Part shown: piece by piece, positions 1 through 32,000 of the stretch
How the letters are laid out: each line of letters starts with the position of its first letter
How positions within the stretch are numbered: position 1 is the stretch's first letter
Assembly: GCF_003966335.1 (NCBI RefSeq)
Contig: NZ_CP034549.1
Coordinates: 1,020,001-1,052,000, forward strand
DNA: 32,000 nt
Reading direction: 5' to 3'
From: Nonlabens ponticola
GTDB taxonomy: Bacteria > Bacteroidota > Bacteroidia > Flavobacteriales > Flavobacteriaceae
Made by a program: the position numbers and the translations under genes
Notes under the pieces: generated by a model
The model's input: the letters and a program-made list of their open reading frames with translations, nothing else
Database searches by the model: none
Told to the model about the DNA's origin: nothing

Positions 1-73
1 TTTCTTTTTTGATGTTATCTCACCACACTGGTGCGGCAACTCTGTATTTCAAACCGATTATGGACATTATTTA

Positions 74-1387
74 TTGATGTTTAAAAGAAACAACATGTCA
101 ACTTCAAATTTTGCAACCCAGTCATTACACACAGGTCATGACTTCAAAAACAACGGTGGTACAAGAGCAGTGCCGCTCTATCAATCCACTAGCTATGTGT
201 TCAACAACAGCGATCACGCAGCAAATCTGTTCTCGCTCGCCGAGCCTGGTTTTATCTACACCAGGATCAATAACCCAACGGTAGATGTGCTGGAACAGCG
301 ACTCACCGCTCTAGAAGGTGGTCTTGCAGCCGTGGCAACCGCCTCGGGAACCAGCGCCATTTCAACAACGCTACTTACCTTATTGCGTGCTGGCGATCAT
401 ATCGTCGCTAGTAATTCGCTCTATGGCGGTACTTATAACTTGCTTTCGGTGACACTTCCTAGATTGGGTATCACGACCACATTTGTCAATCCTAATGATG
501 ATGACGCTTTCGCGAAAGCGGTACAAGAAAACACCAGAGCCATATTTGTAGAGTCTCTAGGTAATCCCAAACTTGATGTGTTAGATCTCAAAAAAATCAG
601 TGTACAAGCCAAAGATGCCAAAGTGCCATTGATCGTAGATAATACAGTCGCCACACCTTACTTACTCAATCCTATTGAGCACGGCGCAAACATCGTCATT
701 CATTCATTGACCAAGTATATCAACGGTAACGGTACAGCTCTAGGCGGCATCATCATCGACGCAGGAACCTTTGATTGGACAAACGGCAAATTCCCAGAAT
801 TTACAGAGCCATCGCCAGGATACCATGGTCTGGTTTACAGCGAAGCGCTGGAAGCTGCTGCCTTTATTGCCAAAGTGCGAATAGAAGGCCTGCGTGATCT
901 AGGTGGTGCGATATCACCGTTCAATGCATGGCAAATCATTCAAGGTTTAGAAACCCTACAATTGCGTATTGAAAAGCACAGTCAAAGCGCACTGGAATTA
1001 GCTAAATGGCTACAAACTCAAGAACAAGTAGAATGGGTCAACTATCCAGGATTAGAGTCCAGCGATTACTACGATCTGGCAAAAAAATATCTGCCTAAAG
1101 GACAAAGTGGTATCGTTACTTTTGGAGTAAAAGGTGGTTATGAAAGTGCCAAAAAAGTAGTCGACAGCGCTCAGGTATTCTCTTTGCTAGCCAACATAGG
1201 CGATACAAAATCCTTGATCATTCACCCAGCAAGCACCACGCACCAGCAGCTTAAGGACGAAGATCAGCTTAGTACTGGTGTGACAAAGGATTTGATCAGA
1301 CTATCCGTTGGTCTTGAAGATATAGAGGATTTGAAACAAGATCTCGTCAACGCATTTGCAGCCATCAAATCTGGAGTTACCGCCTAG
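74..1387 (+). CDS. metY: O-acetylhomoserine sulfhydrylase (PLP-dependent Cys/Met metabolism family)
   Basis: 437-aa ORF with family hallmarks: NPT..LEQRL..LEGG, SLTKYINGNG carrying the PLP lysine, and C-terminal RLSVGLED. It is the first gene of a metY-metX-hom cluster. The true start may be ATG 95 (MSTSNF...). Confidence 0.85.
   Translation: MMFKRNNMSTSNFATQSLHTGHDFKNNGGTRAVPLYQSTSYVFNNSDHAANLFSLAEPGFIYTRINNPTVDVLEQRLTALEGGLAAVATASGTSAISTTLLTLLRAGDHIVASNSLYGGTYNLLSVTLPRLGITTTFVNPNDDDAFAKAVQENTRAIFVESLGNPKLDVLDLKKISVQAKDAKVPLIVDNTVATPYLLNPIEHGANIVIHSLTKYINGNGTALGGIIIDAGTFDWTNGKFPEFTEPSPGYHGLVYSEALEAAAFIAKVRIEGLRDLGGAISPFNAWQIIQGLETLQLRIEKHSQSALELAKWLQTQEQVEWVNYPGLESSDYYDLAKKYLPKGQSGIVTFGVKGGYESAKKVVDSAQVFSLLANIGDTKSLIIHPASTTHQQLKDEDQLSTGVTKDLIRLSVGLEDIEDLKQDLVNAFAAIKSGVTA
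505..520. repeat. 16-bp perfect palindrome CGCTTTCGCGAAAGCG (iterated palindrome family), inside metY
   Basis: Read directly from the sequence. Translated in frame as A-F-A-K-A (codons from 506). Confidence 0.95.
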
Positions 1388-2368
1388 ATGTCAGTAAATC
1401 TTGAGACATATCAAATTCCAGATTTTGAATCGATCTCTGGTATCAAACAGGACGTCCATCTTACCTATAGAATATACGGGTGCGCGCTACACAGCGCACC
1501 CATAATTCTGGTCAATCACGCGCTCACAGGTAATTCTGATCTGGAAAGCTGGTGGTTTGAGATGGTAGGACCTGACAAACCGCTAGATACCAATCGCTTC
1601 ACTTTACTAACAATTGATTTGCCTGGTAATGGTCATGATCGCGATGTAGATCATCTGGTTTACAATTACAAAGACTGGAACTTAGGCGATGTGGCGAGAG
1701 CATTTGTACGATTGTTTGAGCATCTTGGGATTCGGCAATTTCACTTAGGAATAGGCGGCAGCATAGGTGGCGCATTGCTTTGGGAACTGCTAGCTATCGA
1801 GCCTAGTTTATTTAAGACTATCGTGCCTATCGCGGCAGACTGGAAAGCTACCGACTGGTTGATCGCCTGTTGCTATGTGCAAGAGCAAATCTTGTCAACA
1901 TCCAGCGCACCACTTGAGACGGCAAGAAAGCATGCCATGACTTTTTATAGATCGCCGCAAAGTTTAAAGCACAAATTTCAGCGAGCTCAAGTCAATGATC
2001 AGTTTAAAGTGAATGCCTGGTTAGATCATCACGGTAAAATTTTGAAATCCAGATTTACACTACCAGCATACAGGCTGGTCAATCATTTGTTGCAAAGCAC
2101 GGATGCGGCGAGGTCACATAAAAGTATTGATGAAGTTGTAGGCAATACAGAAACCCAAGTTCATCTAGTTGCGATTGACAGTGATGGATTCTTTGTTCCT
2201 CAAGAAGATAGAGATACGCATCAACGATTTAGAGATACAGGAAAAGTGCATTATTATGAAATCAAAAGTTTGCACGGTCATGATGCATTCTTGATTGAGC
2301 ACGATCAGGTCTCGCACATTATTAATCAAATTCTAGCTACCGTGGTAGTAGAAAATCCAGTCGTATAA
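1388..2368 (+). CDS. metX: homoserine O-acetyltransferase (alpha/beta hydrolase, MetX family)
   Basis: 326-aa ORF starting right after the metY stop (TAGATG). It has the VNHALTGNS motif and the GGSIGG nucleophile elbow typical of MetX, and sits in a methionine context. Confidence 0.75.
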   Translation: MSVNLETYQIPDFESISGIKQDVHLTYRIYGCALHSAPIILVNHALTGNSDLESWWFEMVGPDKPLDTNRFTLLTIDLPGNGHDRDVDHLVYNYKDWNLGDVARAFVRLFEHLGIRQFHLGIGGSIGGALLWELLAIEPSLFKTIVPIAADWKATDWLIACCYVQEQILSTSSAPLETARKHAMTFYRSPQSLKHKFQRAQVNDQFKVNAWLDHHGKILKSRFTLPAYRLVNHLLQSTDAARSHKSIDEVVGNTETQVHLVAIDSDGFFVPQEDRDTHQRFRDTGKVHYYEIKSLHGHDAFLIEHDQVSHIINQILATVVVENPVV

Positions 2369-2386
2369 AATGACGACGTTATAATT

Positions 2387-3478
2387 ATGAAAGAAATTCA
2401 CTTATATATATTCGGTATTGGTAATGTAGGCAGCAAGCTTATTGAACAAGTACTGCAATCACATTCGTTTTTTAAGATACGACATCATCTGGATGTAAGA
2501 ATCGTTGGTCTAGCCAATTCAAGAAAAGTTCTCATTGAACCAGATGGTATTGATGATAACTGGAAGCACTCTTTTGAGAACGATGGTGTCGTCAGGCAAC
2601 CTGATAGTTTTTACCAGCATGCCCGATATGTCGATGCCGTGCGTATTGCGGTTGATGCAACGGCCAGTAAAGAGCTGTCACACTTCTATCCAGAAATCGC
2701 TAGTGAAGGTTTCCACATAGTCACTGCAAATAAAATCGCCAACACGCTGGATCAGCAGTTTTATGATCACTTAAGAAGCGTGCTTAAAAACAATCAGGTT
2801 CAATTTTTATATGAAACCAATGTTGGTGCTGGCTTGCCCATTGTTCAAACGGTACAACAACTCACAGCTGCTGGTGAACAATTGCATGCGATCAACGGTG
2901 TGTTTTCTGGATCGCTAGGTTACATTTTCAACAGGTTTTCACAGGAAGATGTTGCTTTTTCGCAAATCGTGAAAGATGCCCTCGTGAATGGCTACACAGA
3001 ACCTGATCCGCGTGAGGATTTATCGGGCAATGATGTTGCTCGCAAGTTGTTGGTGCTGGCAAGAGAAGCTGGTCGCAAATTAGAATTCAAGGATATTGAG
3101 ATTGAAAATCTAGTACCAGCCGATTTACAAGAACTAGATACAAATGATTTCATAGAACGCTTGACGGAATTAGATGCAGATCTTGAGAAAAGAAAGCAAA
3201 ATCTTGAACCTAATCACGTTCTCAGACACTTGGGAACTTTTAACGCGACAAACAACAAACTCAAGGTGTCCTTGCAGGCTGTTCCAGAAGACTCTGCGGC
3301 AGGACAATTGCGAGGCAGTGATGGCTTTTTTGAAATCTATTCAGAAAGCTATAGCGAGCATCCGTTAGTCATAAAAGGCGCTGGCGCAGGTCGTGAAGTG
3401 ACAGCACGTGGATTGTTGTCAGATATTATCACGATCGCGAGATCGAGCGTAGCTAAACAGATTTTTGTCGAGGTGTAG
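2387..3478 (+). CDS. hom: homoserine dehydrogenase (stand-alone, similar to the ThrA dehydrogenase domain)
   Basis: N-terminal FGIGNVGS dinucleotide-binding motif. ETNVGAGLPI and GYTEPDPREDLSGNDVARKLLVLARE closely resemble the E. coli ThrA homoserine dehydrogenase domain as I recall it. Confidence 0.8.
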   Translation: MKEIHLYIFGIGNVGSKLIEQVLQSHSFFKIRHHLDVRIVGLANSRKVLIEPDGIDDNWKHSFENDGVVRQPDSFYQHARYVDAVRIAVDATASKELSHFYPEIASEGFHIVTANKIANTLDQQFYDHLRSVLKNNQVQFLYETNVGAGLPIVQTVQQLTAAGEQLHAINGVFSGSLGYIFNRFSQEDVAFSQIVKDALVNGYTEPDPREDLSGNDVARKLLVLAREAGRKLEFKDIEIENLVPADLQELDTNDFIERLTELDADLEKRKQNLEPNHVLRHLGTFNATNNKLKVSLQAVPEDSAAGQLRGSDGFFEIYSESYSEHPLVIKGAGAGREVTARGLLSDIITIARSSVAKQIFVEV

Positions 3479-3523
3479 CTGTCAATAAAATCCCATGTTT
3501 GATAATAATGGTAGCTTTGCCAC

Positions 3524-3934
3524 GTGTTATCTAGAAAAACAAAGTACGGTATCAAGGCATTGACCTATCTCGCCAGACAGGAAAAGGAAAATCCTGTGTG
3601 CATCGCCACCATTGCCGAATCTGAAAATATACCGCATAAATTCCTGGAATCCATCTTGCTAGAGCTGCGCAAAAACAGTATTCTAGGCAGTCGCAAGGGA
3701 AAAGGCGGCGGCTACTATCTGCTGCAAAATGCAGATCAAATCAGGATGGCGACCGTGCATCGTATTCTAGAAGGTCCTATCGCTATGTTGCCTTGTGTGA
3801 GCCTTAATTTCTATGAAAAGTGTAACGATTGCCCTGATGAGGATGCCTGCGCGGTTAATCGACTCATGCTACAAGTGCGAGACAACACACTGGAAATACT
3901 CGAGAAACAAACACTTGCTGACTTGATTTCATAA
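3524..3934 (+). CDS. Rrf2-family transcriptional regulator (possible Fe-S sensing)
   Basis: GTG start. The N-terminus MLSRKTKYGIKALTYLA is the typical Rrf2 wHTH. A C-terminal cysteine cluster (PCVS...CNDCPDEDAC) is present. It lies upstream of the sulfate assimilation genes. Confidence 0.8.
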   Translation: MLSRKTKYGIKALTYLARQEKENPVCIATIAESENIPHKFLESILLELRKNSILGSRKGKGGGYYLLQNADQIRMATVHRILEGPIAMLPCVSLNFYEKCNDCPDEDACAVNRLMLQVRDNTLEILEKQTLADLIS

Positions 3935-4000
3935 TCCAGCTATACTCAACAAAAACGTTTGCGTATTATTATCCTAGTAACCTTATAGGGTTTAAGGATT

Positions 4001-4300
4001 ATGTCGTTAATTTGCACTTCATTTGAGTATATGATTCTGGATCAGTTTTTATACACCAGCGCCAAAACCCAAAAAACCACCACGGCAACTACCTCACAAG
4101 ATTCAACGGTGCGCAGCATTGTAAAATCGGTTAGTTGGCGCGTTATCGGTACGATTGACACGGTTTTGATTTCCTATTTTTTGACCGGCGAGATCAACAC
4201 GGCGTTTGCTATTGGTGGTGTAGAATTGATTACAAAAATGGTTCTCTACGTTGCCCACGAGCGCGTGTGGAACTGCATAAAATTTGGTAGACGACCATGA
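4001..4300 (+). CDS. DUF2061-like small membrane protein
   Basis: KSVSWRVIGTIDT...TG......E...K...Y..HERVW pattern recalled for DUF2061. Its stop overlaps the next start (ATGA). The start codon is uncertain (4001 or 4031). Confidence 0.5.
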   Translation: MSLICTSFEYMILDQFLYTSAKTQKTTTATTSQDSTVRSIVKSVSWRVIGTIDTVLISYFLTGEINTAFAIGGVELITKMVLYVAHERVWNCIKFGRRP

Positions 4301-4917
4301 TAGATCATAGCAATTATCAGGATTATAATTCCGCTTTCGCGAAAGCGGAACCCAGCAAAATTATCGATACAGTATTAGAGCAGGCGCACAAGCCTATAGT
4401 GACGACTAACTTCAGGCCGTATGAAGTAGCCATATTGCACGCTGTGGCAAGTGTGGATCCTAACGTACCAGTTGTGTGGTGCGATACAGGTTACAACACG
4501 CCGCAAACATACAGACACGCCATCGAGGTAATCGAGAAATTAGGTCTAGACGTGTCCACGTATGTGCCGCAACAAACGGTGTCTTATAGAAATGAAACGC
4601 TAGGAATACCTACGGTGGACGATTCCAATCATGCGGAATTTACTAGACAAGTCAAACTAGAACCTTTTCAGCGAGCGATGGCGCATTTTCAGCCAGATGT
4701 GTGGTTCACAAATTTGCGCGCAGGCCAGACCAATTTTAGAGATTCTATTGATGTCCTCTCATACAGTAAGGATGGCGTACTCAAGGTGAGCCCGTTTTAT
4801 CATTATGATGATCAACAACTTGACGAATATCTAGCAAAACACGATCTACCCAATGAGTTTAAATATTTTGACCCAACCAAAGTCGAGTCAAACAGAGAAT
4901 GCGGTCTTCATGCCTAA
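4297..4917 (+). CDS. cysH: phosphoadenosine phosphosulfate / adenylylsulfate reductase family protein
   Basis: 206 aa with the family C-terminal ECGLH motif. It sits directly upstream of cysDN. Only two Cys residues are present, so there is no CC...CxxC Fe-S signature. Confidence 0.7.
   Translation: MIDHSNYQDYNSAFAKAEPSKIIDTVLEQAHKPIVTTNFRPYEVAILHAVASVDPNVPVVWCDTGYNTPQTYRHAIEVIEKLGLDVSTYVPQQTVSYRNETLGIPTVDDSNHAEFTRQVKLEPFQRAMAHFQPDVWFTNLRAGQTNFRDSIDVLSYSKDGVLKVSPFYHYDDQQLDEYLAKHDLPNEFKYFDPTKVESNRECGLHA
4329..4350. repeat. 22-bp perfect palindrome TTCCGCTTTCGCGAAAGCGGAA, inside cysH-like gene
   Basis: Read directly. Translated as S-A-F-A-K-A-E. Confidence 0.95.
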
Positions 4918-5809
4918 GGTTTTGATTACCAAGGAGTTGGAAGCCGAGGCGATCTATATCATACGTGAGGTCGTCGCGCAGTTTGAGAAACCAGTCCTTT
5001 TGTTCTCTGGCGGTAAGGACAGCATCACATTGTTGCATCTTGCCCGCAAGGCCTTTTTTCCCGCCAAAATTCCGTTCCCTTTATTACATGTAGATACAGG
5101 TCATAACTTTCCTGAGACCATAGATTTCAGGGATGAGTTGGTGGAGAAATATGATCTGGACTTGATCGTGGCTCACGTTCAGGACAACATCGATGCAGGA
5201 ATCGTTAAGGAAGAAACTGGTCGCTATTCCAGTCGCAACCAACTGCAGACACAAACCTTGCTGGACGCCATTGAAGAACATGGCTTTGATGCCTGCATGG
5301 GCGGCGCGAGACGCGACGAGGAAAAGGCACGCGCCAAGGAACGTATTTTCTCTGTACGCAATGACTTCGGCGAATGGGATGAAAAAAACCAGAGACCCGA
5401 ACTTTTTGATCTACTCAACGGCATGATCGAATTAGGCCAGAATGTGCGATGTTTCCCTATTTCTAATTGGACAGAATTGGACGTCTGGAATTATATAAGG
5501 AGTGAAAAAATCGAGATACCATCGATCTATTATGCCCACGAGCGATCTGTTTTTGAGCGTGACGGCTTGATCTGGAGCGACTCACCTTATGTATATCGCG
5601 ATGATCATGAAGAGGTCGCAGTCAAATGGGTGCGATTTAGGACTGTTGGCGATATGTCCTGCACGGCAGCGGTCGCCAGCACCGCGACAGATATTGACAC
5701 CGTAATTGAAGAAATAAGCGGCAGCACGATTTCAGAACGTGGTGCTCGCATCGACGACAAGCGCAGTGAGGCCGCCATGGAAACCCGTAAGCAACAAGGA
5801 TATTTTTAA
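4910..5809 (+). CDS. cysD: sulfate adenylyltransferase subunit 2
   Basis: PP-loop SGGKDS and strong CysD-like sequence throughout. I prefer ATG 4910 (MPKVLITKELE...), which overlaps the cysH stop by 8 nt, over the ORF-track start at 4853. Confidence 0.9.
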   Translation: MPKVLITKELEAEAIYIIREVVAQFEKPVLLFSGGKDSITLLHLARKAFFPAKIPFPLLHVDTGHNFPETIDFRDELVEKYDLDLIVAHVQDNIDAGIVKEETGRYSSRNQLQTQTLLDAIEEHGFDACMGGARRDEEKARAKERIFSVRNDFGEWDEKNQRPELFDLLNGMIELGQNVRCFPISNWTELDVWNYIRSEKIEIPSIYYAHERSVFERDGLIWSDSPYVYRDDHEEVAVKWVRFRTVGDMSCTAAVASTATDIDTVIEEISGSTISERGARIDDKRSEAAMETRKQQGYF

Positions 5810-7054
5810 ATGAATGTATTGAAGATTGCTACCGCAGGTAGCGTGGATGATGGAAAAAGCACCTTGATAGGCAGATTGTTGTACGACACGCAATCGCTAC
5901 CTACGGACAAACTTGAGGCGATAAAAAAGAGCAGCGAGAAGAAAGGATACGATTACCTAGACCTATCGCTAGCTACCGACGGCCTTGTTGCAGAGCGTGA
6001 ACAAGGCATCACGATTGACGTGGCGCACATCTATTTCTCGACACCAGACCGCAGCTACATCATCGCAGACTCGCCAGGCCATGTAGAATACACGCGAAAT
6101 ATGATCACTGGCGCCAGCACCAGCAAGGCCAGTATTATCTTGATCGATGCTAGAAAAGGCGTTGTCGAGCAGACCTTTAGGCATTTTTATATCAACCATT
6201 TATTGCAGACCAGTCACTTGATCATAGCGGTCAATAAAATGGATCTAGTAGATTATGACGAGTCCGCTTTCGCGAAAGCAGTACAACAATTCCAATCTCT
6301 GCTAGACAAACACCCGTCGGAAAAGCGAAAGGTGCATTTTGTGCCAGTAAGCGCACTCAAGGGCGATAACGTCGTGAGCAAATCTGCCGAAATGCCATGG
6401 TATCAAGGAAGCCCAATCTTAGAAAACCTATCCAAAATAGATACGATTGCGGAAGACTCGCAGAGTTTCTTACAAGTCCAGAATGTCATACGTCCCAAGA
6501 CCGAAGAATATCATGACTACCGTGGTTTTGCAGGACGCATCAGAGGCGCACATTTATCAATCGGCGACCAGATTACCGTGCTGCCGTCCATGAAGACAAG
6601 CACCGTTGACGGTATTTATTTTAATGGCGCTAAGTATGACGAGGCGCCAGTGGGCAGTTCAGTTAGTGTGACTTTGAAAGATGAGGTCAACGTCGATCGC
6701 GGCGATATTTTGATGACGCAACCACCAGCCGATCTTGAACTAACCAAAAACATTCAAGCCACCATCTGCTGGATGGACAGCACGCCATTGCGACCGCGCA
6801 CTAAATTTCACTTACAATACGGTACTCAACGCATGACTTGCCGTGTAGAGCAAATCACCTCAAAAAAATCAGCAGATTTCCACCAGGATATCATCGATGT
6901 CGATCAACTCGAACTCAATGACATCGCCACAATTCAGCTCAAACTGAGCAAACCTATTCCAGCGATCACATACGACCAATCAAAAGAACTCGGCCGCTTC
7001 ATTCTTATTGATCCACAAAGCAGAAATACTGCTGCCGTTGGGTTCATTGAATAA
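5810..7054 (+). CDS. cysN: sulfate adenylyltransferase subunit 1 (GTPase), without a fused APS kinase domain
   Basis: G1 GSVDDGKST, G3 DSPGH and G4 NKMD motifs. At 414 aa there is no C-terminal CysC domain. It starts 1 nt after the cysD stop. Confidence 0.9.
   Translation: MNVLKIATAGSVDDGKSTLIGRLLYDTQSLPTDKLEAIKKSSEKKGYDYLDLSLATDGLVAEREQGITIDVAHIYFSTPDRSYIIADSPGHVEYTRNMITGASTSKASIILIDARKGVVEQTFRHFYINHLLQTSHLIIAVNKMDLVDYDESAFAKAVQQFQSLLDKHPSEKRKVHFVPVSALKGDNVVSKSAEMPWYQGSPILENLSKIDTIAEDSQSFLQVQNVIRPKTEEYHDYRGFAGRIRGAHLSIGDQITVLPSMKTSTVDGIYFNGAKYDEAPVGSSVSVTLKDEVNVDRGDILMTQPPADLELTKNIQATICWMDSTPLRPRTKFHLQYGTQRMTCRVEQITSKKSADFHQDIIDVDQLELNDIATIQLKLSKPIPAITYDQSKELGRFILIDPQSRNTAAVGFIE
6266..6279. 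repeat. 14-bp perfect palindrome GCTTTCGCGAAAGC, inside cysN
   Basis: Read directly. Translated as A-F-A-K-A. Confidence 0.95.
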
Positions 7055-7062
7055 TGTGGTGT

Positions 7063-7104
7063 GAAAATAGATGATGGATTATAGATCAATGATCATGGAA
7101 TAAA
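7063..7104 (+). repeat. degenerate heptanucleotide array (GAAAATA GATGATG GATTATA GATCAAT GATCATG GAATAAA)
   Basis: Six consecutive 7-nt units, each starting with GA, beginning 9 nt after the cysN stop. Confidence 0.6.
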
Positions 7105-7220
7105 TGTTTTTCAACTTCTACCGTAGGGCCACATCGAGGCTTCCGAAGAAAGTTTGTCCGCAGGATAGATGGAATAGACAATCAGCATATCGAACAAATG
7201 AATAGCATAGAACTCAAAGC

Positions 7221-7241
7221 AATTATCCATAATCTATATTC
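7221..7241 (-). repeat. degenerate heptanucleotide array on minus strand (GAATATA GATTATG GATAATT)
   Basis: The reverse complement reads as three GA-initiated heptamers. With 7070-7104 it forms an imperfect inverted repeat. Confidence 0.5.
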
Positions 7242-7350
7242 CATCAGCGCAGCGGTCTAAAATCCTCAACGCAACTGCTCATCCTAAACACTTGTTTACC
7301 TGCCATTTGCTCACGACCTTTGCAGCTGCTTAATTGGCGTAACATTTGCT

Positions 7351-8439
7351 ATGGAAAAGGACATGATTACCACAGATATATTGATAATTGGAGCAGGCCC
7401 TACGGGACTTTTCGCCGTTTTTGAAGCTGGACTGCTGAAACTAAAATGTCATATCATTGATGCCTTGGCACAACCTGGCGGTCAGTGCAGTGAGCTGTAT
7501 CCTAAAAAGCCTATTTATGATATTCCAGGTTTTCCTGAAGTTTTGGCTGGCGATCTAGTTGATAATCTAATGAAGCAAATCGAGCCGTTCCAACCTGGAT
7601 TTACCCTAGGTGAGCGTGCAGAAACCATTGAGCGACAAGAAGACGGTAGTTTTATTGTTACCACTAATAAAGGCACTAAGCATCACGCCAAAGTCGTTGC
7701 TATTGCTGGTGGTTTGGGTTCTTTTGAACCACGCAAACCTATTATCGATTGTCTAGAGAAATATGAAGATAAAGGTCTTGCCTATATGATCAAGGATCCC
7801 GAAGATTATCGCGGTAAGCGAGTTGTCATCGCTGGAGGCGGCGACAGCGCCCTTGACTGGTCCATTTTCTTGGCAGATGTTGCCAGCGAGGTGACATTGG
7901 TTCACAGACGTGAAGAATTCCGCGGTGCGCTAGATAGTGTTGAGAAAGTAGAAGAACTGGTAGAGCAAGACAAGATCAGGTTGGTAACACCAGCCGAAAT
8001 CCTTGACATTAACGGTGAAGGAAAGGTCGAGTCTGTTTTGTTGCAACACAACGACGAGGCAAAACGTATGGAAGTCATCGAGTGCGATGCTTTTATTCCA
8101 CTCTTCGGTCTTGCCCCTAAATTGGGCCCGATAGCCGATTGGGGTCTCGAGATAGAAAAAAATGCGATCAAAGTTGATAACACATTAGATTATCAAACTA
8201 ATGTTCCAGGCATCTATGCTATTGGTGATGTGAATACCTATCCAGGTAAATTGAAGTTGATCCTTTGTGGTTTCCACGAGGCGACATTAATGTGTCAAAG
8301 TGCCTACCAGCGAATTTTTCCAGACAAGCGTTATGTGATGAAATACACCACCGTAGGTGGCGTCAACGGTTTTGACGGTTCTAGAAAAGAAGCCGAAAAA
8401 GCAGTCGTCAAAAAAATAGGAAATAAGCAGAATGTCTGA
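7351..8439 (+). CDS. ferredoxin-NADP+ reductase, thioredoxin-reductase-like type
   Basis: IIGAGPTGLFA FAD motif, GGQCSELYPKKPIYDIPGFP signature and GGGDSALDW NADPH motif, as in YumC / Chlorobaculum-type FNR. The start is 7351 or 7363. Confidence 0.8.
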   Translation: MEKDMITTDILIIGAGPTGLFAVFEAGLLKLKCHIIDALAQPGGQCSELYPKKPIYDIPGFPEVLAGDLVDNLMKQIEPFQPGFTLGERAETIERQEDGSFIVTTNKGTKHHAKVVAIAGGLGSFEPRKPIIDCLEKYEDKGLAYMIKDPEDYRGKRVVIAGGGDSALDWSIFLADVASEVTLVHRREEFRGALDSVEKVEELVEQDKIRLVTPAEILDINGEGKVESVLLQHNDEAKRMEVIECDAFIPLFGLAPKLGPIADWGLEIEKNAIKVDNTLDYQTNVPGIYAIGDVNTYPGKLKLILCGFHEATLMCQSAYQRIFPDKRYVMKYTTVGGVNGFDGSRKEAEKAVVKKIGNKQNV

Positions 8440-8752
8440 TATAAAAATGACCATCATCGATCGCGATGGCCAGCGCCACGAGGTCGATGCACCAACTGAC
8501 ATGAACATGAATGTCATGGAAGTCTGCAAGGCCTATGATTTACCAGTCCAAGCCGTTTGCGGCGGTATGGCCATGTGCGCTACTTGCCAGTGCTACATCA
8601 TCAGCGACCACGATCTAGGCGAGCGCAACGACGATGAAGAAGCCATGCTTTGGGAAGCTCAAAACGTAAAAGACAATTCCAGACTGGGCTGCCAGATTCC
8701 GATTACTGAGGATTTGGAAGGATTGGTTATTGAGCTGGCGCCTGAGGAGTGA
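8432..8752 (+). CDS. 2Fe-2S ferredoxin, adrenodoxin/putidaredoxin type
   Basis: CGGMAMCATCQC ... LGCQI cysteine pattern (C-x5-C-x2-C ... C) in a 106-aa protein. Its start overlaps the FNR stop by 8 nt. Confidence 0.8.
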   Translation: MSDIKMTIIDRDGQRHEVDAPTDMNMNVMEVCKAYDLPVQAVCGGMAMCATCQCYIISDHDLGERNDDEEAMLWEAQNVKDNSRLGCQIPITEDLEGLVIELAPEE

Positions 8753-8794
8753 TCCTCAATGTTAGATGTGAGCATTTTAAACATCCAACTCTTA

Positions 8795-8812
8795 TCTTCC
8801 CTTAAGGGAAGA
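8795..8812. repeat. 18-bp perfect palindrome TCTTCCCTTAAGGGAAGA (hairpin downstream of ferredoxin gene)
   Basis: Read directly, 43 nt after the ferredoxin stop. There is no U-tract on either strand, so it is not a canonical intrinsic terminator. Confidence 0.6.
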
Positions 8813-9005
8813 CAATACTTCTATGATGAAATGATCTACAGTTTCGATCATTAGAGCAGTTGTTATAATATTCATCTCTTTTTGTATCCCTTTGCGGGAA
8901 ATGCCGAAGTTTAAGGGTATCAGGACTGCCATTGGAAATAGTTTCGGTTGGCACCTCAATAGATAAAAAATCACCAAATTAGCACATTATCTAATTATCA
9001 AATTA

Positions 9006-9037
9006 TTTGCGTAATCCAGCTTCATCGCCCATATTTG
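9006..9037 (+). promoter_or_regulatory. candidate Bacteroidota sigma-A promoter (TTTG - N20 - cATATTTG)
   Basis: TTTG at 9006-9009 and CATATTTG at 9030-9037, which is one mismatch from the TAnnTTTG -7 consensus. It lies about 20 nt upstream of the riboswitch. Confidence 0.35.
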
Positions 9038-9057
9038 TATCAGTTCATTTGCATTTT

Positions 9058-9162
9058 GAGTTATAAAGAAAGGTTCAGGGATTAGACCCGTTGAGACCTT
9101 GGCAACCCTGCAACTGCAGAAGGTGCCTCATTCTACCACGCTTTTGTGGACAGATAACGAGC
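9058..9162 (+). promoter_or_regulatory. SAM-I (S-box) riboswitch aptamer
   Basis: The sequence gTTATaAAGAaAGG..AGGGA..GaCCCgtTGAgaCC..GGCAACC..ctgcaactgcagAAGGTGCctcAtTC..CCACgcttttGTGGacAGATAACgag matches my recalled SAM-I consensus. P1 is GTTAT (9060-9064) paired with ATAAC (9154-9158). The P4 hairpin is CCAC/GTGG. It lies upstream of metH-metF and is followed by a U-rich tract (9178-9190). Confidence 0.8.
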
Positions 9163-9193
9163 AATTAATCCGCACATCTTTCTTTTTTTGTAT

Positions 9194-9209
9194 CGCTTTC
9201 GCGAAAGCG
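9194..9209. repeat. 16-bp perfect palindrome CGCTTTCGCGAAAGCG, intergenic (between riboswitch and metH start)
   Basis: Read directly. It follows the U-tract immediately. Confidence 0.95.
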
Positions 9210-9264
9210 TAATTATTCTCAAATATCAAGTTAACCTTATAGATTTTCTATAGATCATACTTGG

Positions 9265-10320
9265 TTGCAAGTGAGCATTGAAAAACAAACACCAAGATTG
9301 GGAAACACAATATTATATAAGGCATTGCAAGAGCGTATCCTAGTGCTGGATGGCGCTATGGGCACGATGCTACAGCGACACAAATTTACTGAGGCCGACT
9401 TTCGTAGTGAGCGTTTCAAGAATTATCCGTATGATGTAAAAGGAAATAATGATTTATTGTCCATCACTCAGCCGGAAGCCATTGCAGATGTTCATGCGCA
9501 ATATTTTGCGGCAGGTGCTGACATTGTGGAGACCAATACGTTTAGTGCAACCACCATCGCCATGGCAGATTACCACATGGAAGATCTGGTCGATGAGCTG
9601 AACATTCAAAGTGCTCAAATCGCACGCAAAGTCGCTGACGACTTCACGGCTCGCGAGCCGCACAAACCCAGATTTGTCGCCGGCGCGATCGGCCCAACCA
9701 ATAAAACAGCTAGCATGTCGCCAGATGTTAATGATCCAGGCTATCGTGCGATCACTTTTGACGAGTTGCGCGTTGCCTACAAACAGCAAGCTGCTGGATT
9801 GATAAAAGGTGGCGTGGATATTTTGCTGGTAGAGACGGTCTTTGACACGCTCAATGCCAAGGCGGCTCTTTTTGCCATTTCAGAATTGAAAGAAGAACTA
9901 AATCTAGATATTCCGGTTATGGTAAGCGGTACGATCACAGATGCATCGGGAAGAACTCTAAGCGGTCAAACAGCAGAGGCGTTTATGATTTCGATTGAGC
10001 ATATTCCGCTGTTATCTGTTGGTTTCAATTGCGCATTGGGCGCAAAACAACTCACACCTTATTTGGAAACCGTGGCAAGCAAATCGCCATTTGGCATCAG
10101 TGCCTATCCCAATGCAGGATTGCCTAATGCTTTTGGCGAGTACGATGAATCGCCAGAACAAATGGCATCTCAAATACGAGAATACCTCGACAAATCACTG
10201 ATCAACATCATCGGTGGTTGTTGTGGTACGACACCAGATCATATTGCTGCCATCGCTAAAATCGCTGCAGAATACAAGCCGAGACCCATTCCTTCACTTC
10301 AAAAACTAGCGTATGCCTGA
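9265..10320 (+). CDS. metH: methionine synthase, N-terminal homocysteine S-methyltransferase domain (separate ORF)
   Basis: Hcy-binding domain with Zn-ligand motifs GFNCALG and [11 protein letters not shown]. The ORF-track start is TTG 9265; GTG 9271 is an alternative. The stop overlaps the next ORF (ATGCCTGA). Confidence 0.85.
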
Positions 10321-13027
10321 TAAACAAGTGAACGAATTTAGACCACTCAAACTTAGCGGACTCGAACCGCTAGTCATTACTCCCGAAAGTAATTTTGTCA
10401 ATGTAGGCGAGCGTACCAATGTAGCGGGTTCCAAAAAATTCTTGCGTTTAATCAATGAGGATAAATTTGACGAGGCACTGGAAATAGCAAGAGATCAGGT
10501 GGACAATGGTGCGCAGATCATCGACATTAACATGGATGATGGAATGATCAATGGCAAGGCTGCCATGGTCAAATTCCTCAATCTCATAGCAGCAGAACCG
10601 GACATTTCGCGGGTGCCTATCATGATCGACAGTTCCAAATGGGAAATCATCGAGGCTGGATTGCAGGTTGTTCAGGGAAAATGCGTGGTCAATTCCATCA
10701 GCCTTAAGGAAGGCGAGGAAGAATTTGTCAAACACGCCAAAGCTATCAAACGCTACGGCGCCGCCGTGATCGTCATGGCCTTTGATGAAGTAGGTCAAGC
10801 AGACACCTATGAACGCCGCATTGAGATTGCCAAGCGCAGTTACGATATCCTGGTGGATAAGATAAATTTCGCGCCAGAGGACATCATTTTTGACCTGAAC
10901 ATATTTCCAGTGGCAACTGGAATGGAAGAACATAAACTCAACGCACTCGACTTTATCAATGGCACGCGTTGGGTGCGAGAGAACCTGCCGCATGCCAGCG
11001 TAAGTGGTGGCGTGAGCAATGTGAGTTTCAGCTTTCGTGGCAATAACAAAGTGCGTGAGGCCATGCATAGTGCCTTTCTATTTCATGCTATAAAGGCTGG
11101 AATGAACATCGGTATCGTGAACCCAGCACTGCTGGAAGTTTATGACGATATCGATAAGGAACTGCTGGAGTATGTAGAAGATGTCTTGCTCAATCGTCGG
11201 GATGACGCCACTGAACGACTACTCGATTATGCCGAGAGCGTTACTCAAACAGTAAGAACCAGCACGATAGATAACAGTTGGCGTGAAACACCTCTACAGG
11301 ATCGAATCACACGAGCTCTTATTAAAGGTATTGACGCCTACATCATAGAAGATGTCGAGGAAGCCAGACAAGTATCCAGCGCGCCGATCGAGGTCATAGA
11401 AGGTCACTTGATGACAGGTATGAATGTCGTCGGCGACCTGTTTGGTTCTGGAAAAATGTTCCTACCGCAAGTAGTCAAGAGTGCACGCGTTATGAAAAAG
11501 GCGGTAGCCTATCTGTTGCCCTACATTGAAGCAGAGAAAGAAAAGAATTTAAAAGAAAATCCTGATTTTCTTTCCAGCACCAGTTCGCCAAAGGTATTGA
11601 TGGCCACCGTAAAAGGTGACGTGCATGACATCGGGAAAAACATTGTTTCGGTAGTACTTGCATGCAATAATTATGAGATCATTGATCTAGGCGTCATGGT
11701 ACCACCAGAAAAAATTCTGGATGCTGCAATTGAACATCAAGTGGATATCATTGGCCTGAGCGGACTCATCACGCCGTCGCTGGATGAGATGGTTTATATC
11801 GCCAAGGAGATGAAACGACGCAATTTTGAGGTGCCTTTGATGATAGGTGGTGCGACGACTTCGCGAGCGCATACGGCCGTCAAGATTGCACCAGAATATG
11901 ACGGAACCATCGTTCACGTGAATGATGCCAGTCGTGCGGTAACCGTCGCTGGAGAATTGACTGGTGATAAGGGTGATGACTATCACGCTTTCGCGAAAGC
12001 TAAAAAAGAAGAATACACTAAACTGCGCAATGACTTTTTAGGTAGGGCCAAGAAAAAGGATTTCCTAACGATTGAGCAGGCACGAGAAAATAAACTACAA
12101 TTGGATTGGAGCAATTACCAACCTGTGAAGCCGAAGGAACTTGGCGTTCATGAGTTGGAAGCAATTGATTTAAAAGAAGTTGTTCCATACATTGACTGGT
12201 CGCCGTTCTTCCGCAGTTGGGATTTGCATGGTCGTTATCCTGATATTTTGACCGATGCCGTCGTGGGCGAGCAAGCGACAGATCTTTTTGCAGATGCTCA
12301 AGAAATGTTGAAGAAAATCATTGATGAGAATTGGTTAGTGGCAAAAGCACTCTACGGTTTGTTCCCAGCAAATTCCAATGAGCAGGATGACATAGAGGTC
12401 AAGGGAACTGATCAGGATTTTATATTCAGAACCTTGCGCCAACAATCCAAAAAAGCGGTTGGAAAACCTCAAATCGCACTATCTGACTTCATCGCACCAC
12501 AGGAATCCGGCGTTCAAGATTATATAGGAGTATTTTGTGTGAGCACAGGTTTTGGTGTTCCAGAACGAGCTGCGCAATTTGAGAAGGATCACGACGATTA
12601 CAATTCCATCATGCTCAAAGCTCTTGCCGACCGACTCGCCGAAGCGCTAGCCGAATATCTGCACCTAAGAATACGTAAGGAATTCTGGGGTTATGCCAGC
12701 GACGAGCAGTTGGAAAACAATGACTTGATCAAAGAAGCCTATAAAGGAATACGACCTGCTCCAGGTTATCCAGCCTGTCCAGATCACTTGGAAAAAGAGA
12801 CGATTTGGGAATTGTTGCAAGTAGAAAAACGCATAGGCGTAAAGCTTACGGAAAGCCTTGCCATGTGGCCGGCAGCCAGTGTTTCCGGCTACTACATTGC
12901 ACATCCAGAATCACGCTACTTTGGGCTGGGCAAGATTAAGGAAGATCAGGTCAAGGACTATGCAGACCGTAAAGGAATCTCTTTTGCGAAAGCGGAAAAA
13001 TGGCTCAACCCAAACATCGCTGATTAA
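10313..13027 (+). CDS. metH: methionine synthase, pterin-binding + cobalamin-binding + AdoMet-activation domains
   Basis: 904 aa with the B12-binding DVHDIGKN (DxHxxG) and [10 protein letters not shown] motifs. The activation domain carries [12 protein letters not shown]. Confidence 0.9.
11987..12000. repeat. 14-bp perfect palindrome GCTTTCGCGAAAGC, inside metH
   Basis: Read directly. Translated as A-F-A-K-A. A one-mismatch copy at 12981-12995 (CTTTTGCGAAAGCGG) in the same gene reads S-F-A-K-A-E. Confidence 0.95.
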
Positions 13028-13041
13028 TCCAGAAGAATTTA

Positions 13042-13995
13042 ATGAAGATTACAGACCATATCAAAAACGCTGACGACACGCTCTTCAGTTTTGAAATTAT
13101 ACCGCCAGTCAAGGGCAAATCCATACAGGAATTGTACAATAACATCGATCCCTTGATGGAATTTAAGCCGCCATTTATTGATGTGACAACCTCGCGCGAA
13201 GAGTACATTTATATTGAAAAACAAGGTGGTCTTCTGGAAAAACGATTGACCAGAATGCGTCCTGGAACGCTAGGAATTTGTGCGGCAATCCAGAATAAAT
13301 ATGATGTAGATACTGTGCCGCACTTGCTTTGCGGTGGGTTCACCAAACAGGAAACCGAGTATTTACTGGTTGATTGTCAATACCTCAAAATTGAGAACGT
13401 CATGGCGCTGCGCGGCGATGCGAGAAAGGAAGAAAAACGCTTTGAAAGTACTGACGGCGGTCATGAGTTCGCAATCGATCTAGTCAAACAAATAGAAAAT
13501 CTCAACCAGGGTAATTATTTACATGAGGTGATTGAGATCTCGTGCGATGTTGACTTTTGCATAGGTGTGGCTGGCTACCCAGAAAAACACGAGGAATCGC
13601 CATCCTTGCAATCAGATCTCAAGCGATTGAAAGATAAGGTAGACGCAGGTGCAGATTATGTGGTGACGCAAATGTTTTTTGACAATCAAAAATATTTTGC
13701 CTTTGTCAAAGCCGCTCGCAAGAGGGGAATTGAGGTGCCTATCATTCCTGGAATCAAGCCTATTGCCACAAAAAGACATCTTCAATTATTGCCGCAAACC
13801 TTTCATCTGGACATGCCGCAAGAATTAGTTGAGGCCGTAGAAAACTGCAAGAACAATAAAGACGTACGTCAAGTGGGCGTGGAGTTTTGCATTGAGCAGT
13901 GTCGTGAGTTATTGGAGCATGATGTACCTGTATTGCATTTTTACAGCATGGGAAAAAGCGATAATATTTATGACATTGCGCGCGCCATTTTTTAA
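13042..13995 (+). CDS. metF: 5,10-methylenetetrahydrofolate reductase
   Basis: FSFEIIPP, HLLCGGFTK, ALRGD and VTQMFFDN motifs typical of MetF. It completes the riboswitch-metH-metF unit. Confidence 0.9.
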   Translation: MKITDHIKNADDTLFSFEIIPPVKGKSIQELYNNIDPLMEFKPPFIDVTTSREEYIYIEKQGGLLEKRLTRMRPGTLGICAAIQNKYDVDTVPHLLCGGFTKQETEYLLVDCQYLKIENVMALRGDARKEEKRFESTDGGHEFAIDLVKQIENLNQGNYLHEVIEISCDVDFCIGVAGYPEKHEESPSLQSDLKRLKDKVDAGADYVVTQMFFDNQKYFAFVKAARKRGIEVPIIPGIKPIATKRHLQLLPQTFHLDMPQELVEAVENCKNNKDVRQVGVEFCIEQCRELLEHDVPVLHFYSMGKSDNIYDIARAIF

Positions 13996-14010
13996 CGTAG
14001 TTTAGCGCAA

Positions 14011-15204
14011 ATGACGTATCATGTTTTAATGTTGTTGGTTTGTTACGCCCTGCCTGTCGTGACCGCACTTGGGCAGGCAGGTTTCGCGAAAGCGGGCTTC
14101 TCACAATCTAATAGCAACTCTACCAGCAATGATAAAAATCTCGATAAAATTTTTACAATCGACGCTTCCTACCTGTACGGGACGATCCTGCAACACAATC
14201 CAGATATCTCGCATTTGATCACAGATCATCCTACGGCGATCCTTTTGAGTTATAACCGCAAGACTTATGGTGGCCAAGAATGGCAGTCGCGCTACAATTT
14301 CCCAGACTACGGTTTTAGTTTTGCCTATCAGGACATGAAAAATCGATTTCTAGGTGAGGCTTATGGTGCGTATGCGCATTATAACTTTTACTTTTTTAAT
14401 CGCAACATGCAGTTTAGAGTAGGGCAAGGAATCTCTTACATGACGAGACCTTTTGACGTGGATAGCAATCCGCAGAATAATGCCTATGGTACCCGATTGA
14501 CTAGTTCGACTTATTTGCTGGGTAATTATAGGAAAGAGAATTTATTTCATGGTTTTGGTTTTCAAGTAGGAGCGAGCATCATCCATTATTCAAATGCTAA
14601 TGTGCGTGCGCCCAACAACTCTACTAATACATGGTTGTTCAACGCTGGTGTCAATTACACATTTAATCATGAAGAGATTCCAGAATATAAGATATGGCCT
14701 AAGAGAAAGTACACGGAGCCTATAGGATTGACAGCGGTCGCGCGTCTAGGTTTTAATGAGAGTGACTATCGCGGAAGTGGACAATATCCGTTTTATGATT
14801 TTAGCGTTTATCTGGACAAGCGCATCAACATCAAGAGCAGCCTGCATGCTGGTTTAGAACTTTTCATTGCAGAATTCTTAAAGGAATACCGTGATTACAG
14901 AGTTAATAGCTTTCCAGAAGATGATATTGATGGTGACGAGAATTTCCAGAGAGCAGGAATTTTTGTAGGTCACGAGTTGCACTTGGGAAAAACAAGTTTG
15001 CTGTCGCAGTTAGGTTATTACTACTACCAGCCCATACCTTTTGAATCCAGATTTTATAACCGTCTAGGATTACAACGCAGACTGACCGACAATATATTTG
15101 CCAGCGTGACCGTAAAAGCGCATGGCGCCAAAGCCGAAGGCGTTAGCCTAGGGATAGGCTACAGATTTGAGAATATCTTTAAATCAAAACTAGAGAAGTT
15201 ATGA
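14011..15204 (+). CDS. acyloxyacyl hydrolase / lipid A deacylase (PagL-like) outer-membrane protein
   Basis: 397 aa with a hydrophobic N-terminus, beta-barrel-like alternating aromatic pattern, and an HYSNANVRAPNN (H-x-S-N) signature recalled for the PagL-like family. The N-terminal 30 codons are largely encoded by the 59-bp repeat. Confidence 0.55.
   Translation: MTYHVLMLLVCYALPVVTALGQAGFAKAGFSQSNSNSTSNDKNLDKIFTIDASYLYGTILQHNPDISHLITDHPTAILLSYNRKTYGGQEWQSRYNFPDYGFSFAYQDMKNRFLGEAYGAYAHYNFYFFNRNMQFRVGQGISYMTRPFDVDSNPQNNAYGTRLTSSTYLLGNYRKENLFHGFGFQVGASIIHYSNANVRAPNNSTNTWLFNAGVNYTFNHEEIPEYKIWPKRKYTEPIGLTAVARLGFNESDYRGSGQYPFYDFSVYLDKRINIKSSLHAGLELFIAEFLKEYRDYRVNSFPEDDIDGDENFQRAGIFVGHELHLGKTSLLSQLGYYYYQPIPFESRFYNRLGLQRRLTDNIFASVTVKAHGAKAEGVSLGIGYRFENIFKSKLEKL
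14035..14093 (-). repeat. 59-bp composite palindrome-hairpin element, copy A (inverted relative to copy B)
   Basis: Exact reverse complement of 24890-24948 by hand alignment. It contains TTTCGCGAAA and an 8-bp stem CCTGCCTG/CAGGCAGG. Confidence 0.9.
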
Positions 15205-16079
15205 ATTCAGAATTAGGACTTAAGAGTGAATTCAGAATTCAGAATGAAGAATCCAGAATTGGATTATGGATTATAGAATATGGAGAATGGAAGCTCTTCG
15301 CTCACAAGAATTTCAAGAAGGCGGTTTCGATCATCATATTTATGGCCGTTATATTAACAACAACCTCTTGCGATTCAGAAGAAGGCCTTAACTGTACCCA
15401 AGCTGCTGGTGATCTGGTAAGTACAGAGGTTGAGGTAGAACCTTTTAATAAAGTAGTCATTTTTGAGCGCATGGGCGCAACATTTATACACGGTGATGAG
15501 CAAAAAGTGGTTGTGCGCACTGGTGAAAACCTTTTAAATGACATTGAACTAAATGTGGTCGACGGTCAATTACAAGTGGTCAACAATAATGGCTGCAATG
15601 TGATGCGAGATTATGGCATTACACAAATCGAAATCACATCGCCCAACTTGACCGAAATAAGAACCAGCACTGGCGAAGACTTAAAAAGCGATGGTATCTT
15701 GAGGTATCCTAATTTGACCTTATTATCAGAAGATGAAAGTGTTGAAGAGGATTTCTACAACACAGATGGTCACATGCGTTTGAATCTGGATGTAGAAAAC
15801 TTAATCATCATCTCAAATAATTTGAGTTATTTCTACCTAGAAGGAAATGTGGAAAATGCAGATATCACTTTTCTAGATGGAGATGGTCGCATCTATGCAG
15901 CAGATCTTGAGATCCAAAACGCACAGATCTTTCATCGAGGAACATCAGAATGGCGCATGGATGTAAAACAAAACATCGCCGGAACCATAAATGGCTACGG
16001 CGATGTGATATTGAATTCTAGACCTACCAACGTCGACGTTGATGTCACGTGGCGTGGTCGATTACTGTTTGAAAACTAG
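15201..16079 (+). CDS. DUF2807 / head GIN-domain lipoprotein
   Basis: Lipoprotein-like signal KNFKKAVSIIIFMAVILTTTSC, followed by the repetitive beta-rich pattern typical of DUF2807 (V..G...V.I..GDEQKVVV......L..I...V.DGQL.V). The only canonical start upstream of the signal peptide is ATG 15201, which places the heptamer array in the first 30 codons. The alternative ATG 15342 truncates the signal. Confidence 0.55.
   Translation: MNSELGLKSEFRIQNEESRIGLWIIEYGEWKLFAHKNFKKAVSIIIFMAVILTTTSCDSEEGLNCTQAAGDLVSTEVEVEPFNKVVIFERMGATFIHGDEQKVVVRTGENLLNDIELNVVDGQLQVVNNNGCNVMRDYGITQIEITSPNLTEIRTSTGEDLKSDGILRYPNLTLLSEDESVEEDFYNTDGHMRLNLDVENLIIISNNLSYFYLEGNVENADITFLDGDGRIYAADLEIQNAQIFHRGTSEWRMDVKQNIAGTINGYGDVILNSRPTNVDVDVTWRGRLLFEN
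15203..15290 (+). repeat. degenerate heptanucleotide tandem array (GAATTCA-type, about 13 units)
   Basis: GAATTCA GAATTAG GACTTAA (GAGT) GAATTCA GAATTCA GAATGAA GAATCCA GAATTGG ATTATGG ATTATAG AATATGG AGAATGG. It starts at the stop codon of the upstream gene. Confidence 0.75.
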
Positions 16080-16675
16080 AGAAGCGTGATAGGCATTTCT
16101 GCTCTGTAATTTGCCCAGCCCATTTTTAAATGAACCACATTATCATCATTAGGTGAATACAGCGCGATGCTCAAATCCTCTAGGCTATCATCTACCGTGC
16201 TTACTGGAATTGTAATAGTCACGATGTCAAGAGCTGCATTGTGAGAGAAATTTCCCCAACCGTCATTCTCAGCATTAACATGAATCGTCCACTCATTCTT
16301 ATTAGGAACCACAACTAGTGTGTAACGTCCTGCTACCAGTACCTGATCGCCTATTTTGGCATCTTGTAATAGCAGCAATTCTGTACTTTCATTAGCACCT
16401 AGACGCCATTTTTCACCGTATTTAGTAATACCAGCCTTGCGGTCATCACTTTCTCTAAAAAGCGTGCGACCCTTAAGTGATGGACGGCCGTATAATACTC
16501 TAATGGCTGGTTGCAGAGCAGCTTTTTGCTCGTCAGTTTTCGCGAAAGCTCTCTTAGGAGCATCTGCTGGAAAATAGGCGACATCCATCGGGCTCTTGTC
16601 GGCGCCAGCAAAATCTTGTGCGTTTACAGTAAAAGTCATTGCGGCTGCGGCAATGCATAAAATCAAATTTTTCAT
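16076..16675 (-). CDS. DUF2911 domain-containing secreted protein
   Basis: Signal peptide MKNLILCIAAAAMTFTVNAQ. The SPMDVAYFP, YGRPSLKGR, WRLGANEST and AGRYTL..VPN..EWT pattern is recalled for DUF2911. Confidence 0.6.
   Translation of the reverse strand: MKNLILCIAAAAMTFTVNAQDFAGADKSPMDVAYFPADAPKRAFAKTDEQKAALQPAIRVLYGRPSLKGRTLFRESDDRKAGITKYGEKWRLGANESTELLLLQDAKIGDQVLVAGRYTLVVVPNKNEWTIHVNAENDGWGNFSHNAALDIVTITIPVSTVDDSLEDLSIALYSPNDDNVVHLKMGWANYRAEMPITLL
16535..16550. repeat. palindrome family copy AGTTTTCGCGAAAGCT (one mismatched pair), inside DUF2911 gene
   Basis: Contains the exact TTTCGCGAAA core. Read on the minus strand as R-A-F-A-K-T. Confidence 0.85.
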
Positions 16676-16708
16676 GTTGTTAATTATTTGAATTAAAGGT
16701 AAGAAACC

Positions 16709-17497
16709 TTAGATAAGATCTGTCTTGTATAGTATCAATCCGCTTGATGGTGCTATGTGCGATAGGTGGATTTTATTGCTGCCATCCAGTGTTTTCTCAA
16801 ATTTTTTAAGAGTTAACTTGCCCATTCCCAGATCAAATAGCGCACCCATCATTAGCCGTACCTGGTGGCGTTTGAATCCTTTACCGCTTACGCGAAAGCA
16901 AAAGCTTTTCTCGGGAAAAAAGCTAGCTGTAAAGAGATGGTTCTCTTCGATATAACAGCTGTCAACCACGCTGGTGGTGATGGTTTCCGCTTTAGGTTTG
17001 TAGGTATATGACCAGAAATCTTTCTCTCCTATAAACATTTGGGCGGCAGTTTTCATAAGTTCTATATCCAGCTGTGATTTCATATAAACCATAAGCGACG
17101 CACAAAACGGATGGAACTTCTCGCCATGCGAAAATAGGTAGATGTATTCCTTGAGTTTTGCTGCCTGAATGATGTTGAAATCTGCAGTGGTTTCTTGAAT
17201 TCCTAAGGCTCTTATATCACTGGGTAAGTTGAGATTGAATTCCTGTATGAACTCCTCAAGATCTGCGATAGGCTCGTCATCAAGAAATAATTCAATCGCT
17301 GTTTCATTTACTGACACACGAGCATCGGTACGACCTGCTGCCAGGATTTTGAAATTGGAATGATCAAACACAAATCTCAAGGTGCGCTGCACCATGCGCT
17401 CGACGGTAGGTAGATTTGGCTGCTTTTGCCAACCGTGGAAACGGAAGCCTAGGTATTGTAACTTAATGATGTAGTAGTGTCGCTGGTTGAATGGCAT
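16709..17497 (-). CDS. TruA-family tRNA pseudouridine synthase (divergent)
   Basis: YLGFRFHGWQKQ and AGRTDARVS, which carries the catalytic Asp of the GRTD motif. 262 aa. It contains a one-mismatch palindrome copy at 16886-16899. Confidence 0.7.
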   Translation of the reverse strand: MPFNQRHYYIIKLQYLGFRFHGWQKQPNLPTVERMVQRTLRFVFDHSNFKILAAGRTDARVSVNETAIELFLDDEPIADLEEFIQEFNLNLPSDIRALGIQETTADFNIIQAAKLKEYIYLFSHGEKFHPFCASLMVYMKSQLDIELMKTAAQMFIGEKDFWSYTYKPKAETITTSVVDSCYIEENHLFTASFFPEKSFCFRVSGKGFKRHQVRLMMGALFDLGMGKLTLKKFEKTLDGSNKIHLSHIAPSSGLILYKTDLI

Positions 17498-17531
17498 GTA
17501 TCAAAGATAGGATTTGTAAGCGGTTGCGACT

Positions 17532-17564
17532 TTATACGTATCTTTATAAAATAGATACGTATAA
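17532..17564. promoter_or_regulatory. 12-bp perfect inverted repeat TTATACGTATCT-N9-AGATACGTATAA abutting the antitoxin start codon (candidate operator)
   Basis: Read directly. The right arm ends on the A of ATG 17564. Confidence 0.6.
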
Positions 17565-17863
17565 TGAAAAAGAAACTGACATTAAGTATAGATGAAGAAG
17601 TCATTAAGAAGGCTAAATCATACGCTAAGGAAACTGATCGCAGTCTGTCCGAATTGATTGAAGGTTATCTTGAAAAGATCACAGGTTCAAATCTTGTAAA
17701 AGAACCTGAGGCTACCTATGAAAAGCGTTCATCACAATCCGAGAATAAAAAACATGAAGCGAGTATTTATCGCAAAATGGCTGGCATCGTAAAATCTGAT
17801 TGGGATCCAGTCGAGGATCGAGAGAAGTTTAGAGATGTGCGACTCGAGAAATATTTAAAATGA
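17564..17863 (+). CDS. antitoxin-like protein (DUF6364 / ribbon-helix-helix-like)
   Basis: MKKKLTLSIDEEVIKKAKSYAKETDRSLSELIEGYL resembles RHH/DUF6364 antitoxins. Its stop overlaps the PIN gene start (ATGA). Confidence 0.6.
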   Translation: MKKKLTLSIDEEVIKKAKSYAKETDRSLSELIEGYLEKITGSNLVKEPEATYEKRSSQSENKKHEASIYRKMAGIVKSDWDPVEDREKFRDVRLEKYLK

Positions 17864-18264
17864 AGTACTTTGTTGACGTAAACATCATAATTGACCTATT
17901 TCTTACTCGTAAACCTTTTGTTGAGAATGCGGTTTTAATATTTGAAGCAGTCAAAAAAATAAATTGGACACTCTATACATCAGACAATGCTATAACAACT
18001 TCCTATTTCTATTTGAAAAAAGAGAATGGTGCGGTAGCTGCAAAAAAGACAATAGCCACTTTTTTGAGAGATATAGAGATTGTGCCTGTAAGTCGCGCGA
18101 TGTTGATAACCGCAAGTACAAGTAAAATCAACGACTTTGAAGATGCTGTCCAATTTGAATGTGCCGCATCCATTAAAGGCATCGACGGTATTATCACCAG
18201 AAATAAAAAGGATTTCAAGCATTCTACCATTCCAGTATTTGCGCCTGAAGAGGTTTTGTTTTAG
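17860..18264 (+). CDS. PIN-domain toxin (VapC-like ribonuclease)
   Basis: 134 aa with acidic residues at PIN-typical positions (YFVDVNIIID, FEDAVQ, ITRNKKDF). It is translationally coupled to the upstream small ORF. Confidence 0.7.
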   Translation: MKYFVDVNIIIDLFLTRKPFVENAVLIFEAVKKINWTLYTSDNAITTSYFYLKKENGAVAAKKTIATFLRDIEIVPVSRAMLITASTSKINDFEDAVQFECAASIKGIDGIITRNKKDFKHSTIPVFAPEEVLF

Positions 18265-18292
18265 AGTACATAGTATTTAGTACAAAGTACAA
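18265..18292 (+). repeat. heptanucleotide array AGTACAT AGTATTT AGTACAA AGTACAA
   Basis: Starts at the first base after the PIN gene stop codon. Four units of 7 nt. Confidence 0.65.
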
Positions 18293-18360
18293 AGACGCTT
18301 TTGAATACATTAGTTGCCTAGCACTTAACCAGGACCATTCAACTAATTTTGGTTATGTTT

Positions 18361-19263
18361 TTAATCACCAGTAAGTTCCTGAAACATCGTCTCAAGATTT
18401 TTGTTCCTCTTGTTTAAGGATAGAATCTTCAATTCATTATCGTGGGCAAAATCAAACACGCCGCTACGCTGGTCATCTTTGGTTTCAAAGATCAATCGGT
18501 AATTGAAGCCGTTCAGTTCTTTAACCTCACGCACCATAGGAATGCGTGCCAGCAATTCTGGTTCAACTTTGTAGTCAAATTCAACCTCGATTACTTGAGT
18601 GGCGTCGCTTTTTAGATTTTTCAAGTAATCGTCTGCGACAATCTTTCCCTTATTAATAATGATGACACGATCACACATTGCTTCAACTTCCTGCATGATG
18701 TGTGTACTCAATAAAATCGTTGTGCTTTCTGACACCTTGCGTATCAACTGTCTTATTTCCACTAGTTGGTTGGGATCCAGACCTGTGGTAGGCTCATCGA
18801 GGATAAGCACTTTTGGTTTGTGTAATAAAGCGTTAGCAAGTCCTACGCGTTGCTTGTAACCTTTAGAAAGCTCCTTGATTTTCTTGCCTTTATGAGAATC
18901 TAGACCAGTGAGTTCAATGACTTTTGTCACGCGATCCTTGAGTTGCTCAATGTTATATACACTGCCACTAAATTCTAGATACTCGCGCACATACATCTCT
19001 GGATATAGTGGGTTGTTCTCTGGCAAGTAGCCTATCGATTTCTGCACCTCTCGCGGCTCTTTGCTCACATCATGTCCATTGACCGTTGCCTCACCATCAT
19101 TTGCATTGAGATAAGTGGTCAAGATGCGCATCATGGTAGATTTGCCAGCGCCATTGGGTCCCAAAAAACCAACGATCTCACCAGATTTGATAGAAAAACT
19201 AACATTATCCAGTGCTTTTAGATTACCATAATACTTTGATAATTGATCAACTTTTATAGACAT
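18361..19263 (-). CDS. gldA: ABC transporter ATP-binding protein, GldA-like (gliding motility associated)
   Basis: Walker A GPNGAGKST, signature LSKGYKQR and Walker B LILDEPT. The N-terminus closely resembles Flavobacterium GldA as I recall it. The gene symbol is tentative. Confidence 0.65.
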   Translation of the reverse strand: MSIKVDQLSKYYGNLKALDNVSFSIKSGEIVGFLGPNGAGKSTMMRILTTYLNANDGEATVNGHDVSKEPREVQKSIGYLPENNPLYPEMYVREYLEFSGSVYNIEQLKDRVTKVIELTGLDSHKGKKIKELSKGYKQRVGLANALLHKPKVLILDEPTTGLDPNQLVEIRQLIRKVSESTTILLSTHIMQEVEAMCDRVIIINKGKIVADDYLKNLKSDATQVIEVEFDYKVEPELLARIPMVREVKELNGFNYRLIFETKDDQRSGVFDFAHDNELKILSLNKRNKNLETMFQELTGD

Positions 19264-19330
19264 AAGGTAAAGATAGGGATTGTTGGAATGTACAAATGAG
19301 TCAGATAGATGTTTAATAGGATTTTAAAAG

Positions 19331-19352
19331 TTACGCTTTCGCGAAAGCGTAA
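19331..19352. repeat. 22-bp perfect palindrome TTACGCTTTCGCGAAAGCGTAA, intergenic
   Basis: Read directly. It lies in the divergent region between the gldA-like gene and the phe leader. Confidence 0.95.
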
Positions 19353-19463
19353 TCGCCCAAAGCAGCATAACACGGTTTCTAAAACGTTGTAGTAAAATAA
19401 TTATTGAAAAACGCTGCATTTTGCTTGTGGTTCAAAATAAGAGGTTTACATTAGTCACTTATT

Positions 19464-19532
19464 ATGAATAACAATACTTATTTCTGGTACGGTTTCTACT
19501 TCTATTTTATGGAAGCGCGGACGGTATTGTAG
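19464..19532 (+). CDS. aromatic amino-acid operon leader peptide MNNNTYFWYGFYFYFMEARTVL
   Basis: 22 codons bounded by an in-frame TAG at 19452 and TAG at 19530. Nine of ten consecutive residues are F, W or Y. It is followed by the attenuator hairpin and then pheA. Confidence 0.75.
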   Translation: MNNNTYFWYGFYFYFMEARTVL

Positions 19533-19556
19533 AAATTCAAATTAATAATTTACAAT

Positions 19557-19585
19557 AAAGTCCTGATCCAGTCAGGACTTTTTTT
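19557..19585 (+). terminator. intrinsic terminator / attenuator of the phe-tyr operon leader
   Basis: Stem 19557-19566 pairs with 19572-19581 (AAAGTCCTGA / TCAGGACTTT), the loop is TCCAG, and the T-run extends to 19585. It ends 10 nt before the pheA ATG. An alternative pairing of 19519-19533 with 19549-19563 would sequester its 5' arm. Confidence 0.75.
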
Positions 19586-19595
19586 ATAGATCAAA

Positions 19596-20411
19596 ATGAA
19601 AGTAGCCATTCAAGGCATCGCAGGATCCTATCATCATCAAGCAGCAACAGCGCTGTTTGAAGAAGCCACCATGGTAGAATGCGACACCTTTGAACAGTTG
19701 GCACAATCAGTAGATCGTGGCGAGTCTCAGGCTGGTGTCATGGCGATAGGCAACTCTATTGCTGGTAGCATTTTACCAAATTATGGTTTGCTACAACAGT
19801 ACCAACTTGTGATTACGGCAGAGTATTTCTTACCCATAAATCATTGCCTCATGGCGATCGCAGGTCAAACGTTGAAAGATATTGAAGAGGTTCAATCGCA
19901 CCCAATGGCCTTATTGCAATGCAAGCCGTTTTTAAATGATCTAGAAAACACCAAGCTGGTAGAAACTGATGATACCGCAGCCGCAGTGATGAGAATAAAG
20001 CGGAACCACCTTAAAGGTGTCGCGGCCATAGCATCATCAATTGCAGCCAGCCTTTATGATCTTGAAATCATCGCACAAGACATTCAGGAAGAAAAGCTAA
20101 ATGCCACCAGATTTGTTGTAGTTGAAAAAGCCTCGCAACCTGAGACTGAAAACTCCAACAAAGCAACATTAAATTTTACGACCACACATGAGGCAGGAAG
20201 CTTGAGCCGAATCTTGAGTCTATTTGCGCGTAAAGGTCTCAATCTATCCAAAATTCAATCCATTCCTATTCCTGAGCAGCCATTTCTATTCAGTTTTGTA
20301 GTGGATGTGGAATTTGTTGAGCTACAAATGTTTAAAGATGCCGTGCGTGAGGTGAAATCTCTAACCAAAGAATTTAATATTATGGGAATCTATAAAGCTG
20401 CCACGCTATGA
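19596..20411 (+). CDS. pheA: prephenate dehydratase with C-terminal ACT domain
   Basis: N-terminal VAIQGIAGSYHHQAA. ACT region TTHEAGSLSRILSLFARKGLNLSKIQSIP. Confidence 0.85.
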   Translation: MKVAIQGIAGSYHHQAATALFEEATMVECDTFEQLAQSVDRGESQAGVMAIGNSIAGSILPNYGLLQQYQLVITAEYFLPINHCLMAIAGQTLKDIEEVQSHPMALLQCKPFLNDLENTKLVETDDTAAAVMRIKRNHLKGVAAIASSIAASLYDLEIIAQDIQEEKLNATRFVVVEKASQPETENSNKATLNFTTTHEAGSLSRILSLFARKGLNLSKIQSIPIPEQPFLFSFVVDVEFVELQMFKDAVREVKSLTKEFNIMGIYKAATL

Positions 20412-21571
20412 TCACACCAGCAGATAAATTAAATGAGGTTAAGGAATACTATTTTGCAACAAAATTGCGCGAGGTAAAGTCCTTAATCAATCAGGGCAAG
20501 CCTATTATCAATGCAGGTATAGGTAGTCCAGATTTGCAACCACCAGCGGCTGTAAATGAAGCGTTGATTGATGCATTAAACGATGAGAGAGCGCATCAAT
20601 ATCAAAGTTATCTGGGATTGCCCGAATTGCGAGAGGCGATGAGCAATTTTTATGCACGTCATTATAACGTCCGGTTAGATCCAGCAAGCGAGGTAATACC
20701 GCTCATGGGTAGTAAAGAAGGTATTCTGCATATTTCCATGTCTTTTCTCAATAAAGGTGATCAGGTGCTGGTTCCCAATCCAGGTTATCCTACCTACTCA
20801 AGTGCTACACGATTGTGTGAGGCAACGCCTATTTATTATAATTTGATAGATGAGAACGACTGGATGCCAGATCTTGAATCGTTGCAATCACAAGATTTGA
20901 GCAAGGTAAAAATCATGTGGGTCAACTATCCGCACATGCCTACCGGTGTGGCTGGTAGCTCTCAGGTTTTTGCACAGTTAATAGTCTTTTGCCAGAAGCA
21001 TGACATATTATTAGTCAATGACAATCCCTATAGCTTTTTGGGATACGATAAAAAAATCAGCATCCATCAGTTTACAAATTCAAGAAACGCACAGGTGCTT
21101 GAATTGAACTCGGTAAGTAAGACGTTTAACATGGCAGGCTGGCGTGTAGGTATGTTGACTGGTAACGCCACACTCATTAAAGAAGTCCTTAAAGTAAAAA
21201 CCAATATGGACAGTGGCATGTTTTATCCAGTTCAAAAAGGTGCGATCGCTGCTCTCAAGACTGAAGATGATTGGTACGCGACCCAATTAGAAATTTATAG
21301 AGAACGTAGATCAAAAATGGTTGAAGTTGCCAAAGCACTAGGTTGCGAACCCATAAAACAAGAAGGTGGATTGTTTGTTTTTTGCAAATTGCCTGTTGGT
21401 ATCGACGACAAGCAGTTTGTCGATGATTTACTTCATGAGCATGATATTTTCATTGCGCCAGGAAGCATTTTTGGCAGTAATGGAGCTCGCTACGTTCGTT
21501 TTTCCCTTTGCGTGAAAATTGAAGATATAGAAATCATGCTCGACAGAGTTTCAAAAAAAGTTCAAGCATGA
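20408..21571 (+). CDS. class I/II PLP aminotransferase (likely aromatic/prephenate aminotransferase)
   Basis: SVSKTFNMAGWRVG PLP-lysine motif and NPGYPTY. It overlaps pheA (ATGA) and tyrA. Confidence 0.8.
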   Translation: MITPADKLNEVKEYYFATKLREVKSLINQGKPIINAGIGSPDLQPPAAVNEALIDALNDERAHQYQSYLGLPELREAMSNFYARHYNVRLDPASEVIPLMGSKEGILHISMSFLNKGDQVLVPNPGYPTYSSATRLCEATPIYYNLIDENDWMPDLESLQSQDLSKVKIMWVNYPHMPTGVAGSSQVFAQLIVFCQKHDILLVNDNPYSFLGYDKKISIHQFTNSRNAQVLELNSVSKTFNMAGWRVGMLTGNATLIKEVLKVKTNMDSGMFYPVQKGAIAALKTEDDWYATQLEIYRERRSKMVEVAKALGCEPIKQEGGLFVFCKLPVGIDDKQFVDDLLHEHDIFIAPGSIFGSNGARYVRFSLCVKIEDIEIMLDRVSKKVQA

Positions 21572-22428
21572 AAAATGTATATCTGATAGGAGTAGGATTG
21601 ATAGGTGGCTCAATGTTGCTGGATTTGAGAGCTCATTATCCAGAAGCTGTCTTTTATGGAATCGATCATAATGATGATCATCTGGATCAAGCGATATCCT
21701 GCGGCGTTGTTGATCACAAAGCAACGATGGAAGATCTTATAAATGCAGATCTAGTCATCGTCTCAATTCCCGTAGATGCTACGGTCAATTTGCTTTCACA
21801 AGTTCTCGATAATATAAATGATGACAGTCTAGTCATGGATGTAGGATCGACTAAAGAGGCCATTTGCGCATCAGTAGCAAATCATAAAAACAGGCGACAA
21901 TACCTCGCTACACATCCTATTGCAGGAACTGAATTTTCTGGACCACAAGCAGCGATAAAAGATCTTTATAAAGGCAAGACCATGATCGTTTGCGAGGTGG
22001 AGAAAACCGCTTTTGCACAACAGGAATTAGGCAAAGGATTATTGGAAAAGCTGGGTATGCGAGTTAGATATATGACACCAGCAGCGCACGACAAGCACAT
22101 AGCATATGTGTCCCATTTATCGCATATTTCCAGTTTTATGCTGGGTAAAACCGTGATACAGGAAGAAGCTAACGAGCGCGATATTTTTGATCTCGCCGGT
22201 AGTGGATTTGAGAGCACTGTGCGATTGGCCAAGAGCTCGCCTGCCATGTGGACGCCTATCTTTGCACAAAATAAAGAGCACGTTATAGCTGGACTGGATG
22301 GTTATATTGATAATCTAGTTAGCTTTCGCGAAAGCTTAAAAAACGACAATCACACAGCCATTTATAACGAGATGGCGCAAACCAATAGAATTAAAACCAT
22401 ACTGAAAGGAATACAAAATGGAAAATAA
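21568..22428 (+). CDS. tyrA: prephenate dehydrogenase
   Basis: IGVGLIGGS Rossmann motif and HPIAGTEFSG catalytic region. Operon context supports the call. Confidence 0.85.
   Translation: MKNVYLIGVGLIGGSMLLDLRAHYPEAVFYGIDHNDDHLDQAISCGVVDHKATMEDLINADLVIVSIPVDATVNLLSQVLDNINDDSLVMDVGSTKEAICASVANHKNRRQYLATHPIAGTEFSGPQAAIKDLYKGKTMIVCEVEKTAFAQQELGKGLLEKLGMRVRYMTPAAHDKHIAYVSHLSHISSFMLGKTVIQEEANERDIFDLAGSGFESTVRLAKSSPAMWTPIFAQNKEHVIAGLDGYIDNLVSFRESLKNDNHTAIYNEMAQTNRIKTILKGIQNGK
22321..22336. repeat. 16-bp perfect palindrome AGCTTTCGCGAAAGCT, inside tyrA
   Basis: Read directly. Translated as S-F-R-E-S (second frame). Confidence 0.95.
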
Positions 22429-23500
22429 GAAAGAACACAGAGCGTGGCTGGATGCCCATAACCTAGATCACCCATTAGTCATCGCAGGCCCTTGCAGCGC
22501 CGAGACAGAAGAGCAAGTACTCAAGATCGCACATGAATTAAAGGATAGTGATACGACTTATTTCAGGGCAGGAATCTGGAAGCCTAGAACACGACCGGGA
22601 AACTTTGAAGGAGTAGGCGCTATAGGTCTCAAATGGCTGCAACGCGCCAAAGAAGAAACTGGACTATTAACTACTACTGAGGTAGCCAACAAAGCTCACG
22701 TTGATCTAGCACTAGAGCATGATATAGATATGTTATGGATAGGTGCACGATCAACGGTAAGTCCATTTATTGTTCAAGAAATCGCAGATGCCTTACAGGG
22801 TACCGACAAGGTAGTATTAGTCAAGAATCCAGTAAATCCAGATCTTGCATTATGGATAGGAGCGCTAGAGCGTTTGCACACAGCTGGAATTAAGAATCTA
22901 GGAGTGATCCATCGAGGATTTTCTACCTATGATAAATCAAAATACCGCAACAACCCAGAATGGCAGATTGCGGTAGATTTCCAGACACGTTTTCCTGATA
23001 TTCCGCTTATTTGCGACCCATCACATATTACCGGTAAGAGAGATATGATACTGGATGTTTCACAAACAGCACTCGACTTGAACTACGATGGATTGATGAT
23101 AGAAACCCATTTTGATCCAGAGAACGCATGGAGTGATGCCGCACAGCAAGTGACGCCAGCCAGTCTGATCCAGATCACTAAAGACCTGAAGATTAGAAAA
23201 GAAATGGATGACGAGGCTGGATACCAGCAAAAACTAGGTCAATTGCGCGCACAAATCGATGTAATCGACAATACGTTGATTGAGACCATGGGTAAACGCA
23301 TGAAAACTGCAGACTCCATTGGTGAGCTCAAAAAATCTAGAAACGTGGCTGTGCTTCAATCAAAAAGATGGAATGAAATTCTAGGCAAGATGATTCTTCT
23401 AGGTGAGGAGCAAGGATTGAGCGAGGAATTCATTTTGAGAGTCTTCAAAGCCGTGCACCAAGAATCGATCAACCATCAAGAAAGAGTAATTAAGGGGTAA
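22418..23500 (+). CDS. bifunctional 3-deoxy-7-phosphoheptulonate (DAHP) synthase / chorismate mutase
   Basis: An N-terminal type I-beta DAHPS-like domain (GPCSAE, IWKPRT, CDPSH) plus a C-terminal AroQ-type chorismate mutase segment (LRAQIDVIDNTLIETMGKRM...). Confidence 0.8.
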   Translation: MENKKEHRAWLDAHNLDHPLVIAGPCSAETEEQVLKIAHELKDSDTTYFRAGIWKPRTRPGNFEGVGAIGLKWLQRAKEETGLLTTTEVANKAHVDLALEHDIDMLWIGARSTVSPFIVQEIADALQGTDKVVLVKNPVNPDLALWIGALERLHTAGIKNLGVIHRGFSTYDKSKYRNNPEWQIAVDFQTRFPDIPLICDPSHITGKRDMILDVSQTALDLNYDGLMIETHFDPENAWSDAAQQVTPASLIQITKDLKIRKEMDDEAGYQQKLGQLRAQIDVIDNTLIETMGKRMKTADSIGELKKSRNVAVLQSKRWNEILGKMILLGEEQGLSEEFILRVFKAVHQESINHQERVIKG

Positions 23501-23553
23501 TTCCATTAGTTTTGTAATATGAGAAATTTCATTTGGTGTAGTAAAAACGATCT

Positions 23554-24558
23554 ATGACTGGAACCGTCTATCGATCCACAGGAAGCTGGTATGAGGTAAA
23601 AGGCACTGATGGTGCTTTTTACTCTTGTAGGATAAAGGGTAAATTCCGTTTGCAGGGTATCAAGAGTACTAATCCTGTTGCGGTAGGTGATCAGGTAGAT
23701 TTTGAGATTGAGAAAAAGGGTGATGAAGAGATAGGAATCATCAATGAGATTCACGAGCGTGATAATTACATCGTGCGCAAATCAGTCAACCTATCCAAGC
23801 AAACGCATATAATCGCTGCAAATGTCGATCAGGTTTTTTTACTGGTTACGCTTAATAATCCACCGACGTTTACCTCATTTATTGATCGGTTTCTGGTGAC
23901 TGCCGAGGCCTATCACATTCCTGCTGTCCTTGTTTTCAATAAAGTAGATACCTATGACGATAGTCAAGATCAGGTAGCTATTGATCCAGAAACTGGTGAA
24001 GAAATGCTCACCATGACCGAGCTTGATGAGGTGCGTTACCTCATGAGTTTATATAAATCCATAGGATATGACTGTATTGCGATAAGCGCGGCAACGGGTA
24101 AAAATGTGGATCAAATTAAAGAGAAGATGACTGGTAAAACCAGCATGTTTTCTGGTCACAGTGGTGCAGGAAAAAGCACGTTGGCAAATGCCGTCCAGCC
24201 AGGTCTGGAGCTCAAAACAAAAGAAATATCAGACCAGCACAAGCAAGGGCAGCATACCACCACATTTGCAGAGATGTTTGATCTTGATTTTGACGCCCGA
24301 TTGATCGATACGCCTGGTATCAAAGGATTTGGTGTAGTCGACATGGAAAGGGAAGAGATAGGCGATTATTTTCCAGAGATCTTTGAACTCAAATCTCAAT
24401 GTAAATTCCATAATTGCCTGCACATTGAGGAGCCTAAATGCGCCATCAAGCAAGCGGTTGAAGAAGGCGCCATTGCCGCTTCACGTTATGAAAGCTATGT
24501 TCAAATAGTCCAAGGTGATGAGGAAAATTATAGACAGGACAAACACGTGCCTAAATGA
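23554..24558 (+). CDS. rsgA: ribosome small-subunit-dependent GTPase A
   Basis: Circularly permuted GTPase order (NKVD before GHSGAGKSTL and DTPG) with a C-terminal zinc knuckle CKFHNCLHIEEPKC. Confidence 0.85.
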   Translation: MTGTVYRSTGSWYEVKGTDGAFYSCRIKGKFRLQGIKSTNPVAVGDQVDFEIEKKGDEEIGIINEIHERDNYIVRKSVNLSKQTHIIAANVDQVFLLVTLNNPPTFTSFIDRFLVTAEAYHIPAVLVFNKVDTYDDSQDQVAIDPETGEEMLTMTELDEVRYLMSLYKSIGYDCIAISAATGKNVDQIKEKMTGKTSMFSGHSGAGKSTLANAVQPGLELKTKEISDQHKQGQHTTTFAEMFDLDFDARLIDTPGIKGFGVVDMEREEIGDYFPEIFELKSQCKFHNCLHIEEPKCAIKQAVEEGAIAASRYESYVQIVQGDEENYRQDKHVPK

Positions 24559-25037
24559 GAGCGATCGTTCAAAGAGTGAAAAATGCCAGCGTCAGTATAG
24601 ACGGTCAGATGAAAGGTCAAATTGATAAAGGCTTACTCATTTACCTGGGAATAACTCATGATGACACCCAAGATGATGCCGATTATCTAGTACGTAAAAT
24701 TCTGGGAATGCGAATTTTCAATGATGAAAACGCCGTTATGAATTTATCAATTGAGGACACTGATGGTGAGATTTTACTGATTTCTCAGTTCACACTTTAT
24801 GCACAAACGAGAAAAGGCAATCGACCTAGTTATGTCGCTGCTGCACGCCCAGAAGTCGCATTACCGTTATATAATTATGTTATTAGTCAGCTTTCGCGAA
24901 ACCTGCCTGCCCAAGTGCGGTCACGACAGGCAGGGCGTAACAAACCAATAGCTACAGGTACGTTTGGTGCAGATATGCAGGTAGCATCCACTAATGACGG
25001 GCCTGTGACAATAATTGTTGATTCTGTTTCTAAATAG
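24555..25037 (+). CDS. dtd: D-aminoacyl-tRNA deacylase carrying an in-frame repeat-derived insertion
   Basis: MRAIVQRV, SQFTL, GNRPS, FGADMQV and NDGPVT motifs. It is 160 aa versus about 145-150 aa for typical Dtd. The extra segment coincides with the 59-bp element. Confidence 0.85.
   Translation: MRAIVQRVKNASVSIDGQMKGQIDKGLLIYLGITHDDTQDDADYLVRKILGMRIFNDENAVMNLSIEDTDGEILLISQFTLYAQTRKGNRPSYVAAARPEVALPLYNYVISQLSRNLPAQVRSRQAGRNKPIATGTFGADMQVASTNDGPVTIIVDSVSK
24890..24948 (+). repeat. 59-bp composite palindrome-hairpin element, copy B
   Basis: GCTTTCGCGAAA CCTGCCTG CCCAAGTGCGGTCACGA CAGGCAGG GCGTAACAAACCAA. Identical to the reverse complement of 14035-14093. Translated as LSRNLPAQVRSRQAGRNKP within dtd. 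Confidence 0.9.
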
Positions 25038-25106
25038 TTTTTGTGATATTGTTAAGACCCTAAGATAATTTTGTCTTAAAATAGATCCGTAGTATTTTAC
25101 GCACTT

Positions 25107-27014
25107 ATGAAAAATTTATTGCTGTTAATCCTTACAGGATTAATATTTCAGTCTGCCACTGCGCAGGATAATCGAAGCCTGATCTCTCTTTTTGTACCAG
25201 CAAATTTGAAGGAAAATGCAAATGCCGCCGTGCGTGACTATGATATTGTTGTGACCATTGAATCTCAGGATAAAGTCGTTATTGAAGAGAAACGGGTGGT
25301 GTCGGTATTCAATGAGTCTGGAATGAATAGTGTGGATGCTTTTCAGCACTACAGTGAATCCCTTGATATTCTAAATCTCAAGGCAACCATCTATGATGCT
25401 TTGGGTAATGAGATTGACGAGTTTAAAGAACGTGATTTCAAGGATGGAAGCGCTGTTAGTAACGGTACTCTATATAGTGACGCACGTGTAAAATATTTAG
25501 AATATACACCACGTAAATATCCTTTAACCATTGTTTTTGAATCTCGTGTCAAGAGCAGTAATACGGCATTCATTCCTAGCTGGACTCCTATATCAAACCG
25601 GTATGAGAGTGTTGAGTCGAGCACTTATAAAATCATCAATGAGACTGATATAAAGCTGAAAGAAAGGCAATTGAACTTTGAAAGTTATGACGTTGAGACC
25701 TTAGGAGATTTTCAATATAAACTTACCAATGCTCCCGCGTTACCTAGAGAAGTTTATCAGCCTTCTTTAATGAATGTAGTTCCACGAGTTAAGGTTGCAT
25801 TGAGTCAGTTTGAAATGATAGGCGTCAAAGGGGTGAACAACGATTGGAAAGATTTTGGTAAGTGGATGTATGATGAGTTGATTAATGGAAGACAGGAATT
25901 ACCACAAGAGGTTATTGATGAGGTGAATTCAATTACCCAAAATGCTACCAGCGATCTTGAAAAAGCAAAGATCATTTATGATTACATGCAAAAGCGTTCA
26001 AGATACATAAGTGTGCAGGTAGGTATAGGTGGTTGGATGCCGATAGAAGCGCAAGAGGTTCATAAAATGTCATATGGCGATTGTAAAGGACTTACTAATT
26101 ATACTATGGCTCTACTGGATCAAGTAGGCGTTCAATCCAACTATGCGGCAATTTATGGCGGTAGAGAAAAACGCAGTATGGATCCCGATTTCTCTATGCT
26201 TGAAGGGAATCATGTTATCCTGTATCTACCAAATTTGGATAATGATAAAGATTACTGGCTTGAGTGTACTAGTACAACAGCGCCATTTGGCTACCTAGGA
26301 GATTTTACAGACGATCGCCACGCATTGATTGTGAAGGCTGATGGCGGCGAGCTCAAGAAAACTACTTCATACGCGACTCAAGATAATCAGCAACATGTCA
26401 CTGGCGCCGTTAAAGTTCATAGCGACGGTACTGCACAGGCAAAAGTAAAAATAAGTAGCATAGGTGTTCAGTACGACTGGCGTTCAGGTGTATTGAGAGA
26501 AAACCTTAGCGCTCAAAAAGATCGATATCTGGATAATTGGAATCATTTGAATGGGTTGTCGATAAATCAAATTAATCACATTGAGGATAAAGACGCGATA
26601 AGATTAGATGAGCAATTAGAGGTGGAAATTGACAAGTTTGGAACTAAAATGGGCAATTTAATTCTGTTTTATCCTGTCATGTTTAATCGATTTAGCGATG
26701 AGCTACCTGAAGACTCGAGCCGTATACAACCTATTTCCATCGAGCGTGGTTATGTTGATGAAGACTCGTACGCGTTGGAGTTAGATGAAGATTTAGTAGT
26801 TGATGGATTACCCAATAATGTCGAAGTACAATCAGATTTTGGCAGCTATGAATTAGATTTTGTAAACGAAGAAAATCGTATTCAAGTGACTAGAAAACTT
26901 ACTATCAATGAAGGGACTTTTCCTGCAGATAGGTATGAGGAATATCGTGAATTTAGAAATGCTGTTGTAGCTGGCGACAATGCTCGTGCTGCGCTCAAAA
27001 AGATTAAAAAGTAA
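25107..27014 (+). CDS. secreted DUF3857 + transglutaminase-like cysteine protease-fold protein
   Basis: Signal peptide MKNLLLLILTGLIFQSATAQ. Transglutaminase-core-like YGDCKGLTNY (Cys), GNHVILY (His) and WLECTS. Confidence 0.65.
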   Translation: MKNLLLLILTGLIFQSATAQDNRSLISLFVPANLKENANAAVRDYDIVVTIESQDKVVIEEKRVVSVFNESGMNSVDAFQHYSESLDILNLKATIYDALGNEIDEFKERDFKDGSAVSNGTLYSDARVKYLEYTPRKYPLTIVFESRVKSSNTAFIPSWTPISNRYESVESSTYKIINETDIKLKERQLNFESYDVETLGDFQYKLTNAPALPREVYQPSLMNVVPRVKVALSQFEMIGVKGVNNDWKDFGKWMYDELINGRQELPQEVIDEVNSITQNATSDLEKAKIIYDYMQKRSRYISVQVGIGGWMPIEAQEVHKMSYGDCKGLTNYTMALLDQVGVQSNYAAIYGGREKRSMDPDFSMLEGNHVILYLPNLDNDKDYWLECTSTTAPFGYLGDFTDDRHALIVKADGGELKKTTSYATQDNQQHVTGAVKVHSDGTAQAKVKISSIGVQYDWRSGVLRENLSAQKDRYLDNWNHLNGLSINQINHIEDKDAIRLDEQLEVEIDKFGTKMGNLILFYPVMFNRFSDELPEDSSRIQPISIERGYVDEDSYALELDEDLVVDGLPNNVEVQSDFGSYELDFVNEENRIQVTRKLTINEGTFPADRYEEYREFRNAVVAGDNARAALKKIKK

Positions 27015-27021
27015 ATTATTT

Positions 27022-28998
27022 ATGAATAGATTTTTAACTATCGGCCTGATCATTTTTGCTGGAATACTGTCTGTAGAGGCACAGGATTATGAATTTGGAG
27101 AGGTGCAATTGTCAGATTTTGAACAAACTTATGAGGATGCAGATGATATTCCAGATGCAGAAGTCTTATACCGCAAGGAGCACATCCAATGGACCTTGTC
27201 TGACGTAGGTCTCTATCAATATCGTAATGTTCATGAACGCATATTGATCAATAATGAATCTGGATATGATTATGCCACTAAAAAAGTGAGATTGTATAAT
27301 GAAACCTCAAAGGCACGTGAGAAACTTACTAAACTTAAGGGACGTACCTACAATATTGTAGATGGAGAGATAGAAGAACAAAAATTGAGAAGCGACAATG
27401 AGTTTGAGAGAGATATAAGTGAAAACTGGAAAGAAGAGAGTTTTACCATGCCAGGTGTACGCGCAGGATCTATCATTGAATACAGTTATAGTATCCGCTC
27501 ACCTTTTGGTAGCATCGATGATGTGATTATTCAATATGATATACCTATAAGAAAGTTGGATATCAATGTAGGCTTGCCCAAATATTATATCTATGAAGTT
27601 CAATTCAACCCATATGCGGTTTATGTTCCTAAAATTGCAGGAGAAGATCAAGAAAGTTGGAGACGTTCAAGCGGTGGTGCATCACAGTATGAATTGAGTG
27701 ATAGGTCTCTAATTCTCGATACCGAGAATATTCCAGCGTTGAAGGATGAGCCAATGACCAAGAATCTAGAAAATTACCGATCAAAAATAATCATTGAAAG
27801 AGCTGGTAATCGTTTTCCAGGTGAGCCTATTCAGATGTTTTCATCTACATGGGAGCAAGTAGCAAAGTCAATTTATAAACTAGAAAAATTTGGCGGTGAA
27901 TTGAGGAAATCTCGTTTTTTCAAGGATGATTTAGAAGTGATTGAACAAAAATATACGGGTAATGTTGAGAAGCTTGCCGCTATTCTAGATCATGTTCAAT
28001 CTACGGTAAAATGGAATAACTATGTTGGTGTTACAGCCCAAAACGGTATTAAAGATGCCTATAAAAGTGGATCAGGCAACGTTGCAGACATCAATTTGCT
28101 GCTTGTGTCCATGTTGAGAGAAGCTGGTTATAGCGCAAATCCAGTCCTGGTAAGTTCACGTGATAACGGGATACCGCTGTTTCCTACTAGAAACGGTTTC
28201 AACTATGTTATTGCCCACGTTGATATGGATGGTAAAAACATCCTGCTGGACGCGACTGATGTGAATACAGGAATCAATAGCCTGCCTTTACGCGCTGTAA
28301 ACTGGCAAGGTCGTCTTATCCAAAAAAATGGGAACTCTCAACCTATAAGTCTAGAACTAGGGATTTTCTCCAAAGAAATAAGTATGGTCAATGTCGATTT
28401 CAATGAAGATATGACGTTGACGGGAACGCTCAAGAAACGATATACTGATTATACGGCATACAGATTTAGAGATCGTTACCGCGGGCATGTCGATAGTGAT
28501 ATAATCAAGTACATTGAAGGCGATACTCGAGGTTTCAAGATTGATTCTTTAGAGGTAGAGAATATGAATAAGCCTGGCAAGCCACTCAACGTAAGCTGCA
28601 ACGTTACTTATGAAAACGCTGTAGAGCAAATAGGAGATAAGATTTACCTTACACCACTTTTACATGAAGCGCTTAGCGAGAACCCATTCAAGCTGGAATC
28701 ACGTACCTTGCCTATAGATTTGGTCTATCCACAGCAGACTAATGTAATCATAAATGTGAATATTCCAGAAGGTTATGAGATCGCATCCATGCCAGATAAT
28801 ACCCAATACAACTTCAACAACGGTATAGCGTCTTATAAAATGGTTGCTCAAGAAACAAACAATCGCATCTCAATAAATGCACAATTCACCATGACACAAA
28901 ATAATGTGTTGCCTAAGGATTATTCCTCATGGAGAGAATTTTTTAGTGCGATCGTTGATAAAGATGCAGAAAAAATAGTACTTAAAAAAGTGTCATGA
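27022..28998 (+). CDS. secreted DUF3857/DUF3858-type transglutaminase-like protein lacking the nucleophile Cys
   Basis: I prefer ATG 27022 (MNRFLTIGLIIFAGILSVEAQ signal peptide) over the ORF-track start 26980, which overlaps the previous gene. The equivalent core reads GSGNVADIN (no Cys), while FNYVIAHV and LLDATD are kept. Confidence 0.6.
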   Translation: MNRFLTIGLIIFAGILSVEAQDYEFGEVQLSDFEQTYEDADDIPDAEVLYRKEHIQWTLSDVGLYQYRNVHERILINNESGYDYATKKVRLYNETSKAREKLTKLKGRTYNIVDGEIEEQKLRSDNEFERDISENWKEESFTMPGVRAGSIIEYSYSIRSPFGSIDDVIIQYDIPIRKLDINVGLPKYYIYEVQFNPYAVYVPKIAGEDQESWRRSSGGASQYELSDRSLILDTENIPALKDEPMTKNLENYRSKIIIERAGNRFPGEPIQMFSSTWEQVAKSIYKLEKFGGELRKSRFFKDDLEVIEQKYTGNVEKLAAILDHVQSTVKWNNYVGVTAQNGIKDAYKSGSGNVADINLLLVSMLREAGYSANPVLVSSRDNGIPLFPTRNGFNYVIAHVDMDGKNILLDATDVNTGINSLPLRAVNWQGRLIQKNGNSQPISLELGIFSKEISMVNVDFNEDMTLTGTLKKRYTDYTAYRFRDRYRGHVDSDIIKYIEGDTRGFKIDSLEVENMNKPGKPLNVSCNVTYENAVEQIGDKIYLTPLLHEALSENPFKLESRTLPIDLVYPQQTNVIINVNIPEGYEIASMPDNTQYNFNNGIASYKMVAQETNNRISINAQFTMTQNNVLPKDYSSWREFFSAIVDKDAEKIVLKKVS

Positions 28999-29321
28999 GT
29001 ATCAAGAAATCTCAAGAACAAGTGGACGCCTGGATTAAAAACCATGGCATTCGCTATTTTAACGAGCTTACCAATATGGCTCAGCTAACCGAAGAGGTTG
29101 GTGAAGTTGCACGTATCATTGCCAGACGATATGGCGAGCAGTCTGAGAAGGAAAGCGATAAAATAAAAGACCTAGGTGAGGAACTGGCAGATGTTATGTT
29201 TGTCGTCCTATGTCTAGCCAACCAGACAGGAATTGACCTGCAAGAAGCTTTTGATAAAAAACTAGAGATCAAAACGCAGCGTGACCATGATCGTCATCTT
29301 AATAACGAGAAGCTCAAATAA
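28995..29321 (+). CDS. MazG-like nucleotide pyrophosphohydrolase (small, single domain)
   Basis: EEVGEVARII ... EELADVMFVVLCLAN..GIDL pattern (EExxE...ExxD) in a 108-aa protein. ATGA overlap with the upstream gene. Confidence 0.7.
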   Translation: MSIKKSQEQVDAWIKNHGIRYFNELTNMAQLTEEVGEVARIIARRYGEQSEKESDKIKDLGEELADVMFVVLCLANQTGIDLQEAFDKKLEIKTQRDHDRHLNNEKLK

Positions 29322-29323
29322 AC

Positions 29324-30565
29324 ATGAGATTACAGCTACAGGCGAGCTCATCGCAACAAGAGCAAACTCCAATAATCAATATTACAGGATCAAAAAGTGA
29401 GAGCAACCGCCTATTGATCTTGCAGCAATTGTTTCCTAACCTGCAGATTAAGAACCTATCCACTAGTGATGATACGCAGCATTTACAGGAAGCCCTTGAA
29501 TCAACAAACGAGATTCTAGACATAGGTCATGCAGGCACTGCCATGCGGTTTATCACTGCACTCATGGCAAGTAGCGACCTACAGAGAACAGTAACAGGTA
29601 GCGACCGCATGAAGCAGCGACCTATTGGGATTTTGGTCGATGCATTGAGATACTTGGGCGCGCAAATTGATTATGTAGAGAATGAAGGTTTCCCGCCATT
29701 GAAAATTAAGGGTAATCAACTTCATGGTGGTGAAGTCACCATGGATGCTGGTGTTTCTAGCCAGTTCTTAAGCGCCTTGCTGCTGGTAGCGCCACGGTTT
29801 GAGAATGGCTTGACCTTAAGGCTTTCAGGCAAATTGACTTCACGCCCCTATCTAGAAATGACGACAGGATTGATGCAACTTTTAGGTCTTGATGTAACGT
29901 TTGAAGGCCAAGTCATCAAGGTCAAACATCAATCACATATCACCGATCGGGAAATTGTTGTAGAATCAGACTGGAGTAGCGCTGGTTACTGGTATAGTTG
30001 GGTGGCGATGCAGCCAGCTGGCTACAGTGTGCAGCTCAATTCTTATAAGGACAGCAGTTTACAGGGCGATCGTGCACTGGTTGAGATATATGAGAAATTG
30101 GGTGTGCAAACCACCTTTAATTTGACAGGAATCGTGCTCACGTGCATGACCGATTTTGAACCGCCGCACTATCTGGAATTTGATCTCACGTCACAACCTG
30201 ATCAAGCGCAAACAATCTTTGCTACTTGTTTGGGGCTTGGTATCAATTTGAAAATGAAAGGTTTGCATACTCTTAGAATCAAAGAAACAGACCGTATAAA
30301 GGCAATGGATGTTGTTGGGTCACGCTTTCGCGAAAGCAAAATTCTAACAACCACCGATACCATAGAAATAACATTCTCTCCAGATTCTAGCATTACACAA
30401 GAGTTCATCGTGGACACCTACCAAGATCACCGTATGGCACTAGCCTTTGCACCACTATGCTGCAAGACGACCGTGATAATTAACGATGCAGATGTGGTTA
30501 CTAAAAGCTATGGCGAGTATTATAAGGATCTGGCTGCCGTAAAGGTCGATATAACAGAAATTTAA
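29324..30565 (+). CDS. aroA: 3-phosphoshikimate 1-carboxyvinyltransferase (EPSP synthase)
   Basis: GSKSESNRLLIL, GHAGTAMRF, RPIG and KETDR motifs. 413 aa. Confidence 0.85.
   Translation: MRLQLQASSSQQEQTPIINITGSKSESNRLLILQQLFPNLQIKNLSTSDDTQHLQEALESTNEILDIGHAGTAMRFITALMASSDLQRTVTGSDRMKQRPIGILVDALRYLGAQIDYVENEGFPPLKIKGNQLHGGEVTMDAGVSSQFLSALLLVAPRFENGLTLRLSGKLTSRPYLEMTTGLMQLLGLDVTFEGQVIKVKHQSHITDREIVVESDWSSAGYWYSWVAMQPAGYSVQLNSYKDSSLQGDRALVEIYEKLGVQTTFNLTGIVLTCMTDFEPPHYLEFDLTSQPDQAQTIFATCLGLGINLKMKGLHTLRIKETDRIKAMDVVGSRFRESKILTTTDTIEITFSPDSSITQEFIVDTYQDHRMALAFAPLCCKTTVIINDADVVTKSYGEYYKDLAAVKVDITEI
30324..30337. repeat. 14-bp perfect palindrome GCTTTCGCGAAAGC, inside aroA
   Basis: Read directly. 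Translated as R-F-R-E-S-K (second frame). Confidence 0.95.
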
Positions 30566-30577
30566 GCAGCGATTTAC

Positions 30578-30609
30578 TTGACAACCCCTATGTCCAGATT
30601 GTATATTTG
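30578..30609 (+). promoter_or_regulatory. candidate Bacteroidota sigma-A promoter (TTG - N21 - TATATTTG)
   Basis: TATATTTG at 30602-30609 fits the TAnnTTTG -7 consensus exactly. TTG is at 30578-30580. It lies 25 nt upstream of the queA ATG. Confidence 0.4.
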
Positions 30610-30633
30610 CAACTCAAAAATTAAACGTATTTA

Positions 30634-31686
30634 ATGAAATTATCACAATTCGGTTACAAGCTCCCGGAAGAGTTTATCGCAAAATATCCAGCTGAAAATA
30701 GGGATGAGTCAAAGCTGATGGTACTGCACAAGTCCACTGGTAAAATCGAGCACAAAGTCTTTAAGGACGTCATCGATTATTTTGACGAGAAAGACGTTTT
30801 TGTGATGAATGATACCAAGGTTTTTCCTGCCAGATTATACGGTAACAAGGAGAAGACAGGTGCGCGTATTGAGGTGTTCCTTTTACGTGAATTGAACCCT
30901 ACTACTAAGCTTTGGGACGTCTTAGTCGACCCAGCTAGAAAAATACGTATAGGTAATAAACTATACTTTGGCGAGGATGAGAGTCTGGTGGCTGAGGTTA
31001 TTGACAACACAACTTCAAGAGGTAGAACTTTACGTTTTTTATATGACGGTACTTATGAGGAGTTTAGAAAAAAGCTTAAGGATCTAGGTGAGACTCCATT
31101 ACCACGTGAGCTAGAACGTGAGGTAGAAGAATCAGATACTGAAAGATACCAGACCATTTATGCAGCAAATGAAGGAGCTGTCGCAGCGCCAGTTGCTGGA
31201 TTACACTTTTCTCGTCACTTATTGAAGCGACTAGAAATCAAAGGTGTCAATGTTGCTACGGTAACTATGCACATAGGCTTAGGAACTTTTGCTCCAGTTG
31301 AGGTTGAAGATCTTTCTAAGCACAAGATGGACAGCGAGCAAGCTTTTATTACAGAGCCTACGGTCGCGATGGTCAACGAGGCGATAGACAATAAGCGCAA
31401 CATTTGTGCGGTAGGTACGACTACCATGAGATCGCTTGAAAGTGCCGTAAGTAGTGACGGTCACTTGAATACGTACGAAGGCTGGACCAATAAATTTATC
31501 TTTCCGCCGTATGATTTCTCTATAGCAAATAGCATGATTACAAACTTTCACCATCCTAAATCTACTTTGATGATGCAGGCAGCTGCGTTTGCAGGTTATG
31601 ATTTCTTGAAGGAAGCTTATGATGTAGCGATGAAAGAGGGCTATAAGTTCAGTACGTATGGCGATGCTATGTTGATTTTAGAATAA
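30634..31686 (+). CDS. queA: S-adenosylmethionine:tRNA ribosyltransferase-isomerase
   Basis: N-terminal [30 protein letters not shown], plus [10 protein letters not shown] and NFHHPKSTL motifs typical of QueA. Confidence 0.9.
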
Positions 31687-31710
31687 TATTTTATATACAG
31701 TGATAGTTAG

Positions 31711-31742
31711 AACCCTTTATGCAATAGTATAAAGGGTTTTAC
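31711..31742 (+). terminator. intrinsic terminator after queA
   Basis: 10-bp perfect stem AACCCTTTAT / ATAAAGGGTT (31711-31720 / 31729-31738), an 8-nt loop, then TTTT. Confidence 0.65.
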
Positions 31743-31784
31743 GATTGCTTATTGTACCTTAACGTTCCCTATCTTCCTATAATT

Positions 31785-32000
31785 ATGAAGTTTGTATCCC
31801 TAATATTTGTATTTGCTGTAATCGCAAGCCTACGCGTACAAGCACAGGTAACTAATGAGGTAACGCCACCTAGCTGGTCATTAACTGCAAAAAGTGAGGT
31901 TGCACCAATTGTTCTTCCTGCGATAGACGTGGATAAATTGTTGTTGGAAGATGAACAATCTTCAAATAATATCGCAAAGCCGTTACGTATAGGTGAGGCG
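31785..32000 (+). CDS. secreted protein, N-terminal fragment (runs off window)
   Basis: ATG 31785 gives MKFVSLIFVFAVIASLRVQAQ, a signal peptide, and the frame stays open to the window end (72 codons). Function is not assignable from this fragment. Confidence 0.5.
   Translation, partial: MKFVSLIFVFAVIASLRVQAQVTNEVTPPSWSLTAKSEVAPIVLPAIDVDKLLLEDEQSSNNIAKPLRIGEA

Follow-up and report, generated by a model that had tools for sequence, protein, structure and literature searches.

An apparently undescribed genus-wide palindromic DNA word in Nonlabens, comparable to cyanobacterial HIP1 and DNA uptake sequences

Results and Discussion

The palindrome GCTTTCGCGAAAGC occurs about once every 3 kb in Nonlabens DNA and is, it appears, a hitherto undescribed parallel to cyanobacterial HIP1 and to the DNA uptake sequences. 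As judged from alignments, point substitutions create the copies in situ where change is cheap, i.e. in spacers and at variable protein positions, and a constraint at the level of the DNA word keeps them at orthologous sites throughout the genus, with adjacent synonymous sites randomised. The motif is tentatively interpreted as a genus-specific recognition site of the HIP1/USS type for a symmetric protein, perhaps best seen as a self-DNA tag in uptake or recombination.

Abundance and lineage distribution

In the 32-kb N. ponticola window (the whole stretch of DNA analysed), the 10-mer core TTTCGCGAAA had 11 exact matches against 0.08 expected (dinucleotide shuffles: mean 0.08, maximum 2), all of them starting where the sequence-only reading had placed them. 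The 14-mer had eight exact matches and five with one or two mismatches (expectation 0.11). Eight perfect palindromes of 14–22 bp were reproduced in every extent and coordinate. Nine of the 11 copies lie within ORFs, as had been claimed, and the other two are intergenic; the host genes were borne out by Pfam or source names: MetY-like PLP enzyme, CysH-like PAPS reductase, CysN, MetH, PagL-like hydrolase, DUF2911 protein, TyrA, Dtd and AroA.

Seven further Nonlabens species, and about 120 contigs from marine metagenomes, had the word at a density of one per 2.5–3.8 kb; it was about 170 times rarer across 1.4 Mb of other Flavobacteriaceae genera. Per ~23 kb, the 10-mer was found 6–9 times in each of the seven other Nonlabens species and once in Leeuwenhoekiella, and 78 of 80 loci from other Flavobacteriaceae lacked it. 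Matches to the 14-mer with at most one mismatch numbered 58 in 160 kb of Nonlabens sequence, whereas 1.43 Mb from other genera had 3. The metagenome contigs, each recruited by one motif copy, contained the 10-mer 242 times in 839 kb. The lineage-specific excess is about 100-fold or more; about 1000 copies per genome is an extrapolation, not a count, from one per 2.5–3.8 kb to the 2.87-Mb chromosome. Prophage-type contigs had copies within portal, protease and HNH genes, whereas a lytic Nonlabens phage had none.

In the searchable literature the 14-mer was found nowhere, mentions of the 10-mer never concerned Nonlabens or Bacteroidota, and no such palindrome was tied to Nonlabens or Flavobacteria, in agreement with the earlier impression that this is not a described element in Bacteroidota.

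The motif core includes TCGCGA and CGCG, which are typical methylase targets. The word could accordingly be a by-product or target of a methyltransferase-repair pair acting on TCGCGA or the CGCG core, with biased short-patch repair or methyl-directed processing creating and restoring it, but this is improbable. HIP1 does overlap two orphan methylase sites, and its effect on transformation is methylation-dependent (PMC4390886; bioRxiv 10.1101/2024.09.10.611283). Vsr-like DUF559 domains occur commonly in Bacteroidota, and four Nonlabens species even have one inserted in MetH; N. ponticola and YIK11, however, are without this insert and yet have the full motif density. Moreover, a methylase site of 4–6 bp is too short to specify a word of 14–22 bp with its flanks, the frequency of TCGCGA apart from the motif was not unusual, and repair bias predicts neither the even spacing nor the five-fold intergenic excess described below. 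A biased repair or methylation origin was once proposed for HIP1, where conservation analysis already spoke against replenishment by biased repair (PMC5861425).

Origin and conservation of individual copies

Codon alignments with outgroup genera, which were available for the MetY, CysH, CysN, MetH (two sites) and TyrA copies but not for the AroA site, showed no indel at any of these copies. The motif codons were ungapped, supporting the proposal that most copies reflect in-situ substitution rather than insertion. The further claim that there is no length change held at these sites and failed at 14082 and 24892, where the motifs carry a 33-nt insertion and length therefore changes. Coordinates below are without strand, except for these two interrupted copies.

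The 16-bp perfect palindrome CGCTTTCGCGAAAGCG at 505–520 is translated as D-A-F-A-K-A-V in the MetY-like gene (74–1387) and shows no indel versus Leeuwenhoekiella; it is orthologous in N. marinus, N. xiamenensis and one metagenome relative, and decayed in N. antarcticus. Three further copies are read in the frame AFAKA. The 22-bp perfect palindrome TTCCGCTTTCGCGAAAGCGGAA at 4329–4350 in the CysH-like gene (4297–4917) is common to YIK11 and N. agnitus and is a substitution versus Maribacter, and the 14-bp palindrome at 6266–6279 in cysN (5810–7054) faces VFNDI or RYNEI in ungapped outgroup columns. The 14-bp palindrome at 11987–12000 lies in a variable linker of metH (10313–13027), where its nucleotides are identical in all eight Nonlabens species and the outgroups read QYKAG, KYKSD or AYKKS, with the motif codons ungapped. 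In tyrA (21568–22428), the 16-bp palindrome AGCTTTCGCGAAAGCT at 22321–22336 (frame S-F-R-E-S) is common to five species, with QFKNL or EFREL, ungapped, in outgroups. The 14-bp palindrome at 30324–30337 in aroA (29324–30565; frame R-F-R-E-S) has an ortholog in L237, a metagenome contig of 72% nucleotide identity.

Both intergenic copies are also retained. The 16-bp palindrome at 9194–9209 lies 34 nt 3' of a SAM riboswitch aptamer (9058–9160) and 56 nt 5' of a homocysteine S-methyltransferase gene, and its position and sequence are identical in six of eight Nonlabens species, only those six being alignable. The 22-bp palindrome TTACGCTTTCGCGAAAGCGTAA at 19331–19352, between divergent genes for an ABC ATPase (minus strand) and prephenate dehydratase (plus strand), is kept in YIK11, N. 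agnitus, N. marinus, N. antarcticus and metagenome contig L250.

The copy GTTTTCGCGAAAGC at 16536–16549, with one mismatch, is translated A-F-A-K-T in the DUF2911 gene (minus strand); it is common to YIK11, N. agnitus and N. marinus, while N. antarcticus and N. xiamenensis have it in decayed form. Two near copies had been reported as differing by a single base. This is correct for GCTTACGCGAAAGC at 16886–16899 in a pseudouridine synthase gene (minus strand, frame F-R-V-S), whose mismatch is common to five species, indicating a stable near-match rather than recent decay. The other, TCTTTTGCGAAAGC at 12980–12993 close to the MetH C-terminus, has two mismatches to the 14-mer. The same site in N. 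marinus reads ACTTTCGCGAAAGC, with the 10-mer core and right arm exact and one mismatch to the 14-mer, whereas other species are more distant from the motif and outgroups only FEKA-like; it is a site in transit, moving toward the motif.

Coding copies occupy variable protein positions: outgroup residues agree in only about 7 of 50 cases in the motif columns, while whole MetH proteins are 65–76% identical. Four-fold synonymous identity between N. ponticola and the other species is only 0.33–0.48, and the identity of orthologous copies despite such saturated synonymous sites shows that the DNA word itself is constrained. The motif relies on minority codons (GCG, 20% of Ala; TTC, 29% of Phe codons), and three window sites were retained in an uncultured relative that is 72–80% identical in nucleotides.

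The copies at 14082 and 24892 are full motifs split by an identical 33-nt hairpin insertion at a fixed internal position (GC^TTTCGCGAAAGC). The first (14035–14093, plus strand), in the pagL-like gene, has the insertion at 14049–14081 between ..ACGC and TTTCGCGAAAGC; the second (24890–24948, minus strand), in dtd (24555–25037), has it at 24902–24934, where it adds 11 in-frame codons. The two intervals are identical at 59 of 59 nt on opposite strands, including 14 nt of flank, which implies that the insertion was targeted or else that motif copies underwent ectopic conversion. The PagL site is retained in all eight species, uninterrupted in the other seven; the N. ponticola copy has, besides the insertion, G for C in the left arm.

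A shared insert at the same internal position, with shared flank, would fit a site-specific nuclease, recombinase or transposase cutting symmetrically 5 nt from the dyad, with gene conversion or templated repair homogenising and spreading the word. Repeated palindromes such as REPs are preferred IS targets, which would also fit. Nevertheless, such an enzyme is an unlikely source of the motif, slightly more so than methylation and repair. The interruption occurs only twice, both times in N. ponticola, and no further example was found in about 1 Mb of related sequence or in IMG/VR; no transposase or nuclease gene was found nearby, and the remaining copies are plain substitutions. The 33-nt insert may simply be a small element using the motif as a landing site, in which case it is uninformative on motif function.

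Form of the motif

The 14-bp core is usually extended to 16–22 bp as (T)(T)(A/T)CGCTTTCGCGAAAGCG(T/A)(A)(A). A symmetric but weaker preference extends for about 19 bp in either direction (about 50 bp in total), the 5' side being T/G-rich and C-poor and the 3' side A/C-rich and G-poor. Pairing of the arms is absent beyond ±4 bp of the 14-mer, and an extended symmetric preference without such pairing argues for recognition of duplex DNA and not of a long hairpin. The two-fold symmetry in turn suggests a dimeric protein that reads the duplex.

As single-stranded DNA the 22-mer can form a 9-bp hairpin (−7 to −8 kcal/mol), which, together with the numerous intergenic copies and the single dominant frame, could speak for a MITE/REP-like element or for an RNA or peptide signal (hairpin terminator, mRNA stabiliser or selected AFAKA peptide). 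These readings are largely refuted by the ungapped alignments, frame use and the arm-pairing limit, and are very improbable. Terminal repeats and target duplications are absent and arm complementarity ends about 4 bp past the 14-mer, in line with the initial view of a likeness to HIP1 or uptake sequences rather than to a MITE. The T-rich stretch before and A-rich stretch after the hairpin are the reverse of an intrinsic terminator, divergent gene pairs exceed convergent ones around intergenic copies (33 versus 14), and the neighbouring SAM riboswitch was the sole Rfam match. Within the motif even synonymous positions are fixed, and a peptide signal would not need them to be.

Placement and spacing

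Coding copies use all three frames and both gene orientations, with frame counts of 81, 36 and 37; the favoured frame encodes Ala-Phe-Ala-Lys-Ala. About 45% of copies in the metagenome contigs lie within the ~13% of sequence that is non-coding, although the 18-mer used to seed this sample may itself favour spacers; a tally of positions against gene calls at genome loci placed 13 of 40 copies in intergenic DNA. The intergenic share is one third to almost half of the copies, an excess of about five-fold.

Pairs closer than 1 kb are almost absent. In the window the minimum gap was 1933 bp, attained in none of 20000 Monte Carlo trials, and the CV was 0.34 (p = 6e-4). Across independent contigs, the probability of encountering the next copy rose from 0.014 per kb at 0–0.5 kb to 0.36–0.50 per kb at 3–4 kb.

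Such strong short-range repulsion and quasi-regular spacing would be expected of binding sites for a chromosome-architecture or segregation protein (nucleoid-associated, Noc/ParB-like or condensin-loading), with one site per few kb selected for even coating, looping or tethering. This explanation is possible, though rather unlikely. The perfect two-fold symmetry over 16–22 bp, the ~50-bp extended preference, the long-term conservation of positions and the presence of copies in resident prophages but not in the lytic phage all favour it. The TTTC...GAAA outline of the motif is also that of parS (TGTTTCACGTGAAACA) and the Noc site (ATTTCCCGGGAAAT). For HIP1, conservation and periodicity led to the same interpretation (PMC5861425). 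However, the half-sites of the motif are set 2 bp closer together than those of parS or the Noc site, no candidate protein emerged, and the exactness of the word is left unexplained, as protein site sets are mostly degenerate. Known architectural sets (parS, NBS, matS, SBS) comprise tens of sites per genome, whereas the motif density would imply about 1000 per 2.9-Mb chromosome.

Proposed role

According to the self-DNA tag interpretation, fragments with the motif would be preferentially taken up and/or recombined. Such a bias would act as molecular drive and, combined with selection against harmful placements, could produce the density, even spacing, frame bias and intergenic excess. USS copies are biased in reading frame, enrich the encoded peptides and are under-represented where DNA is constrained or new (PMC2817400), and drive by uptake bias is expected to yield relatively even spacing (PMC7811141). 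HIP1 sites are conserved through selection (PMC5861425), natural transformation is increased by HIP1 (bioRxiv 10.1101/2024.09.10.611283), and HIP1 has been put forward as an uptake sequence (bioRxiv 10.64898/2026.06.24.733823). Natural competence, with a preference for self DNA, has been found in one member of the Flavobacteriales, Riemerella columbina; on the other hand, Flavobacterium johnsoniae was non-competent in the same study (PMC7965970).

Other points also weigh against an uptake tag. A perfect palindrome of 16–22 bp with a ~50-bp footprint is more reminiscent of an operator or an architectural site, and conservation at saturated divergence and regular spacing are equally expected for the sites of a chromosome-organising protein. 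Pure core-genome uptake drive, in its simplest form, would not predict the copies in prophage structural genes. To our knowledge, no experiment or gene ties Nonlabens to natural competence.

Comparison with known systems

REP/BIME elements (RAYT transposases) are likewise short, GC-rich, densely repeated palindromes and possible landing sites for small insertions such as the 33-nt insert. They differ in being extragenic, imperfect, 20–40 nt long, often paired and spread by copying, whereas more than half of the Nonlabens copies are intragenic and the coding copies alignable with outgroups are substitutions without length change. ParB/Noc-type sets (parS, NBS) share a 14–16 bp perfect palindrome with the TTTC...GAAA outline that is chromosome-wide and (for the motif, presumably) dimer-read. 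They differ in number of sites (tens, versus ~1000 extrapolated) and by 2 bp in half-site spacing, and no ParB/Noc-type protein is tied to the motif.

The resemblance to HIP1 and USS noted in the sequence-only reading is upheld by the lineage excess, orthologous conservation, frame bias and even spacing. Like the motif, USS (Pasteurellaceae) and DUS (Neisseriaceae) are clade-specific words found about once per 1–3 kb and accumulated by point mutation, with genic frame bias, peptide enrichment, scarcity in constrained coding sequence and fairly even spacing (PMC2817400, PMC7811141). Motif flank variants between Nonlabens lineages resemble DUS dialects. The extended consensus of USS/DUS has A/T-rich flanks, as does the motif. 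USS/DUS are, however, asymmetric 9–12-mers defined by preferential uptake, whereas the Nonlabens motif is a perfect palindrome with a putative role in uptake.

HIP1 (GCGATCGC) has a different sequence, is 8 bp long versus 14–22 bp plus flanks, has cognate methylases (none is known for the motif), spans most of the cyanobacterial phylum rather than a single genus in Bacteroidota, is denser and shows periods of 10–90 kb rather than short-range regularity (~2–4 kb). HIP1, of unsettled function, shares with the Nonlabens motif a palindromic form, a large lineage-wide excess within and between genes, an origin by substitution, conservation of orthologous sites above the neutral expectation and a non-random distribution along the chromosome (PMC5861425, PMC4390886).

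Copies of the word in the window

All eleven occurrences of the 10-mer TTTCGCGAAA reported by the sequence-only reading were recovered at the same starts, against a mean of 0.08 and a maximum of 2 in shuffles that preserved dinucleotide composition. The 14-bp palindrome GCTTTCGCGAAAGC, within which the 10-mer lies, was present in eight exact copies and in five more with one or two mismatches, compared with an expected 0.11. The palindromes were found to extend over 16, 22, 14, 16, 14, 22, 16 and 14 bp, in agreement with the earlier description.

Nine of the eleven 10-mers are located inside ORFs, as had been stated. Pfam or source names identify the hosts of the coding copies as a MetY-like PLP enzyme, CysH, CysN, MetH, a PagL-like hydrolase, a DUF2911 protein, TyrA, Dtd and AroA. 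Ten proteins of the window are identical to N. ponticola proteins; the chromosome of N. ponticola (Flavobacteriaceae) comprises 2,872,100 bp.

A SAM-I riboswitch aptamer (Rfam RF00162, 65 bits) was detected at 9058-9160 on the plus strand, upstream of the homocysteine S-methyltransferase and metH genes, and a conserved copy of the motif lies 34 nt downstream of it, at the position expected for the expression platform. This riboswitch was the only RNA family matched in the Rfam scan of the window. A short tandem duplication (TGAATTCAGAATT..., 15202-15250), made up of two 24-nt units that are 83% identical, was also observed where the pagL-like gene meets the DUF2807 gene.

Origin of the copies

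Most copies had been proposed to arise by substitution in situ, with no change in length. When host genes were aligned by codon with orthologues from other genera, the motif codons of MetY, CysH, CysN, MetH (both sites) and TyrA aligned without a gap, and for these genes the proposal stands; the two copies in pagL and dtd, which carry a 33-nt insertion, do differ in length. In the outgroup codon alignments the motif columns rank among the least conserved positions of otherwise well-conserved host proteins. In MetH they read AFAKA (Ala-Phe-Ala-Lys-Ala, the peptide of the commonest coding frame) in Nonlabens, as opposed to QYKAG, KYKSD or AYKKS in the outgroups. At the motif site near the C-terminus of MetH, an F-E-K-A-like peptide is found in the outgroups. 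The 14-mer differs by two bases from the N. ponticola sequence and by one from that of N. marinus, which has the exact 10-mer core and right arm. Here a site can be seen on its way to the motif. A methylation- or repair-driven origin of the word is considered less likely.

The copies at 14082 and 24892 look imperfect, yet both proved to be the full motif, split into TTGGTTTGTTACGC and TTTCGCGAAAGC by one and the same 33-nt GC-rich hairpin, CCTGCCTGTCGTGACCGCACTTGGGCAGGCAGG, which sits exactly between GC and TTTCGCGAAAGC. The insert occupies 14049-14081 on the plus strand in pagL (identical block 14035-14093) and 24902-24934 on the minus strand in dtd (identical block 24890-24948), the two blocks being in opposite orientations and identical over 59 nt. 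Eleven in-frame codons are added by it to Dtd, and likewise to the PagL leader. The PagL motif site is intact in the other seven Nonlabens species, and the insert was not found in the relatives' loci compared or in IMG/VR; among the sequences compared, it occurs only in N. ponticola.

The insert may be a tiny element aimed at a fixed position in the word, or may result from ectopic conversion between motif copies. Targeted insertion and copy-to-copy conversion alike point to an activity on the word at a distance of 5 nt from its centre, and the fixed position hints that an enzyme cleaves there, 5 nt from the centre on both sides. As an account of the word as a whole, homogenisation by a nuclease or recombinase is considered less likely.

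Constraint on the DNA word

Across MetH, MetF and their neighbours, the four-fold degenerate sites of N. ponticola were 33-48% identical to those of the other species, which is near saturation. Despite this, the MetH copy was nucleotide-identical in all eight Nonlabens species, the PagL motif site was retained in eight of eight, and the copy following the SAM riboswitch was identical in each of the six species that could be aligned. Four or five species shared most of the other sites in the window, and in a few cases a site had clearly been lost or gained through point changes.

The motif also forces the use of minority codons, GCG accounting for 20% of Ala codons and TTC for 29% of Phe codons. 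A signal at the peptide level and a purely neutral explanation are both ruled out by these observations. The DNA word itself is under constraint.

Anatomy beyond the core

In the symmetrised half-site profile, 89% of half-sites have C at -1; position -2 is A or T, positions -3 and -4 are T, and a T/G-rich, C-depleted preference reaches out to about -19 and is mirrored on the other side. The flanks are T-rich 5' of the word and A-rich 3' of it, the reverse of an intrinsic terminator. Within single copies, complementarity between the arms exceeded that expected from composition only at +-1, +-2 and +-4, indicating that the true palindrome is about 22 bp and that the outer flanks represent a compositional preference and form no stem.

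A long hairpin or cruciform was ruled out, as position-by-position complementarity is absent beyond +-4 bp. GCGAAAGC was considered as a stable mini-hairpin, but its predicted fold showed no stability. For the 22-mer, folding of the single strand of DNA was predicted at -7 to -8 kcal/mol. Arm complementarity ends 4 bp past the core, and gains and losses between species are point changes; the element is not a MITE, and the earlier reading had likewise found it closer to HIP1 or uptake sequences than to a MITE. A mobile-element or RNA reading is considered less likely.

At +-2 the two arms covary in their use of A or T. YIK11, N. agnitus and N. marinus have the form TTCGC...GCGAA, and N. spongiae has TACGC...GCGTA; such differences between species may be lineage 'dialects'.

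Placement and spacing of the copies

Some 250-260 exact 14-mers, drawn from genome loci and from metagenome loci, were classified by placement, the metagenome part being seeded by the 18-mer WCGCTTTCGCGAAAGCGW. About 45% of these lie outside ORFs, compared with about 13% of the sequence that is non-coding; in the genome loci alone the proportion, by gene calls, was about one third, so that 55-67% of copies are inside genes. All three reading frames are used, and GCT-TTC-GCG-AAA-GCN (AFAKA) holds 81 coding copies, about twice as many as each of the others (36 and 37). The gene pairs flanking intergenic copies are more often divergent (33) than convergent (14).

The gaps between copies in the window range from 1.9 to 5.4 kb, with a CV of 0.34. 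When 11 points were placed at random in 32 kb, none of 20,000 trials gave a minimum gap as large, and 0.06% gave a CV as low. The corresponding p values for the loci of N. dokdonensis, N. spongiae and N. xiamenensis were 0.001-0.04.

In independent metagenome contigs, with censoring at contig ends allowed for, the rate of meeting the next copy was 0.014 per kb within 0-0.5 kb of a copy, 0.12 per kb at 0.5-1 kb, about 0.18 per kb at 1-2 kb, about 0.25 per kb at 2-3 kb, and 0.36-0.50 per kb at 3-4 kb. Under a Poisson process the rate would stay at about 0.3 per kb at every distance. Copies show short-range mutual repulsion.

Taxonomic range

The MetH region, which is syntenic, was compared in seven other Nonlabens species over 10 kb either side. 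Each had 6-9 copies of the 10-mer per ~23 kb, nearly all with the full 14-16 bp word. Among the matches listed for other genera of Flavobacteriaceae, the 10-mer was absent from 78 of 80 MetH loci (1.43 Mb) and the exact 14-mer occurred once; Leeuwenhoekiella, the nearest other genus listed, had one 10-mer and no 14-mer. With one mismatch or fewer allowed, 58 copies of the 14-mer were present in 160 kb of Nonlabens relatives versus 3 in the 1.43 Mb of the 80 listed loci, a density about 170-fold higher in Nonlabens. None of these 80 MetH loci had an iterated palindrome of its own.

A MAG labelled as an uncultured Aquimarina sp. (L130) was the only one of the 80 listed non-Nonlabens loci with two 10-mers, at 12956 and 22257, one of them with the full 14-mer. 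These may be due to chance, or may mark another lineage in which the word occurs at a low level.

Metagenome contigs found by the 18-mer comprised at least 120 stretches (839 kb), and the matches listed held 242 copies of the 10-mer. Contigs overlapping the window shared 72-80% nucleotide identity with Nonlabens and retained the MetY and AroA motif sites as well as one intergenic site. Across Nonlabens and these metagenome relatives the density was one copy per 2.5-3.8 kb. Its presence throughout the other Nonlabens species and the metagenome contigs indicates that the word is not specific to the window; by these comparisons it appears to be a genome-wide, genus-wide property. A regulator site specific to methionine, cysteine or aromatic genes was ruled out, since copies are also found in DnaE, MutL, phage genes and at least 120 unrelated contigs.

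Phages and the MetH endonuclease domain

The lytic Nonlabens phage P12024S (35.7 kb) had no copy of the word, even with two mismatches allowed. In contrast, several IMG/VR contigs carried two or three full copies per ~12 kb, roughly one per 4 kb. The two contigs examined, L053 (IMGVR_UViG_2617271332_000001; copies at 4212, 7853 and 10957) and L089 (copies at 193, 6707 and 11187), are of prophage type and hold true structural modules of a phage (portal, head protease, major head, HNH), with full copies in the head protease and HNH endonuclease ORFs and the adjoining structural region at near host density. The word is present in chromosome-resident phage DNA (two contigs) but absent from a passing lytic phage (one), and it could be used to assign viral contigs such as these to Nonlabens-like hosts.

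In four Nonlabens species and some metagenome relatives, MetH contains an in-frame insertion of about 130 aa, a DUF559 domain of the Vsr-like endonuclease type (PF04480/PF18741), in the linker preceding the B12-binding domains. It lies at ~11250-11650 in the N. agnitus locus (L200) and likewise in three further loci (L201, L202 and L203), the site corresponding to ~11560 in the window, after MetH residue 416. N. ponticola, YIK11, N. spongiae and N. xiamenensis have MetH without it. Most homologues are free-standing DUF559 proteins of 122 aa from Bacteroidota; in a few fragments the domain is joined to MetRS or GcpE domains, a hint of an endonuclease domain that is mobile and inserts in frame. 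No support was found for a connection of the palindrome with this domain: the insert lies off the motif sites, it is missing from motif-rich species, and the proteins related to it are ordinary DUF559 proteins that stand alone.

Interpretation

The traits of uptake sequences (USS/DUS of Pasteurellaceae and Neisseriaceae) and of HIP1 (cyanobacterial Highly Iterated Palindrome 1) are matched point for point, namely lineage-specific excess, birth by substitution, constraint on the DNA, frame bias at tolerant positions of the proteins, intergenic excess, even spacing and flank 'dialects'. Among Flavobacteriales, natural competence with a preference for self DNA is known from Riemerella columbina (PMC7965970). 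The match of traits favours reading the word as a tag of self DNA: tentatively, at somewhat below even chances, it would be a symmetric protein-recognition site that marks such DNA for uptake and/or recombination. The main rival, a site set for a chromosome-organising protein, accounts equally well for the symmetry, footprint, conservation and spacing, and is judged unlikely though a serious contender.

That Nonlabens has a sequence-specific recognition of self DNA, either as the first uptake or recombination sequence in Bacteroidota or through a new chromosome-organising protein with ~1000 evenly spaced sites of 16-22 bp, is possible but rather doubtful. The first-uptake-sequence reading, if true, would mean that a marine genus of flavobacteria is naturally competent and prefers its own DNA, and as an uptake or recombination tag the word would extend sequence-biased transformation to marine Bacteroidota.

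The genus offers a clean comparative system, with cultivable hosts, ~3-Mb genomes, a sharp taxonomic boundary and a measurable spacing rule. As the word is present in every Nonlabens sampled and nearly absent in neighbouring genera, phyletic profiling could name the protein that reads it, and the 22-bp probe TTACGCTTTCGCGAAAGCGTAA is long enough for direct pull-down. It also imposes the peptides AFAKA, FRES and LSRK on housekeeping proteins, and serves as a genus marker for metagenome binning and for assigning prophages to hosts.

Comparison with known systems

In bacterial genomes, few non-coding signals are as strong as hyper-iterated words of the type of HIP1 and the uptake sequences, and the function of HIP1 has been under dispute for thirty years. 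In the searchable literature the 14-mer was not found, the 10-mer appeared in unrelated contexts only, and neither Nonlabens nor Flavobacteria were tied to an iterated palindrome or uptake sequence, in keeping with the sequence-only reading, which did not recognise it as a described element in Bacteroidota.

REP/RAYT repeats are extragenic, imperfect and spread by insertion, whereas 55-67% of Nonlabens copies are genic and the coding copies checked against outgroups are unchanged in length; identity with these repeats is ruled out on both grounds. The terminal inverted repeats, target-site duplication and presence or absence as indels that define a MITE are likewise not features of the word.

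As with HIP1, a short palindrome is in excess by one to two orders of magnitude (11 versus 0.08, in eight species and at least 120 contigs) and is conserved above neutral within and between ORFs, with identity in up to eight of eight species. HIP1 sites are under selection and non-randomly distributed (PMC5861425), and HIP1 reportedly increases natural transformation, with a role as an uptake sequence put forward for it (bioRxiv 10.1101/2024.09.10.611283; 10.64898/2026.06.24.733823). Because both word (GCGATCGC in cyanobacteria, GCTTTCGCGAAAGC in Flavobacteriaceae) and phylum differ, the Nonlabens element is HIP-like and not HIP1 itself; it would be an independent hyper-iterated word in another phylum, longer and more specific.

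USS/DUS occur about once per 1-3 kb and fairly evenly, compared with one per 2.5-3.8 kb, evenly spaced, in Nonlabens. Their coding copies arise by substitution, in preferred frames and at tolerant positions, with a relative excess outside genes, and the same is found here. USS have been described as biased in frame, as enriching the encoded peptides and as scarce where DNA is constrained or new (PMC2817400), and their even spacing as a product of uptake-bias drive (PMC7811141). By this comparison the Nonlabens word is best placed with the HIP/USS kind, as a longer, perfectly palindromic member that belongs to one genus and follows an unusually clear spacing rule.

Follow-up and report, generated by a model that had tools for sequence, protein, structure and literature searches.

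The 59-bp inverted repeat of Nonlabens ponticola is very probably a 33-nt GC-rich hairpin, inserted between nucleotides 12 and 13 of one copy of the short palindrome GCTTTCGCGAAAGC, together with the sequence flanking it in the gene, and the insert is the derived state. The repeat lies in the 32-kb window, i.e. the whole stretch of DNA that was analysed (32,000 nucleotides), where direct comparison showed that copy 1, read on the plus strand, equals the reverse complement of copy 2 at 59 of 59 positions (Table 1). A repeat search returned the same inverted pair as 71 nt at 93% identity, corresponding to 59 exact positions plus 12 at 7/12. The window contains two exact copies of the 33-nt core, and 100 shuffles gave none. 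Both host ORFs are annotated N. ponticola proteins, with Pfam matches to PagL (copy 1, E=2.6e-20) and Tyr_Deacylase (copy 2, E=2.4e-57). The exact identity of the two inverted copies and their location inside ORFs, both proposed in a first-pass annotation of this DNA, were thereby borne out.

Table 1. Positions of the two repeat copies, their host genes and the palindrome copies in the N. ponticola window
Feature	Position	Strand	Remark
Copy 1, 59-nt identity	14035..14093	-	signal-peptide region of the PagL-like gene
12-nt flank TTGGTTTGTTAC	14035..14046		reverse complement of 24937-24948; encodes LVCY vs LICF/LLCF in orthologs
GC, split palindrome nt 1-2	14047..14048		removal of 14049-14081 gives GCTTTCGCGAAAGC
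33-nt hairpin insert	14049..14081	-	8-bp stem, 17-nt loop, 11 codons; encodes LPVVTALGQAG
TTTCGCGAAAGC, split palindrome nt 3-14	14082..14093		reading frame FAKA
PagL-like acyloxyacyl hydrolase gene	14011..15204	+	insert within signal peptide
Copy 2, 59-nt identity	24890..24948	+	inside dtd
GCTTTCGCGAAA, split palindrome nt 1-12	24890..24901		reading frame LSR
33-nt hairpin insert	24902..24934	+	11 codons; low-confidence Dtd loop
GC, split palindrome nt 13-14	24935..24936		dtd copy
12-nt flank GTAACAAACCAA, apparently native dtd sequence	24937..24948		encodes (R)NKP as in orthologs (KRNKPI, KRNKEI)
dtd (D-aminoacyl-tRNA deacylase)	24555..25037	+	160 aa vs 148-151 aa in insert-free relatives
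Intact GCTTTCGCGAAAGC copy	506..519		further exact copies start at 4333, 6266, 9195, 11987, 19335, 22322, 30324
Near palindrome copies	start 12980, 16536, 16886		window search

The insert is a perfect hairpin of CCTGCCTG, a 17-nt loop and CAGGCAGG, in agreement with the 8-bp stem and 17-nt loop described previously, and it adds 11 codons in frame. Deletion of the 33 nt from dtd gave LSRKRNKPIATG, which fits the ortholog consensus LSRKRNKEIxTG, and the same deletion from the PagL-like gene gave LVCYAFAKAGFS, with an ortholog-like protein and an exact palindrome. No target-site duplication was found at either 59-nt copy, as had been noted before; removal of the 33 nt gives the exact palindrome back. 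A mobile unit of 47 or 59 nt was rejected, since both genes would lose their reading frame with an insert of either length. The 59-mer therefore does not stand as one discrete composite element: only the 33-nt insert keeps the frames and restores the palindrome. What had been described as a 14-nt tail resolves into the last two nucleotides of the palindrome (GC) and 12 nt of gene flank, and the palindrome, whose left 12 nt had been read as the beginning of a longer unit, serves as the landing site. The loop contains AAGTGCGGT, which is also the core of the Haemophilus uptake signal; its presence was treated as a coincidence, because it is absent from the loop of the related N. antarcticus insert described below.

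The position of the PagL insert corresponds to the cleaved signal peptide, and residues 121-130 of Dtd, around the insert, form a segment between a helix and a strand with a mean pLDDT of 59. Extra residues are likely to be tolerated at these two places.

The iterated palindrome itself is real. The window contains eight exact and five near copies, i.e. 13 matches at up to two mismatches, against 0.11 expected. In Nonlabens loci of at least 3.7 kb its density was 0.17-0.37 copies per kb (about 1 per 3-6 kb); in metagenome contig L116 it was 0.08 per kb. Control loci came from a prephenate-dehydratase profile search for syntenic loci, which yielded two Nonlabens loci and 78 others, and no copy was found in the 1.28 Mb of these 78 other Bacteroidota loci. 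The same codon is occupied by the palindrome across species with 53-76% protein identity. By sequence comparison, the palindrome is specific to the genus Nonlabens, hyper-abundant and conserved at orthologous codons.

Relatives of N. ponticola provided the empty sites that the first-pass annotation had proposed to look for. An intact palindrome occupies the corresponding dtd codon in three related loci (L002, L009 and L010), L006 has ATGTTGATATGTTTCGCTTTCGCGAAAGCGG in its PagL gene, and 25 Nonlabens PagL orthologs among those listed have an uninterrupted ..AFAKA.. segment. A third locus was found in an alpha/beta-hydrolase gene of N. antarcticus (L151) and of L116, which reads GCTTTCGCGAAA|CCTGCCTG TCGTGCCTTGG CAGGCAGG|GC. 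This insert of 27 nt has stems identical to those of N. ponticola, the same 12^13 position and a loop that corresponds to the N. ponticola one in reverse complement, but shortened. The hydrolase gene of L152 carries the exact palindrome at this site and no insert; the nine inserted residues are absent from all nine other hydrolase orthologs aligned, seven of which read GSFRESD. Between L116 and L151 the palindrome with its insert is identical at 42 of 42 positions, whereas identity over the remainder of the gene is 78%, with 62% at third positions (P about 0.002), consistent with maintenance of the nucleotide sequence itself. The earlier suggestions of recent copying ("mobility or gene conversion") and of a tie between the repeat and the short palindrome family are supported.

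The CCTGCCTG hairpin was found five times, each time inside an ORF: twice in N. ponticola, once in L116, once in L151 and, as a related insert, in L008. The counts were two in 32 kb of N. ponticola, one in 35 kb of N. antarcticus and zero in the other Nonlabens loci (about 110 kb). Each insert is a lone hairpin that forms no doublet with another within 100 nt. The alignments delineate a small family that shares the CCTGCCTG/CAGGCAGG stems; all members found are at the same palindrome position, in genes, and have lengths that are multiples of three, and the family as seen here comprises two independent lineages only. In other lineages the dtd palindrome carries unrelated inserts of 45, 39 and 21 nt, at 6^7 and at about 9^10; the 45-nt insert distinguishes strains of 98.4% identity, being either present or precisely missing. 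One mechanism may not account for all of these inserts.

Searches for additional members were negative within their scope. In about 176 kb of Nonlabens loci no split palindromes were found beyond the dtd, PagL and hydrolase sites, and in the Nonlabens loci examined there was no hairpin copy outside palindromes or in intergenic DNA. The 33-mer had no match in a viral contig collection, and the 27-nt core had none in a genome contig collection whose genomes do not include N. ponticola. In a metagenome scan with the stems and the palindrome edges, 60 of 61 matches were unrelated (CCTG)n/(CAGG)n hairpins, e.g. from Patescibacteria, indicating that the stems alone are not diagnostic. Descent of the insert from such hairpins was rejected for want of evidence.

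The 12 nt next to the palindrome are informative as to the direction of copying. The N. ponticola tail agrees with the dtd orthologs at every non-synonymous dtd position, and the PagL-like gene departs from its orthologs where the two flanks differ in L006. The tail of the N. antarcticus and L116 inserts differs from that of N. ponticola (GACATGG/GATATGG). Comparison of 80 palindrome half-flanks with the tail gave a mean match of about 5.8/12 and a maximum of 9/12, and the shared 12/12 flank is therefore an outlier. We also considered the tail as part of an extended repeat and rejected this reading: at the 80 half-sites the flank logo has a weak consensus (G at position +1 in 70/80; A-rich and G-poor outward), and no other flank exceeds 9/12. 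From its sequence, the 12-nt flank looks like native dtd sequence co-copied into the PagL signal peptide, which favours palindrome-anchored short-patch copying over clean transposition.

We consider it about an even chance that short-patch templated copying between palindromes is the mechanism. The hairpin module would spread from palindrome to palindrome by ectopic gene conversion or template switching, with the palindrome as a pairing anchor that could be used in either orientation, because it reads the same on both strands. In N. ponticola, the dtd copy would be the donor, from which a patch of 45-59 nt, made up of the palindrome and hairpin plus 12 nt of flank from dtd, was copied in inverted orientation into the palindrome of the PagL signal peptide; synthesis may have rejoined the recipient through the A-rich flanks common to all palindrome copies. 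Such a conversion would have very little homology to work with: 12 nt at one end and, at the other, 2 nt and an imperfect flank.

A fixed insertion point, the lack of a target duplication and a hairpin are also expected from a single-strand HUH transposase. The 27-33-nt hairpin could accordingly be the minimal substrate of a trans-acting HUH/Y1 enzyme of the IS200/IS605 TnpA or RAYT kind, excised and then inserted without duplication into single-stranded DNA, 3' of ...TTTCGCGAAA, with the shared 12-nt tail left by an imprecise event or a later conversion. We regard such non-autonomous transposition as rather unlikely, although it would account for the identical 12^13 insertion point in three genes of two species without duplication, for an element that is essentially one perfect hairpin, for the clean presence or absence of the 45-nt dtd insert between close strains, and for the occurrence of both loop orientations, as would follow from mobilisation of one strand or the other of a symmetric hairpin. 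However, the identity of the flank is unexpected from clean cut-and-paste, and IS200/IS605 derivatives require two different subterminal hairpins, a left and a right one, whereas here one hairpin spans the insert. Gene lists of the window and of the 176 kb of Nonlabens loci contain no transposase gene, and the confinement of the hairpin copies found to palindromes within genes also argues against this reading.

An improbable alternative is that the hairpin is a selected motif, its DNA or mRNA structure being useful as a protein-binding site or translation modulator, and that identity reflects constraint. The 42/42 identity against 62% at third positions elsewhere and the stems common to N. ponticola and N. 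antarcticus would fit constraint, but the hairpin is missing from most orthologs of all three genes, which are functionally unrelated. Rfam gave no match at the hairpins, their DNA fold z-scores are modest (-1.5 and -2.2), and constraint does not explain the identity of the 12-nt flank. That there was no copying at all, the inserts being independent or ancestral or one of them an assembly artefact, is extremely improbable and, from the sequences compared, appears essentially refuted: the recurrence of unrelated insertions at the dtd palindrome in several lineages shows that independent events occur, but the loci share 45 identical non-palindrome bases (a negligible chance, with the core in 0/100 shuffles), the 25 listed PagL orthologs are uninterrupted, and both copies are in unique sequence, in frame, on a single 2.87-Mb contig and annotated as proteins.

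With templated copying between palindromes as the preferred reading, the 59-bp finding describes a concrete event, in which a palindrome-dwelling 33-nt hairpin was apparently copied from gene to gene with donor flank. No description of a hairpin-in-palindrome system of Nonlabens was found in the searchable literature. Inserts of this kind make proteins and signal peptides longer and can mislead annotation.

The interpretation given in the first-pass annotation is, as a whole, partly supported, and this extends to its comparisons with known elements. Rickettsia palindromic elements (RPEs) are about 100-150 bp long and are not known to target any particular short palindrome. The likeness to RPEs holds for the in-frame palindromic insertion into protein-coding genes, which adds a tolerated peptide segment and has insert-free orthologs; it fails for size (27-33 nt) and palindrome targeting, and there is no sequence relation. 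REPs and REPINs are found outside genes and in doublets; they possess a conserved 5' tetranucleotide and are associated with a RAYT gene (PMC3116915). The Nonlabens inserts resemble these and IS200/IS605-derived palindrome-associated elements as short GC-rich hairpins with sequence-specific placement and no target duplication, but in the loci examined they show none of these REP and REPIN features, being intragenic and single, and the suggested REP/BIME membership fails on location. As in IS200/IS605 miniatures, insertion is always at GCTTTCGCGAAA^GC without duplication, but one hairpin spans the 27-33-nt insert in place of distinct left and right subterminal ones. Compared with MITEs, 8-bp inverted termini are present and a target-site duplication is lacking.

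Like HIP1-type palindromes, the 14-mer is massively over-represented, specific to a lineage and conserved at orthologous positions beyond coding need (PMC5861425; bioRxiv 10.64898/2026.06.24.733823). In both cases the palindromes lie inside genes without changing gene length, which implies spread by substitution (same sources). Unlike HIP1, the Nonlabens palindrome is limited to one flavobacterial genus and has a lower density. Tentatively, Nonlabens may represent a second, independent HIP-like system, in which a genus-wide palindrome of 14-16 nt, held at the nucleotide level, provides landing pads and pairing anchors for ultra-small in-frame inserts (21-45 nt) moved between genes by an undescribed palindrome-directed copying or cleavage activity. 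Nonlabens would then offer a tractable non-cyanobacterial model for iterated-palindrome function, a 30-year open problem, and for sub-50-nt DNA mobility; the palindrome, with its key HIP1 traits, could be examined as a recombination or conversion anchor, as the target of an unknown nuclease or transposase, and as a source of in-frame peptide insertions.

The closest known analogue, which the Nonlabens inserts resemble, appears to be SDR5 inside HIP1. SDR5 belongs to the "very small mobile repeated elements" of Nostocaceae and inserts into the cyanobacterial palindrome HIP1, according to the accounts of it in the sources cited (Elhai et al. 2008, via PMC5861425; bioRxiv 10.64898/2026.06.24.733823). 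In both systems a hyper-abundant short palindrome houses a tiny insert (21-33 nt), in sequence that is otherwise conserved and also within genes, with no known enzyme as far as these accounts go; in Nonlabens the inserts within GCTTTCGCGAAAGC are 33 and 27 nt (<50 nt), and empty orthologous sites exist for all three genes. The Nonlabens system differs from SDR5, as there described, in its phylum (Bacteroidota), in the unrelated sequence of its insert, in its palindrome of 14-16 nt, GCTTTCGCGAAAGC, in place of the 8-nt GCGATCGC, and in the direct evidence that it offers of a co-copied donor flank.

The sequences at 14035-14093 and 24890-24948 are exact reverse complements (59/59), in agreement with the first-pass annotation, and each lies within an ORF on the plus strand; in a repeat search the match spans 71 nt at 93%, made up of the 59 exact bases and a 12-nt extension matching at 7/12. 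The products of the two host genes, a PagL-like gene and dtd, are 100% identical to annotated Nonlabens ponticola proteins (2.87-Mb contig). The 59-mer reads, in order, GCTTTCGCGAAA / CCTGCCTG-CCCAAGTGCGGTCACGA-CAGGCAGG / GC / GTAACAAACCAA. Deletion of the 33-nt hairpin, exactly 11 codons, rejoins GCTTTCGCGAAA and GC as an exact copy of the 14-nt palindrome GCTTTCGCGAAAGC in both genes. The shortened dtd gene (...LSRKRNKPIATG...) needs no gap in an alignment with the Nonlabens consensus ...LSRKRNKEIxTG..., and its product, 160 aa with the insert, regains the usual length of 149-151 aa; the shortened PagL-like gene reads MLLVCYAFAKAGFSQS. A unit of 47 or 59 nt was ruled out as the insert, since both reading frames would break. 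The bases beside the junctions differ, so the boundaries are unambiguous, and there is no target-site duplication. The inserted unit is therefore 33 nt long, the first 12 nt and GC being the target palindrome and the last 12 nt gene flank. The first-pass annotation was therefore right about the exact identity, but its single 59-bp element with a tail resolves into insert, palindrome and flank.

Five of the six reading frames of the 33-mer are open. In the PagL-like protein the insert falls in the cleaved signal peptide. The AlphaFold model of N. ponticola Dtd (mean pLDDT 81) places it (residues about 116-127) between helices 99-116 and 119-124 and strand 133-135; the mean pLDDT of residues 121-130 is 59, and the model is consistent with a tolerated loop.

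Location of host genes, palindrome copies, dtd palindrome inserts and metagenome hairpins (L numbers, other loci compared)
Feature	Location	Strand	Details
PagL-like acyloxyacyl hydrolase	window 14011-15204	+	Pfam PagL, E=2.6e-20; holds copy at 14035-14093
dtd	window 24555-25037	+	Tyr_Deacylase, E=2.4e-57; holds copy at 24890-24948
Exact GCTTTCGCGAAAGC copies	window 506, 4333, 6266, 9195, 11987, 19335, 22322, 30324		
Near GCTTTCGCGAAAGC copies	window 12980, 16536, 16886		
dtd palindrome insert	L001 385-443 (vs L002 10336-10349)		45 nt at GCTTTC^GCGAAAGC
dtd palindrome insert	L006		39 nt
dtd palindrome insert	L008		21 nt
CCTGCCTGCC/GGCAGGCAGG hairpins	L112 3830, 5384, 8198, 11898; L110 3111, 5077; also L098, L108, L115, L139, L148, L150		

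The first-pass annotation had named empty sites in relatives as a check, and both genes provided them. At the insert codon, the dtd gene of a N. dokdonensis-like locus (L002) reads GGCTTTCGCGAAAGCGGAATAAAG, and the palindrome is likewise intact in dtd of N. xylanidelens (L009) and of a further locus, L010. The PagL gene of locus L006 reads ATGTTGATATGTTTCGCTTTCGCGAAAGCGGTATTC at the insert site, and an uninterrupted ..AFAKA.. ends the PagL signal peptide in 25 of the listed Nonlabens orthologs, the interruption being present only in N. ponticola. Since relatives carry empty sites, these comparisons indicate that the dtd and PagL insertions are both derived.

The target is itself a repeated sequence. 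The short iterated palindrome of the first-pass annotation is present in the 32-kb window as 8 exact copies and 5 near ones, against 0.11 expected. Every counted Nonlabens locus of 3.7 kb or more holds 0.17-0.37 copies per kb, a metagenome contig (L116) holds 0.08 per kb, and in most Nonlabens loci the spacing is one per about 3-6 kb; it is absent from 78 loci (1.28 Mb) of other Bacteroidota obtained via the same gene. The genic copies in the window (n=11) encode (A/S/G)FAK(A/T) in seven cases, SFRES or RFRES in two, CFRVS in one and LSRN in one, the split dtd copy. The palindrome is found at the same codon across species with 53-76% protein identity (for example, in the prephenate dehydrogenase, EPSP synthase, dtd and PagL genes), and a conserved intergenic site adjoins an ABC-ATPase gene. 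In dtd of Gillisia and Spirosoma, other sequence of equal length takes its place; the palindrome therefore arose via substitution, not insertion, an argument also made for HIP1 (bioRxiv 10.64898/2026.06.24.733823). Its flanks are T-rich on the left and A-rich on the right, and since 70 of 80 half-sites have G at +1, it is in effect the 16-mer CGCTTTCGCGAAAGCG. On this evidence, GCTTTCGCGAAAGC is a genus-specific palindrome of Nonlabens that behaves as iterated palindromes of the HIP1 type do; no mention of it, or of Nonlabens or flavobacteria in connection with an iterated palindrome, was found in the searchable literature. A few low-GC IMG/VR viral contigs also carry it at host-like density, with three copies each in L205 and L241 and two each in L174, L188, L230, L238, L266 and L269; these contigs are probably Nonlabens phages or prophages.

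Metagenome contigs were scanned with the stems plus 3+2 nt of the palindrome, and one of the 61 matches, in L116, had full palindrome context: GCAGCTTTCGCGAAA / CCTGCCTG TCGTGCCTTGG CAGGCAGG / GCGATATGG. This insert of 27 nt (9 codons) lies in an alpha/beta-hydrolase gene in the frame SFRE/S. It has the same stems as in N. ponticola and the same insertion point, between nt 12 and 13 of the palindrome, and its loop corresponds to the reverse complement of the N. ponticola loop in shortened form (CCAAG-G-CACGA vs C-CCAAG-TGCGGT-CACGA). The same 27-nt insert is present in the orthologous gene of N. antarcticus (GCA_015356755.1; L151), whereas the hydrolase gene of locus L152 has an exact, empty palindrome at this site, and the 9 residues are missing in all 9 other orthologs aligned (A4), with GSFRESD in 7. 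Palindrome and insert are identical in L116 and L151 (42/42), whereas the remaining gene is 78% identical, and its third codon positions 62% (P about 0.002); something therefore maintains or refreshes the palindrome and insert at the nucleotide level. Taken together, the sequences indicate that the hairpin is a family, always located at the same palindrome position; only two independent lineages were seen, and about 176 kb of Nonlabens loci contained no hairpin copy outside a palindrome. The dtd insert of locus L008, CCATGCCTTCCGGCAGGCAGG, has similar ends, lies 3 nt off in the palindrome and may be a decayed relative.

The N. ponticola loop includes AAGTGCGGT (window 24910-24918 and 14065-14073), which is identical to the Haemophilus uptake-signal core; the N. 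antarcticus loop lacks it, so the match was judged a coincidence. Unrelated low-GC metagenome contigs contain CCTGCCTGCC/GGCAGGCAGG hairpins, 2-4 per locus, intergenic and without palindrome context, which seem to form a GC-rich repeat family of their own; the proteins of one such contig, L112, bear the name Patescibacteria.

The dtd palindrome is a hot spot, with different in-frame inserts in other lineages. Between L001 and L002, strains 98.4% identical, the 45-nt insert is exactly present versus absent; a homologue with 73% identity lies in the dtd gene of N. antarcticus (L005), and folding of the 45 nt gives no strong hairpin (z-scores +0.6 and +0.4). The two strains also differ by another exact in-frame indel, of 39 nt, in the gene downstream of dtd (L002 10758-10796 vs L001 851/852). 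In the closest relative found, L089, whose DNA is about 75% identical to the window, the methionine synthase MetH (3183-6281) has an additional in-frame segment of ~140 aa, located from about residue 409 to 553. The segment, which matches Pfam DUF559 and MTES_1575 (Vsr-like endonuclease), does not lie at a palindrome and is missing from N. ponticola MetH (window 10313-13027). In the window, 15202-15250 is an imperfect 25-nt tandem (TGAATTCAGAATT...AAGA) of two copies at the start of a DUF2807-like ORF (15201-16079).

After GC, N. antarcticus has the flank GACATGG and L116 has GATATGG; neither agrees with the N. ponticola tail, which therefore does not belong to the element. Palindrome flanks share a weak consensus (the +1 G, and outward A-rich, G-poor sequence), and the agreement of other flanks with the tail averages 5.8/12 and peaks at 9/12, which makes the 12/12 match an outlier. 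In N. ponticola dtd the tail encodes (R)NKP, exactly as in L006 dtd (KRNKPI), with differences at third codon positions only; in PagL the same bases give LVCY, where relatives have LICF or LLCF. At both positions of non-synonymous difference between the dtd and PagL flanks of L006, the tail is dtd-like. This codon-level comparison with distant orthologs, from which the direction is drawn, suggests that dtd was the donor and PagL the recipient: a 45-59-nt dtd patch would have been copied, inverted, into the PagL palindrome, overwriting 12 nt of signal-peptide coding sequence.

Overall, the insert is small, hairpin-forming and derived, and occupies a fixed point in a palindromic target, with no duplication, in three genes of two species. 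We consider the chances about even that it spread by palindrome-anchored short-patch copying, either ectopic conversion or template switching. Whatever its orientation, any other palindrome copy could serve as pairing partner for a 3' end inside TTTCGCGAAAGC; synthesis would then copy the donor hairpin and adjoining flank, and the new strand would rejoin the recipient via a similar A-rich flank. Such copying would account for the inversion, for the flank copied along with the hairpin and for the sharp stop of identity at the palindrome's far edge. The main rival, a trans-acting single-strand transposase of the HUH type inserting the hairpin 3' of ...GCGAAA, would fit the fixed site, the missing target duplication and the presence of loops in both orientations; however, it leaves the 12-nt flank identity unexplained, the insert lacks the two-hairpin architecture of IS200/IS605 elements, and we regard this explanation as rather doubtful. 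Pure functional constraint on the hairpin, independent origin of the N. ponticola inserts and assembly error are unlikely, given the 59/59 identity, a 33-nt core that occurs exactly twice in the window and in 0 of 100 shuffles, and the 25 uninterrupted PagL orthologs listed.

Rickettsia RPEs are in-frame palindromic inserts, and the outcome in the N. ponticola genes is alike. A MITE was rejected because the Nonlabens insert lacks a target duplication, and a REP/REPIN (as defined in PMC3116915) because it is intragenic and, in the loci read, single, with no doublet within 100 nt. The sequences instead describe a very small insert housed in a highly iterated palindrome. The closest known case is the 21-nt element SDR5 of Nostocaceae, which is found in association with HIP1 and inserted into it (as cited in PMC5861425 and bioRxiv 10.64898/2026.06.24.733823). 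Relative to the SDR5/HIP1 kind, the Nonlabens hairpin adds a new phylum, a new palindrome and evidence for co-copying of the flank.

Follow-up and report, generated by a model that had tools for sequence, protein, structure and literature searches.

We found that the D-aminoacyl-tRNA deacylase gene (dtd) of Nonlabens ponticola carries a 33-nt hairpin, of which a second copy lies in another gene of the same 32-kb stretch of DNA, the whole of which is called the window here. Leaving aside how the hairpin moved, it is very probable that this is a repeat element inserted in frame at a palindrome that serves as an insertion hot-spot, and that it is read through as an extra loop of the Dtd protein.

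The insert in dtd and its second copy

The segment 24890-24948, which the first-pass annotation had described as a repeat lying within an open dtd frame, has a counterpart on the minus strand, at 14034-14092, that is identical to it at 58 of 59 nucleotides (0 expected from 100 shuffles), and the frame is indeed open through it. That annotation had pointed out that 59 nt cannot be divided into whole codons and had proposed either a loss of native codons or element boundaries displaced by a few nucleotides. The second proposal proved right and the first did not: only 33 nt of the repeat are inserted, no native codon is lost, and the other 26 nt consist of 12 and 2 nt of the host palindrome GCTTTCGCGAAAGC and 12 nt of right flank (Table 1). 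The insert amounts to 11 codons and splits the Lys codon AAG, giving Asn116 and Gly127 (N-LPAQVRSRQA-G), so that residues N116-G127 (NLPAQVRSRQAG) replace a single K. The gain that had been estimated at about 12 residues is therefore real but amounts to 11, the protein growing from 149 to 160 aa.

When the 33 nt were removed in silico, GCTTTCGCGAAAGC was rebuilt exactly, and the resulting 149-aa Dtd reads LSRKRNKP, as in the uninserted Nonlabens. As the palindrome is restored with no duplicated bases, there is no target-site duplication. The alignment with orthologues that had been recommended agrees with this excision, because the empty sites in L002 and L006 read ...CTT TCG CGA AAG CGN (LSRKR). 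Such empty sites for the 33-mer were seen in distant orthologues only; the nearest available Dtd is 64% identical to the N. ponticola version. In no orthologue was the insert sequence found at this position, an occurrence that would have told against a repeat-derived loop. A larger mobile unit of 47 or 59 nt including the right flank was also considered and rejected, since taking it out of dtd shifts the reading frame and since the flank has its homologue in codons of the dtd orthologues.

The second copy lies in a gene for a PagL-like acyloxyacyl hydrolase. The two 33-mers, 10.8 kb apart and in opposite orientations, are identical at all bases. The hydrolase copy is in frame within the signal-peptide region and is read LPVVTALGQAG; because the reading frames differ at the two sites, this hydrophobic peptide is unrelated to NLPAQVRSRQAG. 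Orthologues of the hydrolase carry the palindrome intact. The hairpin is GC-rich and the host genome is AT-rich. Intrinsic-terminator scans revealed no terminator-like site at either 33-nt copy, and the hairpins gave no Rfam match.

Table 1. Positions in the window of the two insertion sites, their host genes and the further copies of the host palindrome
Feature	Position	Strand	Description
dtd ORF (D-aminoacyl-tRNA deacylase)	24555-25037	+	160 aa; the frame runs on through the insert
Left 12 nt GCTTTCGCGAAA of host palindrome GCTTTCGCGAAAGC	24890-24901		encodes (Q)LSR and the first 2 bases of the split Lys codon
Insert, 33-nt hairpin CCTGCCTG-CCCAAGTGCGGTCACGA-CAGGCAGG	24902-24934	+	stem of 8 perfectly matched bp around a 17-nt loop
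Right 2 nt (GC) of host palindrome	24935-24936		dtd site
12-nt flank GTAACAAACCAA	24937-24948	+	codes part of RNKP; dtd-native in appearance, identical at the second copy
PagL-like acyloxyacyl hydrolase ORF	14011-15204	+	NCBI start 14029, 391 aa; host of the second copy
Palindrome GC plus 12-nt flank	14035-14048		reverse complement of dtd 24935-24948
Second 33-nt hairpin	14049-14081	-	exact reverse complement of the dtd insert
12-nt part TTTCGCGAAAGC of host palindrome, second site	14082-14093		AFAKA in orthologues
Intact palindrome GCTTTCGCGAAAGC	506-519		read AFAKA in Cys/Met-metabolism PLP enzyme
Intact palindrome, 20-nt perfect form TCCGCTTTCGCGAAAGCGGA	4333-4346		read AFAKA in PAPS-reductase-domain ORF
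Intact palindrome	6266-6279		read AFAKA in GTP_EFTU-domain (CysN-like) ORF
Intact palindrome	9195-9208		intergenic, just 3' of SAM riboswitch
Intact palindrome	11987-12000		read AFAKA in 904-aa ORF, candidate MetH (named by eye, which we take to be correct)
13/14 palindrome GTTTTCGCGAAAGC	16536-16549		AFAK on minus strand, DUF2911 ORF
Intact palindrome, 22-nt perfect form TTACGCTTTCGCGAAAGCGTAA	19335-19348		intergenic
Intact palindrome	22322-22335		read FRES in prephenate dehydrogenase (tyrA); L001 and L002 have it at this codon position too
Intact palindrome	30324-30337		read FRES in EPSP synthase (aroA); L005 and L003 have it at this codon position too

The extra loop of Dtd and the host palindrome

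The translation of the dtd ORF (...ISQLSRNLPAQVRSRQAGRNKPIATGTFGADMQV...) is 100% identical to the annotated N. ponticola Dtd. It matches the PF02580 profile over its full length (profile 1-144 of 144 over dtd residues 2-156; 2.4e-57; 193.7 bits against a cut-off of 25) and also exceeds the cut-off of the TIGR00256 equivalog (172.5 against 101.5 bits). In the orthologue alignment the invariant Dtd residues are all kept, including the motifs SQFTL (S77-L81) and NDGPVT (the Gly-cisPro motif NxGPVT, N147-T152). The AlphaFold2 model has a pLDDT of 86, with values below 50 at residues 122-129 only; the insert, the sole low-confidence stretch, appears as a loop after helix 99-116 and leaves the other parts of the fold unperturbed, in line with the extra loop that the first-pass annotation had foreseen. 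Foldseek aligned the model to 1j7g with a TM score of 0.94 and an rmsd of 1.4 A, and its top matches were all Dtd. Opposite the insert, a gap of 10-13 residues was present in all five solved Dtd structures compared. The profile matches and the model support a full-length Dtd with a DTD-like fold, to which the repeat element adds a loop, and we infer that the 160-aa protein is made and active. Since the predicted fold and the catalytic motifs are intact, the insertion is probably near-neutral for Dtd, although low pLDDT in a loop is no proof that the loop is harmless.

It might be argued that dtd has been inactivated and is a pseudogene in the making, the open frame being incidental, because the insert breaks into a small and conserved enzyme and Dtd is dispensable in some bacteria. 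However, the ORF is intact with every invariant residue present, the full-length HMM matches lie well above the cut-offs, the fold is confidently predicted, and the conserved rsgA-dtd arrangement is kept, the start of dtd overlapping the stop of rsgA. Furthermore, a single N. ponticola Dtd was found among the best 120 homologues, and the combination of a degraded dtd and a second intact copy, which had been named in advance as evidence against the translated loop, was not seen. We therefore consider inactivation very improbable.

The palindrome beneath the insert had been missed in the first-pass annotation. Its length is at least 14 nt and its core, TCGCGA, is NruI-like; the motif TTTCGCGAAA occurs 11 times in the 32 kb against 0.08 times expected from shuffles, an excess of about 140-fold. 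Nine of these 11 copies are located inside ORFs, and in dtd, the hydrolase gene, aroA and tyrA the palindrome stands at a matching codon position across species. In the literature searched, the motif strings gave unrelated matches only, none in this context.

The palindrome in dtd has been filled repeatedly. Across Nonlabens lineages at least four different inserts were found at it, namely the 33-nt hairpin, an insert of 21 nt in L005, one of 45 nt in L004, L007 and L001, and one of about 39 nt in L003 that resembles an expanded inner palindrome. Some dtd alleles about 97% identical to each other differ by the clean presence or absence of the 45 nt. Eight split palindromes were observed, compared with a mean of 1.1 in 60 scrambled controls. 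The palindrome is hyper-abundant, mostly intragenic and conserved at orthologous codons, and the different small inserts that it carries in related species make it look like an insertion hot-spot.

That several Nonlabens lineages retain an insert at the same loop could also mean that the insert is kept because it is useful. The loop in N. ponticola is basic and Arg-rich, with a net charge of about +3, and Dtd binds tRNA, so that an adaptive exaptation aiding tRNA binding or the regulation of Dtd is conceivable. On the other hand, the peptides inserted in the other lineages (SFTTKKSTLSEVEVR, HAFRQAG and KMRKACPEPVEGQ) are unrelated in sequence and charge, close dtd alleles occur with and without an insert, and the loop seen here is absent from all solved Dtd; moreover, the same 33 nt, read in the other frame, form the hydrophobic signal-peptide stretch of the hydrolase. 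This pattern fits a tolerant site together with a hot-spot acting at the DNA level, and exaptation is, in our opinion, very unlikely. With one codon of a conserved enzyme filled again and again across the genus, these genes make up a natural series of Dtd loop variants with and without inserts.

The hairpin family and its movement

The 33-mer belongs to a family of hairpins of the form CCTGCCTGCC...CACGACAGGCAGG, 21-33 nt in length, which is widespread in Flavobacteriaceae and whose usual form is intergenic and 28 nt long. Membership was restricted to copies from Flavobacteriaceae that bear the CACGACAGGCAGG signature; the genome-collection matches listed also included many GC-rich look-alikes belonging to other phyla, which were set aside. 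Many copies lie outside any palindrome. About 40% of the flavobacterial copies are within another palindrome or hairpin; some sit inside another copy's loop, and those inside the same palindrome as in N. ponticola include L022 (twice), L057, L047, L013 and L138. Among the metagenome matches L138 alone was relevant, the others being mostly an unrelated repeat with a constant flank gttccttcacttatcg and without the right half of the palindrome. The loop specific to N. ponticola had 0 matches in metagenomes, and the hairpin was not found in viral contigs. A search with the element's five open translations, joined end to end, scored nothing, although among 5.8 billion sequences such short matches cannot become significant. 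L008, which had the appearance of two independent insertions into tRNA T-loops, is actually a tRNA 3' fragment that has been duplicated in tandem.

The copies in coding sequence differ in length from the others. All of the 4 copies in long ORFs have a length that is a multiple of 3, against 4 of the 24 intergenic ones (Fisher p = 0.003), and all 4 are stop-free. As the insert in dtd is itself stop-free and a multiple of three, it would be read through and add 11 residues. This bears on the idea that the hairpin is not translated at all, owing to ribosome bypassing or removal from the mRNA. There are precedents for bypassing in the mitochondrial 'byp' inserts of Magnusiomyces and in T4 gene 60, and in RNA the dtd-sense hairpin is predicted to form a stable stem-loop (about -17.6 kcal/mol) like those of known bypass elements. 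But inserts that are skipped need neither keep the frame nor avoid stops, and no frame-breaking or stop-carrying insert of the 'byp' type occurs among the four long-ORF copies. The filter for multiples of 3 in ORFs, with intergenic copies mostly of 28 nt, is what selection for read-through predicts. Nor are matching take-off and landing codons evident, AAC standing before the hairpin and GGG/CGT after it. We consider an untranslated hairpin extremely improbable.

The place of the hairpin within the palindrome is informative about its movement. Both N. ponticola copies are at 12^13 (GCTTTCGCGAAA^GC), all three copies in MFD03250.bin.3.131 at 9^10 and both copies in the CAYZJT MAG at 3^4; thus position and orientation are constant within a genome and differ between genomes (2-3 sites per genome), whereas the ends of the element are identical in all of them. 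We suggest the following course of events. A non-autonomous 33-nt hairpin would have entered a pre-existing 14-nt palindrome in dtd, between the twelfth and thirteenth bases and without target duplication, and the 11 residues it adds would form a flexible loop that follows the final long helix of Dtd. In each genome the hairpin would enter one copy of the palindrome first and then spread to others by homology-guided copying, for example through ectopic template switching or gene conversion, with the dispersed palindrome providing the homology; in N. ponticola dtd may have been the source and the hydrolase gene the recipient. The constancy within genomes speaks for such copying, as does the 12-nt flank beyond the palindrome that is common to the two N. 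ponticola copies, which hints that the flank was copied along with the hairpin. Provided that the element is real, we prefer homology-guided copying, to which we give close to an even chance. Since many family copies also occur outside palindromes, insertion must have some further route besides homology to the palindrome.

The main competitor, which concerns the mechanism only, is an element of the REP/REPIN type moved by a trans-acting RAYT/HUH (Y1) enzyme on single-strand hairpin DNA, the palindrome and the hairpin loops being merely preferred single-strand targets. In favour of such an enzyme, the hairpin is short and, in an AT-rich genome, GC-rich, it is present in both orientations and without target-site duplication, and a large share of the copies lies inside another palindrome or hairpin; the constancy within genomes would fit a genome-specific enzyme equally. 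REP/REPIN hairpins, however, have a conserved 5' GTAG-type tetranucleotide next to them, and no GTAG was present at the hairpin foot on either strand of CCTGCCTGCC...CACGACAGGCAGG or in the flanks. RAYT subclasses 2.4 and 2.6 are present in Bacteroidetes and have 'atypical secondary structures' (PMC6006769), which may be counted for the enzyme. Against it, neither a Y1/HUH (PF01797) nor a transposase gene was detected in the 32-kb window of the 2.87-Mb genome or in 10 ORFs located beside hairpin clusters, which leaves the enzyme neither supported nor dismissed. In addition, the position in the palindrome varies between genomes while the element ends stay identical, and the 12-nt flank common to the N. 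ponticola copies is not expected from clean transposition. We regard enzymatic movement as doubtful, though still a serious contender.

It could finally be supposed that no mobile element is involved and that the hairpin arose at each site independently, by template switching during replication or by palindrome expansion. Palindromes are prone to such events, and the dtd palindrome of L003 looks expanded. Yet two identical 33-nt copies lie 10.8 kb apart, and the same stems with the CACGACAGGCAGG signature recur in many other genera, which makes a local origin of the 33-mer scarcely credible. For the 45-nt insert and that of L003, a local origin could still hold if they are single-copy genome-wide.

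Comparison with known systems

Like MITEs, the element appears non-autonomous, has inverted-repeat ends and is sometimes intragenic and in frame; unlike them, it is only 33 nt long and makes no target-site duplication, and no parent insertion sequence can be recognised for it. The Flavobacteriaceae family resembles REP/REPIN sequences in its short GC-rich hairpins, its many dispersed and mostly intergenic copies, its clusters and its nested or inverted arrangements. It departs from them in having no GTAG-like motif and no RAYT in the scanned DNA, and the two N. ponticola copies are intragenic, predicted to be translated in frame, and targeted to the palindrome.

The first-pass annotation had called a repeat-derived loop in a proofreading enzyme unusual. 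The loop itself was borne out, but its rarity has to be tempered, since palindromic repeats lying in frame within genes are already known: Rickettsia palindromic elements (RPEs) occur in frame in unrelated housekeeping genes, and the extra peptide is compatible with the fold of the host protein (PMC10969869). The Nonlabens element is similar in that a repeated palindromic element sits in frame in two unrelated genes, dtd and the hydrolase gene, both with open frames. RPEs, in contrast, are about 100-150 bp long, form alphaproteobacterial families and encode a conserved peptide, whereas the present element is a 33-nt flavobacterial sequence with no conserved peptide, which targets a specific host palindrome and is read in a different frame and orientation at each of its two sites; by size and description it stands apart. 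Selfish repeats that colonise genes in frame are a little-studied source of protein loops, known mainly from Rickettsia, and here the element is near the minimum size of a mobile element, with a target known to single-base precision. Such inserts also matter for annotation, because they can pass for loops peculiar to a lineage, and alignments and inferences drawn from structure could be misled by them.

The host palindrome resembles HIP1, the highly iterated palindrome of cyanobacteria, which is over-represented 15- to 300-fold (PMC5861425). Both are short perfect palindromes in excess by two orders of magnitude, common in genes and conserved at orthologous positions. They differ in that HIP1 is GCGATCGC, while the Nonlabens palindrome has at least 14 nt and a TCGCGA core and is found in Flavobacteriaceae. 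We tentatively propose, at somewhat less than an even chance, that Nonlabens and related Flavobacteriaceae possess a counterpart of the cyanobacterial HIP1/SDR system, in which a palindrome of 14-22 nt is the landing pad for hairpins of 21-45 nt that spread by homology-guided copying and repeatedly give rise to in-frame loops in housekeeping proteins. This proposal covers the at least four independent insertions at one dtd codon across the genus. To our knowledge, the function and origin of HIP1 are still unsettled after decades; if the palindrome does represent a second HIP1-like system, the cultivable marine flavobacteria allow comparative tests of how such palindromes are maintained, how they are cut and how modules of up to 30 nt move.

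Elhai et al., in 2008, reportedly described how SDR5 and other small dispersed repeats of Nostocaceae came to lie within HIP1. The likeness is that a repeat module of a few tens of nucleotides occupies a precise position in a highly iterated palindrome; the differences are the phylum, the unrelated sequence of the element, the palindrome itself (GCTTTCGCGAAAGC instead of GCGATCGC) and the flavobacterial insertion position, which varies by genome. A hairpin at a defined palindrome position, as in the SDR5/HIP1 case, was found at both N. ponticola sites and likewise in the six family copies named above and in L005. By analogy, the outcome of the insertion into dtd resembles that of RPEs, and its targeting resembles that of SDR5 into HIP1.

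The insert in dtd and its predicted product

The 59-nt stretch that the first-pass annotation had taken for a repeat in dtd is a genuine repeat, as it recurs on the opposite strand with 1 mismatch (see the table), whereas 0 second matches are expected from 100 shuffles. We read the insert site codon by codon in the DNA of 7 orthologous dtd loci. Two of them, L002 (aGG CTT TCG CGA AAG CGG) and L006 (TCG CTT TCG CGA AAG CGA), are empty sites that encode LSRKR and retain an intact palindrome. The N. ponticola site reads GCTTTCGCGAAA, then CCTGCCTGCCCAAGTGCGGTCACGACAGGCAGG, then GCGTAAC; excision of the middle 33 nt in silico yields GCTTTCGCGAAAGCGT and a 149-aa Dtd reading ...SQLSRKRNKPIATG..., as in the relatives. 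The insert adds 11 codons and splits one Lys codon (AA/G) into Asn116 and Gly127, and no host base was lost or duplicated. The 59-nt identity thus opens with 12 nt of the host palindrome, continues through the 33-nt insert and the other 2 nt of the palindrome, and closes with 12 nt of right flank common to both copies; this composition answers why a repeat whose length is not a multiple of three leaves the frame open. Of the two explanations offered for the restored frame, different element boundaries proved right and loss of native codons did not, and the proposed gain of about 12 residues is corrected to 11 (149 to 160 aa).

The insert has a perfect 8-bp stem that closes a loop of 17 nt. As DNA alone it folds at -8.3 kcal/mol (z = -2.4), and as RNA, with the mRNA flanks included, at about -17.6 kcal/mol; neither copy in the window resembles an intrinsic terminator.

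The dtd frame is open across the repeat, as had been claimed. The predicted product, which includes ...YNYVISQLSRNLPAQVRSRQAGRNKPIATGTFGADMQV..., is 100% identical to the annotated N. ponticola D-aminoacyl-tRNA deacylase (2,872,100-bp contig) and matches Dtd families end to end: in a profile search, positions 1-144 of PF02580 are spread across residues 2-156 (2.4e-57), and the TIGR00256 equivalog scores 172.5 bits (cut-off 101.5). Homologues are typically 148-151 aa long and several Nonlabens-like sequences 156-166 aa, the extra residues lying in all of the latter at one identical point, directly after 'LSR'. All five solved Dtd structures compared (H. influenzae, A. aeolicus, E. coli, P. falciparum and human) have a gap of 10-13 residues opposite the insert. 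An AlphaFold2 model based on 74 aligned homologues (mean pLDDT 86, pTM 0.83) keeps the Dtd fold, with a TM score of 0.94 and an rmsd of 1.4 A to H. influenzae Dtd, and its top structural matches are all Dtd. The sole segment with pLDDT below 50, residues 122-129, lies within the insert, directly after helix 99-116, and the family-invariant residues, SQFTL and NDGPVT among them, are complete. The simplest reading of the model is that the insert forms a flexible added loop on an otherwise normal enzyme. With its boundaries corrected, the proposed repeat-derived loop is supported by the empty orthologous sites and the 149-aa form restored on excision.

Coordinates of the features analysed (window positions unless a locus handle from another genome or metagenome precedes them)
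Feature	Position	Strand	Remark
dtd ORF	24555-25037	+	160 aa
59-nt repeat, dtd	24890-24948
59-nt repeat, second copy	14034-14092		opposite strand to dtd copy
33-nt hairpin, dtd	24902-24934		palindrome 12^13
33-nt hairpin, hydrolase gene	14049-14081	-	exact reverse complement
12-nt shared flank	24937-24948; 14035-14046		GTAACAAACCAA
Unsplit palindromes	506-519, 4333-4346, 6266-6279, 9195-9208, 11987-12000, 16536-16549, 19335-19348, 22322-22335, 30324-30337
tyrA palindrome	22322; L001:~502; L002:~671		read FRES
aroA palindrome	30324; L005:~2279; L003:~4886		read FRES
SAM riboswitch RF00162	9058-9160	+	65 bits
dtd insert, L005	dtd palindrome 9^10		related 21-nt hairpin CCATGCCTTCCGGCAGGCAGG
dtd insert, L004, L007, L001 (N. 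antarcticus)	dtd palindrome 6^7		unrelated, 45 nt
dtd insert, L003	degenerate dtd palindrome		about 39 extra nt
N. dokdonensis-like dtd alleles	L002:3001-3456; L004:50-550
Fifth palindrome-borne hairpin	L022:5063		refined scan
Host ORF of L138 hairpin (metagenome contig)	L138:11681-12388	-	236 aa
Nested or tightly clustered 28-nt hairpins	L051:1341, L099:2972, L116:5299, L067:2567-2606, L043:147, L070:5589-5644		Aequorivita, Mesohalobacter, other Flavobacteriaceae
Tandem duplication, 371 nt	L008:2780-3380		Nonlabens sp. M30B61
40-nt motif, among the matches listed	L055, L058, L059, L060, L063, L065, L071, L081, L096, L098, L108, L113, L115, L119		very distant hosts

The target palindrome and its recurrent inserts

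The host site has the core TTTCGCGAAA, with an NruI-type TCGCGA inside; it usually reads GCTTTCGCGAAAGC and is sometimes a perfect 20- or 22-nt palindrome. In the 32 kb of the N. ponticola genome covered by the census there are 11 copies against 0.08 expected. Two of the 11 carry the hairpin, and 9 lie within long ORFs, where they are read as (A/G)FAK(A/T) (6 copies), FRES (2) or LSR (1). The host genes are ordinary housekeeping genes that serve the metabolism of methionine, cysteine and the aromatic amino acids. In all four genes that could be compared (dtd, hydrolase, aroA encoding EPSP synthase and tyrA encoding prephenate dehydrogenase), the codon position of the palindrome is shared between species, which indicates that the sites are old and maintained; the flanks of the tyrA and aroA copies have diverged between Nonlabens-like genomes. 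This suggests that the palindrome is maintained as a DNA motif itself. A SAM riboswitch was found upstream of a homocysteine S-methyltransferase gene, confirmed by Pfam, and of putative MetH-like and MetF-like genes. Behind the riboswitch and a T-run comes the intergenic palindrome at 9195-9208, which may belong to the riboswitch's expression platform.

Besides the 33-mer of N. ponticola, three other inserts occupy the dtd palindrome in other lineages, and the lengths of all are multiples of three. The L002 and L004 dtd alleles share about 97% identity, with a clean 45-nt indel between them located inside the palindrome, at GCTTTC^GCGAAAGC, so inserts are gained or lost on short timescales. 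The 45-mer, AAGGAGTTTCACGACGAAGAAGTCTACGCTGAGCGAAGTCGAAGT, folds no better than shuffled sequence (z = 0.11) and has no copy elsewhere among the compared loci, apart from a diverged version in N. antarcticus dtd. The inserts of the other lineages show no relationship in either sequence or charge, so we read dtd as probably having a tolerant site here and not a functional loop.

The hairpin family and its movement

The second 33-mer falls within the part of a PagL-like acyloxyacyl hydrolase gene that encodes the N-terminal signal-peptide region; NCBI annotates the protein as 391 aa with the element included. More than 20 orthologues have ...[FL]AFAKA..AQ at the insertion point, which is the palindrome in another frame; the N. 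ponticola protein reads ...LLVCYA-LPVVTALGQAG-FAKAGFSQ and, after excision in silico, ...CYAFAKAG. The same 33-mer, open in five of its six frames, has thus been inserted twice, in genes unrelated to each other, where its orientation is opposite and its frame different, both times at GCTTTCGCGAAA^GC.

A flank-independent hairpin scan used one genome per species. The matches listed, which do not include N. ponticola, comprise many unrelated GC-rich look-alikes and one coherent Flavobacteriaceae set (Nonlabens sp., Aequorivita, Mesohalobacter, Psychroflexus and several MAGs). Members of this set share CCTGCCTGCC-(loop)-CACGACAGGCAGG and as a rule measure 28 nt; in N. ponticola the ends are identical and the loop is 5 nt longer. 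Among the matches listed, 4 of at least about 24 sites are inside the palindrome (L022, L057, L047 and, degenerate, L013) and about 6 sit within another copy's loop, and a refined scan added a fifth palindrome-borne hairpin. Altogether 8 split palindromes were found, whereas 60 scrambled control palindromes gave 1.1 on average. Rfam gave no match at the hairpin sites.

The metagenome contig L138 carries a 27-nt copy at GC^TTTCGCGAAAGC, in frame in an ORF reading ..SFRE-TCLSCLGRQ-GD.., at the palindrome position seen in N. ponticola but in opposite orientation. The ORF has no Pfam or NCBIfam match and contains a GTSKGG (GxSxG-like) motif. All four copies in long ORFs (33, 33, 27 and 21 nt) are multiples of three in length, compared with 4 of 24 intergenic copies, which are mostly 28 nt (Fisher p = 0.003, hand-curated table). 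Selection for read-through would be expected to filter lengths in this way, and the pattern speaks against ribosomal bypassing or removal at the RNA level.

Three other repeats were noted. The L008 tandem duplication lies downstream of a tRNA-Leu gene, and each of its units holds a small ORF, a GIY-YIG-like candidate as judged by eye, and a tRNA 3'-end fragment, GCAGGTTCGA^TTCCTGTCATCCGC, with a 28-nt hairpin in the would-be T-loop. A nearly constant 40-nt motif with interleaved complementary blocks, CCTGCCTGCCCTG(C/T)CT(A/G)CCG(G)ACAGGCAGGCGG(C/T)AGGCA..., occurs in Patescibacteria, Chitinophagaceae, Saprospiraceae, Mariprofundus and Gammaproteobacteria, without an Rfam match. JGI metagenome contigs (L128-L149; Ga0075163, Ga0268298, Ga0073902 and others) carry up to 3 copies each of ...aGCC GCTTTCGCG CCTGCCTGC(A/C)GACGCAGTCAGGCAGG GTTCCTTCACTTATCG..., which shares a half-palindrome and stems with the family but looks like a larger, different element because it has its own constant flanks.

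Any mechanism of movement has to account for the lack of target duplication, the two orientations and targets that often form hairpins themselves (the palindrome or loops of other copies). Position and orientation within the palindrome are constant per genome (N. ponticola, 2/2 at 12^13; MAG MFD03250.bin.3.131, 3/3 at 9^10; CAYZJT MAG, 2/2 at 3^4) and differ between genomes despite equal element ends. The two N. ponticola copies also share 12 nt beyond the palindrome, which encode LVCY of the signal peptide in the hydrolase and look native in dtd, being homologous to orthologous codons (..R-N-K-P/E..). Chance is a very unlikely origin of this flank, which suggests that it was copied along. Together with the constancy within genomes, it points to homology-guided copying between palindromes, in which case the dtd locus would have served as template for the hydrolase copy and part of the flank would have been co-converted. 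Given that the element is real, we hold this route tentatively, at slightly under an even chance; the many family copies outside any palindrome count against it as the only one. The obvious alternative, movement by a single-strand-DNA nuclease of the HUH/RAYT type, enzymes which occur in Bacteroidetes (PMC6006769), is somewhat less likely, and no such gene was found in the 32-kb window or beside the hairpin clusters. The remaining probability falls to some third mechanism.

Comparison with known repeat systems

The hairpin lacks the GTAG motif of REP/RAYT elements and, having no target-site duplication, falls outside the MITEs. Rickettsia palindromic elements likewise lie in frame in unrelated metabolic genes and are compatible with the host fold (PMC10969869), but they are about 150 bp long against 33 nt here and belong to another lineage; the N. 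ponticola hairpin, without a conserved encoded peptide, is not one of them. Taken alone, a repeat read in frame within Dtd adds one more case to a known phenomenon. What reaches beyond it is the extremely small size of the element, the base-precise way in which it targets a HIP-like palindrome in a flavobacterium, and repeated independent insertions at one dtd codon across a genus. The literature searched contains no description of these features or of the palindrome itself, and a full-text search with the motif strings retrieved nothing relevant. The closest likeness in targeting is SDR5 of Nostocaceae, which is described as a very small repeat module at a precise position in the highly iterated palindrome HIP1 (PMC5861425; PMC4390886), though its sequence is unrelated and its phylum different. 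The target palindrome, over-represented by two orders of magnitude, intragenic and positionally conserved as HIP1 is, looks by analogy like a flavobacterial counterpart of the cyanobacterial HIP1.
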